A stretch of 63,318 nt of DNA, the filler included, from Sluysia triapertura (Eukaryota): assembly GCA_046118255.1 (NCBI GenBank). It is 5 parts of 5 records of this genome, joined end to end, with 100 filler letters (N's around TTAATTAATTAA, not from the genome) between each part and the next. Parts side by side here need not be neighbours in the genome. Positions count along the whole stretch, not along the records: positions 1 to 11,982 come from JBJNIA010150494.1; positions 12,083 to 26,633 come from JBJNIA010255298.1; positions 26,734 to 38,385 come from JBJNIA010182435.1; positions 38,486 to 50,740 come from JBJNIA010125188.1; positions 50,841 to 63,318 come from JBJNIA010105098.1. The stretch is one strand, 5' to 3'. Shown piece by piece: positions 1 to 63,318 of the stretch (within the stretch, counting starts at the first letter, position 1; each line of letters starts with the position of its first letter). Under the pieces are notes generated by a model. It made no database searches. It was not told the origin of the DNA and saw only the letters and a list, made by a program, of their open reading frames with translations. A program made the translations under genes and the position numbers.

Positions 1-99
1 GACTGCTCTACCACTGAGCTATCAGCCCCGTCTAACAATTTCATTTTCAATATATTCAATTATACTACTTGGCACTTCTTAGGCCTTTTAGCCCCAACA
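1..99 (-). mobile_element. tRNA-containing mini-LTR (Helenus-like TRIM), copy cut by the window edge
   Basis: Minus strand reads TGTTGGGGCTAAAAGGCCTAAGAAGTGCCA...AAATGAAATTGTTAGACGGGGCTGATAGCTCAGTGGTAGAGC, matching the 5' part of the solo LTR at 42122-42278. Confidence 0.8.
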
Positions 100-998
100 A
101 ACGGCTCGAATTCGATATCAGAAATGATAATGATAATCTCGATTTATTAGTTAGTAAAGAAATTAATTTAGTAATTTTTATGATGAGGAGCTTAATCAAA
201 ATCATATATTTACGAATATCTTTCATTCTGTCATCGGATACATTATGAGCTAAAAATATTTTGTAGACTTTCAGCCTGACGATCAATCATAAGACCATCA
301 ATAAGTTCATTATATTTTACAATATTACTAATTTTATTAAAAATATTATTGTCTTTTAAGTGGACACAATTTTGTAAATAATGAACTTGAAAGCATGACA
401 TAAAATCTACTTCAATCGGTGATAAAATCGGAGAAATTAGTGACACTACTTTCGAGTTAAGCGATGCTGATGCTATTTTTAATAAATTATGACTATCTTG
501 TAGATCCACTTGTTCCGACCTAGTTTACAATACTTATTGAGTCTTTTGAACAGCATCAAAATGCTTTGGTAATAGTAGTTGAATTTATTACTGGTAGTAG
601 TAATTTATTACTGGCATTAGAAAATTTCATAAGTTAAACCAAATGATTAAACGTTCTATAAAGTTCTTAGATTCTCAAATTCAACAAAAATGCAATGAAA
701 ATTAATAAAAATTATAAGAAATTCAAATATACTGATGTATAAAATATCTAAATTGACATTATTAATAATAATATATTATTATTGTTATTATTAATTTGTA
801 ATTGATTTATCGTCATTGTATTAATAAAAGTTCAGAACCTAAAACTTATTTTTAGTATATACGCCAGAACAAAAAAATGATAAAAGACAAGTAACTTATT
901 ATAGTATCAGAGGATAAAGGGAAACAAAGAAATTTCCAACTCTCATAATAGTATTAAAATCCTGTAGATATATCTTTCACTAAAATATAGGCAAACAC

Positions 999-1004
999 AT
1001 AATG

Positions 1005-1059
<55 letters not shown>
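999..1059. repeat. (AAT)n microsatellite
   Basis: Direct reading. Confidence 0.95.
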
Positions 1060-1061
<2 letters not shown>

Positions 1062-1573
1062 TACTAAAACACAGCAAATGAACATATTAAAGTTTCTTTG
1101 CTTTCGATAAAAAAACTACATAAATCTTATTGCATAATTTCGTTAATTTAATTATTCCACATGAATCGTTATACATCAATTTAAATAATACTTTAAATGA
1201 TGAAAGAACAACTACCACTGCTAGTGCTACTAATGGTAATATAATAATAATATATTATATTATCCTTATCCTTCTTATTGATTTCATAAATGTTTAACCT
1301 CCACGTTATATTTGACAGATACTTCAGAAAGGTAAAAGTGAAAGCAATTTATTAATATTGAAAGTGTATTATCTTAACTTAAAAAATGAATGATTCCATG
1401 GATTCATCTATGAGAAAGAATTTGTTGCTATTGGTGACGTCTCATCTATGATTTTATCTTAAATATTTACGTAATAAAATACCTTGAGGCTCAGTACCTG
1501 GAAATCATATAACTTTAACGATTCTTTTATCAGCAAATTACAATTGATTTAATCCTACCTTCTTTCAACTGAT

Positions 1574-2070
1574 TGTGATGCCACAAACACATACAACGAT
1601 CTTGTTACACACAAGCTTATACACGATTCACAAACAAAACATTTTGATACTTTTCACACATTTTAAAACAATAACATACGGTCAATATATATATTTGAAA
1701 CCTCACAGTAAATTATACTCAAACTCCAACAACAATTTCTATTACTAATACATCGTCATACTCCAAATTCAGCTCAGATTCTTAATTTACCACTTTTAAC
1801 ATAACTGCAAAACATGAAACTTCGAACCATAAAATTTAACAACAAAATTAATGTAACCACCCTAAAATCATAATAACCAAATACGTTTTCTTTTTTGAAT
1901 TAATGTGATCTAATACTTTTTTACGGTATCGTTCCCATCTCCAATAACGCCACTACGGGTCCTGCTATGATTATCATTTTTATTGTTTTTGTTGTACTAT
2001 ACATTTGTCATGCAGCACGAAACATTGTAGTATTTCTGAAATATCCACGGAACCTATACAAACATGACAG
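1574..2070 (+). mobile_element. G-poor terminal arm of cargo cassette D
   Basis: Starts TGTGATGCCAC (variant of TGTGGTGG terminus); C/A-rich and G-poor; shares TGTCATG and GAACCTATAC motifs with arm E (minus strand, 50147 down to ~49810). Confidence 0.45.
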
Positions 2071-2307
2071 AAAAACTAAAAGAATATTTAAATAAAATAA
2101 CCAAAATAAGATTTAAATACAAAGAAAGTTTAAAAGAAATTTCATAAATATTTCATAAATATTAATTTTTGTTTTAATATTTAAATTTAAAAGTAATTTG
2201 TAAAACTAAATTCGTACTCTTTAAAACTAAAAAAGTCCACAGAAAGCGTTTCAGAAGAAATATTTTTATGTTTACCAAAAGTTCACATCAACTTTAAAAA
2301 AATATAA

Positions 2308-2810
2308 ATGTTACAAAGTAGAGCCAAGTATAAGTCACACAAAAACATCAATGCACGCGTTGCAGACTTTGAACAAGTAAATGCTAAAAAGTATATTTGT
2401 ATTTCTTTGCATGATGTCTTGTTAAGTAATTTAGATAATGTACATGAAGTTACTTTTATTTTAAATATTCAAAAATCGGGACTTTGTGTGATGATGATTT
2501 TCAAAATAAATTGTCTTTAAGTTATGCTACACTAAAAGCAAAGCTGAAGGAACGGAAGGCGGCTAAACTAGTTCAAAAAAATAAAAAATCTCACTACAGT
2601 TTTACTCGAGCATGTATTGTTAATCTTTGTGTTTCAAATGCCGTGGATTTACGAGAATTTTACTTTGCTTACGGAAATGCAATCACTTCTTGCGATCAAG
2701 GTTTTAGTTGGAAATACTACTTTGTTCCAGGTTTCAATAATTTTATAAAGCTAAAAATGTTATCTAGTTTTGATTTTTATAACAAATTTTTTACTAATTG
2801 TTTGTACTAA
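2308..2810 (+). pseudogene. Intronless orphan ORF (two overlapping frames, probably one frameshifted gene), cargo of cassette D
   Basis: ORFs 2308-2520 and 2484-2810 overlap; AATAAA just after the stop; no family recognised. Confidence 0.4.
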
Positions 2811-2998
2811 TTGTTCAATAAATGGAATTAATTATTCAATTCAATGATATGATTTTTAAAGGACCTTAAGTCCTTCCTTTTTAGTTTTAATAAAGGTAAT
2901 AAAATTTTGCTGAAACAAATAACATATTTTAAAAATAATTTCATAATAAAGTTTTTAAACAAAAAACTACACTGATGATCTTGAAAAACTTTAAATAA

Positions 2999-4442
2999 TG
3001 TTCTTTTATACTCACTAAGTTTTCCCTTATTCTTTTACCATTTATTCGATTTTTATTTATATTTATAATATTTATAATTTGTTATATATCTTCATGTACA
3101 TTTCTTTAAAGAGATATAATATTATTTCAGAAGTTAATGTTTCCTTAGAAATATTTCCGAGAACAATGCAAGTATTTGCTACTAATAAATCTATGAATAT
3201 ATATTGTGAAGTCATACCTAGAGATCCAAGAATCATAAGATTTATAACTCCAGTGTTCACAATAATAACAGCGATGTCTTACAAAAAAAAATCAATGATT
3301 CTTTTGTTGTTATTGATGGCAATGAAACTAAAGATAACATATGTTTTGCGTGTGAAGGTGGTAAAATTAAAGCAATAACGAAATGTTTTGATAAAATAAA
3401 TGAACAGATTACTTTAAATATCTATCCTGATACTGACAAATTTTTTCCCACCAATTCCACTTAATTTGATTTGTACAATTAGTCCAAAAGATTTAGTTAT
3501 TAAAAATGCAGTAACTGAATTTGGATTCGAAAAAATGAACTATTCGTGTTACTTTCATAGTGATAACAATATTACTATTGAAACAAAAAATGAAATAGAA
3601 ATTTGTGTAGTTTGTTCTCATGAAGTACTGGATCCAATTAATAAGTGTTACCATAAACAAAATGAAACTCTTAAATTAGAAATATATCCCAAGACAATGT
3701 CAGTTTACTTAGAACAGGTCATAAATATATACTGTCTACCGAGTCTACAAGATCCATCAATTATGACCGAAATTGATTATCATTCTACTTTTTACAACAT
3801 AACTTCTCATAATTATAATATAATTAATCAATCATTTATCCAGAATTATGGTCATGATACTGAAAGACTGTGCTTTGTTTGTGAATCTTCTTATACTAAT
3901 TCAACTTCTAAGTGTTACGATAAATTTGGTATGTACTTGTAAATTTTGATTACATGAAACACATGTTATGGAAATATAAAATTTATATATTCTTAAATTT
4001 GATCTTTAAAATTAATAAATAAAGAAATACAAAATGTAATTTTTTAATTTTGAATTAATAATTGGAATATTCCATTAATACTGGATTAATAATAGATTGG
4101 TACATAGATTCTCCAAAAACTCCTTTTCATCTATCAATATGTTCACAGATGTAATGTCTCTGAAGCTTCGCTTTTACATTTTACATTGTTTTGCATTCTA
4201 TAATGGGTACTGCAACATATTGCGATTTAATCGTATATTTCATGAATTTTCCCATTTCAATTTTTCTTCAGATTCTTAATGAGATTACTAATGAGATGTC
4301 ATATTATCCAACTTTAGCATCTGTAAAAGTTTTTAATCCTAGTGCACATATAAGGAAAAGTAATGAAATTATTACTTATTCTTGCAGATCACCTGTTTTA
4401 TTGGTTTCGATCTTGATATATTTTCACCGAATTTTATTTTAA
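2999..4442 (+). pseudogene. Disrupted secreted/surface protein with tandem ~90-aa four-Cys repeats (Ig-like start)
   Basis: Hydrophobic leader ~2999-3095; phase-1 intron 3096-3130 (spliced junction codon is TAA); three repeats LEIFP/LNIYP/LEIYP..C...CxxC...KC(F/Y)xK; compensating frameshifts near 3240 and 3445; phase-1 GT donor at 3929; weaker further unit ~4190-4440. Confidence 0.6.
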
Positions 4443-4595
4443 TATTGTGGTTTCTTAATAATTCATTCATATAAGCACCCATCCACTATATAAAGATTGT
4501 TAACTGTAATGTTAATTGTGGTATTTTTATTGGGCAAATTATTTTACTTCATTTCATTTCTGTTATTTTGGCTAAGCTGCACGAAGAGATTGTAG

Positions 4596-4657
<62 letters not shown>
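4596..4657. repeat. (ATT)n microsatellite
   Basis: Direct reading. Confidence 0.95.
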
Positions 4658-4658
<1 letters not shown>

Positions 4659-4949
4659 TTATAAGTATCTATTTTCATTAACAAAATAAGTTTATTAATA
4701 AGTTTCTACTTACAGTTGAAATAAATAATTGGTTAGAATTCTATGCTAGTACGAGTTGGTCATTTATTCATCTATGCGTAAGTGAAAAGACAATGGAGGC
4801 CACTAAATATCTTAAATCAATAATAGTTTAGAAATATTGATAATACTTTATCAACTTAATTAAGAACGATTCTGTAACTCTTTTAATCTTCTACAAGGTC
4901 CAAATGCTTAATTACAAAAAGATTTTATGTCCTTATTAAAGGGAGGACT

Positions 4950-6287
4950 TTAAAAATTAGATTTTATGGGTTTCTTGAAAACAATAATATAACTGGTCTT
5001 ATAAAAATTACAAAATTTATCATTAAATTTAGCAAGTTTATTATACTTAAAATTTTTATTAACAATTTTGTGTTTAAGGCACTTAATAACTATTACTATG
5101 TGCCTCAGAGGGCGAATTAAACAAAGGTAAGACAAATTGATTGTATTATTAAACACACTAATCATTGTTGAAACCCAAATTTAAATCCTTACGTGGATAA
5201 ATCCTTTCATATTCTCCGAGCCTGGAATTTCCTCGAGTTTGAAATCATTTATTTCATAATTTCTAATAACTATCATTTTACAAAAAATATCTAAATGATT
5301 ATGAGATAATTTAAAATAACCGTTTTCAAACATAGTGATACTAAATAAAGTTATAATCAAGCATTTATTTCTAATACAATCATCTTTGACTTTGATTTCT
5401 ACATAATTATTAAAATAACAGTTTTCATACACAGTGATACTAAATAAAGTTATAATCAAACCTTTACTTATAACACGATCTACTTTAACTTTATTTATAT
5501 ATGTGACATTGCTTTTTATGACATATTCAACTCTAGCATCTTGGATACGTTTAACACCGTGCTTCGGATTAATGAAATAGGTAGTAATTTGATCTTCTTG
5601 GTAAATCGACAAGACAAGTATTGCATCAGCATTCATTATTTTACCAATATAAAATTTTTTAAAATAGTACTAACATAAACAGGAGCTAAATTCTCAGGTT
5701 TTTCTACTCTTTCGGAGTTATTGCTTTCCAGTAAAGAGAGTGGCTTCTTCGAATAACATTCAATGTCTAAACTATAAGACTTCTTAGTAAACATAGTTTC
5801 TTTGAATTTATGTGCGTGGGTGCTGTTCACCACAGAATCAGTACTGTCTTGAAACATTTCGACGGCTTCTTCTTGCGAAGCGTTACCTCCGAATATATCA
5901 TCACTGATTCGATTCACCATGATTATCTGTTTATCTTTAAATTCATATAAACTAATTTCATAGGATTGGAATCAGAACATAATTCGTATATTTGTATTTC
6001 TTAAACAAGATTAAATTTTCGTTTTCATATTGTATATCTCTAAAAAATTCATTTGAGTGAGTAAACTTGACTGCAGCCGAAATGATATAAAACAATTGAG
6101 GTTCAACGTCTGGTAGTTCCAATTGACTTAAATTATTCAAAACTTTCATAGAAATATTAAAATAGGCAAGTTTTTTAAACAACAATTCTAGTATACAGGC
6201 AAGAATCTCTATATCACCAGTTGCCTTTGAATATACATTTAAATTGGATGTTCCAGTTTCCATTTTAAGAAATAAAAAACGTATCAA
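4950..6287 (-). pseudogene. Run of four co-oriented intronless orphan ORFs (likely one decayed gene), cargo of cassette C
   Basis: ORFs 5958-6287, 5636-5920, 5181-5636, 4950-5165; a 33-aa internal duplication (LIITLFSITxxENxYF twice). Confidence 0.5.
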
Positions 6288-6879
6288 TTAATAAAAATGC
6301 ATTATGAATTGTAAACAAAGACAAACTAAATGCGTGAAAATTTTTTGAAAGATCTCTATAATTAAAACAAAAAGAGTATTAACATAAAATCAATAATTGC
6401 TTTCCTAAATCCAAAAAAACTAAACAAACATCCAAAAATCACATTTATCGACTTGGAAATAATTTAATAAAATCTGTCTGCATCAATAAGGTAATGATAC
6501 ACGGAATGATTTACTATGGTTCAATATTTAGCATTTGTGATTTTAAATTTCTCTATGAAAATTTATATTTTATTTTTATATGAAGTATCTAAAATTAACT
6601 ATTATATAAAAATGGTAAAGCGCGGTAATTCTATTCAGATTAGAATTAAATTATGAAAGAAAATTATAAACGCTAAGTTTTATTACATTTTTATTGAATC
6701 ACAAAAGCTCTTAATAAAATAAATGCAATCAAATATGAACCAAACAATATTAGTGATACAAATACTTATGATTATTTAATTAAAAATTTGTAGCAACATT
6801 TCGGAAAATTAACAGAAATAAGTTATTTTCAATTCTGATACTCGTAAACCTTTCTTTTTCATTTTTTTTGAATATTTTC

Positions 6880-7274
6880 CCAATTAAAATGAAGTATGTT
6901 ACTACGTTATGAACAGTAAATGTTAATGTCCAAGTTGTTGCAACAAAAAAGAAATACATAAAGGTGTAAAATGAACTAAAGTGATGAGAAAGTCACTTTG
7001 CTAATAATTAATATCACGTGGTACAAAAAATACACTAAAAGAGTAGTGTTGACGTGATGATGACATGAAGACAAGTGTTACTTATATATCAATAAACAGA
7101 ATATTAAAAAATGTTAGAGTTTATTATACGTCTATGTTTTGTTAATGATGAAAAGTGTGATAGTGTAAAGATTACGAATGGACTTTATTTTTGTGTGATT
7201 TTTATAATGAAGTTTGTGTGGTTTTTGATTAAAGTATGTGTAGTGCATGTAATCTATGAGGCTGTACCACCACA
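6880..7274 (-). mobile_element. G-poor terminal arm of cargo cassette C
   Basis: Minus strand begins TGTGGTGGTACAGCC at 7274; C/A-rich; shares TTGACGTGAT motif with arm G (~61068). Confidence 0.5.
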
Positions 7275-8016
7275 AATAGGTCTACAACTACTTTAAAATT
7301 GTGAAGATAAAATGAAAGAAAGCATTTCTTAGTAAATTCTTTATTAATATTATTCGTGACCATCATTTTGTAAGATAAAATCATTAGAGAATTTTAAATT
7401 GTAATATAATTTAATACTTCTTGAATTTTGTATAAAAACTTTTCTAAAATTGTATTTATTGATTCCTTTAATTGGATCAAAAGTAAATTATATTAAACTA
7501 TATAATTTATATTTAATTTATAACTAAAATCTTACAAAGATATTTGGAATATTAAGTTTGATAAAATTATTCCTTCTCACAGGTTCTATTTATGTAGAAC
7601 CTTAATAAAATCAAATTGATAATCTCGCGGATACGCGGAACATTAACAAGCTTATAAGTAGTTTTAAAGTCTCATTAATCTTGCCAGAAAATCAACACAT
7701 TGTTATTGGAATAAACTTTGGCAACAGTTGTGCAAATGGTAACCCTCTAAGTAAAATGACCTCCATCATCATTTTTATTTACGTTCTTCAAAATTCTACG
7801 GACAAGCCGTAACACGTAAGACTGGGATCGTAGGTGGACTCACCTCTGTTTCTCTATTTTACTGATTGTTTTATACAAAAAAATCTTTCATTCAATGTTT
7901 CCAAGCAAGCTTATGTTTCTAAGACCTCTATTATTTGGCCTTCTGGTGTCTATAAATAGAAATTATCAAATTATTATCCAATAATGTATATAGTTTAAAT
8001 TTGAACATTTCAAAGA

Positions 8017-8330
8017 TGGCCAACCTTAAAATTTAAATTACCACTTCACATAGAATATCGCATTTTTTATTTTTGCATCTTGCTTTCTCAGATTAATTTA
8101 AAACATTAACATTTTAAAACATTTTTATTCACTATTTCACAACATCAGACTCACAATTTACACCTCAAATTATCAAATTTCTATTTCGAAATTAATCCAA
8201 AACATTTCAAGTTCACATTCCTTCAACACTCACATATTAACGCGTCTGAAAAATATTAAACTCATACTCTAAAACCATTCTAAACATTCTAAACATCCTA
8301 ATCCAAATAAAATTTCATTTAAATTAAATT
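8017..8330 (+). mobile_element. Arm B copy 1 (terminal TGT eroded)
   Basis: TGGCCAACC...CTCAAATTATCAAAT...ATTAATCCAAAACATTTCAAGTTCACA...; clearly homologous to the minus strand of 59490-59880 and 62470-62829. Confidence 0.8.
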
Positions 8331-8562
8331 TATATATTATAAGAAAATAAAGATTTACGTAATTTTTATTTATTATTTTTTTAAAGAAAATAAAGTTTTT
8401 GTGTCTAGAAATACAAAGAATTGTGTATTAATTTCATTATTATATAATTTTAAATCATTTTATTGTAATTAGTATTATGACTATTTTTATTTTTTATATA
8501 TTTTAGTATTATTTTCGTTATTATTACGGCATTATTAAATTTCATTATTATTAATTTTATTT

Positions 8563-8563
<1 letters not shown>

Positions 8564-8625
<62 letters not shown>
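8564..8625. repeat. (ATT)n microsatellite in the AT-rich spacer of cassette B1
   Basis: Direct reading. Confidence 0.9.
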
Positions 8626-8626
<1 letters not shown>

Positions 8627-8830
8627 CTACATTATTAGTATTAACATTATCATTATCATTTTAATCATTATTCTTGCATCATTTAAACTGGCGTTTAATC
8701 GACAGCTTAATTAAAAACATTTTTACATTACTTTATCAACTGTCAATTGATGACACTTACTAACCCAATTAATACAGCATTCTACACTTTCTACCACATA
8801 ATTATTTCATTCGATCATTTTAGTGTGAGT

Positions 8831-8960
8831 GGACGTCCAATCGTTTCTATTGTTGTACATTTTATTTCACAATAGACTAGACGGCCAATCAGAAGCCACT
8901 TAAAATCAACAAATTCTTATCTAATTGCTATCTATTTGGTAAATAGCACACTATAAAAAG
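8831..8960 (+). promoter_or_regulatory. Double CCAAT + TATA promoter module of cassette B1
   Basis: GGACGTCCAATC 8831-8842, GGCCAATCAG ~8883-8892, TATAAAAAG 8952-8960, ATG at 9042; homologous to 59007-59076 (minus). Confidence 0.6.
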
Positions 8961-9041
8961 TTTTATCACACAAAAAATTAATTACAAAAATTTAAGTACA
9001 CTTTTTTAAATCATAGATCAAGCCTAAATAATTTATAAATT

Positions 9042-10092
9042 ATGATTAGACCAAGTTCTTCAGAAATAAACAAAAATTCCAATTTACGTAAAAAGTTAAG
9101 TATATTAAAATGTTTTATCAATAATCAACTAAAGTCATCATAATCATTAAGCAATGTCAAATTAGATTATTTTACAGACCTCGATAATTATAATTCATCT
9201 TCAGTAATAGCAGTAACTTCTGTTCAAATATATATATAAAAGTTTGCTACCATAAATTCAACTTTGAATATCAATCTAAATTATTGACTATGTTATAGAG
9301 TTATTTGAGAGAGACTCATAATCAAGTTCAAAAAAATTTTATTTTAAATACAGATCGTGGTATTCATATAAAACAAATTGAATTTATTTTCTTTATGATC
9401 AATCATAATAGTACCTTTTATCAAAATGTTTCGGACGAAATTATAAACAAAATTCTAAATATCGTGTCTTTGCTCACAGAGAAATCTTTAGAACATCATG
9501 AAGTTAATTTAAAATTCATATTACTACAATCAATGTTGTACATAAATACTTTATTTATAACAAATAATATTTCATATGTTAGACAATTATGTAGATCATT
9601 AAGCATCCAAATCAAACAGAATTAATGTACGATGTTCAGAACGTTTGCGTCACAAACGGTAATATCATTAATCCATACTATGAAATGACAGACAATGATA
9701 CAAGTATCTCATCATCTCAATTATCAAGTAATGCAATCAAATTCGAACTTCTCACCGAAGACGTTGGCCAACGATATAAATTCAAAAAAATAAATATAAT
9801 GTATAAAGAAATCAAAACCTTACAACCGCAACTCGACGTTTTGATTAAAGAAAACCAAAATAATAAATCTGATGCAAGTATCGTTTCTCTTAATCAAAGA
9901 AGATACGTCACTAAACTAATATCTATTAGTTCAAATTCGACTTTGGTCACACATTACTGTTTAGCACAGTGCCTCTCCCAGACTAATGAATTAGGTTTAT
10001 GTTTGAAATTTGGTCAAAGCTGCAGATACTACCATGACGTTAAAGAAATTCACCATGATAAAATTGGAAAGTCCATTATACTCAACACATGA
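9042..10092 (+). pseudogene. Decayed intronless orphan ORF with C-terminal CCCH zinc-finger-like motif, cargo of cassette B1
   Basis: Broken frame from ATG 9042, then ORFs 9305-9625 and 9625-10092; motif CLSQTNELGLCLKFGQSCRYYH. Confidence 0.5.
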
Positions 10093-11982
10093 ATCGCTTA
10101 GATTTCCTCCTCGATACATTGAAGTTTAAACAATTTAGTGTGAATCTTGCAACCGTCAAGATACAACCAAGATATATTTCACCAATACTCTTGAAAACAA
10201 TTTAATATTCAAAGTAAATTTTAAATTTTATTATACACATGTAACTTATTTTGATCAATTATATTTAAGGAATCATCGGATCATTGACCTTATGGCGTGT
10301 TTAAGTTGCAATCAATGCCCTCAGAACGTAGAATATTTAATGACATTAAATATAAATATTAAATCTTTGTGTCTAAAAATAAATTAGTGTTCTGTCGTCA
10401 TCTTTATTTTTCAATTTTAAATAAATTTTGTGAATTAAGCAAATTAAATTTAACTTATTTGTTAAGTCGCAATAATGAAAATAATTTTAACATAATATTC
10501 GTAAATTGTAATAAGATCTGTAATTTCAAATCATTAAACAAATAAACGTTCATAACTTACTACCAAACCCACTAAATACAAAAATAAAAACTTTGATTTT
10601 CTCTTTCTGATTCATAAATTCAATAAAAAACGATAATAAAATAAATAAATTGAATATAAATTTACTTGTAAATTGCACAATAATACTTGCTTAGTGCTAG
10701 ATCGCGATTATAACAGATTATGTATTGTCTATGATTTTATGAATCAATTGGTTGGATGTAATGGCAAAGAATTTAGAAGATAAATGATCAATTTGTATCG
10801 GTTGGAGGGAAAATTACAGGAATCTACAATTATCTCTAAGTAAATACTGTGCAAAGTATTTGAAATATGCACAGCCTTATCCAAGAAAAAACTGTCCTTC
10901 AAACTTTCTACATATGAACACATTAACAAAAATTTAGACATAAGTCAGTATGAAATTAAATTCAGTAGTCGAAAACAATCGGTCAAATCAATACATCAAT
11001 TAACTCAAGATAAAATTCAAAAACTCACTTTCGAATGGAATCAGATGGAAAACCTGCCATACAATTGCGTATTATCGTCTGTATTTTCTATGCAGAATAT
11101 TTATATAACTTTGATAATAAATAATGAATCATTATATTGTTATGATATAATATTTAGTGTAATAATTTTAAAATTTTTAATAATGTTTGATTTTAATTTT
11201 ATGATGTAATTTCAAATTTTATAGTTGCTTTATATTTATTATTATTATTATATTTTAAAATTATACTATTCTAAGTTATTATTGTAAAATTACATTATTA
11301 TATTATGGGGTTTTTCATTTAATTTAAGCTTCTTGTCATTTAATTTAATTCGGATTTTTAGGCTTTAAGTTATAAATGAAAACGCAGAAGTTAATAATGA
11401 TGTAACAAAACAACAATTACAACAATCATTGATTAATAGCCTGTTTAAATATTATTGATTAATATTTATTGGTGACTATCAAAATACATTTTTATATAAT
11501 TATGTGCATTATTATTGGTGACTAACATATGTATTATGTAACTATCTATACAAAATTATTTGGATATTACATTTTTGTATGTGAGTTTTAATAGTTGTTA
11601 ATTTTATAAATTTTTAATTTAATTAAACTAACGTGATTGTAAAATAAAATAAATTTATAAAGCAAAATGTTTTAAATTAATTTTATTAATTGAAACTATA
11701 TAAGCATATACTTTTGCAATCAAAACACAATTTTTATAAATACAATGTTAATAATCGTTTTATAAAAATTTTGCTTAACATTCAAAGATTATTCAAGGAT
11801 CTCCATCCAGTTTCAATTTCATCACGATACTCTTTACCTTTAACATTTGTTTCGAAAGCTACGTTAGTTTAATTATTTTTAGGACGATATCTTAGTGTAT
11901 CATAGGTAAAATCTGACTCAAAATCATTTTTTAACTAATTTCCTGATCTTATCACAGATCAAACGAAAAATATATTTAAAAT

Positions 11983-12082
11983 NNNNNNNNNNNNNNNNNN
12001 NNNNNNNNNNNNNNNNNNNNNNNNNNTTAATTAATTAANNNNNNNNNNNNNNNNNNNNNNNNNNNNNNNNNNNNNNNNNNNN
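11983..12082. other. Assembly spacer (44 N + TTAATTAATTAA + 44 N)
   Basis: Six-frame stop linker between N runs, identical at four places. Confidence 0.97.
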
Positions 12083-14109
12083 ATTATGGACGAAGTATTG
12101 ATCCATGAGAAACTCTTTGCTTTACATATATCTCATTTGACTTCACATTATTAAATAAAACGTAATGTCTTTTAAGTATGATCCAAACCATTTTATCACA
12201 TTAAATAAGAGACACATTATTTGGAGATATTTCACAATCAATTGTATCAAAACCATCAAAACAGTTATTCTGCAAACATCTGTAAGCATAGTAGTCATTT
12301 TTACCACTAAATAAATAATGTTCATTTTACAATAAACTTAATTTTAATAAAATAATGTTAAAATAATTATTCATCTTAAAATAATTGTTAAAACAATTAT
12401 GCTCAAAAAATTACTAAGATTATAGTGCTTGAGTATTAATTCAAAATGAGATTACATACAGTTTATATAAATTCAAAATTTAATAACAAAGAAGAACCAA
12501 ATTTAAATTAAATTTGTATAAGTCATCATTTTAAATGAGATTCAATGAGGACAATATGAAATTAAAATTTGTAAACATTAAACCTTCCTGTTATGGTTAA
12601 GAAATTATCTTAAAATAAGAATTAATAATAATAATAATATGAAATCAAATTGTAAGAGCATAAAACGCGATCAAAATTAACTTAAATTAAAGATTTGATA
12701 GAGTAGACAAAATTATGTGGAATTAAAATTTATAAACATAATAGAATAAAATTATTTTAAATTATGAATTAATAACAATAACATGAAATTAAATTTTAAT
12801 AACATAAAATCCAATTAGAATTATCTTAAAAACACGATTTAGAGTTAAAAAATCATATTAAATTGGGATTAAAAAGAACTAGTATGTAATTAAAAATTAA
12901 TATTATTTTTGATAAAAACAGACTAGAAATAATTTTTATAATATTAATAGTGATAATAATTTTTATGAATAATTTTTATAATGAATAATTTTTATAATAT
13001 TAACATTGTGATTGGTAAATGAACTATTTATAATTTGTTCCTGTATATAATTTGTCCGATATAATTTTTTCTATATATAATTTGTGCAATATATAAAATA
13101 CATCTAATTATTAACTAAATAAATTATCTATAATTTGTAAAATATTTAAATATGACAAAATAATTTGCAACAACCACAATGACAGCAAAACATTTTGAGG
13201 TGATCAGCATATTATTAATTTCGGAGAAAATCTTCAACAAAATTGACAATCATTTTGTATTACTTGAAAACGCTTCAGTGAATGTGGAAAACGTTTCTGA
13301 TGCTTATCACTAAGACATTGAATTTAAAGGTAAGAATTATTTCTAGTCTTGAATAAAAATAAAATTTAAATCAATACTGTATTTACGAACTTTATTTAAA
13401 ATAGAAGTTAAATTTTCTAATACAAATTATATCATCTATATTCATTTATAATTTGCTTAATAAATAATTGTTTTTATAAATAATTCTTTTATTTCTTGTA
13501 TTAGGAAATGGGTTGAATATAAAGTCGCAAGGTAACGCTAAGTAAATTTTTTTTGGGATTTAGTAATTGTAAGTAAAATTTAATAAAATTTAGGATTAAC
13601 GTCAACGAAAATCTGTATAAAGTAATTAACCAAGTTCAATAATATAAAATAAAATTTAAGAATGTGGTGCATATTAGAACGTATATAAAATTTAAATAAA
13701 TAATCCTTGAAGAATTAAAGATATTTTTAAGCACTTCCATTTCAGACCATCAAAACGAGTATACGAATTCACACTTCTGGATAAGTAAATCTAATATAAA
13801 GTATTTTAATAATAAGACAATAAAAGGAGTTTATACAAGTAAAAGCTTTTACCTTCAAATACGTCTAAGTAGTATTATAAGATTAGAATATTATTAGAAA
13901 AGTCAAGGTATTATTAAGAATTTATATAAGTAAAGAAATTTAAATTGTTACTAAAAGTTATGTTTATAAGAGTTAAGAATTCATTACACGCACATTCAAA
14001 TTCTACGTAAGTTCAGTAAAGTAATTAAAGAGGCAAAAACATAACGCATAAATTTTAAAGATTTAATCGTTAACTAAAGAAGTTTTATTAGTTTTTAGGA
14101 CAAGCATTT

Positions 14110-15025
14110 TATTTATAAGATTAATTTTTTACATATATGCCAATGATGTTTCAAGTATAATCGGATCATATGGTTTTAAATACCATATATATGCTGATGA
14201 CGTTCAAATAAATGCTGAATTTGAAATGAATAACATAGAAAATACTATTCAAAGAACAGAAGAACTAGTATCTGAATTATTTGGAAATATATACTTGAAA
14301 ATCAATGAAGAAAAGTCAGAATTTAATCTTTAATAATAAAAAGCTGCAATACCAAAATAAATGAAACAAATGCGAAACAAAAAGTACGATATATAGGCTG
14401 TTATATGGATCCAAACATGAACATGGAAGAAAATATTAATTGTATTGTTAAAAGTGTAAATATCACATATTTGAAAATTTATTAATAAAGAAACAGCTAA
14501 ACTTTTTGTTCATTCATTGATAACTAGCAACATAGATTTTAACAATGGTTTATTGTATTCATTTTCATATAGAAAAGTAAAAAAATTACAATTAATAATT
14601 AATCAAGCAGCAAGACTAATTCTCCAAGTGGGAAGAAGATCTCAAGTAACACCTTTTCCTAAGGAATTACATTGGTTGCCAATAAAATCAAGAATAGAAT
14701 TCAAAATAATGACAATAATTTACAATAATTACGAGGAGGTCCTGAATAACTCTTAGAAATAATGCAAAAATTGGAAACCAAGATGAATATTTCATTGAGA
14801 CATAATAATAATCTATACAGAACTAAGTGACAGATTGTATATCGTTTATGTTTCAAAAAACACAACCAGTACTACCAGAGAATGTCAAATTACTGGAAGA
14901 TTATGAAATATTAAAGAAAAGGCAAAGTTGTTTCTGTTTCAGAAATATTATAATGAATGGTTTATTTTAAGCGCTTTTGAGTACTTACTTTGTAGTAGAT
15001 ATGAGCGCAATATAAATTAATATAT
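14110..15025 (+). mobile_element. 5'-truncated L2/Crack-type non-LTR retrotransposon remnant
   Basis: RT motif YHIYADDVQI (YADD at 14190-14201), LKINEEKSE, KKLQLIINQAARLI, ELHWLPIKSRIEFK; 3' tail AAGCGCTTTTGAG...GAGCGCAATATAAAT typical of the L2 group; several stops and frameshifts. Confidence 0.9.
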
Positions 15026-16509
15026 TTTTATTATTAATATTATATTAATTTTCATTTATTTTGGATATCGTTGTTCATTTCACAATTTGTTATTAAGTAC
15101 GGTTTTGTTTTTATTTATTTTATAACATTTTAATTTTGATTTTTTTTATGTTGTTGCTTTCGTATATGTTTAGTTTTAATTTTGATTTTATTATTATTTC
15201 ACAAAATAATGAAGTTATGGCAATCTGCGATGTGTCCTTGGTTCATTATTTAAAAAAAATTCAATATCAGCACCTTCTGACAAGGAATGAATGCGAATGA
15301 AGCAACAAATAATCATTTTGGATTTATTTAAATCATCTAAAATCAGAACTTCGTGGCACAATATAATTAATATTATCCTTGATGAAGCATATGATTATAA
15401 ACATTCGTAAAATATAACGAATTTTGAATTTATTTGTAATTTTGTTTATTCAAATATCGATAAAAGAAGATGGTTTATTAAAATATTGTAACACCTCCTC
15501 ATTCATTACATAATTCAACCTGTTTTTGTTACGTCAGACCATCTTTCGTGATGACTCATCGTCGATAATATTTCTGCCGCTGTTTCATATACTGTAGATT
15601 TTTCTGTAACGAGGAAAAGTGAATTGGCGTCATCAAAGATAAATAGAAATAGTCATCTACAAATTTTCTGTACATCATCATCATCATCATCATCATCACC
15701 ATCACCATTGAATATCTTTAATAAATAAATTCGTAGAAAAACAGATAAAATATTTGGTGTTTGCGTGTGTGAGTGTGTTCTATTGACAGTACAACGATAT
15801 TGTTAATTCTCAGTGTATTTCGCAGAATCTGACTGTTACTATAAATAATTTACTTTACACTCTGTTATAAATCCAGCAAACATATTTTCTTTACATTTGT
15901 ATTTTTCTTATCCCCGTTTATCGACTGCATCTTCATAATCGATCTACTTGAATAAATATTCAAATATTCATCATAATCTGTTCGCAGTTCTCACTATGAA
16001 TTGCGAAATGTGAAATTAGTATGAAGATTCAACAATAGCGATAAAATCAAAATAAATTATCTAAGAGAATATTTAAAGATATGTTGGTATCGTATCCATG
16101 GGCCACTAGTTCACCCATTCAGGCCCACACATTCATACTGCACTGAACCATAAACATTAATTTAAAATAACATAATAGATGAAGATGACGACATCGAATA
16201 TCATTTTTAAAAAATTTTATTGATCAAACAACACCTTAAAGAACATTTGAAATACTGAGGCTTTAAAATATACAAATTACTAGACTAAGACCATTTTTAT
16301 GATAAAATTCAACATTTTTCGAGGACTATGAAACTATTAATCAAAAGTGTATAAATGTTGGAAAATAACTAATTTCTCCAAAAAATGCTGGTGAAAGTAA
16401 AATAATAGATAAATATACTGAGATCCAAAACATACAGAAATTTTATTCATGTAGAATGTGATAACACAATTTACTACAAATCAAATATGTACAAACTGTT
16501 GTATGATTA

Positions 16510-16680
16510 CTCTGTCGGCCATGGATAAGCTTGTGGCACAAGTCTTTGATCTTGTCATCGCGATGCCATACTTTTATCAAGGTTTCACTAAGTTTCGTCC
16601 TCGTGATTGGTTTATGGGTAAAAACTTTCATTTTGACAATCTCCCACAGATTCTTTATGGGATTCATGTCTGGGTAGCAA
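16510..16680 (-). mobile_element. Tc1/mariner transposase C-terminal remnant
   Basis: PDMNPIKNLWEIVK...LSETLIKVW...CHKLI matches the SPDLNPIENLW motif and following helices. Confidence 0.8.
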
Positions 16681-17739
16681 ATATTAAAAAACCAAAGACA
16701 AACATATGTTTCCTGTCCAATGATTTGGGCACTGGAATTTTACGGAAAACTAGAATTTTTAAGAATTTAAGAATATTTAGAATTTTACCAAATGCTTATG
16801 ACCATTGTGGAGTAAAATTACTCTTAATGATAATAATAATACTCACAAATTTGATTAGCATATGCAGCAGAAAAGGGAACCAGAATTAAGATAAAAACAT
16901 ACAGAAACCCTGAATAAACCTAATAAATTTAACATATGTCAAATTCAAAAATAGATTAATTAATTAAAATATTGATCAACTTAATCAAGGCGAATAGTAT
17001 TGCAAAATAATGTTTGAATAAATGATAAATATGTATGAAAAAACTTTTAACAGAGCTGTGATTTGAATAAGTTTACGAGTAAGTAGCACTTTAATTGATT
17101 AAATGAGAAATAAAGTATTAATTTGCTTGTAGTTTGAAAGATGCAATGAGATGATGGATATGCATGAGAGTGATCTGAAATTGAACTCGTAAACATTTTG
17201 TTAGAATTTTAGAATCTTAAAAATGTTTTCCTTAAAAATGCATTCTGAATCACGGAAAATCGACGAAATTCGAAAATCTAAATTCTATTACTTATGCATT
17301 TAATAGAAAAATTAATTATTTTATTTGATAAGTACTTTTTATAGAATTACAGATCATGATCATGATGATAATTATAATGATGACGATGACGATGTTGATG
17401 CCACTGTAAATTTATTTGATGTTTGTTTTTATTAAATTATGTTAGGAAAATAACCTTAATAAATAAAATTTTTGGCAATTTTGATTAATAATTAACAATT
17501 TAATTTGTTATAAGCATTTTATTTATTGACTAATTTTATTACTGAATTTGATATTAATAATGGAAGAGTTATTCTGAATTTGAATTGCATTGTGAAATAA
17601 ATTAGTAACGATAATAATATTTTAATAAATTATCAAACAGTTTCTCATTCTGATGCATTTGTTGTTGTTGTTGTTACATTGAACTTAGACATCATAAACA
17701 ATTTGAACAACGCAAAAGGACTAATCAAATATGTATTTT

Positions 17740-18060
17740 AAGTATCTTCGCGCACTATTTGATGAAGTAATTGTATTGTGGATAAAAATAAATTATTTTT
17801 CTCATTTCTGTTGAGCCCCAAAACGAATCAATATTTTATTCATCATTTTGTTAAGAATTAATTCTGTAAAACATCCATTTCCAATTTATCAACAATATTT
17901 AACACAATGTAACCGATTTTCTATCGAATAACTTCTGCTGGATTAAACATAGACGCCAAATAACGAAATTTAATTATTCTCGGTTCAGATTACACTTCAA
18001 TTATACAAAGAGTTGACTCAGTGTGGTTTGTTTTCTTTAATATTCGTTATGGACTCGAAT
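17740..18060 (-). mobile_element. Possible highly decayed RTE-type LINE RT fragment
   Basis: KFRYLASMF resembles the KFKYLGS motif; downstream residue pattern only weakly fits. Confidence 0.3.
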
Positions 18061-18919
18061 AAATTATTTACCAACTTAAACAACTTTAGAAATGTAAAAA
18101 AATATTTCCAAAATTGTTTTATAATCTTTTAATAAATTAATAATCAACTTTATAATTGTTTTAATTAATGAATAAATTACTTCATAAGACCTTTCTATTC
18201 AAAATTATATTCAATAATTTTGAAAGTTTGTCTAGTTATTATTATTGAACATGTGGCTTTATTATTTCTATTTTATAATATCAAATTGTAGTTCAATAAT
18301 TAAACAAATTGGGAATCTCAATATATTTCTATATATCATATTGAATTAACAAATATTCTTTTATATATTTATAAATTCAACTATTCTTTAATAACTATAT
18401 GTTTGCAATATAAAATTTCAATATACTTTTTTGATTATCACAATTAATAACTGTTCTTTTACAGTAATATATTCTTAATATTATATATCCTCAATCACTG
18501 ACAAATTTTAAATTTATAAAAATTGCCAGTGGTGACACAGCACATGCTGAGTTGTAATAAGTTGAGATTACATTGTGTAATTATTATTATTTTTAAATTT
18601 TATAGTTATTTTATAAATTATTTCAAAGTAAAAAATATTTAATTGTAAATATTAAATTAAATATGTTATTTATAAATATTACGTTTTGTAAAAATATTAA
18701 AATTTTTAAATATTAAAATCAATATTTTGTTTTAACGTATCAATTAATTAATAATAGCTACCATAATGAAAATTTTCTATGTAGATAAGGCAATTTTCAT
18801 TACGGAGACCAGAATTTAATTTTCAATCATCCATTAATAATCTCTTGTTAGATCAGTTCCATACAAAAATAATTTTGTTTTATTTAAGTTTATAAATTAT
18901 TACTAAAAATATTTGACTT

Positions 18920-19242
18920 TGTGCTAGACCATAATCGGTTAGCTTAATCTATTTTTTAAAATCATTCATGAATGTTAAGGAGCTTACTCTTTAAATATTA
19001 TTAAATTTTTTACAGTTATTATAATTTTTATTTTTTGCTTTATTTTATATTATTGAGAATTTTTGATCATTTGTAAATGGTCTAACAGCGAATTAGTTAA
19101 AATAATTTCATTTTCTTTACAGAATTATTTACATCAAAATCTTGTAACTGTACGCTAGACTTGAACGGGTAGCTCATTTGTATGTGTTAAAATATTATAA
19201 AATTTAATTTAATTGAACGCTATACCATAACGGCTAGTTTGA
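18920..19242 (-). repeat. Three dispersed ACTAGCC...ACGGTCTAG palindromic units
   Basis: Reverse complements of the units at 34530-34695. Confidence 0.5.
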
Positions 19243-21954
19243 GTTATTTAATAAATTTGTTAGTCGACAGAAATATTCACTACATTCACTCTACACTAAT
19301 ATTTACCTAATATAGTGTAATGTAAAAATAAAATAGGCATCATTGATGAATCAAGATAACAAAATAAGTGTATAAAATATTTGCAACAAAACAAAAAAAT
19401 GAAAGATACGAAGAATTCGTGCATAATGAGGAGTTTTATTAGCATTTTTGATGAAGTCTTATGAAGCACGTCAACGCAGATAACGTAAAATTTAGTTATT
19501 TTAATTAGATTTTATAATTCAAAATCAAAGTTATATATGTTCTGATGTTTACATACAATTACGTATAAATACACATAACATATATGTCAAAATATGTGAA
19601 AAATTAAAATTTTTAGTATATTGAATAACACACTATATTACAAATAAAAATCAATATTTTGTCAAAATCATTAATACTATGTCTGTATTTAATTATGTAA
19701 TTATTAGATTTAATATATATTAGATTTAATATATTATATATGGACTTAAAATATTAACCATACTGTTAGAAAAGTAAAGAATAAATCGAAAGTTTAGCGT
19801 GAGTTCACCAACGTACTGGGCTTACCAGTTAGGGCCAGCCGTCGGATTTGATAAATTAAAAGAAAATGTCAAGGATTACTGAAAAAGCCTTTAACTGTCC
19901 GGAGGTAAATTAGAATTAACGTTAATTAAAAAATGTTAATTAAATTCCTTTTCTTAAAAATTAATGATAAAGTATATTCGGTGATTTTACGTAGATTCTT
20001 TTATACGGAATCTTTAAATTGATTTTGCGTGGCTAGAAATAAACTCTAATCTTTTGAAAACATAAAAAGCGACTAATTTTATATTTAAAACTATAAAAGT
20101 TAAGATATAAACACAAGTAATTATTAATAATTTATTCTCTAATAAAAAAAATTTAAAAATATACATAAGTTTATAATAATAACATAATTTTACCAATTAA
20201 CTACGGGAGTTAATTAATAATAAAAATTTTAATATATTTTACGTGCGATCTGTGATAAAATCGAAAAAATTAATTAAAATGATTTTTCATAAGATTTTGA
20301 TAATTATACGCTGAGGTATCGTCCTTACAATAATTAACTAAAGTAAACTTTATATGAATATCGGATTCGAAAAATATTGTGGCGTAGCCGGATCAGAATG
20401 ATTTTCTAAATGGATTTGTAAAAGATACAACCAGGTAATTTTTAAGTTTTTAGAAAATGTTATTGTGTCTTTGATTAAAAAATGCTGTATATTTATATAG
20501 TTTTAATCCGACCTTGATCGGATTAAAACAAATGTTAAAATAATTTAATTAAAACAAATGTTAAAATTTTTTAATTTTAAAAAATTGATGTTTTACGTTA
20601 GTTCAATTGAAATTAAAACTAAAATTAAAATTAAATAAATAATTAAAATTAAATAATTACTTACAAAAAGTTCCAGATTATAAAAATTTCCAATAAAATA
20701 TAAAATAAATTAATAATATTTAATAATAGTATCAAAGATTGTTACAATAATATTTAATGAATACGAACAGGTACAAATTAATCAATAATTGTAATTGTTA
20801 GCATATCAGTAAAACAGGCACAAATTAATCAATAACAAATTAATCAATAATAAATAATTGTAATTTGTAATTGCTACAATATTTATATTAAGTTATTAAA
20901 ATTAAATTCATTGTAAAAATTAAATTTTAAACGAATAAATATTCAATTAAAATTAATTGTAAAATTAAACTTTTGTTTAAACGTATAAATTTCAAGAACA
21001 TGCCAACAAATGTGTAAACATACAAATTCTTCATATAACCACCATTTTTATTTATATTTCAAGCTTATTGTCTCGGAATAATGTTTGGAAAATTTTACTT
21101 TTGCAAATTATTCTACCTATACCAGTAACTTGATTTTTCCAACATTAATTCAATTTGATTCAAATAATTCATTTGTTAGTTTACATTTTTAAGTTTATAC
21201 CTTTTATAGGTAGAAAAAATTACTTAACTTTTAATTTATAATCCTTTATGTGGAACTTTTAAAGTGGTTTTGAAATATTTAATTACTAAAGATACTGATT
21301 ATATATTAATAAACCAAAATCCTATTAATTGATTATGTTGAGTTATCTTTCAAAATATTTAAATTAAATAGATATTAATTTTAATTAACTACAAAAATAA
21401 ATCAATTGTTTATATACTCCCTCTATCAAACATCAATAATTTTCTTAATTACTATTAATATTAATTATTCTTTCTGAAACTAAATGTTTTAAAAAGAAAA
21501 TCAAATTAAAAGCAAAAACCAAATAATTTATTAATTAAACAAAATATCAATTATAGATTCCTATTATTACAATTTTCTATCAGATGCTACTAAAAATGAC
21601 TAAATCGATTACAAATTAATATCAACACAAATTAATGATTATAATAATTACAATTTAACGTTATTATAAATTAATATTAGGCACTACTAAAAGTTATTGG
21701 ATCACTTACAAATCGAGATGATTATTAACACAAATTAATATTACAAAAAAAAATGATTAGATCGATTACAAACAAACGCTATTACAAATTAATATTATTA
21801 CAAAACTTTGTTAAGTCGTACTAAATAAAAATACTTAAAAGCAATTAAATTAAATACAAATTAATCTTATCACAGAATTTATTCTTTTGGTTGTTATTGT
21901 GTTTGTACAAATTTATAAGTGTTAAGATTATAAAAATTAGTCTGTTTTTGAATT

Positions 21955-23380
21955 TTATATATGAAATTCTGTATGCATCTTTTTAAGTGCAGGCCTAAGA
22001 TCTTCGTTTACATTCATGACGTAGATATAAGTTGAGGGCGTGCAAGCGAATTCAATGAAATAAATAGTCTTGTAAGTATATTTAAGGAAGAAAATTATGC
22101 AGGTAAACTTAAACTCATAATCACATAATCTAAGTTCTAGTGCCTTAACATATAGTGTATTATACTTCATTCCTAATTTATTGGTTGAAATTGCCATGGC
22201 TTTCTTTTGGAATTCATGGAGACTGAGATAATTATAGTTTCTTTCTTACTTAATACACTCGCTGAGATTATTTTTAGTTCTCTATAAGGGACGAGGCAAC
22301 TATGATAGCCATAAACATAGTATTTTGTTAATTTTTTAATTTTAAGCACATTTAATAATAACTGTTTAATTATCAACATATTGTCATAAAATTCAGTAAC
22401 AGGTTTATTAATTAATCTTAAAGTTTTTATACGGAGATTGGAAAAATAAAAGATGTAAACTTATATTCGGATTATAATTAAGACATTTTTGTTAACATTA
22501 ATTAAGTTATCTGAATTTTCGTATATATCTCTCACTTGATTCATTTTCCAGGTCACGTCCAATTCTACTAAAATAAAATTATAATAGATAATAAGTTTAT
22601 AACTAACAAAAAATAATGAGTCGTAATCATTCGAGCTTTGTTCAATTGTCACATCGATGGAGTAATTACTTAATCTCAAATCAGTTGAGGTATAGTTATT
22701 AGCTACAAGGTAGTCAAATGAATTGGTTCCTTTAACATTTAGTTTCTTATAATTAAATTTTGTTACAGATGGATTTTTATTCTCATATAGAATCATATAT
22801 AGTCATTAAGTTTAGAATTATCAGGATTACTTATGAATTCATTCGACATTTTCAATAGTTTTTCTCCCTTTTGTGTTTCGTCAAACTTAACTAACTTTAT
22901 TATATTATTAAAATCATCAAAACTACACAACAAGATATTTTGTTCAAATACATATGATATATCGAATAATCCTTGATTCGTAATAACTTTATTAGGATCC
23001 ACATTTAGCATTCTTAAATAAACTTCAAAATCTAACCTTATTATATCATCATTTACGCGTAAATTGTAAGTACTAATTTCTTCGAAACTGCTAACTAAGT
23101 AGTGTACACTGTCACTTGACAAAATGAAATAGTCTAAATCAAATACGATTAGATGTCTTATATTATTTTTAAACTCGTTCATATGCTTATTATCCAAACT
23201 CGACATATAAGATTTATTAAATAGTTTCTTTGTGCATTTGCCAATGTGATGACTTGATTGAGGATGCATTTTACCAGATGAATTTATGTTCTTAATTAGA
23301 TGATAATTGGCTGTCAAAATTTTTGTTATAACTCGTCTGGGTAATTTAATTGCTGTAATCGTATTTATTGAAATTTTCAA
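21955..23380 (-). pseudogene. Run of four co-oriented intronless orphan ORFs, cargo of cassette A1
   Basis: ORFs 22793-23380, 22461-22796, 22173-22379, 21955-22197; no recognisable family. Confidence 0.5.
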
Positions 23381-23595
23381 CTGTCTAACTAAATTAATTG
23401 AGTTTTATCTGGCAGTTTTTACGTTAAACATCAAAATTAGTTAATTGCCTTTGTGAAGAACTTTTCGATGAATCCAACTTTTCGTAAGTAGTCTGTCTGG
23501 AAAATTTAAATCGTTGGTATTAAAATTTTTATTGTGTATTGTCTAACTTTTGTGGTTACTATTTTTAACTTTTTGATGTTGTATTGTCCAGTCTG

Positions 23596-23708
23596 CCCAA
23601 TCTGATTGGGTGACGAAGAATTTAATTTTTATTTAACTATATACCATCATCATCAGTAATGATGTGCGGTGACAATGATGAATGAGATGTCACTACTGAT
23701 GATGGTGG
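23596..23708 (-). promoter_or_regulatory. Hairpin + inverted CCAAT module of cassette A1
   Basis: CCCAATC-T-GATTGGG 23596-23610; inverted repeat 23644-23658 / 23694-23708 (14/15 match). Confidence 0.65.
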
Positions 23709-26558
23709 CGACAATTTTCAATTTAAATTATTTTTATAAAAATAATTAATGATAAAATAATAAAAGTACAATGATAGTAATAATAATAATAAGAATAACG
23801 ACAACGATAATATTGTTATTATTATTTAAATAAAATTCACATAAATCTCTTGGGCATCATCAAACATGATCTTTTCTGTTGAAATCTTTACTTTTCTGAG
23901 ATATATAAAATAAAGGAAATAAGACAAATGTTGTATCGTGAAGGAACATCAACAACTAAGTGTATAATGTATCATATATGGTTGTTGCTTCACGGAATAA
24001 TAATGAAATCTTTTAAATTGTTTAAAGTTTGTTTGAAAGATGCAATGGTTTAGGTTGTTAATGAATTGAAGAATGTTAAGGTAGTTTATTGAAACTTAAT
24101 TAAGGTTTATACATTGAAAACAAGATTTATGCATTAAATTGAATAGTTTTAAATGCTTATTGAAAGATTGAATTTATTTTAATTTTGAATGATGATTACA
24201 AAATAAGTTTTAGTATATTATAATGTTGTTGTGAATGATGCATAGTGTGACTGAAATAAATTTAGGTCGGTGTTGTGGATTAAAGTTTTAAATGGAAATG
24301 ACATATGATTGTGAGGTATTTTTTTGGGATTAATTAATAATGCTATTAATTTCGTGATTTGTAAGGTTTATATTATGATTGCGATTTGTCTATTGAAATG
24401 TTTGGTGAATGAATGTTGAAGTTTGTTATGTTAGAAATGGTTGAGATATTAGGTGCTTTGTTGCTGTATATGAGTTGATAAGGTGTTATGATTATCTAAT
24501 GTTGATTTAAAGTATTTGAGCAAGTGTATTTCGGAAGTATAAAATATGATTTTTATGAGAATTGTGTTTTAGTGAAATTTGATTTATGAACGTTAGGTTT
24601 AATATTTTGATTGGGCTTGGATTATGAGTGTTGACCACTACAATATGAAATAATTATTATTAAAAATTTTTTATAACTATTAAATCTACACACAATAATT
24701 TCAGAAACTGCACTCTTTTGTACATTCATAAATTCATAAATTTCTAACTAAACATTTTAAATCATATCTTCATAAACACATTTGGAGGTGTAATCTATAA
24801 TTATTTCTCATAAATATTAATTTTTTTTATTTTGAAAATGTAAAATTAACATTTAATTTAAAATAATTTCTAAATATAATAATTACATATTCAACAATTG
24901 CATAAATATTTTATAGATTAAAATAAACTTATTGTTTTTTATTAAAATTTATAAATAACATGCTATTGTTAACTAAAGTTTTTGAAAAATTAAATTATAA
25001 AAGATTAATCAAGTAAAACAAAAAATATATATATATAACAATAATTAATTGATAAAATTTTAGCACGAAATTATTTTTGTAATTTTATAAATAATTAATA
25101 ATTAAAAGAATAACAATTTTTTTTAAATAATATTTTTTAAAAATTTTTTATTTAAAAGTTGCCTCTACAAGTAAGACAATACAAACAAATTTTAATTAAT
25201 AAAAAATTATTATTAACCTTGTTAATATTCTTGTCCTCCATTATTTTATACATTAATATTTTTAATTTAAATTTTATTTAATACATTACTTTGTTTTTAT
25301 TTCAAAATAAAACAAATACGAATTTTAAGAAATTTAATTTATCTTATAAAGTAAATTATTAGTATTATTTAGACAAAGTGAATGGTTTTAAGTAAATATA
25401 ACCCTTAATTTAATAAATAATAATTATAATTAAATAATAATTATAATAAATTCTTGTAAATTTTGTCTATGAACAGTGTCATTAATTTATTGAGTACAGT
25501 TGCAGTTGTTTTAAGAAAACTTTGCTGTTAATTTTTATTCTTGTCACGTGATAAGATATTGCAGTAGTACCGAAATGAGTTTTGAACGGTCATTTAATAA
25601 GAATAATTTTATTATTCAATTTGTATTATTCAGTATATATCATAGTATAAATTGTAGAACTTTAGTTGCTCATCTGACAAAAAGAATATAATAAAATAAA
25701 ATAAAAATTAGAATAAAAATAAAATGTGCACTTGGTGCACTTAATAATAAATGATAATATATGTACAATTAAAATGTGTGTATTATAGTAATCCTTTGTA
25801 AATGAAAAACAGTAATAAAATAGTAATTGGTAGTGCAAAATAGTTATAAATATTTAATAATATTATAAACAAGATCAATAAATCAATAAAGTTAAAAAAA
25901 TATAAATTAAAATAAATTATATTTTTAACAAAAACCTTCTTTATAAATATTTAAGTAAATTTTTCTCCTAATTCTTCATATATTTTCATCATAAAAATGC
26001 TTTAAATTTTTGTATCTTTAATTATTTAAGCATTGTCTTTTAAATCAAGGTAGAATAAATTAGACAATATTTTGTTACAATTTTTCTTATTCCAGTCACT
26101 CTCTCCATTTCACTTTTATATTGAAACATTTTTAATATAGATTTAAACTTATATTATTTATTCAAATAAATCTCATTAATTTAATTATTTAATATAAAAT
26201 ATTAAATAATTTTCTATGATAAAAATATCAAAAATAAATAAATCTGAAGTTAGAATATACTTTATTAAACTTCTTATAACAAATTTGTTTAATTAACATA
26301 TTAGTTAATTTATAAAATAAAATTCTAAGATTGTTAATTTTGATAATTAATTTTTAAGTAAATTAATATTATTATATAACGTAATATCATACATTTATTT
26401 TTAAATTATATTCATGTGTAAAACAATACAATTCTTATTTATAATTTTCCCTTAACAATATTATAATTTACATAAGATATTACTGTTACAAAAACATATG
26501 CAGTACATTTTTTTAAATTACGTCGGAACTCATTATATTTTCCGCGAATCATCTTAAA

Positions 26559-26560
<2 letters not shown>

Positions 26561-26624
<64 letters not shown>

Positions 26625-26633
26625 GTTGTTGTT
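26561..26633. repeat. (ATT)n(GTT)n microsatellite at contig end
   Basis: Direct reading. Confidence 0.9.
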
Positions 26634-26733
26634 NNNNNNNNNNNNNNNNNNNNNNNNNNNNNNNNNNNNNNNNNNNNTTAATTAATTAANNNNNNNNNNN
26701 NNNNNNNNNNNNNNNNNNNNNNNNNNNNNNNNN
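26634..26733. other. Assembly spacer
   Basis: N run with TTAATTAATTAA linker. Confidence 0.97.
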
Positions 26734-26739
26734 TTGAAA

Positions 26740-27350
26740 GTATTAAGGTTTAAACTGATCAAGATAATAATAGTGAGTCTTAATAATTAACAAGTTTTAA
26801 AGACGCAACACAACGACGAACGTGTCAAGGGAAACCTAACATGTAAGCTTATCTCTCAAGTTGGAATATTTCGTAATATTGAAAGTTCTGGCTGCCTTAA
26901 ATTTCTCATAATCATAAGTCGGCGACTTGTCGTCAATGAGAAAAAGTTTGGAGGAATTGGTACCTTGCGCTTGTATATCAGGTCTTCGATATTTACCAGT
27001 AAGGGAGTTTGCATTTCCATTTTGATTGAGAAGCCCATTTTTAAACATTAGACAATCTTATTATATCTGACTATACGGCCAATGATAGTTCATACTACAT
27101 GGGCAATTGTTTCTTGTTTAAAGCCACACTAGCAACTTATGGGGAGATGCGCCGAATGTTTTGTGAGGAAAAATTAAGCTTAAAAATACTATTCCTATCC
27201 TTAATCATAAAAATCCAACTCTGGTTGTTTAATTGTAAGGAAAACTGGACAAGATGGAGGGCGTTTCATGAAGCATTCGACAAAGCGACTTTGGATTTTG
27301 TCGGATTTCCAAATGTTAGTATTTATGAAACCGACTTAATATAACTTCGT
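26740..27350 (-). mobile_element. C-terminal remnant of an R2/NeSL-like (restriction-like endonuclease) non-LTR retrotransposon
   Basis: WIFMIKDRN, zinc-knuckle C*CGFKQETIAHVV, RYNKIV (RHN motif), RRPDI...LIDDK...KYSNL (PD-D-K endonuclease); disrupted by stops. Confidence 0.8.
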
Positions 27351-27389
27351 TTTCATCAAGTATGTCGCATTTGATATTTAATTTTATTT

Positions 27390-27485
27390 TACTCACTGAA
27401 CTATCAGTCACTTCTAACAATTTTATTTCACTATGGTCAATTATACTATTATTATTCGAATATGGCACTTTAGGCCTTTACCTTG
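27390..27485 (-). mobile_element. Truncated tRNA-containing mini-LTR
   Basis: Minus strand AAAGGCCTAAAGTGCCA...AAATTGTTAGAAGTGACTGATAGTTCAGTG, ending inside the tRNA D-arm. Confidence 0.7.
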
Positions 27486-27867
27486 ACAGAATGAAACTGG
27501 ATATTGCTACCCACATCACTTCTATTTATACTTAATTTCGTTAGAATGTTAATGATTATTTTTGTCAATTTTTGACTTTATTAAACTTTGTTTATATAAG
27601 TGTGTGTTTAAATCTATGTAATGCTCTAACTACCAAATTTCCAATGTACACTGAATCTGAATTAATTGTAAATGATTAGTAAATAAATTAGCAAACAATG
27701 ACAAAACATTATGTTAAAACACATAAGTTAATGCATTGAATTTTTTGATAAAGATTTTAAAAACATTAATTCAAAATCTCTTTAATCATTCCAAATAAAA
27801 TAACGAATTAAATTTTAAGACAAATAATTTATTAAATAAAATCAATCGATGAAAAATGAATCACAAT

Positions 27868-28475
27868 CTAATCACGAATCATTCTTTGTTTACCGAAAGT
27901 CATACCACTTTGATTGGCACCTTTATTAGATCCCATTTGAAGTCCAATCACAGAATCGTTTTTTGCATCAAGACCAGAGAAATCTCTTTTATTCTCTGTG
28001 GCTTGTTTTGGACCTAAACATGGACCATTGTATCCTTTAACTTGACAAGTACGACCTAATGCAAATATCATTTTTGTTACTGAACCAATATCTCTTAATT
28101 CTAACAAATCGATGGTTTGACATAGATCGACCTCAGGAACTCCATATTTAAGCAAAGCATCCAAAAAATTTCCAATATTATCCATCATTTTGAATGGTGC
28201 ATTTGTATTTTCGTTAATTTTTTTAACAGAACCACATTCAATTTTGTTGATCAATCTAAATATGACAAATGAAATTTGATTTAAATAAAAATGTACTGGC
28301 AAAGAATAACTCCATTTTGTAAAAGATTTTCATAACCAATACTTCTATCAAGACTTTTGCCGAGAATTTTTTCAATCCATTGTAAAACTTGTTCTTCTTG
28401 TTCAGGATCTCGTTTTTCTGCTATTTTCTTTGATAATTCAATTTTAATTCCACTGGGAGGAGCTCGGTAAGACAT
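27868..28475 (-). CDS. Myophilin/transgelin/MP20-like calponin-homology protein (188 aa, 2 exons)
   Basis: Exons 28297-28475 and 27868-28255, 41-nt GT-AG intron, in-frame splice (ILCQ/LINK); CH domain plus C-terminal calponin repeat IGLQMGSNKGANQSGMTFGKQRMI. Confidence 0.93.
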
Positions 28476-28895
28476 TTTAATTGATTGTTTCTAATGTGAT
28501 TTTAATAGTGAATTTTCTATATTTATACTAATAAAGTATGAATAATAAATTAATAATAGTTTTCCTTAAATGGAAATATGAAAATTATGCTGTTGCATAC
28601 TTTTTTAACATGTATTTATAAACCTATTTTTAAAATTTATATTTATATTTTGAAATATTACTCAGCATTTTTTAATATTATTATTAATATTAAGTTTTAT
28701 TAATATTAATATTATTATTAACTTTTATAATAACAAGTCTTGTTAAAATAATTGTAACTATTGTTAAATTATATGCAAAAGTTTTGAAATTGTTATATGT
28801 ATCTTTAATTTTTACTTTGGGAGTTAAATTAATAGCTAATTAATATTGTATATTGAATTATTTTTGTAAAAACAATATTGTATTTTTATTAAATT

Positions 28896-31800
28896 ATGGA
28901 TTCCTATCCTTTCGGAAATAAAATTAAGTGTTTAACTGATACTCTTAAAGATGCGTCTCAAAATATCAGAGCATTAGATAACTTTTTACTTTCTTCGCCA
29001 CCTAGGTCAAGAAATTACGAAGATTTGTGTTATTCATCAGAAAATATACCTTTTGAATCAAATGGACTTCGACGTCAAAATGAAACTGCTAAATCTCTTT
29101 CGAAAATCGAAACTAGTTTAGATCAGTTACTTAACAATCAATCTAAACTAGATTTACGTGTTCGTAAAATGACTGATATAGCGAACAAATCTTGTTCTAA
29201 TAATCAAAGAAAGTAATTAATTTTATTTTAACATAAATATTTTAATTTAAAGCATATATTCGTATGATTTTGAAAAATTTCCACGATCATCTTCAGTACC
29301 TATTGATAGTGAAATAATTACAGCGAATGTTGATAAGTGTTTACGTGAAGCACAAGAAAATTTAAAGAAAGAACGAATAGTTTTAGATAAACGAAAATCA
29401 TTATCGAATAATAAAACGATTTTAGAAATATCTCCTCAATTAAAAAGCGCTTTAGAAGATACAAAATATTGTAAAACTAATGAAGAATTTTCTAAATTAT
29501 GTTTTGATAATAAATCCAAGGAATCACAATTAGAAAAGTTAACTAAAACTATTAATAAATTAGAAACGGATAATCGAGTTTTGAAATTCGAAATTGAAGA
29601 TTTAACGAGAAATCTAGCGGAGGAAAAAGGTGGAAAATCAACTTTACAAAATCAATTAAACACGGTTAATTATCAAGTTAGTTGTTTAACTGTAGGGTTG
29701 ACATTGAGTAAGGTATTTTTTAAAATTATCAATAATCGTGATCATTAATTACTGCAAAAAATTCATAATAAGAGCATTTTTTAACATAAAACAATATTAA
29801 TGAAACAATTTTCCTACATTAACATTGTCATTTTCTCTTTTTTATGCTGTCCAGTGCATAAACAAGCACGTACCAAGTTTGAATTTATTGCTCTATGTAT
29901 AGCTCATTTTGCTACTTAAGTCTAATTTATTCTAGCAACTGAAGTTAGGGAAAATTTTATTTTCTGACTCGAGTTGTTACAATTAACATAATAGCACTTG
30001 ACCTTCAGAAATTATGTTTGACATCAAAGAATGATGCGTGAATATCGTTGTTTCTACGTATTACAAATTGCACTGATGTGTAATTACGTAATTTTGTGAT
30101 ATTAAGAGTTTATTGTACAATTTTTATGGATTTAAGAATTTGTTATTGGGATTCAGCTTTTATTTATATTGTATTAATGTAATTGGATTGCACAAATAAT
30201 GTGCTTTTAGACGTTCAAATGAAAGATATATAACATTCTTGTCAATTTCATCTTTTAGATTTATGCAAGTCAGGGTTAAGACTTCGAATGATATAAAAAA
30301 TAATTTTATGTTTAAAATTTTGCTGACGATATCATAGTTTATTATTAAAATTTTCATTTGGATTAATGATAATAAGAAAATTAATCAAATTTATCAATGG
30401 ACTTAAGGTCCGTATAAAAAAACTTATGCATTCGTTAGAAGCGCCTTTAAAAGTTTTCTGTCCCAAAAATATTTGTTTATTAATATAAAATTTAAACATC
30501 AAATTAAAAGCAAGAGTTATAAAACACAAATATTTACCGTTGATTAAGGTACAATGCACAAAGCCTTTTGAATATATGTATTGCAATCTATTAATGACTT
30601 GTTATGCAATCTTGGATACAGTTTTCAAACACATTTTCGACCACAACATTGAAATATATGTTCTAAGTTTCAATTTCATCTTGCAAAATTCGATAAACTA
30701 AAGATTCGTAAAGTTTTCTTGGGTTCCAAATATATAACCACTTTAAAAAACGGAACCCAATCAACGGAGGATCAAATCCATTAATTAAAACATCTGATTT
30801 TTCTAAGTTACGTATTATAATCCTGGATCTAGGTTATAGTAGTTGGATGTATCATGCAAACTCTTAACGAGACTGGAGCTACTCGGTAGGTTAAATGAGC
30901 ATATATTATCACGACAATCATTAACAAAACTTCGTATATCACATTTAATTAGATGAAAATTAACATATTTCAATATCACAACCACACTACTAAATTCACG
31001 TAAATCATCTCAAATTTTATTGTTCCATAATTTCTAGATGGAAATGTATTGTAAGATCATGTATAAATCCATTACGTAGTACCTGAATACTTGACACCCT
31101 TATATGCCATTAGTATCAGCATCACTCATTTTTTAAGATATTAGGGCGAGAAGTGTTTCCCATCTTTTGAGCATATTTTTGTAATATATCAGCTTTAATT
31201 CTATAAGTTGCTTTGTTATTACTATTAAAATTATTAGCAGGTTTCAAGTCCCACAGAATATCTGAAACATAAAAAGAACGAATATGATCACCAGAAAGTG
31301 CTTAGATGATATTATATGATTGATACATGTTTGGCACTGTTCCATTCGAAGATCAAAAGATGTGTCTGGTTCGCAAGTAAATGTAACAGGATCAACGCAT
31401 ACTTTACTAATTTTGAACCTCATGTAAGGCTCTCTGCATTCCAAGAAGTTGTCTGATAAATTTCTGATACATTCGTCTTCATATGTTCACTTCCTTTGAC
31501 AATCGAACTGCGCTAACCATGGCCCAATTTTCATACTTAAGTCAGCATTGCGACTAATGTATCATTCAGCATTGTTTGGATATTTAATTCTAATTAGCCA
31601 TGCATCTATACAAATCAATACAACTAACCAGTGTGTCTCTTCATATCCGTACTGTCATTAAAGGCCATTTTTCTAATTTTGTATCATCATTGTAATAATC
31701 ATATCATTTTTACGGAGATACAACAAATATTCTAATTCACCACAACATTGATATACGTATTCCACAATAAGAAATACCTTCGCTACTCGAAACTTCAAAT

Positions 31801-34800
31801 TTTCGTTAATTTATTTTGTCTATATTAATAGTCAAAGTAACATTAATAAAACAGAATAATTTTGGAAAAATAAAACAGAAATAAAAAATTAACACAAAAA
31901 TTTCTTTAGGGAGTGATCCCATTGAAAGTTTTGTTTGATTATTCAGTGAATATTGGATTTGAAATTTAATGGAGTTAGATGGAACGTTTATTAAATTGCT
32001 GAATGTATCACTAGTTACGTGTTTTTGACAGATGCATTAGATTGATTTATAATTATTTCGAAAATTAATAACTCGCTAATATTAGTTACTATGTAAACGT
32101 GCAAAATGTTAAACTGAAACACGAAAATATTCATAAAAACTATCTAGTTTGATTCTATCTAGTTTGTAGAAATCATCATTATTCTCATTTAACTTAGAAT
32201 CGTCATCACCATTATTCGAGTTGCAGAAACCATAATTATTTTCACCTTCACCTTCACCTTCACATTTAACTTGGATTTGTCATACTTACTTACGTTGAAT
32301 GAGATGCATTTGTATAGCACGAATGAGTGACTTCTGGTCGTCATTGTTGAGTTCGTTTGTTCAATTTTCTCGTTTTGAAATTTTTTTATCTAGTTTTTAC
32401 CCAAAATCTTTTTCTAATTTTTTTTCCTTTAGTTTGTTTTTTGACCACCATGTTTTTGATCTTTTTATTTGTGTTTAGTATAATTTTTATTGGCTTTAAT
32501 CAATGTAGTAATATTAAAAATAAAATAAAATTCAGGTATATTTTTATAAAATCATTGTAGTGAACTCCAGATCAAATTATAATAATAATCACAAGCAAAC
32601 ACCAACACAATTAACACATCTTACATTCTAATAATATCATATTTAGTTAAATCTTACATGTTGTAAGACTTATCTTGGGTCTATTCCTTTACTTAAGTAC
32701 GTATGCATGTTTATATATGTGCATGTGTGTATATATTACTATTATTATGTAGTCATCATTATATTTTGTGTTTTTAATTTTAGTAAATTGAAATTAACTT
32801 GTAATTTGAATGATAAATATAAAATATTTGCTTTTTAAATTATTTCTTTATGGTTTTATTTTTGTTTTTTTTAGAAAAACTTTGCAATATTTTTATATTT
32901 ACATGTAAAATTCAAGCTATTTTGATCCTATATTGTGTATACATTCTTAATTTCAGATCATGTTTTTAATACGTTGTGCTTTCAATAAATTCCTTGTTTG
33001 ATAGTAAAAAGAATTTATTAGTAATTGATTTAAGTCAATACTATTCGAAAATTTCATCAGTAGCACACAAATTTATATATGTTTATTGCAGCTTATTATC
33101 AGTAGCATTTTAATCTCGCTGCGTAAATCATAAAATTAAAATATGCCTAAAGTTTGTTTGCAAAAAATAGCGAAACAAAACTATATTTTAAAGTAAATAA
33201 TCGAAGAATTATAATTGAACTAACCATATCTAATGCACATTTAAAAATATTAGTGATTTTTATATTTATTTTTTATTATTATTCTTTATTAATTTTATTA
33301 TTTATTAATTATTAGCTAATGACAAACAATAGTGGCTAATATTTAGTAAAATTATTACTATTATATTATTACAAAATTATAATAATTATTACTTAATATG
33401 ATCATGAATACAATAGTAATGTCGTATGTATTTTACTAAATGTATTTCACTTTTCGTATTAATATCATATATATAAGAACAAACTTGAAAATGTTAATCA
33501 TGTTGTAAAATCTCATTACACTGTTCTTATTGCTAGTGTATGTTAATATTCCAGCCACGATATTTTGACGAGTGAAATAAAATCAAATGGGAAATGTTAC
33601 ACACTGATTTGAATTTTAAAAAAGATTGGATAAAAATTTAGGCAATTTCACATAAATGAAATCATTTAAAAATAACAGTAAATTAGCGATTTGATGAAAC
33701 TTAAAATTGATTGGAACAAACACATTACTTAATCCTAGGACTACCATTGGATGATAAATTTATCTTATTTATTATGCATCATATGTAGAGACATGCATAC
33801 AGAAAATGCTGATTCATTTCATTCTGTACTAAATAATTGTTAATAATAAATCAGTAATTATGGGGCGATATATTTATGTACATTCATTATTTAGAATGCA
33901 TGATTTATTGAACTAAACATAACCTAATCTTTCAGCCACATCAAAAAATTGACTTTCAAAAAATAAGTTTGTTATTTTTAATTATAATTTTCTGTTTAGA
34001 TGTGTGTGCCGCAAAAATTTTTGGTTGTGTCGTGAAAATTAATTGAAAATAGTTAATTGAAAAATATTGGTGTGTAAAACTGGCACACATTTGCACATTT
34101 TAACTATTTAAATGCAGTAAAAAAATAACGAATAATCGAATAAACATTTATTCATAAAACAAATAAAATAAATTTTTCATACTTGGTTTTTCTGAGCTTC
34201 CAAATTGAGGAAAAATAAATCTGATGAATACTAAAGTTGTATAAATAGCCAGATTTTACTGTTATGACATCAGTCTCCAAACGCTGCCATTGGATTATAA
34301 TGGATTAGTGGATAGGCATTTTTTAGTTATTACAAGATTTTTATTTTAAGTTATAAATTTAATCTTACAAAACAAACTGAAGGTCAAGTTCACTTAATAA
34401 GCACGATTTATATCAACGTAGAAGGCGCGTTATTAAGTTGTAGAAATAAGAATTATTTTAGTATGAGTTAACTTAATGGTTGTATGTAACTCGTACTAAG
34501 TTACGATATAAGAGTTATTTTTAATATGGGTTAAACTAGCCGTCTTACGATCTAGTATGTAAAATCAATTTAAACTAGCCTTTGTACTGTCTAGTATTAG
34601 TTTAGTTAAATTAGCCTTAACGGTCTAGTAACTGTTTATATGAATTTTATTGAACGTTAAAAAGATTTAACTAACCTTTTTACGGTCTAGTATATACTTT
34701 TATTATTTTTAAATATCATAATAATAATAAATAGATAATCTTAGACAGTATATTAATTAAATTTTTACATTTGAAATAAAATAAAGGTCATAGAAAAAAT

Positions 34801-37800
34801 ACAATAATAATATATACTTTAAGCAATACTTAAGGAGATTACAATATACCTTAGTAATACAAAATTTAATTAAAAATTGATCTAGCCTTTTACGTCCAGA
34901 ATAAAAATTAATAAAATTTGAGTAAGATTTTATAATCTCCTAAATTATAGTGAGACTTATTAACAATGAAACTACTTGAGCACGGAAGTTCAAGTGAGAT
35001 TGAAATTTGAAAATGAAATTATAGTTATGGAGTCAAAATTTCCTTTTCTCTTTATACAGAAATTTGAGCAGCCATATTACTTGTTTTTATTTTGATGAAT
35101 TTAAACAAAATAAAATTTTTTAAATGAAATTATTTTAGTTATTTTATTTATTATATAAAATATAAATTAATTATTTTATTTTAAAACTTAAAAATAAAAA
35201 TAATAAAACAAAACCCAACTTATAATAAAAATAACTCAACATTAGACTAATTTTCTATATCAAATATAAGATTGCCAAATGTCAGTTTTGTATAATTGAG
35301 TTTCAATAGGCAATTTTGTAAATTTACTGAGCTTTTTGTATTTGACAAATATCATTGATTTTTTTATTCCAAAATATATATTGGAATAACAAATATAAAA
35401 TGCGTAACAGGAATTATCAAATAATTAAAAAATGATTAATGTTTTTACTTATGAAAAATCAAAATATTTTATTTATTTACTATAACAAATAGTATATGAA
35501 AGTTTAAAAATCGATATTAAAATCTATTGAAACCATTATTCATTGTAATTCTTAATTTCAACAATCTGTATTAAATTCTAAACAAATTTAGTTAAGTTTG
35601 AAGTGATTAAAAAAGATGTCGTATATGTTTTATGAGATAGTGATAAGGATTAAAAAGCAACTTTATGATTTTATTTTTTGCATGTTTATTTGATGTGATT
35701 TAAGCAAAATTTGAATTGTATTATAATTTAAAAATAACTAACAAATTGCACATACATTATGATTAATTTTGATGTTGGAGGGAGATATTTTTCATAACAT
35801 ATGAAAAAATGTTAACAATTCTATTATATTTTATTAAAATATTGTAATTCAGTAGCAATAAATAAATAAATAAATTAATAATAATGATAATCATTACATA
35901 TAGATATGCAAACTTGAAGATGCTTTAGAAGATGCTAAGAAACTTTCAGAAGAACAACAAAGCAACGAAGATACATTAAAAAGAAAATTAGGTTTAGTGT
36001 ACATTTTTATAAACTTAAGTTTTGAAATACAACTTTTAATTAATATTAATTAATTTAATGAAACGTTTAGCACAAAAGAAGACAGATTTATAAAAGCAAG
36101 GAAAAGTGGGAAAGAAAAATCATATGTCAAGTATCATATCCAATTCAGAAATATTTCTTCATTTGTTTTTTCCAAATTAGTAGAATAATTATTCGAGCAA
36201 AATATACATACTTGTATTAACACAATTTCTACCACGATTTTGTGTACATGTTGGGATACAGGCCTAAAGTGCCATGTAATATAATGGACTATAGTAATCT
36301 AACAATTGTTAGACGGGGCTGATAGCTTAGTGGGTAAAGCATCGAACTGCGCAGCGAGAGGTCCTGGGTTCGATCACCGGCCAGTCCATTTTATGAAGTC
36401 TAACATTTGATGAGCCAACGCATAGAATACCATTCTGATGCTGAATTAAATGATATATAAGATGTTTGAGGTCAGACATAATTGAATTGGGTGAGATATG
36501 TTGAGATATGTTAGTCGGGGCTGATAGTTCAGTGGATATAATTTAACTATGCTACAGTGCAGTAAGAGGTCCCGGGTTCGTTCCCCGGTCAGTCCATTTT
36601 ATGAAGTCTAACATATACCTATTTTTGTACCAGGTACATGTATTTAGATCTAGGATGAGCTGAGGGAAAATTATATCGCTAAATAGATTTAACAATTATT
36701 ATACAAAAAGTCAAAAAATGCATTGAGAAAAAATGGTTAAACTTAGAAAATAATTTCAAATCAAAATGCTAAAAGGTGTCTTTTGACATCTTTGATAGAA
36801 ATAATGTTAATTAATCAATTAATGAATATGGTGAAGATGTGTGTGTATGTGCGTATTATATCGTTGAATAATAAATTATCACTTTTATTTTATATAATTT
36901 CAACAAAATATGCGGCAATTCAAGCTTTTCAATAACCACAAATAATTTTCACAAATTATAAATTTTGATTTTTCTTGACCTTTTGTGTATATGTGTGTGT
37001 GGTTTATAATACATTATGGTCAATAACCTTTCAATTTCCATTATAATCAATTTAAATATGTAATAATTTATAAGAATCGTATTTTGTACTATGACTATAT
37101 ATTTTTCATATTAGTATTCATTTTTTAGCAGATTTTTCATCTCCGACTACTTTTAATCTATAAATGCTTTTTGAATACTAATTAAGTGTCAGAAATTATT
37201 GTCTTCTTTCTGATTTCTGCCTTATTTAAAAATGTTTCTGATTGCCTTTTTGTGTTTATAATATTGTTCCATTTGTTAGCCAATAGAAAATGATTCTACA
37301 ATTCAATCAAATGATTGCAATAATATAGTAATTTCATTGTTGTTTTATTGTGGCCAATAATTATTTACATTTTCGATAAATCCGAACTTCTCTAAAAGTA
37401 ATTTCAATTTCTTCCACGCATTATTTTGTTATAATAATGGTTTGGCCATATTATAATTAATTAAATTAATTTTTAGTTTGTATAATTCTAAAATTAGCCT
37501 TTAAATTTTTATAATTTTAGAAAACTTTCAACGAAATCAAGAAAAACTCAGTCACATAACTCGTGAAAATGAAGAATTGCGTAAACGACCAATGTCTTGT
37601 GATCATTATCGAGAAATCGATCAATTAAAAAATCACAAAGAAAAACAAGAACGTCAGATTTTGGATTTAAAAAATCAGGTACATTTTATTGTACTTATAA
37701 ATATCAATAGTATATATTTTGTTAAAAAATGACTTGTTCTAGCTAGAAGATAAAGATCGTATTTCATCACAACAACAAATTCAAATCAATAAATTATTGG

Positions 37801-38064
37801 ATGAAATTCGAGATCATCAGGCTCAAATAAGTCGACAAACCAGACGAATTGAAGAAACAGATCAAAAAATAGTACAATTGGAACGAGAAAATCGTCAAAA
37901 AGATAAACAATTATTGGATTTGAAACGAGAAATTGAAAAAATGGAGTATCAAACTATTGAGCATGAAGCAGATAAAAATCGTGGCTATGCATTACGTGAT
38001 GATAAAGTTGAAAGGTGTGTAATTTATTTACTTTTTATTGTTTAGGATTTCTAATAATCAATGA
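28896..38064 (+). CDS. Multi-exon coiled-coil protein, CEP128-like
   Basis: Phase-compatible exons 28896-29212, 29253-29676, 35904-35991, 37521-37678, 37743-38014, then 38046 onward (stop ~38064, 3' end uncertain); E/K/Q-rich heptads; N-terminal KIKCLTDTLKDASQNIRALDNFL resembles the CEP128 N-terminal motif as recalled (gene structure more secure than the name). Confidence 0.7.
31244..31870 (-). pseudogene. Possible decayed Cys-rich surface protein with hydrophobic C-terminus, inside the long intron of the coiled-coil gene
   Basis: ORF 31244-31444 has several Cys and a hydrophobic tail; the same frame extends upstream through stops. Confidence 0.3.
34530..34695 (+). repeat. Array of four palindromic TTAAACTAGCC-n-ACGGTCTAGTA units
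   Basis: Units at ~34531, ~34570, ~34607, ~34667; partial fifth at ~34880. Confidence 0.7.
36249..36613 (+). mobile_element. Two-LTR miniature retrotransposon with tRNA-like LTRs (Helenus-like TRIM)
   Basis: LTR1 36249-36405 (TGTTGGG...GTCTAACA); PBS-like TGATGAGCCAAC at 36408; ~90-bp non-coding interior; purine-rich GGGTGAGATA; LTR2 36499-36613 with internal deletion; flanks TACA/TATA. Confidence 0.8.
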
Positions 38065-38284
38065 GTAATAAAAATTGCAAGTAAAAAAAGGTTTATAGAA
38101 ACGATTGATTCTAATTGTGAATTGTGTAGAAAAAGATGATTATTTTGATAAAAAATATATGACAAAAGCATACTGGTGTGAGGTGGGTTATAACACAAAC
38201 TTATGGAACAATTGACAGTCGTTTTTAAGGCGATGAAAAAAATAAATTTTGTAAACAATAAATAACAAATTCGCATTCAATTAA

Positions 38285-38385
38285 CCCTTTCAGCCCCGGG
38301 ACCGCCACATGGCGTCAATGGCGATTTTTTCTCTTACACAACTGCTATGCAAGATCCTACTAAAGTAATACGAAGAGCATAATTT
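38285..38385 (+). mobile_element. piggyBac-type left end running into the spacer
   Basis: TTAA|CCCTTTCAGCCCCGGGACCGCCACATGGCGTC, a GC-rich terminus after TTAA. Confidence 0.6.
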
Positions 38386-38485
38386 NNNNNNNNNNNNNNN
38401 NNNNNNNNNNNNNNNNNNNNNNNNNNNNNTTAATTAATTAANNNNNNNNNNNNNNNNNNNNNNNNNNNNNNNNNNNNNNNNNNNN
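38386..38485. other. Assembly spacer
   Basis: N run with TTAATTAATTAA linker. Confidence 0.97.
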
Positions 38486-38623
38486 GTAACTTAAATAATA
38501 TATAATATACATTAATCTAAATAAATTATAATATACTAAAATTACAATAATTTATTATTAATATTACCTTTAGTCCGCCGTGATCACCTTCTCCGACTTT
38601 ATCAATAACATTTTTAATGATAA

Positions 38624-39230
38624 TGCTGGGGTTGGTAAAGGATAAAGGTAGATGTAAGGGTCAAGACTAAGGATAACATAATAAGTTCAACATTATTAAA
38701 GAATTAAGATGAGGCATTATGAAGAACTGTAATTGTAGGATAAGCATATAAAATATTTAAATCGAAATAAAATAATGAGAAATACGAAGAAAAGAACCCT
38801 TTAAAAGGTTTTATTTGGTAAAATATTAAAGTACATTTGTTAATTAATTTTAATTAAAATTTGTTTAATTTGATAACTCAGTAAAAACGTTTGCTCATTA
38901 TAAAGTGATATTGAATTTAGTATATAACATTGAGTTTTATTAATCTTTTTAATGATGAAGTATGTAAATAATGTAAAAATTAGTTACTTTAATTAATTTT
39001 TATAATTTAAAATTGAAGCTTAATATGTTCCGATGTCTAAGTATTAATAAAGTATATATCAAATTAATGCTTATAGAGAAACAAATTCAAATGCGTTATT
39101 GACGCACAGCGTATTAATGCGGAATACTCTTGTGAGAAATAAATTCATTATTTCATTAATTTTATCTTTAAATTAAATTGACAAATTATGCTATTATTTT
39201 AAAAGCAATGTAACAATGATTTTAAATTTT
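38624..39230 (+). repeat. Dispersed ~600-bp repeat F, copy 1 (TG start)
   Basis: Colinear with 44067-44640, e.g. AAATATTAAAGTACATTTGTTAATTAATTT in both. Confidence 0.8.
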
Positions 39231-42121
39231 AATTAGATGATATTAAAAAGAAAAGTGGATTTTTTTTACCACAAATCTCATTATCTTTAGATAATTAGAA
39301 TGATAATAAAGTTGAACAAAGACGGAAATTGCTGTCGATATTTAATTGGCGAAATTAATCGGCTTATTGCCTAAAAGAAAATCGACAGCTTTAATATCCG
39401 TCTTGCTCGATATCTGATTTTTAATTTCACTAATTGCCATAAAACTGCTATATGAGCAGTTAAATTTCTGCAATTAAAACAGAAGTAAAAACAACAATAG
39501 GACAGAGTCAGGATAAATCAAATAAAGCAAACTTTTTAACTGTAGGGAAGCTGCTTTAGTTCATGAGTGGATAACGATGAAACTAAAGTTATTTCTTTAG
39601 CAATTGACTAAAATAATCTTTCTTTTTGTCATTATTATTATTATCATTGGACAGTGGACCGCGAAGGATTAAAGCTACAAATTAGAAATGTAATTTGATT
39701 TATGACGTCAATACTTCTTTTTGCATTAGGCTTTTAATTTTGATTCAAAAACAAAATAACTTTACCTATAAAACACTTTTAATCCAGTTTTAAATAATAT
39801 TTTATTAATTGAATGTGATATTTGTAAAATTTATGATAGAAATTAGCTTTGTGAAGCTTAAAATTATCCGGATCTTATTAATTTTTACTAATGATTGTAA
39901 ATGCAAAATAATTGTATGATTTAGTAAAACAAAATGCTGTTTATTGAAAGTTAATAAACGATTTCGTTAAATAAAAGTTTTTAATATGTAATATGTATTG
40001 GTTAATTCTTTTATATTGTTTTTAAGAATTCAGAAATCAAATATGTGCTATTTATAATGTAATTTTTTTTAAAAAAAATACAAACTTTCTTCGAGTATAG
40101 GAATTTCTAAGAATAATTGTTGGTAATATTTATAACTATCCAACGAGATTACATATGCAATAAATATGTAAACAATACGCAGACTTATTGACACAATAAT
40201 AGTATGTTGTGTTCCACATCTGGATTTTAAATTGTTAAGTGCTAAAACTCTGGAGTAGATGTTTTGAATAGATTTCTCTCATGTAATGCTGTAAATGAAC
40301 GGAATATGCATGTAAACATTTTTTATTGCTATTTCTTATTTACTTACAATGTCATTATATTTGTACATATACTTTCGAAGACTTATGTCAAAATTAGAAA
40401 ATTTATTGATAATATTTTGTAATTTAATAATACAAAATTTTAAAATTGGTAGTTTAATTTTAATATTGTGTTTTTATTTTATACATAAAATTTTGTTTCA
40501 TAGTTATAATTAAAGTTATTTTTAATTGGTTAACTATTTAAATACTGCAAAACTTATTAATTTATTGTTTATGAGTAGTTGGCAATGGATAGTTAATGTC
40601 TCGTATTTTGGATTATATACTGCCATATATATGTACTTATATATTGTGTTTTATTGATTCTTCAAATAAATTGTACATACTTTGTTTTAAATAAGGCTAA
40701 ATGTTTTTAATCTTTTTCATAAAAGTGTGAATTTATGAATATTTTATATTGAAAATAAAATCAAATTAAAAAAAATTATATTACACTAAATTTGCAGTAT
40801 TGAAATTTTCATCTCCACATATTTTATAATTAAATATTCAATAATTATTTTTAGTAATCGCTTTAATCAAGGTGGAACTTGTAAGCCAACATGAAGAAAG
40901 AATAGTGTATTAAATGTAGATGTCGATATATAAGGGAATGTCCAAACAATGAATAGTAAATAAAGTGCATGATTAGAATTTTAATTCAAAATGGTAATTT
41001 TTACAATTGAATTCGCTAGAAAGCAGAATATTAATTAACTGAATGTTGATCATATTGAAGGTTTTTTGACGAATATTGAATAATTATTGGCCATAAATTC
41101 CGAAAGCCAAACTATTTACTGTGTGGAACAGAAATCGAAAATATTTACTACTTCCTGTCGCGAAAAATTGATAACTTTATTGAATATTAGAAAAATTCCA
41201 ATAAGTGCAGTATATTTAATAAAATGTATAATAACAATTAATATTTTTAATGTTTAAACATTTAAGTATGGCATGTGGCTCTCTATGACGTATGATTTTA
41301 CTGGATAATCACTTGAAAACTCAAAGTACCTAGAAAAGTTTGTAATCGTACTCACTTTAAATTACAATTTAGTTTTTCAAACATTTTGACAATCACACGT
41401 TCTTACATTACTGTACTCCATACATTATGTGTTACAATCTTATTTTAACTACTCGTTTCAGAGCGTTACTCATTAAAACATGTTGGTTTCAAGCTGTTCA
41501 ATTATAATGTTCATCATAAATCATTTTATAAAAATATCAATTACATTGTCAAACATTGTCACTTAATATTATTTAATATCATGCTATAACTTCTTTAATT
41601 GCAACTTTAGAATGTTTAAAAATATCAATCACATTCAATTTAATTCAACGCATTTAAAAGTCGTAATATCGATCGGTCAAACTAAATGTAACCATTTAAA
41701 ATGCATTGTAATTCTTTAACGTAAGATGTTAAGCGATTTTAATTTTATTTAATAAGATGTTATAGTTTTATTTCAAGTTTGACAATAATAATAATGCCAA
41801 TGATTAAATTCGAAACACCCAAGAAACACGCGAAGTGCATTAGTACAGTCAATAGTAATATTGAAATATCGAAACGTAAATGAAACATTACGAAAATGAA
41901 ACAATATTATTAAATAATTTATATTGAACAAAAATTAAATTAACAAATTTAATAAAGTTAAAGTATATAAACAATGGGATGTAATTATAATAGTTATGAG
42001 AAAACAACTATATTTCAAGAATAAAACCTGTATGATTATTAATCTAGTTTAAATTTATAATAAAATTTACTTCAATCCAATTAAAAGATTGATAAAAATC
42101 TTGTTAAGTTTTTAAGTGTAC

Positions 42122-42278
42122 TGTTGGGGTAAAAGGCCTAAAAGTGCCATTTGGTAAAATTGAATATAATAAAAATGAAATTGTTAGACGGGGCTGATAG
42201 CTCAGTGCTAGAGCATCGACTGCGCAGACGATGGTCCCGGGTTCGATCCCCGGTCAGTCCATTTTACGAAGTCTAACA
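42122..42278 (+). mobile_element. Solo tRNA-containing LTR with perfect 4-bp TSD
   Basis: GTAC|TGTTGGGG...GTCTAACA|GTAC; internal tRNA-like 42191-42261 with acceptor stem GGGCTGA/TCAGTCC, A box, B box GGTTCGATCCC and following TTTT; anticodon arm distorted. Confidence 0.9.
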
Positions 42279-43327
42279 GTACAATATAAGGAAGTTAAAC
42301 CTAAATGAATTTAAATTAACGATAATTTTGATGAATCCTTGTACAATAAATATCTTAGCAGACAAAATATCCTGGATAATGATAACAACGTCTAATAAAA
42401 ATCGACAGAATGTCCACGACAATAAAATCTCTTCTTAAATAAACTATATTTGAACAGAATTTGTATTTGTGGTGTTGTTCATAATTTTTTTGGGTTTTAA
42501 ATAGTTTTTTCTCTTTGATAATGTATACACAGTAAAACAAAATTAAATGTTTCGAAAATAATTTTACAAATATCTATTTATAAATTTTTTAAATAATAAT
42601 TTTTTTAAAATAATTAAACTTTTTAAATAATTATGATTAAATAATTTTAAATATTTCCTCTTAATTTAAAATTTAAATATTTCCTTTAATATAACTTTAA
42701 TTAAATTAGTTTATGTATAAATCAATAAATATTTGAATTTACATTCAACAAATATAGAAATTAATATATAAATATGCACTATAAATATAATATACACATC
42801 ATTGACAAAATAAGCATTGTGGTGTTCATTTTATGTCAATTTTAATAATTTTTATAACAGTTAAATTTTTTATTGAGATTTAGAATTTTAAAATTAAAAT
42901 TTGATTTTTTAAAGACCCTATTAGCATAGTTATTAAATAAACATAAGCAAAATAGAATTTCGTAAGCATATAGTAGATATTTTAAACTAAACACGTATTT
43001 TACAATGTGTTAACTTATATTAGTTTATTGCTCAATTCTATTTCGTCATAGATAAGAGTTAAAAAAACCTCAGCAAGTAGATACCAGATAAAAAATTAAA
43101 AAGAATTTCTCCAAATTATTAAAAATGAAATTCAAACGCGTATTCCTCCAAAATTTACAAAATATAAAATTCAATCGTAATTTCCCTAAACTCATAAAAA
43201 TAATGTTCATATCAAAAATAAATTTAAGGGGCTTCTCTCCTAAATGTTTAAAAATTTTATAACTTTTGTAATAAAACAAATAAAAACAAAAATTACCAAA
43301 ATAAGATGGATTTTCTATTATTATTAA

Positions 43328-43555
43328 CCCCTTAATTCGCACACTCGAATTAACTCGAGCGAGGTAAACCTGCAGAAATGAGCTCATTCGAGTTAATTTG
43401 ATTAATATATTAAGTTGTTTGGTATTAGAATTAACTTGCGTAAGTTACAGAGATGCCAACTACTAGTTATAAGATGCTTACACTAAAATATAGTTTAGTA
43501 AATAATGCAGCAATAAAAAAATGAGTTTTTTTGAAAAAAATTGAACGTTAAGGGG
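43328..43555. mobile_element. piggyBac-type MITE
   Basis: TTAA|CCCCTTAA...TTAAGGGG|TTAA; internal inverted repeat AATTAACTCGA/TCGAGTTAATT. Confidence 0.8.
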
Positions 43556-43749
43556 TTAATGCTATTAATTATGCCTCTGTCAATCTATTGTTTTTTTAAA
43601 TTGTTTGTTGTATTGTAAAATTCGCTACTAATGACTGCCTTTTAAAAGTTTTTATTATTCCCTTTATAATTATAATCAAATCATTAGAATCCCCTTTGAT
43701 GATTTGTAGCTTTGCAATCACATGATAAAGCTTGTCAAATTTTATTAGG

Positions 43750-44066
43750 TGTAGAACTGAAAAATTTGATTAATGATCATCCATTATTTTCTTTTACTCT
43801 ACTTTATGTATTTTTACTTAAATTAATTCTCACATTAAAATAATAATAATCATCATCAATATTAACATATATAAAAATAATGAATTTAACTTTAGGTTTC
43901 AGAATTCAATTGATTTTCATTTTGTTCAGACCCAATTTCTAAAGGAAAAAATATTTAACGCTCTCATTCTGAAACAAACCATTCCACTATCATTTCAAAT
44001 TTTTATCTAGTTTCTCCTCTTTTATAACAGTGGTCTTATGTTCAATTCATTATCTTTTCATTGTTC
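43750..44066 (+). repeat. Dispersed repeat H, copy 1
   Basis: Colinear with 61110-61410 (TTCTCACATTAAAATAA, AAAATAATGAATTTAA, ATTCAATTGATTTT, ACCCAATTT). Confidence 0.75.
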
Positions 44067-44640
44067 TGTTGGGATTAGTGAAGGATAAGGAGTCATGATA
44101 TAGAAACAGAATAAACATCATTGAGGAATTGAAATGAAGTATTATGATAAATTGTAATAACAAAATAAGCGTTTAAAATACATGAATCAAGACAAGATAA
44201 TGTAAAATATGAAGAAAAAAACCTTTATAAAGTTTTATTTTTTAAATATTAAAGTACATTTGTTAATTAATTTAATTAAAATTTGTTTAATTTGATAACA
44301 ATTAATAATAAATGTCTGCTCATGATAAAATAATATTAGACTTAATATGTAATAATGAGTTTTATTAAAATTTTAATAATAAAGTGTTGCTAAGAACGTC
44401 GAAGTAGATAACGTAAAAATGAGTTATTTTTATTAGTTTCTTTAACTTAATTATAAAGTTAAATATTTACCGATGTTTAAGAATAAGTAAATTGTGTATT
44501 AAATTAATACTCGTGAATATACCAATTCAAATATGTTATTGATGCATAACATATTAAACAAAAGATTTCTATGAAAAATAAATTTATTATTTCATTAATT
44601 TTATCCTTAATTTAAGCTAATAAATTGCGTTATTAATAGA
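44067..44640 (+). repeat. Dispersed repeat F, copy 2 (starts TGTTGGG)
   Basis: Colinear with 38624-39230; abuts repeat H exactly at its TGT start. Confidence 0.8.
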
Positions 44641-44955
44641 ATAGCTATATAATAATTTTGGAAAGGTGGGTTGATTTGGTAATTTGGTTTTAATGGCCGA
44701 AAATCGGTTTGAAATGATATTAATAAAGTTATGATAAATTCTTTATTCTTACTAAATCTATTACATAACAAGAAATTCTGATAAGATAATTTAATTGATT
44801 TAATTTTTTTAGACTTGTCTACGAGTAATTTAGGATTATTTTGTTGATTTTTTTGGAACTATATTTTATTTTATAAGAAAATTTCACAAGATAAAAATTT
44901 TTCCATAACTTGTTATCAGTAGGGTCTTTAAGAAATATACGAAGACAAACTTTTA

Positions 44956-45915
44956 TTAATTTACATATATAGTAATGAAAAAACAATTGAATATTAAAAA
45001 TTTGTCAATTATTACATCTGCATATATTGTTTTCCGATCCGCGTCCCAATGTACATCATGAATACTACAGCAAAGCAACAATCTAAAAAAGATAGAATAT
45101 TTATATAAAGGTATTATTGAAATTATTTATACGGTTGTTTTTAAACTTTTGTCTAGAATTACCATCCGAATCATAATCATTTTCATTATCATTGTCGATA
45201 CCATCACTGTTATTTTTAATGCTATCACTAGTAATAGTGTTCGAGGAACGATCAATGTTGACATCATTAGGAGCCGGTAAATCATCGTACTTATGACTTG
45301 AAATAATTTCTTTATAATTTATAATAATTTCTTTATAGAAGTTTTATTAGTAATAGTTGATTGAGAATGATCTCTAGGATGAGGAGAGATGTCTATTGAC
45401 ATAAATACAATTTTCACATTAATGTTAGTGACAACTTGATTATTACAATCGATAGACATAAATGAATTGTTTGGAATAAGAAATCGCAAAATCCGCGTTA
45501 AATTATTTGAAACGCAGTTCATAATCAAATTCGCATAGTTTTTACCTTTCTCTTTAATGTATGAATAATTATAACATGGTAATGTAGTAAAGTGATTGCT
45601 TGACAATGGTTTCATGGTGTTTGATTCTCTGTTTTTAAAACATTTATCTTCTGAAACTTTTTTTAAAGCATTATGTTCGTTATCTTCAATAAAATGTTCA
45701 AAAATTACATAAAATGAACCGCTAGCGACATTTTTTAGTTCTCGTCTTGAAATATTCACCTCTTCATTATCTGGAGTATGAAATATTGTAACATCGTTAG
45801 GAAAAGAATCAAGTATTCTATCATGTACATAATATTTGTCTAATTTAGTATCGAATATTTCCATAACTTTGTGGTAAGTTTTTAGTAACTCTGTGTAAGA
45901 CTGTTTTGAAGACAT
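44956..45915 (-). pseudogene. Intronless orphan ORF, cargo of cassette A2
   Basis: 198-aa ORF from ATG 45915; frame broken by a short tandem duplication (TATAAAGAAATTATT) near 45320; remnants continue to a TAA/AATAAA at ~44956. Confidence 0.55.
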
Positions 45916-46075
45916 AGATAATATGATGATTTAGCTGACAAATTTTTAATGCTGTTAAAAATTATTATATGAGCTGCTAATTTTACTAATTTTTGTTATT
46001 TCTAAATTTTATTGAGTTGAAAAATTGTGACTAAAATAAAATTTTATTTTCCTGTCCATCTATTTTTACTTGCCA

Positions 46076-46224
46076 AATCAGAGTATTTGAGAGTACTGTC
46101 AGGAATGTATACTCTGATTGGGTGATGAATAAAATCAATTAAAAATTAATTTTGTATTACCAACCGTCATCAGTACTATCACTCGAATGACATTTTTTAA
46201 TAGCGTTATAAGTACTGATGACGG
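46076..46224 (-). promoter_or_regulatory. Hairpin + CCAAT module of cassette A2
   Basis: Perfect 14-bp inverted repeat 46164-46177 / 46211-46224; TCACCCAATCAGA on the minus strand ~46113-46125; 11-bp IR 46076-46086 / 46109-46119. Confidence 0.65.
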
Positions 46225-46329
46225 CAGCAACTATTTTAGCCAAAGTAAATTAAAATTAAAAATTATTAATTGATTGGCAATAATAATAATAATAATAAGA
46301 TTACTGTTATTATTATTGTTAACAATAAA

Positions 46330-47176
46330 AATCACATAAATCTTTTCTTTTCACAAAATACAAGACCTTTTCTGTTATATCTGCTATTTTTCTTACATAT
46401 AAATAAAAAGAAATAAAACTGATAACATGTTGTGAAGGAACAACGATAACGAGGTATACTACGTCTCGGTTATCGTTGTTGTTTCGTATTGAGAAATTGA
46501 ACTGCTCAACAGCAAAATTATGACTTTTTAAAGACCTCATTATGCTTGTTTATGAAGATGAAAGAATGATTTGGGTTGTTGTTGAACAAAGAATGTTGGG
46601 ATAATTTACTGAAATTTATTAAGATTTACAATTGAAAATGAGATTTATGTCTTGAATATGATAGTTGAAGATGTCTATTGAAAGATTGTAGTTTATTTGG
46701 TTTTAAAGAACGATTACAAAATAAATCTTAACGTTTTAATAATGTTGTTAAGAAAAATGTTAATGGTAATATGTGTAAATGAAATAGATCTAGCTTGGTG
46801 TAGTTGGTAAAGGATTTTAATGTAATTGTATTCTATTTCTGAGGTACTTGTTAACGTTGTTGAATGGTGTTATTGTATTTATGATTTCTGTATTATGTAT
46901 TATGGTTATAGTTTGTTTGATAGAATATCTTATGAGTGAGTATTGTGAATTATTCGAGATTAAATGTCGGAGTTTGTTGTGATGTGGATGGTTAAAGGTG
47001 TTAGTCGAATTGTTGATGTATGTGAGTTGATGAGATATTATAAATGTCGAGTGTTATTTATGGTGATTGTGTTGGTGTAGTTCGATAGTAAGAAGTGTGA
47101 ATGTTTTGAAAATTATATTTTGGTGAAGTTTAACTTATGAATAATAAATTTTAAGTTGTGAGTGTTGGTCATAATA
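46330..47176 (-). mobile_element. Arm A copy 2 (terminus eroded)
   Basis: Colinear with 23840-24642 (GTGAAGGAACA, TTGAAAGATTG, GATTACAAAATAA, TGAGGTA) and with the reverse complement of 55485-56320. Confidence 0.8.
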
Positions 47177-48099
47177 GCAACATATTGACTGAATTTCGAT
47201 GATGTGGGATTTCTAAGTAATACCTGTGAGTGTTTAGTAAGTTATCAAAATAACTTATGCTCAAACTAGTACTGAGTTGTTTATTTCAACCTTAATACCG
47301 ATTAATAACAAATGGCAGAACTTTATTTCAATTCCTATACCAAATTTTAATTCATCTTTGAATGGCATCAATATTAGGAAATGTAGATATTCGCATGATT
47401 TCATCTTGTACTTTAAAAGCTGAATGATCTGTCCAATTAATGAATAAAAAATAATAAGATTCTTGTTACATAAATTAAATATATCATAAATATGCAATGT
47501 ATAAAAAGAATAAATTCAAAACTCCTATTAAATTATTGATGTATTCAAGTAGTAACACAGCATTACAATACAATCAAATGAATTAATTTCCAGTTTCTGA
47601 GAGTTTATCTTTATGACAAGTAACTTGTAGTGGTTTATACGGTATAGTGTTGACATCGCTTATTGGAAATTAATTTATTATCTCTTAACGAGTTTGCTTA
47701 TTTCTATAATAATTTAAAAATATCAATTATTATTACTGTAGAAGTATTACTATCTCCATTATTCTTCAATAAAATCAAAGAAATGACATGGATAAATTAC
47801 AACATCAGTACTTAAATTCAATAAAAATTTAAATTCCAAGTTAATGTCAAGCATATATTGTTAATAAAATACCTGACATATGAAGCACATGTAAATAATA
47901 AATTAATGAAAAGCTTATTTAAGTTGATAACTTGAATAATTTCCTTTTAAAAATGTCAGTAGTAGCTGTCAACACATGAACCTTTTCCAATAAAAAAATT
48001 ATAACAAAAACAATATAGTAACACATTAAAATAGCGTTGGTACCTGTGATCCGTGCTGAGTTTCTAAATAGGTAGTGCTTTGATTAAATTTGATTTTCT

Positions 48100-49000
48100 A
48101 CTTGATCGCAATAATATGAACACTATCTTTGGCGTAATTTAGGATGAATACCAACACTTTCTAAGCATATACAATCAGTTGAATAAACCGTAATTGTTAT
48201 TTGAATAATATAGTTATAAAAACGGATCAAATATCTATAGCCTATCATAGGATCAGAATGTAATACTACCATGACGTTGAACATTGAGATTAAATTAGGA
48301 GGCATGAAATTTTCGAAAGATAAATGATGTCAGCAAAAGCGAATTAACTATTTCGTATGTGGTCTATTGTAATTAAAACTTCATTCAACAATAGTATTGT
48401 TCAGATTATTAGAATTATGATAAATGGAAGTGTCAAGTAACCGCTTAAGTAATCAAGTATGATATTCATGTATAAATACATTACTAAGTTTACAATTATT
48501 GTATCTACAAAATATAGTTCATTGCACTTTAGTGGTGTTGTGTTTTGATGGTTGTATCTACTGACACCAATTTTGTGAGATGAGATGGTTTGATGGTTGT
48601 AATGTTATTGAAGGATCTGATATATTGTATTTGAATACATTAATGCTTGTTGGCCGAGACGAATGTGTTGTTAAATGCCGAGAATGTGTAACTGAGAATG
48701 GTGAATGTTCTGATTACAAAAGATGGCTCATGGTTTGTTGTTGTAGATGTGTGTAGTACCTTATGGTTATCACAAGTAGAACATACGCAAAGGAGTCTGA
48801 TGTACGTGACGGATAATTTGGATCAAAATTGAATCGTAATATGGCCCTACAAGATAATAAAGTTGTTCTATATGTTAGGTAAGCTTTTTTTATGAAGACT
48901 ATGTTATGTGAGTCTTTTTTAATTATTTTGAGTGTTAATTTTAAAATAAATCTCTTTATTTCGATCATGTAAAATATTACATCTTTATTAGTTTCAGGCA
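48100..49000 (-). pseudogene. Possible decayed paralogue of the 2999-4442 surface-protein family
   Basis: VVLHSDPMIGYRYLIRFYNYIIQI resembles IVLHSIMGTATYCDLIVYFMNFPISI (~4190-4270); otherwise heavily disrupted. Confidence 0.3.
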
Positions 49001-49190
49001 TCCAGTTTGTAAGTGTTTATTGTTGAACTTTCAAAATGACATTATTGATTTTATGCTCTATTATTTTATATATGCTTAACACAATTTCTTTAAATGTTAG
49101 ACTCCAAAGACTCCGAATAGCCTATAATTTGAATTAAATGAATAAAAATAATGAAGAACATTTAAGTTGTACAAACTATACACGTGGAAT

Positions 49191-49890
49191 TTAAAAAAAA
49201 TTATTTAATAATTCAAAATTAAAACATAAAGACAATGATTTAAGTAAAATGTTTGTCAATAATACTAACTTGAAATTCTTCTGGTCTACACAATTAACTT
49301 GATAAGGTACGATTGAGATTTGTGGCTTTAAAAACCTAGCATCACGGTATTCATTAGATTGTCCATATCTGTTGAACATCATGAATTTTTATACATCGTT
49401 TAAAGTTGTCGCTTTGGGTGATATCTTATATGGTAGTAATTTGTGTAAACTAATTATGCGATATTTCAGTAATTAATTGACATTCAGATTTCTTAAAAAT
49501 TTTAATAATTTTGACTAGATCTCCGGTAACTTATTGTGTAATTTATACCTTCTTCAATTGTCAATTTCACTGATTTTTTAGTATTGAGTTCTTCTTGCTG
49601 TAACTCTATACTTTTCTATATGTTAATTTAACTTCATTTCTTATTATTGATTCTTTCATAGAATTTGATTTGTTCTCATTTCTTTCACATGTTTTAAGAT
49701 TTCCAGTTTTAGATTCTTATTGATCATTTCCAGCAGACGATAACATTGGTATTAAATGCAGTATATTTGACTACCATTGTTAGAAACAAGAGGTTCATTG
49801 ATCGTGACCCAGAAGGTATAGGTTCATTGTTTTTTAAATGTTTGTAGTGGTAGTATTACAGCAGCGGTAGTAGTAGTAGTAGTGGTAGTG

Positions 49891-49944
<54 letters not shown>

Positions 49945-50147
49945 TTTACAGTACATGACACGTAAGAGAAGGTAAGTTTTAGGGAAATTTCATTATCATA
50001 TTATTTTATTTTATTTTATTTAAAGTTTAAGGATTTTATGTATTGAACTATTTGAATGTTTGAGGATTTAAATTAGAGTTTGTTATGCATGTGGTGTTTT
50101 TGTAGTAGTTGTCAATAAAATTTTATGTGAAAGGATGAACCACCACA
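49191..50147 (-). mobile_element. Cassette E: G-poor arm, (TAC)n tract and decayed ORF
   Basis: Minus strand begins TGTGGTGGTTCA at 50147; (GTA)n 49868-49943; broken reading frame ending in ORF 49191-49382. Confidence 0.45.
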
Positions 50148-50740
50148 ACAAATGCTGAATGAAGGAGTAAGTTCCAATTGATATTTAATTTTTTTAATTT
50201 ATTTAGATATTTACAATATTTTTGCGTTGATTAATTAATTTATAGTTCCAAAATAAACATTAAACACCCATAAACATATTTTGAAATATACCTACATGCA
50301 AAGTTTGGTGAAACTCCAGTTGTCCTATTGAATATTTAATATTATTAGTTGAGATAAGCTTCCATGATTCATTAATCCAAGAATTAAAAAATTTTGTTGG
50401 TCGTTTATATTTCCAAATTTCGATTATCGGATAACGTTTGAGGATTTCACAAAATATTACAATGTCATCGACATTATATATGCTTGCGCTAGAGCGACCT
50501 TTTTGATAGTCACATTAAATTTGGATTTAGTGTCAGTAAATAGAAATATTTTTAAATAATGGGTTTTGATTAGTTAGTATATTATAGTATATTATAATAT
50601 ATTATAATAATTACTATAATATAAACCAATTACACATTATAAACTACAAAACTATTATCCTAAACTAAATCCAGATCATTCAAAATCACATGTCCCGTAG
50701 AAGGAAGACTGATCTAACGTGAACATATATATACTTGGTA

Positions 50741-50840
50741 NNNNNNNNNNNNNNNNNNNNNNNNNNNNNNNNNNNNNNNNNNNNTTAATTAATTAANNNN
50801 NNNNNNNNNNNNNNNNNNNNNNNNNNNNNNNNNNNNNNNN
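50741..50840. other. Assembly spacer
   Basis: N run with TTAATTAATTAA linker. Confidence 0.97.
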
Positions 50841-51684
50841 TTTATACATTAAAGACAAATATTAAGTTTAAAAATTCAAAGTCAATACATTCTCTAAAAT
50901 ACCATTCAAAACATTTCTCATCTCAAATCAAACCCATAACATCCATATTTTGTTTCAGATTTTTTATTATTATGAGAATGTTTTTCTATTAAAATTAATC
51001 TTTATGCGTTCGCAAAAAACTAAACAAAATGGTCGCTTATTGAAGTTGCTTAATGACCTAATTGTAGGCACCACTTTAGGATTTAGGTATTTATTTATTA
51101 AATATTGTCACAGGCGCATTTCATGTCCTAAAATACTATAATAATGTTTCATAATGGATACAAATAATTCACAAAATACACTACAACAATTTAGTGTACG
51201 AAGAATACAATCGTAAGATTATGACATATTCAAATAATCGAACTTTTCTTTTTATTTAATTTTTCATCAAATTTTAATTCTAATAATTTCAATAATTTAT
51301 TAACAAACGTACAATATTTTACCTTTAGTTTATAAATAAATGACTTTTATACGACCATTAATATTAACATAAACATTAATATAAATACTAGCTATAAAAG
51401 TAACATGATTATTAGGCCAATTACGACGACAACGGAAACATTTATTTCTAGGTTGTCATCACAATCCCACAAAATAACTTTAAAATGTCATAATAACTTT
51501 AAAATTACTTAAAACTATTTAAAACTATCAAAAAATAAATTAAAATTAATTAATTAATATAAAACGCTTTAAAACCATTTATTAATCTTTAAAATTACTT
51601 AAAAAAACAATTATTTTCTAAAGAATAAATTATTTTTGGAAAATAAAATTTCTAAAATAGAAAATTAGTTTCTAAAAATAGTAT

Positions 51685-51724
51685 AGAAGCTTCTAGAATG
51701 TTCTAGAATATTCCAGAACATTCC
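51685..51724. promoter_or_regulatory. Heat-shock element array (8 contiguous alternating nGAAn units)
   Basis: aGAAgcTTCtaGAAtgTTCtaGAAtaTTCcaGAAcaTTCc; TATA-like GTATATAG ~51750. Confidence 0.7.
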
Positions 51725-54700
51725 ATCGATTTTTCTTGGATGATGACTAGTATATAGACTAGCATCAATACAATGAAAATCGCCATTTTAGAAAAACAAA
51801 ATTTTCAATTTCATTCGGTTTAATGCGCAATTCGAGAAAATTGTGAAATTTTAGCATTTGTTCACAATTTTTCAGTTATCAATCGATTTGGAGACTATTG
51901 ACCAGACAATATCAATTTCCATTTTTGGCAATTTATATATGTTTAATGGCGATTTTAACTTTCGAAGTTAATATCATAAAACACAAGCAAATTTCATATT
52001 AAATTTATAAAGTTTTTAAGTTCCCAAATATATGGAGGGTTGAAATCTACTCAAACTATATTAGCACTAGATTAAACGCTCACGGAACTTTAATCTTAAA
52101 AATAATTATTTTTGCCTTCTTAATCTACTATCTTAATTGATTAGAATTTTTGTTTTTTTTGAAAAAAAGAATAAGTACTTTTGTGATGTTTAATTATTTA
52201 ATTAATACTATTGAGCGATTATATGACCCTCTACCATTAATTTGTTACATAGATATATTACTTTTTAGGTAATCTTTTAACTTCTTTGTTACAGAAGCGC
52301 CAACGATACGTTTTAAGACGTTTACTATAACGGGACCCTGCTCAAAAATATTTTGCCATAGGTTAGAATTAAGAAAAACCACGGCATTATCAATGTCAAG
52401 TAAACAAGATATTGATATTATATTATACGTTTATTATATTATTTATCAACTTCGTGTCAATTAAACACGAAGTATATTATACGTTATAATTTTGTTCAAA
52501 ATTTGATGAGAATGTCATTATCGTTATTTACAGTCACTAAAAAACTATAATAAAATGTTTTAGGATGTTGAATAGGAGAAAAGTGTCATATGTTTAAGAC
52601 TTACGTGATTTAAAGTGAAAATTTTATTAACTTTGTTATGAGTAAATGTTCTGTTATGGGATTATCTTTATAATAAAATTGACCATAGATTTATGTCTTG
52701 TTTAATCAAGGAAAATTTTAACAGGTACGAAATTATGAATTTTGTTAAAATAAATTGGATTCAGATATTTTTGTTCTCGAATCTAATGTGATCGTACGAT
52801 TATGTGACTTCGTTGACATTCACAAATACCAATGTAAAACTTAGAAATATTTACGAACGAAAGTGCATATGAATATGACCAAATGTTATAAATTTAATTG
52901 TTGTATAACTGATTCAAAAATTCATTTTTCCAATTCGTTAATACCGAATTCCTTTTTACACCGCTTTTTATTGTGCAATATTTTGTGTGAATAAAGGGTT
53001 ATTGTAAGCCTTATATTTTATATCATTATGGCGCGAAGAAAAATATATTGCAATTATCGGATTATTATTATTATTATGAGATTTATAAATTAGAATTTGA
53101 CAATTATTTTCGATATGGAATTGAGTACAATATGTCATTCCATATTATTAGTTATCCGTACCTAATTCTGGATCGTTTCTTTAACTGGTACAATAAAATT
53201 AATATTTCCTTCCATTATATTTCATACGTTCAGTTTAGCTTCTAGAATCTTACTAAGTACTCAAATAGTATTAAGTGAACTTCAATTTCGCTATCAGGAA
53301 TTTAAAATTGTTAGAAATAAATAATAAGATTGTAGAAAATTTCATTTTATTTGATAAAAATGAAAGAAAAAGGGTGTGATTAATTAATTACGTTGATGAA
53401 TAAAATTAAGTTAATTAAAATGTATCATTATCTTATACTTTTTTTGTATCAAATCTACCTCATTGCATTAAAAAAGCGTTTTAACTATCAGTAATAGAAC
53501 TTCATAAATTTATACTTTAATTTTCTGCTATTTTATTTACATATCATATCTCTGAGAAGTACATATTATTTTGTAACTTATTCCAAATCTTAAACTAGAA
53601 AAACGAAATTATGTTTAAACACAGAATTTCTTATTGTTATTGTTATTTCAATTATTTTAAAAGAAAATCATTAAAATTTTTTGAAAAATTAATTAAAATG
53701 ATACAAAACAAAAATCATTTTTTATCTAAAACTAGGATTTTTCAAATTTAAAAAGTAAATTTCAAATTAACATTTAAACATACAATGTTCTACAAGTATA
53801 AATTTTAAACTGATATAACATGAGAAATATTCATCCTACCATTAGTTTAAATATTTGTGCTTTATTTAATTTAATTGTATTGTTTACTTGAATGTCAATA
53901 AATTGAAATACATGGCTTATTTCAACATTATTGAAAAAATGGGAATCACAGGGCAGATATTCGTAAAAGTTATGCGGAGTGGTAGAGTTTGACATTAGTA
54001 ATGTAAAAAAATGGTATAAAGATATTATAGAGGATTTAATGATGGATGTTTAGATCACAAAGACAAAGACTGACGAGGGCAATTTTAGAAGTTTAAAAGA
54101 TTGGAATTTATTAATGAAAATTTTGTGTAAATTTCGTCAGTTTAAAACCATTAACGAAAAATATCAACTTTTAATAATTGAAGTTTTTTTAAAGAAACAC
54201 TAATTAAAAGTGTTTAATTAGAAGAGCACTTGACTCTAATAAAACAACAATAAACAAGCGTCTAAATATGGAACAAATGAGGTTGATTCGTTCACCTCAT
54301 GAGAATCACCGATTTTTCTACAGCTAAAACATTCTTTCTTTAAATTTACCAATAATGAACGAAACATAGGCGTTACATTCTGATATTTTGGCACGATTTA
54401 TACAAAATGATTAACGATATCATTGAAGTAATGATTTAATATTGTACGTAATCTAATTAAAATTTGTTCAGCTAATTTTAAAGTTACTAAATCTTTCATT
54501 TTTCTGATTTTTTAAATTCAACAGTACAATCAAAAAAACAATCAATTTCACTATCTAGAGACAAAACATGTTATCAGATTTTGATTATTGATATAATCTT
54601 GACAATTTGCGACATCTAATATAGCAGATTCATTAAAAATTTTGCAGGTGTTTTTAAGTGATTGTAATTTAGAAGTTTATCTGATTTAATTAAATTGATA

Positions 54701-55484
54701 AATAACTTTGAAAGTCAATATCTTGTGGATTGATAGTTACAAATTTTAATTTAATTTTTACTGTAGCTAGGTTACTTTTAATATTGATTAATTTAATTTA
54801 AATAATTCAATTATATTACTTTTTATCAAAGAAACAGCATCATTAACGCCTTCGACCTACGAGATAACTTGTAGTAGGCAGTGAACGTGTTATATTTAAG
54901 CTCTAGAACATTAATATCATTTTCAATAAGACATCGACACTGAACTCTTGCATTTCTCATTTGCTTTGCACAATTTTATAAATTTGACTGTTCTTCATCT
55001 TTTAGTTTTAGTTTTAATTCATAACTTTTTTGGTTAATGTTATTAATTTGTGGTAATATTGTCATTTTTGGTAATTGTATCTTTATGTTGATGAATCAAC
55101 AAAATTAAATAGTTTTTAAATTAAAAACTGAATAAAATTGACGATACGAATAACTAATACAGTGTCTTGAGCATCAAAATAATTATTGCAAGCGTATATG
55201 AACTCTTCTTTTGCTTTCTGTTTCACTATTGTTCCCATTTAATTCATTTGTAGTACTGATTTTTGATAAATGAATATTGACATTTGTATTATTAATAGAA
55301 TTTATAGAAGTTATATTATCATTATAGCATCATTTATTTTCATCAAATTGAGTAGTTATTCGTGATAAATGTAACCCAGAATCATCTTTATTAATTGGCA
55401 TAAAATCTTCAATTATTGATCGTAATAATTTTGTTAATTGTAATGCATTGTGATTAAATAATGGATCACAGAAAAAAGGGTATT

Positions 55485-56320
55485 TGTAGTGGTCAACATT
55501 TATAACTTACAATTTAGATACAACTATTTTAAACCTAATCTCATTAAAATATCATTTTCTCAACAATTATATCTTTACTTTACAACTATATCATCACAAA
55601 TGATACAAAACATTCCACAATCACAATACCTCACTAACTTATATTCACCAACAGATCAAATTGTGTCTCAATCATTTCCAACTTAATAAACTTCTACATC
55701 CAGCTCAAACAATTCATAACATTTACTCACTAAATACTTCATCAAACAAACCACAATCACAACATAAACTTCACAATTCACAAATATGACATTCAAACAA
55801 CATTAACAATTACCTCAGAAACATAGGCTACCTACTACTAAATCCTCAATCAACGACAACAACTTAAACTCATTTCATGTATAAACATCAAAACAAATAC
55901 TCGTAACATCATAATAAACATTAAAACCTATTTTGCAATCATCAGTCAAGATCAAAATAACTTCAACCTTTTCAACAAGCATTTTAAACTTAAATCTTTT
56001 AATAAACATTTTAAATCTAATGCATAGATCTTGTCCTCAAATTACTAGCTTCAATAAATTATAATAATTTATTTTAACATTTTTCAATTCAGTTACAGCT
56101 CTAACCATTACATTTCTAAAATAAAAATTAAAAACAAGTTCAAGATAACTTCAAAGAATTCATTAGCTAACTGTGAAACAACACGAAAGTCAACACTTAC
56201 TGTACCTTATCACAGTTTATCATTTACTCTTTTTCTTCTATTTTATTTTTATGTCAGAAATCAAGATAAAGACTAAGAAAGATCTTGTATTTCAAAGTTT
56301 TTAAAAAATTAAAGATTTAT
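55485..56320 (+). mobile_element. Arm A copy 3
   Basis: Starts TGTAGTGGTCAACA, identical to the 24642 terminus; colinear with the other two A arms; extreme G depletion. Confidence 0.85.
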
Positions 56321-56506
56321 GCTTTATTTTTTTATCTTCTAATAATAATAACAATAATTTCACCATTTTTGTTATTGTTATTATTATTATTTTATAATAA
56401 TCAATACAGTCTTTATTATTATTTCGCCATCTTGTTTTTGGTTATGTAAATAAAAATTAATTAAAATATAAAATAAATTGAAAACAAGATGAATAAACCG
56501 GTTGCT

Positions 56507-56700
56507 ACCAGTATCAACACTGAGAGTCAATGTTACGTCGACATTGAGCTGTCAGTCTTGATGATGGTCAGCTGGCAGTTCTTATTCTTCTCGATCTCGT
56601 TTACTTGATATCAACCAATCAGATCGCTCCACAACACAAAATACAAAATTAACAAATTATTCACATCAGATTGGGTGAAGCAATTAAAAAGTTTTAATAC
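56507..56700 (+). promoter_or_regulatory. Hairpin + inverted CCAAT module of cassette A3
   Basis: Imperfect hairpin 56507-56568; CCAATCAGA at 56615; GATTGGGTGA at 56669; TAAAAAGTTTTA core shared with the B1 TATA region. Confidence 0.6.
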
Positions 56701-56831
56701 ACAATAATTAATTCAAAGAGTACGAAAACAGAAAAAATTTTATTATAATTGACTGGAGCTAAAAAATTAGAGAAATTAGTATACTCAATAAAAATTTTCA
56801 TTTTTGCATTTCCAAGTGGTGAATTATTTTT

Positions 56832-57983
56832 TTGAACGAATTCATCTACAATTTTCGATTTCACGAAGTAGTAGTGAACCTAATGATAAAGCAATTTGAT
56901 ATACATGAAAATCAAAATCTTATAAAGTTCATAAAGATTATCGAATCAATAATTCCTTTTAGAATAATATTATTAGACAATTACGAAGTAACGATAAAGC
57001 GATTTGATATACATGAAAATCATAATGTTATAAAGTTCGTAAAGACTATTAAGTTTTTCAGGTTAATGACTTTACCTGATACAGTTTTATCAAGTAACGA
57101 TGAATTTAAAATTAATCAAGCAAATGTTCACAAGAACTGTGACGTTACAAAAATTGTAAAACTAACAATCTCTTTTTACACAATTTTACTAATTGATTTT
57201 CAATTAATTACGAGAGAACAAATATTGTCGAATAACTCCGTTTTACGAAATAATGATAATCTCACGGAAAATAAGATCAAAACCCGTGTCCAATATTTCA
57301 TTATCGAATCAATCGAAAGGAATGATAGTTTTCATCGATTAGTTTGTAGTCGAGAGTACAATCTTACGTCATTTATGAACTATAACCTTCATAAAGAAAA
57401 TCTTGAAGGAATTAAGGCAGGTATCAACCACATCTCAGTATACTTATCTCAAGGTAATGTTTTTGTATTAAAATTATTTTATTGTAACTATTACGTCGGT
57501 TATAGACTTATCATTTATAGCAGTTTTATTATTTCAGAAACTGACACAATGAGGATCCTGAAAAGGAGGAGGTGTATAGAAAAAGTTTCAAAATTCAAAA
57601 ACATTTTTATTCACATTGTAATATATAGTCATTATTGTTACTTTTACGAATTTGATTTTAAACCTGTAAAAATAAGAAATAATCCTGACATTTCATCAAT
57701 TTTCAATACATCGAAGATAAAATTTATAGATAAAATTATAATGACAATAACCAACACTCATAAAATCTGCATCAGACACAACGATAAAGTTTCTAATATA
57801 AGCATAAAATTATGTTCAAGAGTCATCTATATGATGATAACAAATGTAATAAGCCCTTTTTCTCTCGAAAACTTAACAAGTTTTTGTAGACAAATCAAAA
57901 TTTGCATAACAGATAACAAATATATCAAATTAATATCGAATGAAATTAAATACAAGGCCATCCGAGACAAAAATAGGTGTTAG
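56832..57983 (+). CDS. Intronless 383-codon orphan ORF with three N-terminal ~40-aa repeats, cargo of cassette A3
   Basis: Uninterrupted frame, very unlikely by chance at this AT content; track start is TTG, first ATG ~56883; repeats IKQFDIHENQNLIKF / IKRFDIHENHNVIKF / INQANVHKNCDVTKI. Confidence 0.6.
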   Translation: MNEFIYNFRFHEVVVNLMIKQFDIHENQNLIKFIKIIESIIPFRIILLDNYEVTIKRFDIHENHNVIKFVKTIKFFRLMTLPDTVLSSNDEFKINQANVHKNCDVTKIVKLTISFYTILLIDFQLITREQILSNNSVLRNNDNLTENKIKTRVQYFIIESIERNDSFHRLVCSREYNLTSFMNYNLHKENLEGIKAGINHISVYLSQGNVFVLKLFYCNYYVGYRLIIYSSFIISETDTMRILKRRRCIEKVSKFKNIFIHIVIYSHYCYFYEFDFKPVKIRNNPDISSIFNTSKIKFIDKIIMTITNTHKICIRHNDKVSNISIKLCSRVIYMMITNVISPFSLENLTSFCRQIKICITDNKYIKLISNEIKYKAIRDKNRC

Positions 57984-57991
57984 ATTAACGC

Positions 57992-58840
57992 CTACAAAAA
58001 AACGTTTGCAAACCAAAGACACCATACGTATGTCGTTATTAATTCAGAAAAGTTTGCTAAAAGCATAATAATTTCATTGTACGACACGCCATGGAGTATT
58101 AGCTCTCGTTCTAATACATCTTTGAAATCTTTCCATTGTAGATAATCTACACAATCAGCGTTATCATTATACAATTTAATTTTACGAATAGCAACTATGT
58201 AAAGTCGATTTTTACAATTCAAAAATTTTCTAACTAAGGTTTTAATACTTGGTTTAGCAGGTTTAGATTTTCCTTTATCATTAGTGAGAGTTAGGTCATT
58301 TAAGCTTTTGTTCATACTACGTGCAGGACTTGCTGATAAATGAGAACCATTAAACACATTATGTTCTTCTGCATGTTTACGTTCAACTTCATAATGATAT
58401 CAATTTGTATTTTTCAATAAATCAATCTGCCTTTTAATTTTAGAATCAATAATAAGCCTAATATTTTCATCTTGAAGCCCTTGATAATTAACAAATTTTT
58501 CTAAAAAAATATCATTTTCAATTTCAACCGTAAAATCAGTTTTGTCATTATCATCACAATCGCGCATGGTTTGATTATTATTATTATCGTTTCCATTCAT
58601 ATAGTTCTTAATACATGTATACATCTTGTTAGAACTAGAGCTTACTAATTTTGTCACATGTTTTGAATCATAATTTTCTTTAACAGCTAACTCAATATCA
58701 TTTTCAGTGTATTCACAAACGGATGAATGATCTTCAATATCAGGCATGGTTATAATTCGTGGTAAAACAGATGCAGCACTAGAAGTAGTAGTTATAGAAT
58801 CACGGACATATTTTCGTTCATAATGATAATAAGTTGTCAT
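57992..58840 (-). pseudogene. Intronless ~282-codon orphan ORF with one in-frame TGA, cargo of cassette B2
   Basis: ORFs 58400-58840 and 57992-58357 are in the same frame, separated only by TGA at 58400-58402. Confidence 0.6.
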
Positions 58841-59006
58841 ATTAGTAAAATGATTATGATATCGACACTTTGATTTTTTAATTATGTTTTAATAAATTAT
58901 ATATAATTTATTTCACGCCTGTAACGGATTTTATTTTTAATCTCTTGAAACGTAATTTTGTAATTAATTTTTAATGTAGCTAACAATTTCTGTTGTAATA
59001 TCTTCT

Positions 59007-59076
59007 ATGATTGGGTGTCCAGTAAAAGCAACTAACAGCAAAATACAAAAATAGAATTGATTGGACGTCCAATCAA
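59007..59076 (-). promoter_or_regulatory. CCAAT module of cassette B2 with a perfect 20-bp palindrome
   Basis: TTGATTGGACGTCCAATCAA 59057-59076 and GATTGGG ~59009-59015; homologous to 8831-8892. Confidence 0.65.
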
Positions 59077-59489
59077 ACCAACTGCATCAGTCTTAATTAA
59101 TAATTATATTGAATAAATACATGCCTGCACCATGCAGCTATAAACAGATGACAATTGAGAAATGGTGACAAGTGATTCAATTCATGTAGTTGGTAACAAC
59201 AAAATCAATTTTAGTACAAATGATCTGTCTAGATTGACAGACATGAAATTAAATTTTATGTGCAACTAAGAATGATGATAATAATAATGCTAATGATAAT
59301 AATTATGTACAATAAAATAATAATATAAAATAAAATTTTCACATAAACCCTATTCTTTTCTTTACATGATCTTTTAATTCTTTAAAATAAAAATTTCTTA
59401 AATAAAATTCTTTTGGCTTAAATTGTTTAATTTCTTTTCTTTATTTTAATTCTTAAGAATTCTTTAAGATATAAATAAAATTGACTTAA

Positions 59490-59880
59490 ATAAAATTCTA
59501 TTTTGATTAGAATGTTTAAAATGGTTTTAAAATGTGAATTTAATGTTTTTCGCTGATGTTAATGATTGAGTTTTGAAGAATTGTGAACTTGAAATGTTTT
59601 GGATTAATTTTGAATAGTACATTTGATAATTTGAGATGTAAATTGAAGTTCTACTGTTGTAAAATTGTGCATTAAAATATTTTAAATGAAATTTGAAATG
59701 TACATTAATGGTTTCGAATGTAAGTATAATTTTAATTTTATGAGATTGTGGATTTAAAATGTTTTGAAATGTAAAAAGGTTTTAATGGATCTGAAAAAGT
59801 AAAAAAGTAAAATGTTAGTAAATGTGATGTCTCAAGTAAAATAATGATTTAAATTTTAAATGAAAAGGTTGGCCACCACA
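59490..59880 (-). mobile_element. Arm B copy 2
   Basis: Minus strand begins TGTGGTGGCCAACC at 59880; colinear with 62470-62829 and 8017-8330. Confidence 0.85.
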
Positions 59881-60239
59881 ACACAATATAAAACATAGTA
59901 AAATTATTATTAGAACATATTTAATCAAATACATAATATAAATATCAACTAGTTCATTTTTAAAAAAATCGATACGATAAATTTTATTATATATTTCCAA
60001 CGCTATTAATTAATATTAATTTTAATTTGTTTTATATAATTTCACGTTAATCATTCATTTATGAAGTGCTAATAAATACAAATATGAAAATTTCAATATC
60101 TTATAAAGAAAATAAATTTATAATTTAAAGGTCGTTTAGATCATGTTTCACAGATGAACATTTATCAGTAATTCAAATCAAATATCAAATCAAATGAATT
60201 AGATTAAAATATTAATGTTAAACTTAATTGAAAAAGTTC

Positions 60240-61086
60240 ATCTTAAACGGCATTTTTTGTAGAAAAAGTTAATAAATATGTTAAATTGTCGTTGATTAAC
60301 ATACGCATCCATCAGTAATTACATTTTCCACAATTTCATTAAGAAATAGTAACGAATTGAAATATAGTTGTAGATGACGACATGGCAATAGAGACGTAAT
60401 TTGGATTGGACAGTTGTGAGTAATTTGCTCCTATTAATAGTTTCAGTATATTGAAGTCGTCGATAAGAGATCGATGTGAATTTTTTAAAGTTACAATAAC
60501 ATAGTCCCATTACTTTTGATGATACAATCAATATATTGTCTTTCTTTTCCATTAAATGACGAGTACTTTAATCAACCAATGCTTCTAATTCATTGCATAT
60601 CTTATAATAAGTAGGATATTATTGAATATATTTGATCTCAAATGAAACGACAATATTTGATTTCATGGTCAATTTATAAAACCAATTACTAGAAGAATGT
60701 CGAATTTAGCATAGAAGTAAATTGACCAGATTCACACATACAAACAAAAGAGTAAATAGAAGATAAATAATATAATTATTATATGTTTTAATATGATGTT
60801 AATGATATTGTGATATTATAGGAATTATTATATAATAGTCATAATGATGACAACAATACTATAATTATTATATATTTTGATACGATAGTGTTGCTGATGT
60901 GATATTATTTTAAGAATTATTATTACAAATGGATTTATAATATAATAACCATAACTCGTGACAATTGTGTACAATGTCTAGGTTTGTCTTTTGAATGAGT
61001 CAAGTAGTTTATTTGGTATTCTGTGTATGTAAGAAATGTTCCTGTGTGATGGAGTGTGCTTGTGATTTTGACGTGATTTCCCTACA
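60240..61086 (-). mobile_element. Cassette G: short G-poor arm and decayed single-frame ORF
   Basis: Minus strand begins TGTAGGGAAATCACGTCAA at 61086; one frame from ATG ~60739 through ORF 60319-60552 with a few in-frame stops. Confidence 0.4.
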
Positions 61087-61109
61087 CTGTCAAACTTCAT
61101 TAATTACCA

Positions 61110-61410
61110 AAAATAGAAATTTGATTTATTATCAACCATCATTTCTTTTTATTCTGCTCAATTTATTTTTAATTAAATTACTTCTCACATTAAAATAACA
61201 ATCAACAATAACATACATAAAAATAATGAATTTAATCTCACTTTTTAGGATTCAATTGATTTTAGATTTTTCACACCCAATTTTCTAATGAAAAATATTT
61301 TAAGGTTCTTATTCTCTAACGAACCGTTTTATAAACATTTCGAACTCACTTATAGATTATTCTCTTTCATAGCAATCATCTCATATTCCGTTCATCATAT
61401 TCAACATTCC
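61110..61410 (+). repeat. Dispersed repeat H, copy 2
   Basis: Colinear with 43750-44066. Confidence 0.75.
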
Positions 61411-62135
61411 ATAAATAAAATTAATTAAAATTTGACTTTTCTCAATATTAAGGCTTTCCTTGCATACACAATTTCAAATTCAACATAGCATTCCGTATTC
61501 AAAAGTTATTCATAAAAACGTACTTTTTCTTAATTAAGTTAGTTAAGATTTTAATTAATTAATCTATTTTTAGACTTAATCTTATTATATTTTTAGAGGT
61601 TTTATTAAGATTCTAAATTTTTTTAGTAGTTTATAAGGCATTCAAGAGGCTCTAGATGTTTCCACTTTCACCTCTCTGATTCCTTCTTCATGTTAATTGT
61701 TACTATAATAAACTTATTGTTAATACTAATAACAACGATTTTATTTCTCAACTATTTTAAAGATTTTAGATACTTTATAAAATTACTCGAAGAACCTGAC
61801 GCTTATCAAGGTCCCAATGTTCACAAGCTCTAAGGTACTCTAATACCTTCAAAGATTTTTCAAGTCCATTTCAAGCTTCCACAAGATCTCAACACCTTAT
61901 ATGGGTCTTTGAAATTCTAAGGTATTCTTCAGCTGCTAACTTTATTATAAATGTTTTTACTTTCATGATTCCCACTCCGACAATGCTTATGATGCTCAAT
62001 CTATCACTTCCTATCAACTCTTCCTTCATTTTGTAATTCTATATCTCTTACCCATCTCCTAATTCACAGTTGGACAATCGCAACATCAAATCCAACAAAC
62101 AAATCAAGTTACAAATAAATTCACATTGATCTGAT

Positions 62136-62829
62136 TGTGGCGACATTTTTAATTAGATGTTGGGTTTCAGATCCTTAATTTTAATGCATATGAGACTATT
62201 TGATAACATAAGAACAGTGAAGTTATTTTTAGAGTATTGAAATAGTATTGTTAATGATAAATTATAATTTACAGATATTGAGTTATAAAAATCCATTGTA
62301 ATATTGAAAAAATGTTTGATAAATTTTATCTTAAAACTTTTTATTTTTACTTTATTAAAATTGCATTAAAAACAACAATGTAGAAAGAATTGATAAAAGA
62401 ATGCTTAATGAAGATAATACATACCTAAAGATGTTAAAGAAATGTCATTTTGATTGCAATGTTTAAACTGATTTTGGAATATGGTTTCAAAGTTTTTCAC
62501 TGATGTTAATGGTTGAATGTTGAAGAATTGTGAGCTTGCAATGTTTTGGATTAAAACTTGAAATACATATTTGATAATTTGAGATGTAAATTGTGATTCT
62601 AATGTTATAAAATTGTGGATTAAAATGTTTTGAATGAATTTTAATGTACATTATTATTAGTCTGAATGTGAATATAATTTTAATATTATAAAGTTGTGAA
62701 TTTAAAATGTTTTGAAAAAATAAAAATAAGGTTTTAATGGATATGAAAGATAAAATGTAATATGTTGGGAGATATGATATTTTATGTAAAATAATAATTT
62801 TAATTTTGAATGAAAAGTTGGCCACCACA
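62136..62829 (-). mobile_element. Short cargo-less TG...CA element containing arm B copy 3
   Basis: TGAT|TGTGGCG at 62136 ... GGCCACCACA|TTAT at 62829 (3/4 TSD match); arm B homology 62470-62829. Confidence 0.6.
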
Positions 62830-63318
62830 TTATTTAATAAGTAATATTATTAAAATGTGACAATGATATAAATGTACTTTCTGCCCAAAATTTCTATCAA
62901 AGATTTAACAGGCTTTTTTAACTTTTGATATTTTATACATCAAGTTAATGTTCAAAATATAATAATGAAATGTATAATTTTTTAAATATTGATATAACCT
63001 CTGCCAATGAAAAAATGTGCCAACAACAAATAAAATAATCGCTTATAAGTTGGACGAATTAATTTTAAATATATAAATAGCTTTGTCAATTTCGCCAAAA
63101 CTCGCAAGTTTAATGAGCTTTATTTTTTCAGTGCTGCACAAAGTGATTTAATAATCGAACTAAATTATATGGTTTACAAAATTTTATCAAATATTTACGT
63201 AATTTTGGAATCTCCGTAGTAACGCAATAAAGTATTAATACGTTTGCGTAATCAAATTGTTATAGTCGCTGGTTCAGGGTTGTTCAACGTCGTGATAAAG
63301 AGAAAACAATTCCTTATA

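Follow-up and report, generated by a model that had tools for sequence, protein, structure and literature searches.

TGT-ended repeat arms with host-derived reading frames behind them: candidate gene-capturing transposons in an AT-rich animal genome

Introduction

Plants often show capture of genes by terminal-repeat elements, whereas in animals it has been reported as rare, with captures that are mostly single-copy, short and non-coding (PMC8277862; statements about published systems refer to excerpts of the sources cited). Pack-TIR and Pack-MULE elements hold host sequence inside a terminal-repeat element and can be multicopy and chimeric; in animals, 370 Pack-TIR cases were reported from 100 genomes, mostly hAT and Tc1/mariner, with a median insert of 224 bp, 13.4% exonic, and four multicopy (PMC8277862). 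GingerRoot/IS3EU elements are integrase-type DNA elements that contain gene fragments and have often lost the transposase; their ends are mostly TA and sometimes TG...CA, with inverted repeats of 100–150 bp and 6-bp duplications, and their fragments retain introns and, in the excerpt used, are never whole genes (PMC6839031). Ginger1 and Ginger2/TDD elements measure 2.6–7 kb, carry a DDE gene between TGTNR ends with inverted repeats of 40–270 bp, and make 4-bp duplications, and the parts of the source consulted report no host cargo in them (PMC2836005). LTR-mediated retrocopies are intron-free, truncated, mostly sense, re-amplifiable and sometimes chimeras of two genes, the cargo replacing internal ORFs between two direct LTRs (PMC5131818). 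Burro, a giant planarian Ty3/Gypsy element of >30 kb with a gag-pol polyprotein, carries host-like cell-death and signalling genes (PMC6431247).

We analysed a 63-kb stretch of an AT-rich animal genome (the window) in which G-poor arms stand ahead of reading frames. Like Pack-TIRs, these cassettes hold host sequence, but they include at least three identified coding cargoes in 63 kb, with frames of 0.6–1.1 kb lying in sense behind a predicted promoter, and their TGT ends lack a long inverted repeat; same-family inverted repeats with a target-site duplication, as in Pack-TIRs, were not found in the window. They resemble GingerRoot/IS3EU in their gene fragments, TG-type ends and missing transposase, and differ in that the cargo has no visible intron and one cargo, TCTP, is nearly whole. 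Ends and size recall Ginger. They share features with LTR-mediated retrocopies, except that the cargo starts at about the predicted transcription start and a second direct repeat was not seen, and Burro shares a likely flatworm host and the kind of cargo, although no gag-pol sequence of its type was found in the window. The arrangement as a whole is not described in the literature searched, which covered few subscription papers, with Repbase outside its scope.

Results

Arms with TGT ends recur and form families

All 11 termini named in an earlier note on this DNA were recovered at the positions it gave, and its description of a cassette family was partly confirmed: the family is real, and several cargoes are not orphans. 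Nine of the 11 ends read TGTAG, TGTGG or TGTGA, those at 8017 and 47176 being eroded, and the TGTNR pattern of Ginger and Gypsy ends fits every unbroken one. The motif TGTRGTGGY, picked after the data were seen, occurs eight times in the window compared to 0.45 expected, a count reached in 0 of 100 shuffles; six of the eight sites are named ends, and those at 47626 and 49843 are without a G-poor arm. Such an arm, claimed for each end, was found at 10 of 11, with GC skew in the lowest 0.0–2.6% of the window. The end at 32556, proposed as a possible member, has no G-poor arm (39.5th percentile) and does not belong to the family.

Arms align within subfamilies, as had been claimed, and both A and B do so far above shuffles (Table 1). 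The three A copies are 60–66% identical over 1081–1100 aligned bases, and the three B copies 72–78% over 320–410. Stringent self-BLAST scores reached 185 bits (A) and 345 bits (B), compared to at most 47.3 bits in five block shuffles; a permissive self-BLAST, in which shuffles reached 198 bits, was discarded. In the B copy of 59880, the conserved arm is 59486–59880. The arms of 7274, 50147 and 61086 aligned to neither A nor B, the likeness of the 1574 arm to B had a z of 4–6, and relatives of arm D lie at 43733(+) and about 16892–17349(-). Arm patterns matched nothing in metagenome or viral contigs.

Table 1. Arms and cargo frames in the window, with strand.
Feature	Position	Strand	Description
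Arm A copy 1	55485..56720	+	TGT end, G-poor, AT-rich linker, CCAATCAG at 56615
Arm A copy	46050..47176	-	End eroded, CCAATCAG at 46121
Arm A copy	23540..24642	-	CCAATCAG at 23609
Arm B copy	8012..8900	+	End eroded, (TAT)n linker, double CCAAT at 8837 and 8885
Arm B copy	58990..59880	-	TGT end at 59880, double CCAATC at 59064 and 59014
Arm B copy	62434..62829	-	No cargo ORF, faces a D arm
G-poor arm	6950..7274	-	TGTGGTGG end, no relative in window
G-poor arm	1574..2000	+	Weakly B-like, faces 7274 arm
G-poor arm	49700..50147	-	TGTGGTGG end, then short frames only (<=100 aa)
G-poor arm	60750..61086	-	High copy elsewhere in genome, back to back with arm D
Arm D	61088..61720	+	TGTCAAA end, absent from the earlier list
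Cargo behind 55485	56883..57983	+	366 aa, unbroken, 36-aa internal duplication
Cargo behind 24642	21958..23404	-	Broken; stop-free pieces 203, 113, 95, 96 aa
Cargo behind 8017	9042..10384	+	Broken; pieces 108, 165, 82 aa
Cargo behind 1574	2308..3942	+	Broken; repeated Cys-containing module
Cargo behind 7274	5550..5950	-	TCTP copy, profile positions 27–164 of 164, two frames
Cargo behind 47176	45319..45915	-	198 aa, unbroken
Cargo behind 59880	57992..58840	-	282 codons, in-frame stop at codon 147

Arm A homology fades about 100 bp past a CCAAT module

Each of the four occurrences of CCAATCAG in the window lies in an arm promoter (8885, 23609, 46121 and 56615), and the 59880 copy has a related double CCAATC instead. 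The CCAAT module reported ahead of the ORF is indeed present in the three A copies, 8017 and 59880; no CCAAT was found in the 7274 arm. We take the module to be of NF-Y type and the promoters to be polymerase II promoters, predicted from sequence to face inward. Where homology stops relative to the start codon had been posed as a check: A-arm homology fades about 100 bp past the CCAAT, with z < 3 for the DNA beyond, and the first ATG lies 160–343 bp behind a CCAAT in all five CCAAT-bearing copies.

Long frames lie in sense behind most arms

A same-strand stop-free stretch of 162–386 codons lies behind seven of the 11 ends (the three A ends, 8017, 59880, 7274 and 1574), each unmatched in 300 shuffles, and all seven are in sense; among 226 overlapping background windows, from which we excluded the cargo areas, 3% reach 160 codons. 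Such frames are weak or absent behind 50147 (longest 100 aa, equalled in 19 of 300 shuffles), 61086 (82 aa), 62829 and 32556; co-oriented ORFs or ORF remnants had been claimed behind all ends except the last two. The introns of host genes in the window are short, and none interrupts the roughly 1.1 kb of cargo that was recognised; we infer intron loss. None of 10 cargo ORFs had an exact match in the protein collection, the best of 149 cargo pairs reached z 4.2, and folding two of the cargoes from their single sequences gave no usable model (pLDDT 28 and 38).

Three cargoes behind three arm types match unrelated host genes, and sequence comparison, with matches in other species, supports their being pieces of TCTP, GSK-3 and an SH2 protein; all three are in sense and without visible intron. 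Calling these cargoes orphans was wrong, and the possibility, raised in advance, that one TE or viral protein underlies all cargoes is removed by three unrelated cellular genes. The TCTP copy gave Pfam E-values of 2e-12 and 9.9e-6, both passing the cut-off, and a PDB E-value of 5.6e-9; a 101-aa ORF (5958–6263) lies upstream, and an unrelated tail with a 33-aa duplication continues in frame to 5181. A word search with it gave two candidates and no close relative that would fix the donor lineage. In the cargo behind 47176, 45481–45774 matches the GSK-3 kinase N-lobe (human GSK3B 48–145; E 6e-9) with 32 of 98 residues identical (33%, counted by hand from the alignment), and the C-lobe was not matched in this ORF. 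There is no insertion within TCTP 27–164 or GSK-3 48–145. In the cargo behind 59880, codons 129–164 and about 165–253 match an SH2-domain protein (E 4e-10) at two separate places, and the roughly 115 residues that lie between these in the protein, linker and most of the SH2 domain, are missing. Other copies, about 86–97% alike, are present in DNA-run contigs, and two of these contigs, one alike at about 86% and one at about 97%, extend across the deletion point; thus, the deleted form has itself been copied. In two of the other copies, the match to this cargo stops left of 58071 and 58102; therefore, the cargo also occurs in other contexts, which we count as contrary evidence.

The other four of the seven long cargoes have no firm parent. 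For the 366-aa ORF, none of the 2037 candidates from a word-based search had an E-value of 1 or less, and there was no match in Pfam, NCBIfam, PHROGs, PDB or viral contigs; a VPS13-like assignment (Atlas, 0.82) scored at shuffle level and was rejected. No parent match was found for the cargo behind 24642, Pfam and NCBIfam included, and a presumed HAD-phosphatase-like motif in it (fourth Atlas match listed, 0.78) was not confirmed. These two cargoes match each other weakly, with a tblastn E of 0.009, the top of 387 window chunks, a score equalled in 301 of 3000 block shuffles. The cargo behind 8017 contains a possible CCCH zinc finger (Pfam zf-CCCH_UNK, E 0.002–0.012, under its cut-off), and that behind 1574 had no parent match, Pfam included. 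Of the proposed vector that captures or diversifies genes, the capture part is supported by three unrelated cellular genes; its role as a source of new orphan genes is not, at least three of the seven cargoes being host-derived.

It is quite unlikely, in our view, that the cargoes are LINE-made processed pseudogenes that landed in or beside arms of an ordinary high-copy repeat kind, with some of the cargoes then moved passively. A LINE-type reverse transcriptase relic (14067–14330) and a chaperonin (TCP-1) fragment outside the named arms (246–524) would suit this account, as would the mostly broken cargo and the failure to find a target-site duplication. However, ATG spacing and sense orientation are too regular for it, no homopolymer of A or T in the window reaches 10 bases, and depth is raised over cargo and not over flanks. 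Moreover, the GSK-3 piece keeps its unbroken frame at 33% identity to human GSK3B, whereas in a neutral-decay simulation of a host exon a stretch of 100 codons escaped stops in 5% of runs at 60% identity, falling to 0.7% at 50%; human GSK3B stands in here for the true parent.

Depth is high over arms and raised over cargo

Depth here is summed contig depth from one DNA run, by the tool's own statement not a copy number, and was 9–20 for single-copy contigs. Across 55485–59880 it is U-shaped, with 80141 in bin 55417–55832 (arm A copy 1), 17200 over arm B of 59880, 390–1563 in the middle and 82 and 222 in flanking bins. The 366-aa ORF, at 390–552, has other copies present, this depth being only about twice the highest value outside repeats (261). 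Depth over arm B of 62829 was 8406, and a single-copy contig starts at 62803 and crosses the end; the 61086 arm reached 24145–29986 in 84–109 contigs at 60988 and 61015, and arm D up to 1.1 million in one bin. High-copy arms and raised cargo depth favour the claim of a mobile element, for which neither an enzyme nor a target-site duplication was found.

The cassettes had been described as one-ended; 55485–59880 at least may be a two-ended unit with convergent ORFs, the stops lying 8 bp apart. A variant at 57912 is present in five contigs, of which at least one extends to 57989, and an indel at 57996 in three; this suggests that both cargoes are joined in some of the other copies too. A single-contig joint 56484–59674, with 21 letters on its short side, was set aside as too weak. 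Among 40 listed rows of 665, one of 11 variant sites in the two ORFs was synonymous, and these sites show no sign of recent purifying selection.

Ends, duplications and the enzyme

No target-site duplication was found at 4–9 bp in eight facing pairs, and at 4–30 bp matches in the eight pairs were not above chance, the true pairing of ends being uncertain. A and B ends have 11 of 13 terminal bases in common, with z 1–4 over 400 bp; therefore, there is no inverted repeat of Ginger size, and none of 40–270 bp or 100–150 bp was found at facing A/B ends. The DDE gene and 4-bp duplications of Ginger (PMC2836005) and the 6-bp duplications of GingerRoot/IS3EU were likewise not found in the window. Consistent with the earlier note, Pfam found no transposase or integrase among 218 stop-free segments of the window (pieces of at least 36 codons in cargo and 55 elsewhere). 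The proposed link to an integrase keeps the TGT ends as its sole basis, with no duplication and no enzyme in the window.

These results also bear on whether the arms are parts of LTRs (promoter regions or solo LTRs) of a large Burro-like Ty3/Gypsy element, with cargo acquired by template switching, which we regard as unlikely. The imperfect 11/13-bp terminal repeat suits LTR ends better than Ginger repeats, tapeworm myophilins are the closest match to the host gene present in the window, Burro has host-like accessory domains, anti-apoptotic ones included (PMC6431247), and intron-free, truncated, fused, mostly sense cargo is the outcome of LTR-mediated retroposition (PMC5131818). On the other hand, self-BLAST gave no direct arm pair around any cargo, contig gaps limiting the view, Pfam found no gag, pol or integrase piece beside any arm in the window, and a target-site duplication is expected of a solo LTR too. 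We also reason that A and B, each with an inward promoter and its own cargo, show a symmetry unexpected of the ends of one LTR.

Still less probable, and very much so, is that the arms are end remnants of a larger virus-like DNA element of Polinton/Maverick type with host-derived accessory genes. A compact layout of convergent ORFs that have no introns and a promoter at each end would fit, and DNA viruses do acquire host genes via LINE-made cDNA (PMC9578705); yet Polinton ends are 5'-AG with 6-bp duplications (PMC6839031) versus TGT here, polymerase, capsid and ATPase were not matched in the window, and viral contigs contained no relative.

Discussion

We favour, at a probability of roughly 0.55, the reading that these are non-autonomous, TGT-ended, Pack-type gene-capturing transposons that pick up copies of host mRNAs behind a predicted promoter and multiply them, relying on an integrase-like enzyme supplied in trans from elsewhere; alternatively, the carrier could derive from LTRs and be Burro-like. 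Each 1.0–1.3 kb arm would combine the enzyme's binding end with a predicted CCAAT-type polymerase II promoter, and homology would end about where transcription starts. Reverse transcription of a host mRNA would supply the cargo, in some cases as a deleted or fused fragment, and template switching or gap filling would place it directly behind the promoter. Two facing arms would make up one copied unit, as at 55485–59880 and perhaps 1574–7274; sub-families would keep different cargo, some of it staying open while diverging, and most inserted copies would then decay.

A bolder version, which we consider doubtful, holds that these are undescribed TGT-ended expression vectors with inward promoters at both ends, in which the insertion of host mRNAs at the transcription start is routine, the captured ORFs (TCTP, half a kinase, an SH2-less adaptor) being kept open and reshaped for the benefit of the element or of the stem cells that carry it.

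Three identified host genes stand in sense behind arms within one 63-kb window, and with arms this highly repeated the genome could, by extrapolation, hold hundreds of captures or more. If capture proceeds via mRNA that lands at the element's promoter, it would offer a direct route from a conserved gene to an orphan-looking ORF. This would explain why orphan genes seem so plentiful in such genomes, where diverged kinase and signalling paralogues would inflate the gene annotation. If the expression-vector version were true, an animal would possess a standing factory of lineage-specific signalling genes.

Arms share TGT ends and, in two families, a CCAAT module

Each of the 11 TGT-type ends recorded in the earlier note was found in place (1574+, 7274−, 8017+, 24642−, 32556+, 47176−, 50147−, 55485+, 59880−, 61086−, 62829−), and 10 of them carry the strongly G-poor inward repeat, or arm, that the note assigned to every end; 32556 has no such arm. 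TGTRGTGGY, a pattern picked after the data had been seen, occurs 8 times in the window versus 0.45 expected. The arms also align within subfamilies as claimed: family A (55485+, 24642−, 47176−) at 60–66% identity from the TGT end to just beyond the CCAAT box, and family B (8017+, 59880−, 62829−) at 72–78% identity over 320–410 bases, with stringent BLAST bits up to 185 and 345, respectively, compared to ≤47.3 for shuffles. The CCAAT module reported for two B copies was recovered as a double CCAAT common to both (z 14), and 4/4 occurrences of CCAATCAG in the window fall in these predicted arm promoters. A and B ends agree at 11 of 13 bases and are little alike beyond; the 7274, 50147, and 61086 arms have only end and composition in common with A and B, and the 1574 arm weakly resembles B.

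By segment, A-arm homology gave z values of 7–24 in the arm, 2–10 in the 200 bp before CCAAT, 0.4–5.5 in the first 100 bp past it, and <3 further on. Because a CCAAT box typically lies 60–100 bp upstream of the transcription start, this homology stops approximately at the expected start of a transcript. Two A copies (46190–46225, 23645–23700) have a short inverted repeat, CATCAG...CTGATG, upstream of the CCAAT box, and this repeat may form a hairpin or serve as a paired binding site. Just outside 62829, a possible eroded second B-type end lies at 62962–63030(−), to which joints from 62807/62809 to 62962 in the DNA run described below point.

Reading frames lie behind seven ends

Same-strand stop-free stretches of 162–386 codons were present 0.6–2.6 kb inward of 7/11 ends, whereas the opposite strand reached 57–77 codons except over a facing partner's ORF. 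Frames of the observed length never arose in 300 shuffles per copy, and 160 codons were reached by 3% of 226 background windows. An ORF scan against shuffles found no long same-strand frame behind 50147, 61086, 62829, or 32556, the last two of which the note had already excepted. At 55485–59880, where an A and a B arm face each other, the two frames converge with stop codons 8 bp apart.

Three cargoes match unrelated host genes

By their sequence matches, three of the seven long cargoes (the frames or broken frames behind arms) are pieces of unrelated host genes, each in sense, which supports the idea of cargo capture. For the cargoes of 55485, 24642, and 1574, database searches found no parent gene. 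The cargoes of 55485 and 24642 may, from their sequences, be remotely related, and that of 8017 contains a possible CCCH finger under the Pfam cut-off. Four cargoes are broken.

The 7274 cargo is TCTP (Pfam profile positions 27–125, E 2e-12, and 129–164, E 9.9e-6; PDB search, E 5.6e-9), its two matched parts lying in two frames without insertion; by eye, from a motif, positions 1–26 are present as well, over two further frameshifts. Upstream of TCTP lies a frame with no named match, and an unrelated in-frame tail with a 33-residue duplication follows downstream. In the 47176 cargo, frame residues 53–150 match the GSK-3 N-lobe (human GSK3B 48–145, E 6e-9) within an unbroken 198-aa ORF; human GSK-3 ranked first and the remaining GSK-3 entries were weaker, no C-lobe match was found, and a Pfam scan did not detect the N-lobe. 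The sole match of the 59880 cargo among 1.84 billion representatives was P0122 (E 3.7e-10), a 470-aa protein encoded on a 1473-bp contig; the SH2 domain of P0122 is intact (Pfam E 3.5e-11). This cargo covers P0122 residues 16–50 and then, immediately adjoining, ~168–262; the bulk of the SH2 domain is therefore deleted. We treat P0122 as a cellular gene; in a relative it might be cargo too.

An mRNA origin of the cargo is suggested by ~1.1 kb of recognized cargo without introns, its sense orientation, and its fusions; that such retrocopies merely sit passively among repeats seems unlikely to us. The GSK-3 frame alone suggests possible selection on cargo (33% identical to human and unbroken; from simulation at assumed distances to the parent).

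Arms are very abundant and cargoes repeated in one DNA run

Contigs of one DNA run were aligned to 50841–63318 at 80% likeness. This run may be the source sample of the window; a 2850-bp contig matches with zero differences. Single-copy contigs had depths of 9–20, and bins 52505 to 55416 sum to 71–237. Across 55485–59880, bin depths were 80141, 30739, 4460, 1188, 390, 552, 1352, 1563, 948, 5164, and 17200, with 82 and 222 in the flanking bins; summed bin depth is not copy number, and we take it only as a sign of very abundant arms and repeated cargoes. The 61086 arm is likewise high copy.

The alignment gave 665 variant rows, 39 indel rows, and 47488 pieces, of which 40, 12, and 8, respectively, were listed. 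The SH2 cargo is clearly repeated, with as many as 65 contigs covering a single site, and the 366-aa ORF of 55485 modestly so (2–5 contigs per site among the sites listed). Among the matches listed, the SH2 deletion point is crossed by two contigs at ~86% and ~97% likeness, and in two contigs the match goes no further left than 58071 and 58102. Judging from the rows at 57912 and 57996, the two cargoes may be joined in some other copies too. The variant rows listed show no hint of recent purifying selection: 1 of 11 variants in the two ORFs was synonymous.

Neighboring repeats and host genes

The window (24% GC) consists of five contigs, and every gap (11983–12082, 26634–26733, 38386–38485, 50741–50840) is filled by an artificial linker (44 N + TTAATTAATTAA + 44 N), making order and spacing unreliable across gaps. 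The DNA is animal, and the calponin-family gene listed below suggests a flatworm-like host. Introns of the host genes are short.

Features outside the named arms
Feature	Coordinates	Strand	Remarks
Arm family D, TGT-ended, G-poor	61088–61720; 43733–44066; 16892–17349	+; +; −	
Repeat family E	38620–39271; 44067–44700; 19326–19727		
TCP-1/CCT chaperonin fragment	246–524	−	Pfam E 3e-4
tRNA-derived SINE family	42116–42278; 36242–36405; 36509–36613; 4–99; 27388–27480		Rfam tRNA at 42191–42261, 36518–36596
LINE-type reverse transcriptase, decayed	14067–14753 (relic at 14067–14330)	+	Pfam RVT_1 E 2.8e-4
Myophilin/transgelin (calponin family), short intron	~27868–28480	−	Nearest tapeworm myophilins, 59–61% identity; cestodes in 5/6 best rows
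Two host coding regions, coiled-coil-like, one with short introns	28896–29745; 37505–38042	+; +	

Family D is by far the most abundant repeat within 50841–63318 (bin depth 1.1 million); its 61088 end lies back to back with 61086, 1 base apart. Two copies of family E are 74% alike, and the copy at 39271(−) terminates in TGTGGTA. D at 43733 continues without a break into E at 44067, and the pair may be a two-ended deletion derivative of 1 kb. A high-copy repeat at 51257–52504 (bin depth up to 94577) contains, at 51690–51725, a cluster of TTCTAGAA-like motifs that resemble heat-shock elements. The TCP-1/CCT fragment is either further cargo or an ordinary retrocopy.

Relation to known systems and proposed mechanism

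Among 218 segments of the window scanned, none matched a transposase, integrase, gag, or polymerase, in keeping with the note's statement that no copy has a transposase or integrase, and the sole such match was the LINE-type reverse transcriptase relic, which is away from the arms; descent from a virus-like element, of which these copies would be a relic, appears very improbable. No target-site duplication was found in any facing pair tested, at lengths including the 15 and 25 bp that TGT-ended IS481EU elements can generate (PMC10045372).

In their working the elements resemble Pack-TIR or GingerRoot capture elements, but the inverted repeats and duplications that define those were not found here, and GingerRoot cargo has introns whereas none are seen in ours; likeness to Ginger is limited to end type. 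In fungi, a DNA transposon has amplified a housekeeping gene (PMC6710886). LTR-mediated retrocopies have similar cargo, but two direct LTRs are missing here, and a carrier derived from an LTR element is a doubtful, if the least improbable, alternative. We assign the elements to no named family; no description of this arrangement was found in the literature searched, whose coverage omits most subscription journals.

We favor, at a probability of roughly 55%, a reading in which non-autonomous elements, bounded by TGT ends of integrase type and carrying promoters directed inward, take up pieces of host mRNA: reverse-transcribed pieces would be acquired at an element's predicted promoter, and elements with cargo would then be copied in trans. 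The 55485–59880 unit is the clearest example. Our verdict is that the arm/cargo family is real, abundant, gene-capturing, and mobile, with a putative carrier enzyme and predicted expression.

Follow-up and report, generated by a model that had tools for sequence, protein, structure and literature searches.

Only the right-hand kilobase of a candidate 4.3-kb mobile element in Sluysia triapertura appears to be a repeated transposon-type end

Is the segment at 20378–24642 of a Sluysia triapertura sequence a complete mobile element with a gene inside, or was one of its boundaries drawn in the wrong place? The window, i.e., the whole stretch analyzed here (63,318 nucleotides in five joined parts), had initially been annotated as carrying a full-length unit flanked by a 4-bp target-site duplication (TSD), along with a shorter derivative sharing its left end. 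The letters of both are in place: ATAT precedes TGTGGCG at 20378 and follows CCACTACA, which closes at 24642 (span 4265 bp), and TGAT precedes TGTGGCG at 62136 while TTAT follows CCACCACA, which closes at 62829 (span 694 bp). The ACAAATTAAT arrays reported for the left part were likewise recovered, with 8 of the 11 matches in the window falling inside 20773–21865 (whole-window expectation, 3.1), and the 12-bp perfect stem is present as well, one base to the left of where it had been placed (Table 1).

The left ends, however, did not withstand closer comparison. TGTGGCG at 20378 lies inside a different repeat, here called repeat S, which extends leftward beyond this position and is collinear with 11982–11590 on both sides of it. 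S blocks inside the claimed unit were equaled by 0 of 500 shuffles and ranked their collinear partner first of 1232 windows, conservation being best outside the unit (69% to the left, 62% to the right); for blocks past 20660, the predicted partner was not among the top 8. Near the other claimed left end, 62132–62150 is a copy of an internal arm motif at 23700–23718 (17 of 19 bases match, with two mismatches; 0.01 matches expected), not a left end bordered by a TSD. The supposedly common left end amounts to the 7 bases TGTGGCG: when the two were aligned, 9 of 200 shuffles scored equally well, and the alignment did not start at the termini. The TSDs themselves are at chance level. ATAT has a frequency of 0.0146 in the contig, which yields a 14–35% chance of an ATAT flank (14% for TGTGG), and sites left of the arm in the same contig carry this flank in 1 of 10 cases for TGTGG, 1 of 16 for TGTRG, and 1 of 29 for TGTNG; for 62136–62829, the probability that a 4-mer differs from TTAT at no more than one position is 0.15. 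Since a different repeat continues leftward through 20378, there is no support for a full-length unit, for its TSD, or for a short derivative sharing the left end. Sequence comparison thus indicates that 20378–24642 is not an element and that only its right-hand ~1 kb is a real repeated transposon-type end, the 4.3-kb unit being a mis-drawn boundary of little weight in itself. For 20378–24642 to be complete after all, as a giant solo LTR or a Ginger-like element with ATAT as its TSD and 62136–62829 as its short derivative, one would have to draw on the identical ATAT flanks and TGT...ACA termini, on 20378 being the sole TGTNG site with ATAT in its contig, and on a dip in S conservation around 20345–20445 that leaves room for a duplicated junction; against the collinearity of S and the internal origin of the 62136 motif, we consider this reading extremely unlikely.

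Three other candidate boundaries or partners were rejected. An "empty site", in which the right flank would continue the second S copy, was off-register and weaker (9/300 vs 1/300 for the inside sequence). The segment 54750–55120 tied with the S diagonal in a word-diagonal test (24 words), but the words were low-complexity and the alignment was not significant (16/300). Repeat R, located behind the C1 and C2 open reading frames (ORFs) at 38625–39215, 44067–44640, and in part at 19344–19570, came without a supporting TSD as a far end.

The right ends are genuine, as had been proposed: TGTRGTGG occurs 8 times in the window vs 0.91 expected, and homology halts there, with 14 of 15 outer-flank pairs unrelated. 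The segment 23600–24642 belongs to a set of six arm copies, three of type A and three of type B (C1 to C6, Table 1), whose sharp terminus TGTRGTGGYCAAC is intact with a TGTNR start in four copies and worn in C2 and C6. In an unbiased skew scan, 10 of 13 G-poor segments began within 30 nt of TGTNR (background 0.27–0.31) and 6 of 13 began at TGTRGTGG (background <0.01), which suggests that many diverged families share one end type. At least four further arm types were detected beyond A and B, with about ten arms per 63 kb, and A and B arms are themselves weakly similar (0/200 shuffles, to which shared composition may contribute). None of the arm patterns occurred in viral or metagenome contigs. 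The hairpins of the three A arms are strong (z −4.1, −5.3, and −5.1; ranks 3, 4, and 1 of 637 loci), and both sides of the stem have changed in 4 of 20 pairs, a count based on three sequences; B arms include no strong hairpin (z −0.2 to −2.0).

Table 1 Features of the arms, reading frames, and repeats, in window coordinates (., no strand).
Feature	Position	Strand	Remarks
Arm A, C1	23600–24642	-	~65–72% identical to 46115–47175 and 55485–56622; homology stops at CCAAT box
C1 terminus TGTAGTGGTCAAC	24630–24642	-	TGTNR type; outer flank ATAT; identical in C3; 11/13 in C4 and C5; outer flanks unrelated
G-poor, C/A-rich arm body	23790–24629	-	6% G, 20% C on this strand
AAT/ATT tract	23736–23830	.	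Equivalent place in C2, C3, C4, C6
Hairpin, stem ~20 bp	23643–23712	-	Conserved in three A arms; first strand is the motif mistaken for a left end at 62136
CCAAT box	23596–23610	-	Palindromic here; last block common to A arms; putative promoter
C1 cargo ORF	22793–23404	-	203 stop-free codons; 158 aa from first ATG; no homolog
Three more open stretches	21955–22802	-	113, 95, 96 codons; probably decayed continuation of cargo gene (frame change, stop, frame change)
Three ACAAATTAAT in short tandem units	20773–20844	+	
Degenerate local repeats with five ACAAATTAAT	21611–21865	+	Part matches 729–818
Repeat S	20226–20650	+	Spans claimed left end; downstream of cargo ORFs in C1 and C6
Claimed left end TGTGGCG	20378–20384	+	No boundary; second S copy has CGTGATG at equivalent position
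12-bp perfect stem	20500–20529	.	Private to this S copy; absent from second S copy
Repeat S, second copy	11590–11982	-	Truncated by contig end
Arm A, C2	46115–47175	-	Terminus worn; then 203-codon ORF 45319–45930
Inward pair	55485–59880	.	Arm A C3, two convergent ORFs, arm B C4
Arm A, C3	55485–56622	+	
C3 ORF	56823–57983	+	386 codons
Arm B, C4	59010–59880	-	
C4 ORF	57992–58888	-	One internal stop
Arm B, C5	62132–62829	-	400 bp 80% to C4, then AT-rich tract and internal motif 62132–62150
Arm B, C6	8020–8890	+	Terminus worn; then ORFs 9299–10092 and 10844–11209, then repeat S

Some of these traits recall rolling-circle transposons. The base before the initial T is itself a T at 7 of 8 TGTRGTGG sites, and the microsatellite and hairpin stand in the expected order with no TSD, as they would if the arms were non-autonomous Helentron-type (HINE/DINE-1-like) elements, which combine a terminal motif, a microsatellite, and a 3′ hairpin without TSD, and if the ORFs were transduced downstream DNA. 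PMC4067079 links such elements to gene duplication and describes an 11–15-bp subTIR pair in Helentron HINEs (HLE2), whereas no subTIR was detected here (without gaps, the first 13 bases matched an inverted counterpart at no more than 9/13 in five arms and at 10/13 in the worn C2). In addition, the A-arm stem is ~20 bp instead of the 5–10 bp of a short Helentron 3′ palindrome and is not terminal, homology running beyond it to the CCAAT box, and no Rep/helicase match was found. We therefore regard a rolling-circle origin as very unlikely.

Arm ends stand ahead of most long unexplained genes in the window. For seven of the nine frames of ≥150 codons, a same-strand arm starts 0.99–1.85 kb ahead of the frame, while shuffled sequence yielded 0.01 such long frames. 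These ORFs are long, intronless, in arm orientation, 1.0–1.35 kb from the terminus, and different in each copy, those of the A arms being unrelated to one another; C5 has no ORF behind it. One cargo is recognizable, an intronless, frameshifted TCTP piece behind an arm at 7274. No homolog was found for the C1 ORF among 1.84 billion representatives or in viral contigs, for the C3 and C2 ORFs in a 5.8-billion set (near lengths only), or for 12 proteins in PHROGs (best E 0.0046). The ESM Atlas gave only leads (best 0.81 for C3, and best 0.91 for the second part of C4, with recognition below threshold), and the C1 structure model was unusable (pLDDT 38). By eye the C4 ORF had looked Gag-like, a candidate dropped when Pfam and Foldseek returned nothing and modeling from the single sequence gave a poor structure (pLDDT 51). 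Pfam scanning of 107 of the 108 ORFs of ≥62 aa revealed no gag, pol, or integrase near the arms, and Rfam gave two tRNA-like matches over the window and nothing else. A myophilin gene in the window is nearest to flatworms (55–60%).

Long and partly intact ORFs, arms with merely 65–80% identity, two of six termini worn, and the lack of a TSD or partner end would also be compatible with immobile modules, i.e., old transposon-derived promoters spread by duplication and gene conversion together with fast-evolving host orphan genes. Yet four of six termini are kept perfectly while the arm bodies differ by 30%, homology stops at TGT, and the ORFs are mutually unrelated, which would not be expected from gene duplication; this explanation appears distinctly improbable.

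With integrase-type TGTNR ends and a gene behind the arms, an LTR-type or Ginger-like cargo element, as proposed in the initial annotation, stays the likely class, although the far end at 20378 fails and membership in Ginger fails on the length of the terminal inverted repeats (TIRs) and on target sequence. We tentatively favor, as a plausible reading, that 23600–24642 may be the U3-like 5′ end, promoter included, of a long LTR. The LTR would belong to a non-autonomous retroelement of gypsy type, with several related families in this genome. The terminus would have been made by a gypsy-type integrase acting in trans, the CCAAT box would drive the ORF, and the ORFs would be decaying cargo that template switching had brought in; repeat S would belong to the distal portion of the element, with the true far end left of 20226. 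According to PMC2836005, both Gypsy LTRs and Gingers have TGTNR termini, and LTR-integrase activity with a 4-bp TSD can be seen in this genome, as reported, in the GTAC duplication of a tRNA-bearing LTR (42122–42278). Large sizes have precedents in Ogre LTRs (1.9–6.5 kb) and giant gypsy-like elements in a planarian, as outlined in PMC6431247. The intronless TCTP piece fits the expectation from LTR-mediated capture of partial mRNAs, as described by Tan et al. (PMC5131818). Such capture should leave both LTRs, and it counts against an LTR that no second direct-repeat arm follows the ORFs in the remaining contig, which amounts to 11.5 kb for C1 and 7.6 kb for C2. Two direct LTR copies were not found within contigs of 11.7–14.6 kb, which are too short for longer elements. 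No R-U5 or primer-binding site common to the copies follows the CCAAT box: CA-(0–3)-TGG is confined to C1 and C3 (CA-NN-TGG, ~1.33–1.36 kb) and missing from C2, C4, and C6. As for a polypurine tract, a purine run stands 4 nt before C3 but before no other arm. Nor did the contigs include a conserved far end ...CA with a 4-bp TSD, 20378 and 62136 both being internal; it may lie beyond them. The restriction of the strong hairpin to A arms also speaks against an LTR.

A further point against the LTR reading is the inward-facing pair formed by C3 and C4, which a single DNA element would explain more readily. The stops of the two convergent ORFs are 8 bp apart and the inverted termini agree at 11 of 13 positions, as if arms A and B were the two ends of a cut-and-paste, Pack-type element whose imperfect TIR measures 13 bp, whose ends both hold an inward-directed promoter, and which carries cargo ORFs and is moved by a Ginger/TDD-like integrase; 55485–59880 would then be a whole copy, and C1, C2, C5, and C6 ends of broken or longer copies. 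Three arms of each type in the window, their weak likeness, and 5-bp flanks of C3 and C5 that agree but for one base are in line with this possibility. The C3 and C4 flanks, however, differ (TATT vs ACAC), and no 4-bp TSD was found in seven inward pairings of intact termini (flanks ATAT, TATT, GTGT, and ATAA). C1 and C2 have no B partner in their contigs, there are four or more additional arm types, and no transposase was matched, although a non-autonomous Ginger copy would be expected to lack its integrase. In Bao et al. (PMC2836005), Ginger1 TIRs measure 40–270 bp and those of Ginger2/TDD 45–297 bp, with 4-bp TSDs at CCGG/CCGT or RTATAY; the TIR here is far shorter, the targets are neither CCGG nor RTATAY, and 20378 and 24642, taken as inverted ends, agree at only 5 of their first 7 bases. 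Overall, a DNA element seems unlikely, and the gypsy-type LTR end remains our preferred, if tentative, reading.

If the arms do turn out to carry genes, then at this density integrase-type ends with built-in promoters ahead of unrelated orphan ORFs would show concretely how orphan genes can arise in a flatworm-like animal, and would allow the proposed connection of inverted LTRs with Ginger-type TIRs to be tested. A broader and rather doubtful extrapolation from the same sequence patterns is a dense system of integrase-mobilized expression cassettes outside described superfamilies, in which arms ending in TGT, each equipped with a CCAAT promoter and a conserved hairpin, would pick up and express orphan genes that lack introns and are unrelated to one another. 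The inward pair would then be a complete two-promoter, two-gene unit, and the arms associated with most long ORFs could be a main source of new genes in this lineage.

Among known systems, Mutator and Pack-type TIR elements have inward promoters, convergent genes, and 9–11-bp TSDs; the arms resemble them in cargo, convergent ORFs, and a promoter in each end, but differ in their TGT termini and in having neither long TIR identity nor a 9–11-bp TSD. HINE/DINE-1 elements, as portrayed in PMC4067079 and PMC11417382, share the T|T-like junction, microsatellite, hairpin, absence of TSD, and duplicated genes nearby, whereas the arms have no subTIR pair, a far longer hairpin, and homology continuing to the CCAAT box. 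Likeness to Ginger1 and Ginger2/TDD lies in the TGTNR termini and in the 4.4 kb of 55485–59880, within the Ginger size range (PMC2836005); the difference lies in the 13-bp imperfect TIR, the lack of a 4-bp TSD and of a CCGG/RTATAY target, and two convergent orphan ORFs in place of an integrase ORF. A partial literature search found no matching description of an ORF inside an invertebrate LTR or of cargo in Ginger elements. Finally, relative to gypsy-type LTRs (Ogre, planarian Burro, and LTR retrocopies), the arms differ in having no paired direct LTR, common R-U5 or primer-binding site, gag/pol, or detected TSD, and a separate orphan ORF behind each copy, but they are alike in the TGTNR terminus, promoter boxes ~1 kb in, partial intronless host-gene cargo (here TCTP), and the existence of several diverged families.

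The window comprises five contigs of 11.7-14.6 kb each, separated by identical N spacers, with a GC content of ~24%, and all repeat, arm and terminus results reported here come from comparing it with itself. Two groups of arms were recognized: the A arms (C1, terminus at 24642, minus strand; C2, 47175, minus; C3, 55485, plus), whose alignable stretch begins at the terminus, covers 1.05-1.13 kb and stops at a CCAAT box, and the B arms (C4, 59880, minus; C5, 62829, minus; C6, 8020, plus), alignable over 0.4-0.9 kb. The terminus TGTRGTGGYCAAC is intact in four of the six, and inward from it follow a G-poor body (3-7% G, 17-21% C), an AAT tract, a hairpin in the A arms, and then the CCAAT box. Beyond the termini, the outer flanks show no relationship in 14 of the 15 pairs, C3 vs C4 being the exception (4/300 shuffles). 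The A-arm hairpins (z -4.1 to -5.3) ranked 1, 3 and 4 among 637 loci in an unbiased scan, with a tRNA at rank 2, and 4 of 20 stem pairs are altered on both sides (14/500 shuffles), a count drawn from three sequences only. A skew scan of the window returned 13 G-poor segments, 10 of which have TGTNR within 30 nt of their start, against a background of 0.27-0.31. Further arm types, at 1574, 7274, 48774 and 50147, are among them.

The arms are associated with long reading frames: of the nine frames in the window that reach 150 codons, seven start 0.99-1.85 kb behind a same-strand arm start (0.01 such frames expected in shuffled sequence), and each A arm has one of the three longest (386, 203 and 203 codons) 1238-1338 nt behind it. 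These ORFs are mutually unrelated in comparisons that include C1 vs C3 and C1 vs C2, several are broken, and no homologs were found for the three searched (C1, C2 and C3). One of them can be identified: behind the 7274 arm lies a piece of TCTP, intronless and frameshifted, and a 99-bp tandem repeat follows its end. The 386-codon ORF behind C3 carries a 108-bp internal tandem duplication at 56881-57049. The ORFs of both C1 and C2 have repeat R behind them, identically oriented.

The initial annotation proposed a unit at 20378-24642 with an ATAT target-site duplication (TSD), and a short derivative at 62136-62829. Its motifs, both spans and their flanks are present as written, and the ACAAATTAAT array was recovered, with 8 of 11 window matches clustering in 20773-21865 (729-818 also matches 21595-21677 in this block; 0/300 shuffles). 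The 12-bp stem exists, at 20500-20529 and not at the position quoted, and is missing from the second copy of repeat S (20226-20650; second copy 11590-11982, minus strand). The TGTGGCG left end at 20378 does not hold, as repeat S runs through it collinearly with that copy: 20226-20345 matches 11982-11860, 20378-20520 scores 47 against its collinear counterpart (0/500 shuffles >32), and 20378-20700 scores 56 (0/500 >53). Against real window sequence, the predicted partner of 20385-20520 came top among 1232 windows (47 vs 35); that of 20520-20660 was second of 1230, and blocks right of 20660 did not rank theirs. The S diagonal shared first place among 1633 bands with one low-complexity artefact. 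Identity is 105/153 left of 20378 and 160/256 from there onward, with a poorly conserved patch at ~20345-20445, and the second copy reads CGTGATG vs TGTGGCG. By chance, ATAT would precede one of the 10 TGTGG sites on the left side of the C1 arm with 14% probability, and some TGTNG site there with 35%. The exact unit 20378-24642 is very unlikely. In C1 as in C6, repeat S is found downstream of the ORFs; since independent insertions cannot share an outer flank, and the two cassettes differ in arms and ORFs, a single insertion that was simply duplicated is not the explanation.

The left end at 62136 has only TGTGGCG in common with 20378 and is instead an internal arm motif. Together with its supposed TSD, TGAT, it is identical at 17 of 19 bases to 23700-23718, which forms one strand of the conserved hairpin in the C1 arm; the window contains no further match (0.01 expected). 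In C5, the predicted fold pairs the motif with sequence to its left, at a non-significant z of -0.6. C5 (62136-62829) is an arm in which promoter and ORF were either lost or never present. Overall, the arms form a genuine, unclassified family of moderate interest, and the unit first proposed has a wrong left end.

Arm terminus, arm modules and ORF placement are seen directly. For their origin, we tentatively favor a reading in which a gypsy-type integrase would have made the TGTNR ends (an end pattern given in PMC2836005), the CCAAT region, a putative promoter, would drive the ORF behind each arm, and cargo may have been acquired by template switching, the route that PMC5131818 describes for LTR-mediated retrocopies. 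What limits confidence in this reading is that the window yielded no paired LTR, shared R-U5, PBS, pol or TSD for the arms. The arms could also be read in reverse, as CCAAT, hairpin, AATAAA and G/T-rich U5, in which case the ORF would lie antisense within a variable U3. A DNA element with short TIRs and promoters at both ends, possible but doubtful, accounts better than the gypsy-type LTR reading for C3 and C4, which face inward around two convergent ORFs whose stop codons are 8 bp apart (the whole spans 4396 bp; no TSD found at the pair), but it lacks the TIR length and target sequence of Ginger. That old promoter modules were spread by host duplication seems improbable. A Helentron-type element, judged on features in parts of PMC4067079 and PMC11417382, is more improbable still, no subTIR having been found in the arms. 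These two explanations and the exact initial unit are weaker than the LTR and short-TIR readings.

Other features of the window are compiled in the table. Myophilin of the source animal is closest to flatworm proteins (55-60%). The 4-bp TSD claimed for the tRNA-bearing LTR was confirmed, and the element is Helenus-like, its duplication matching that of animal Helenus elements in PMC10886601, whose phylum list, as excerpted, has no flatworm. No TSD was found at the 305-bp unit. The reverse transcriptase remnant may be L2/CR1-like by its motifs; 16443-17020 and 61496-61625 presumably represent a Tc1/mariner remnant by motif, together with a repeat adjoining it, with no Pfam match.

Coordinates of additional features in the window
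Feature	Position	Strand	Remarks
Myophilin/transgelin host gene	27868-28329	-	Protein comparison
tRNA-bearing LTR, solo	42122-42278		GTAC TSD
Probable two-LTR form of tRNA-bearing LTR	36250-36613		Short internal part
Pieces of tRNA-bearing LTR	4-99; 27388-27480		
Further G-poor arms	1574-1884 (+); 48532-48774 (-); 60800-61084 (-)		TGTGA or TGTAG starts, then decayed coding-like sequence
305-bp unit	49843-50147		Inverted TGTRGTGG ends round GTA microsatellite, then decayed frames
TCTP piece, intronless, frameshifted	5184-5971	-	1.3 kb behind TGTGGTGG arm at 7274
Repeat R, ~590 bp	38625-39215; 44067-44640; 19344-19570		TG...CA ends in one copy
Repeat Q	43733-44056; 61088-61401		TGTCAAA start in both copies
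Decayed reverse transcriptase 3' end	14067-15020	+	RVT_1, E 2.8e-4

Cargo capture is known for both LTR and TIR elements, and the arm family works like these known cargo elements. It is not assignable to Ginger, solo LTR or HINE: for each of the three, a defining feature was sought and found lacking. A limited literature search returned no description matching the arm-plus-orphan-ORF layout. Long LTRs and giant gypsy-like elements carrying extra ORFs are known, as PMC6431247 describes.
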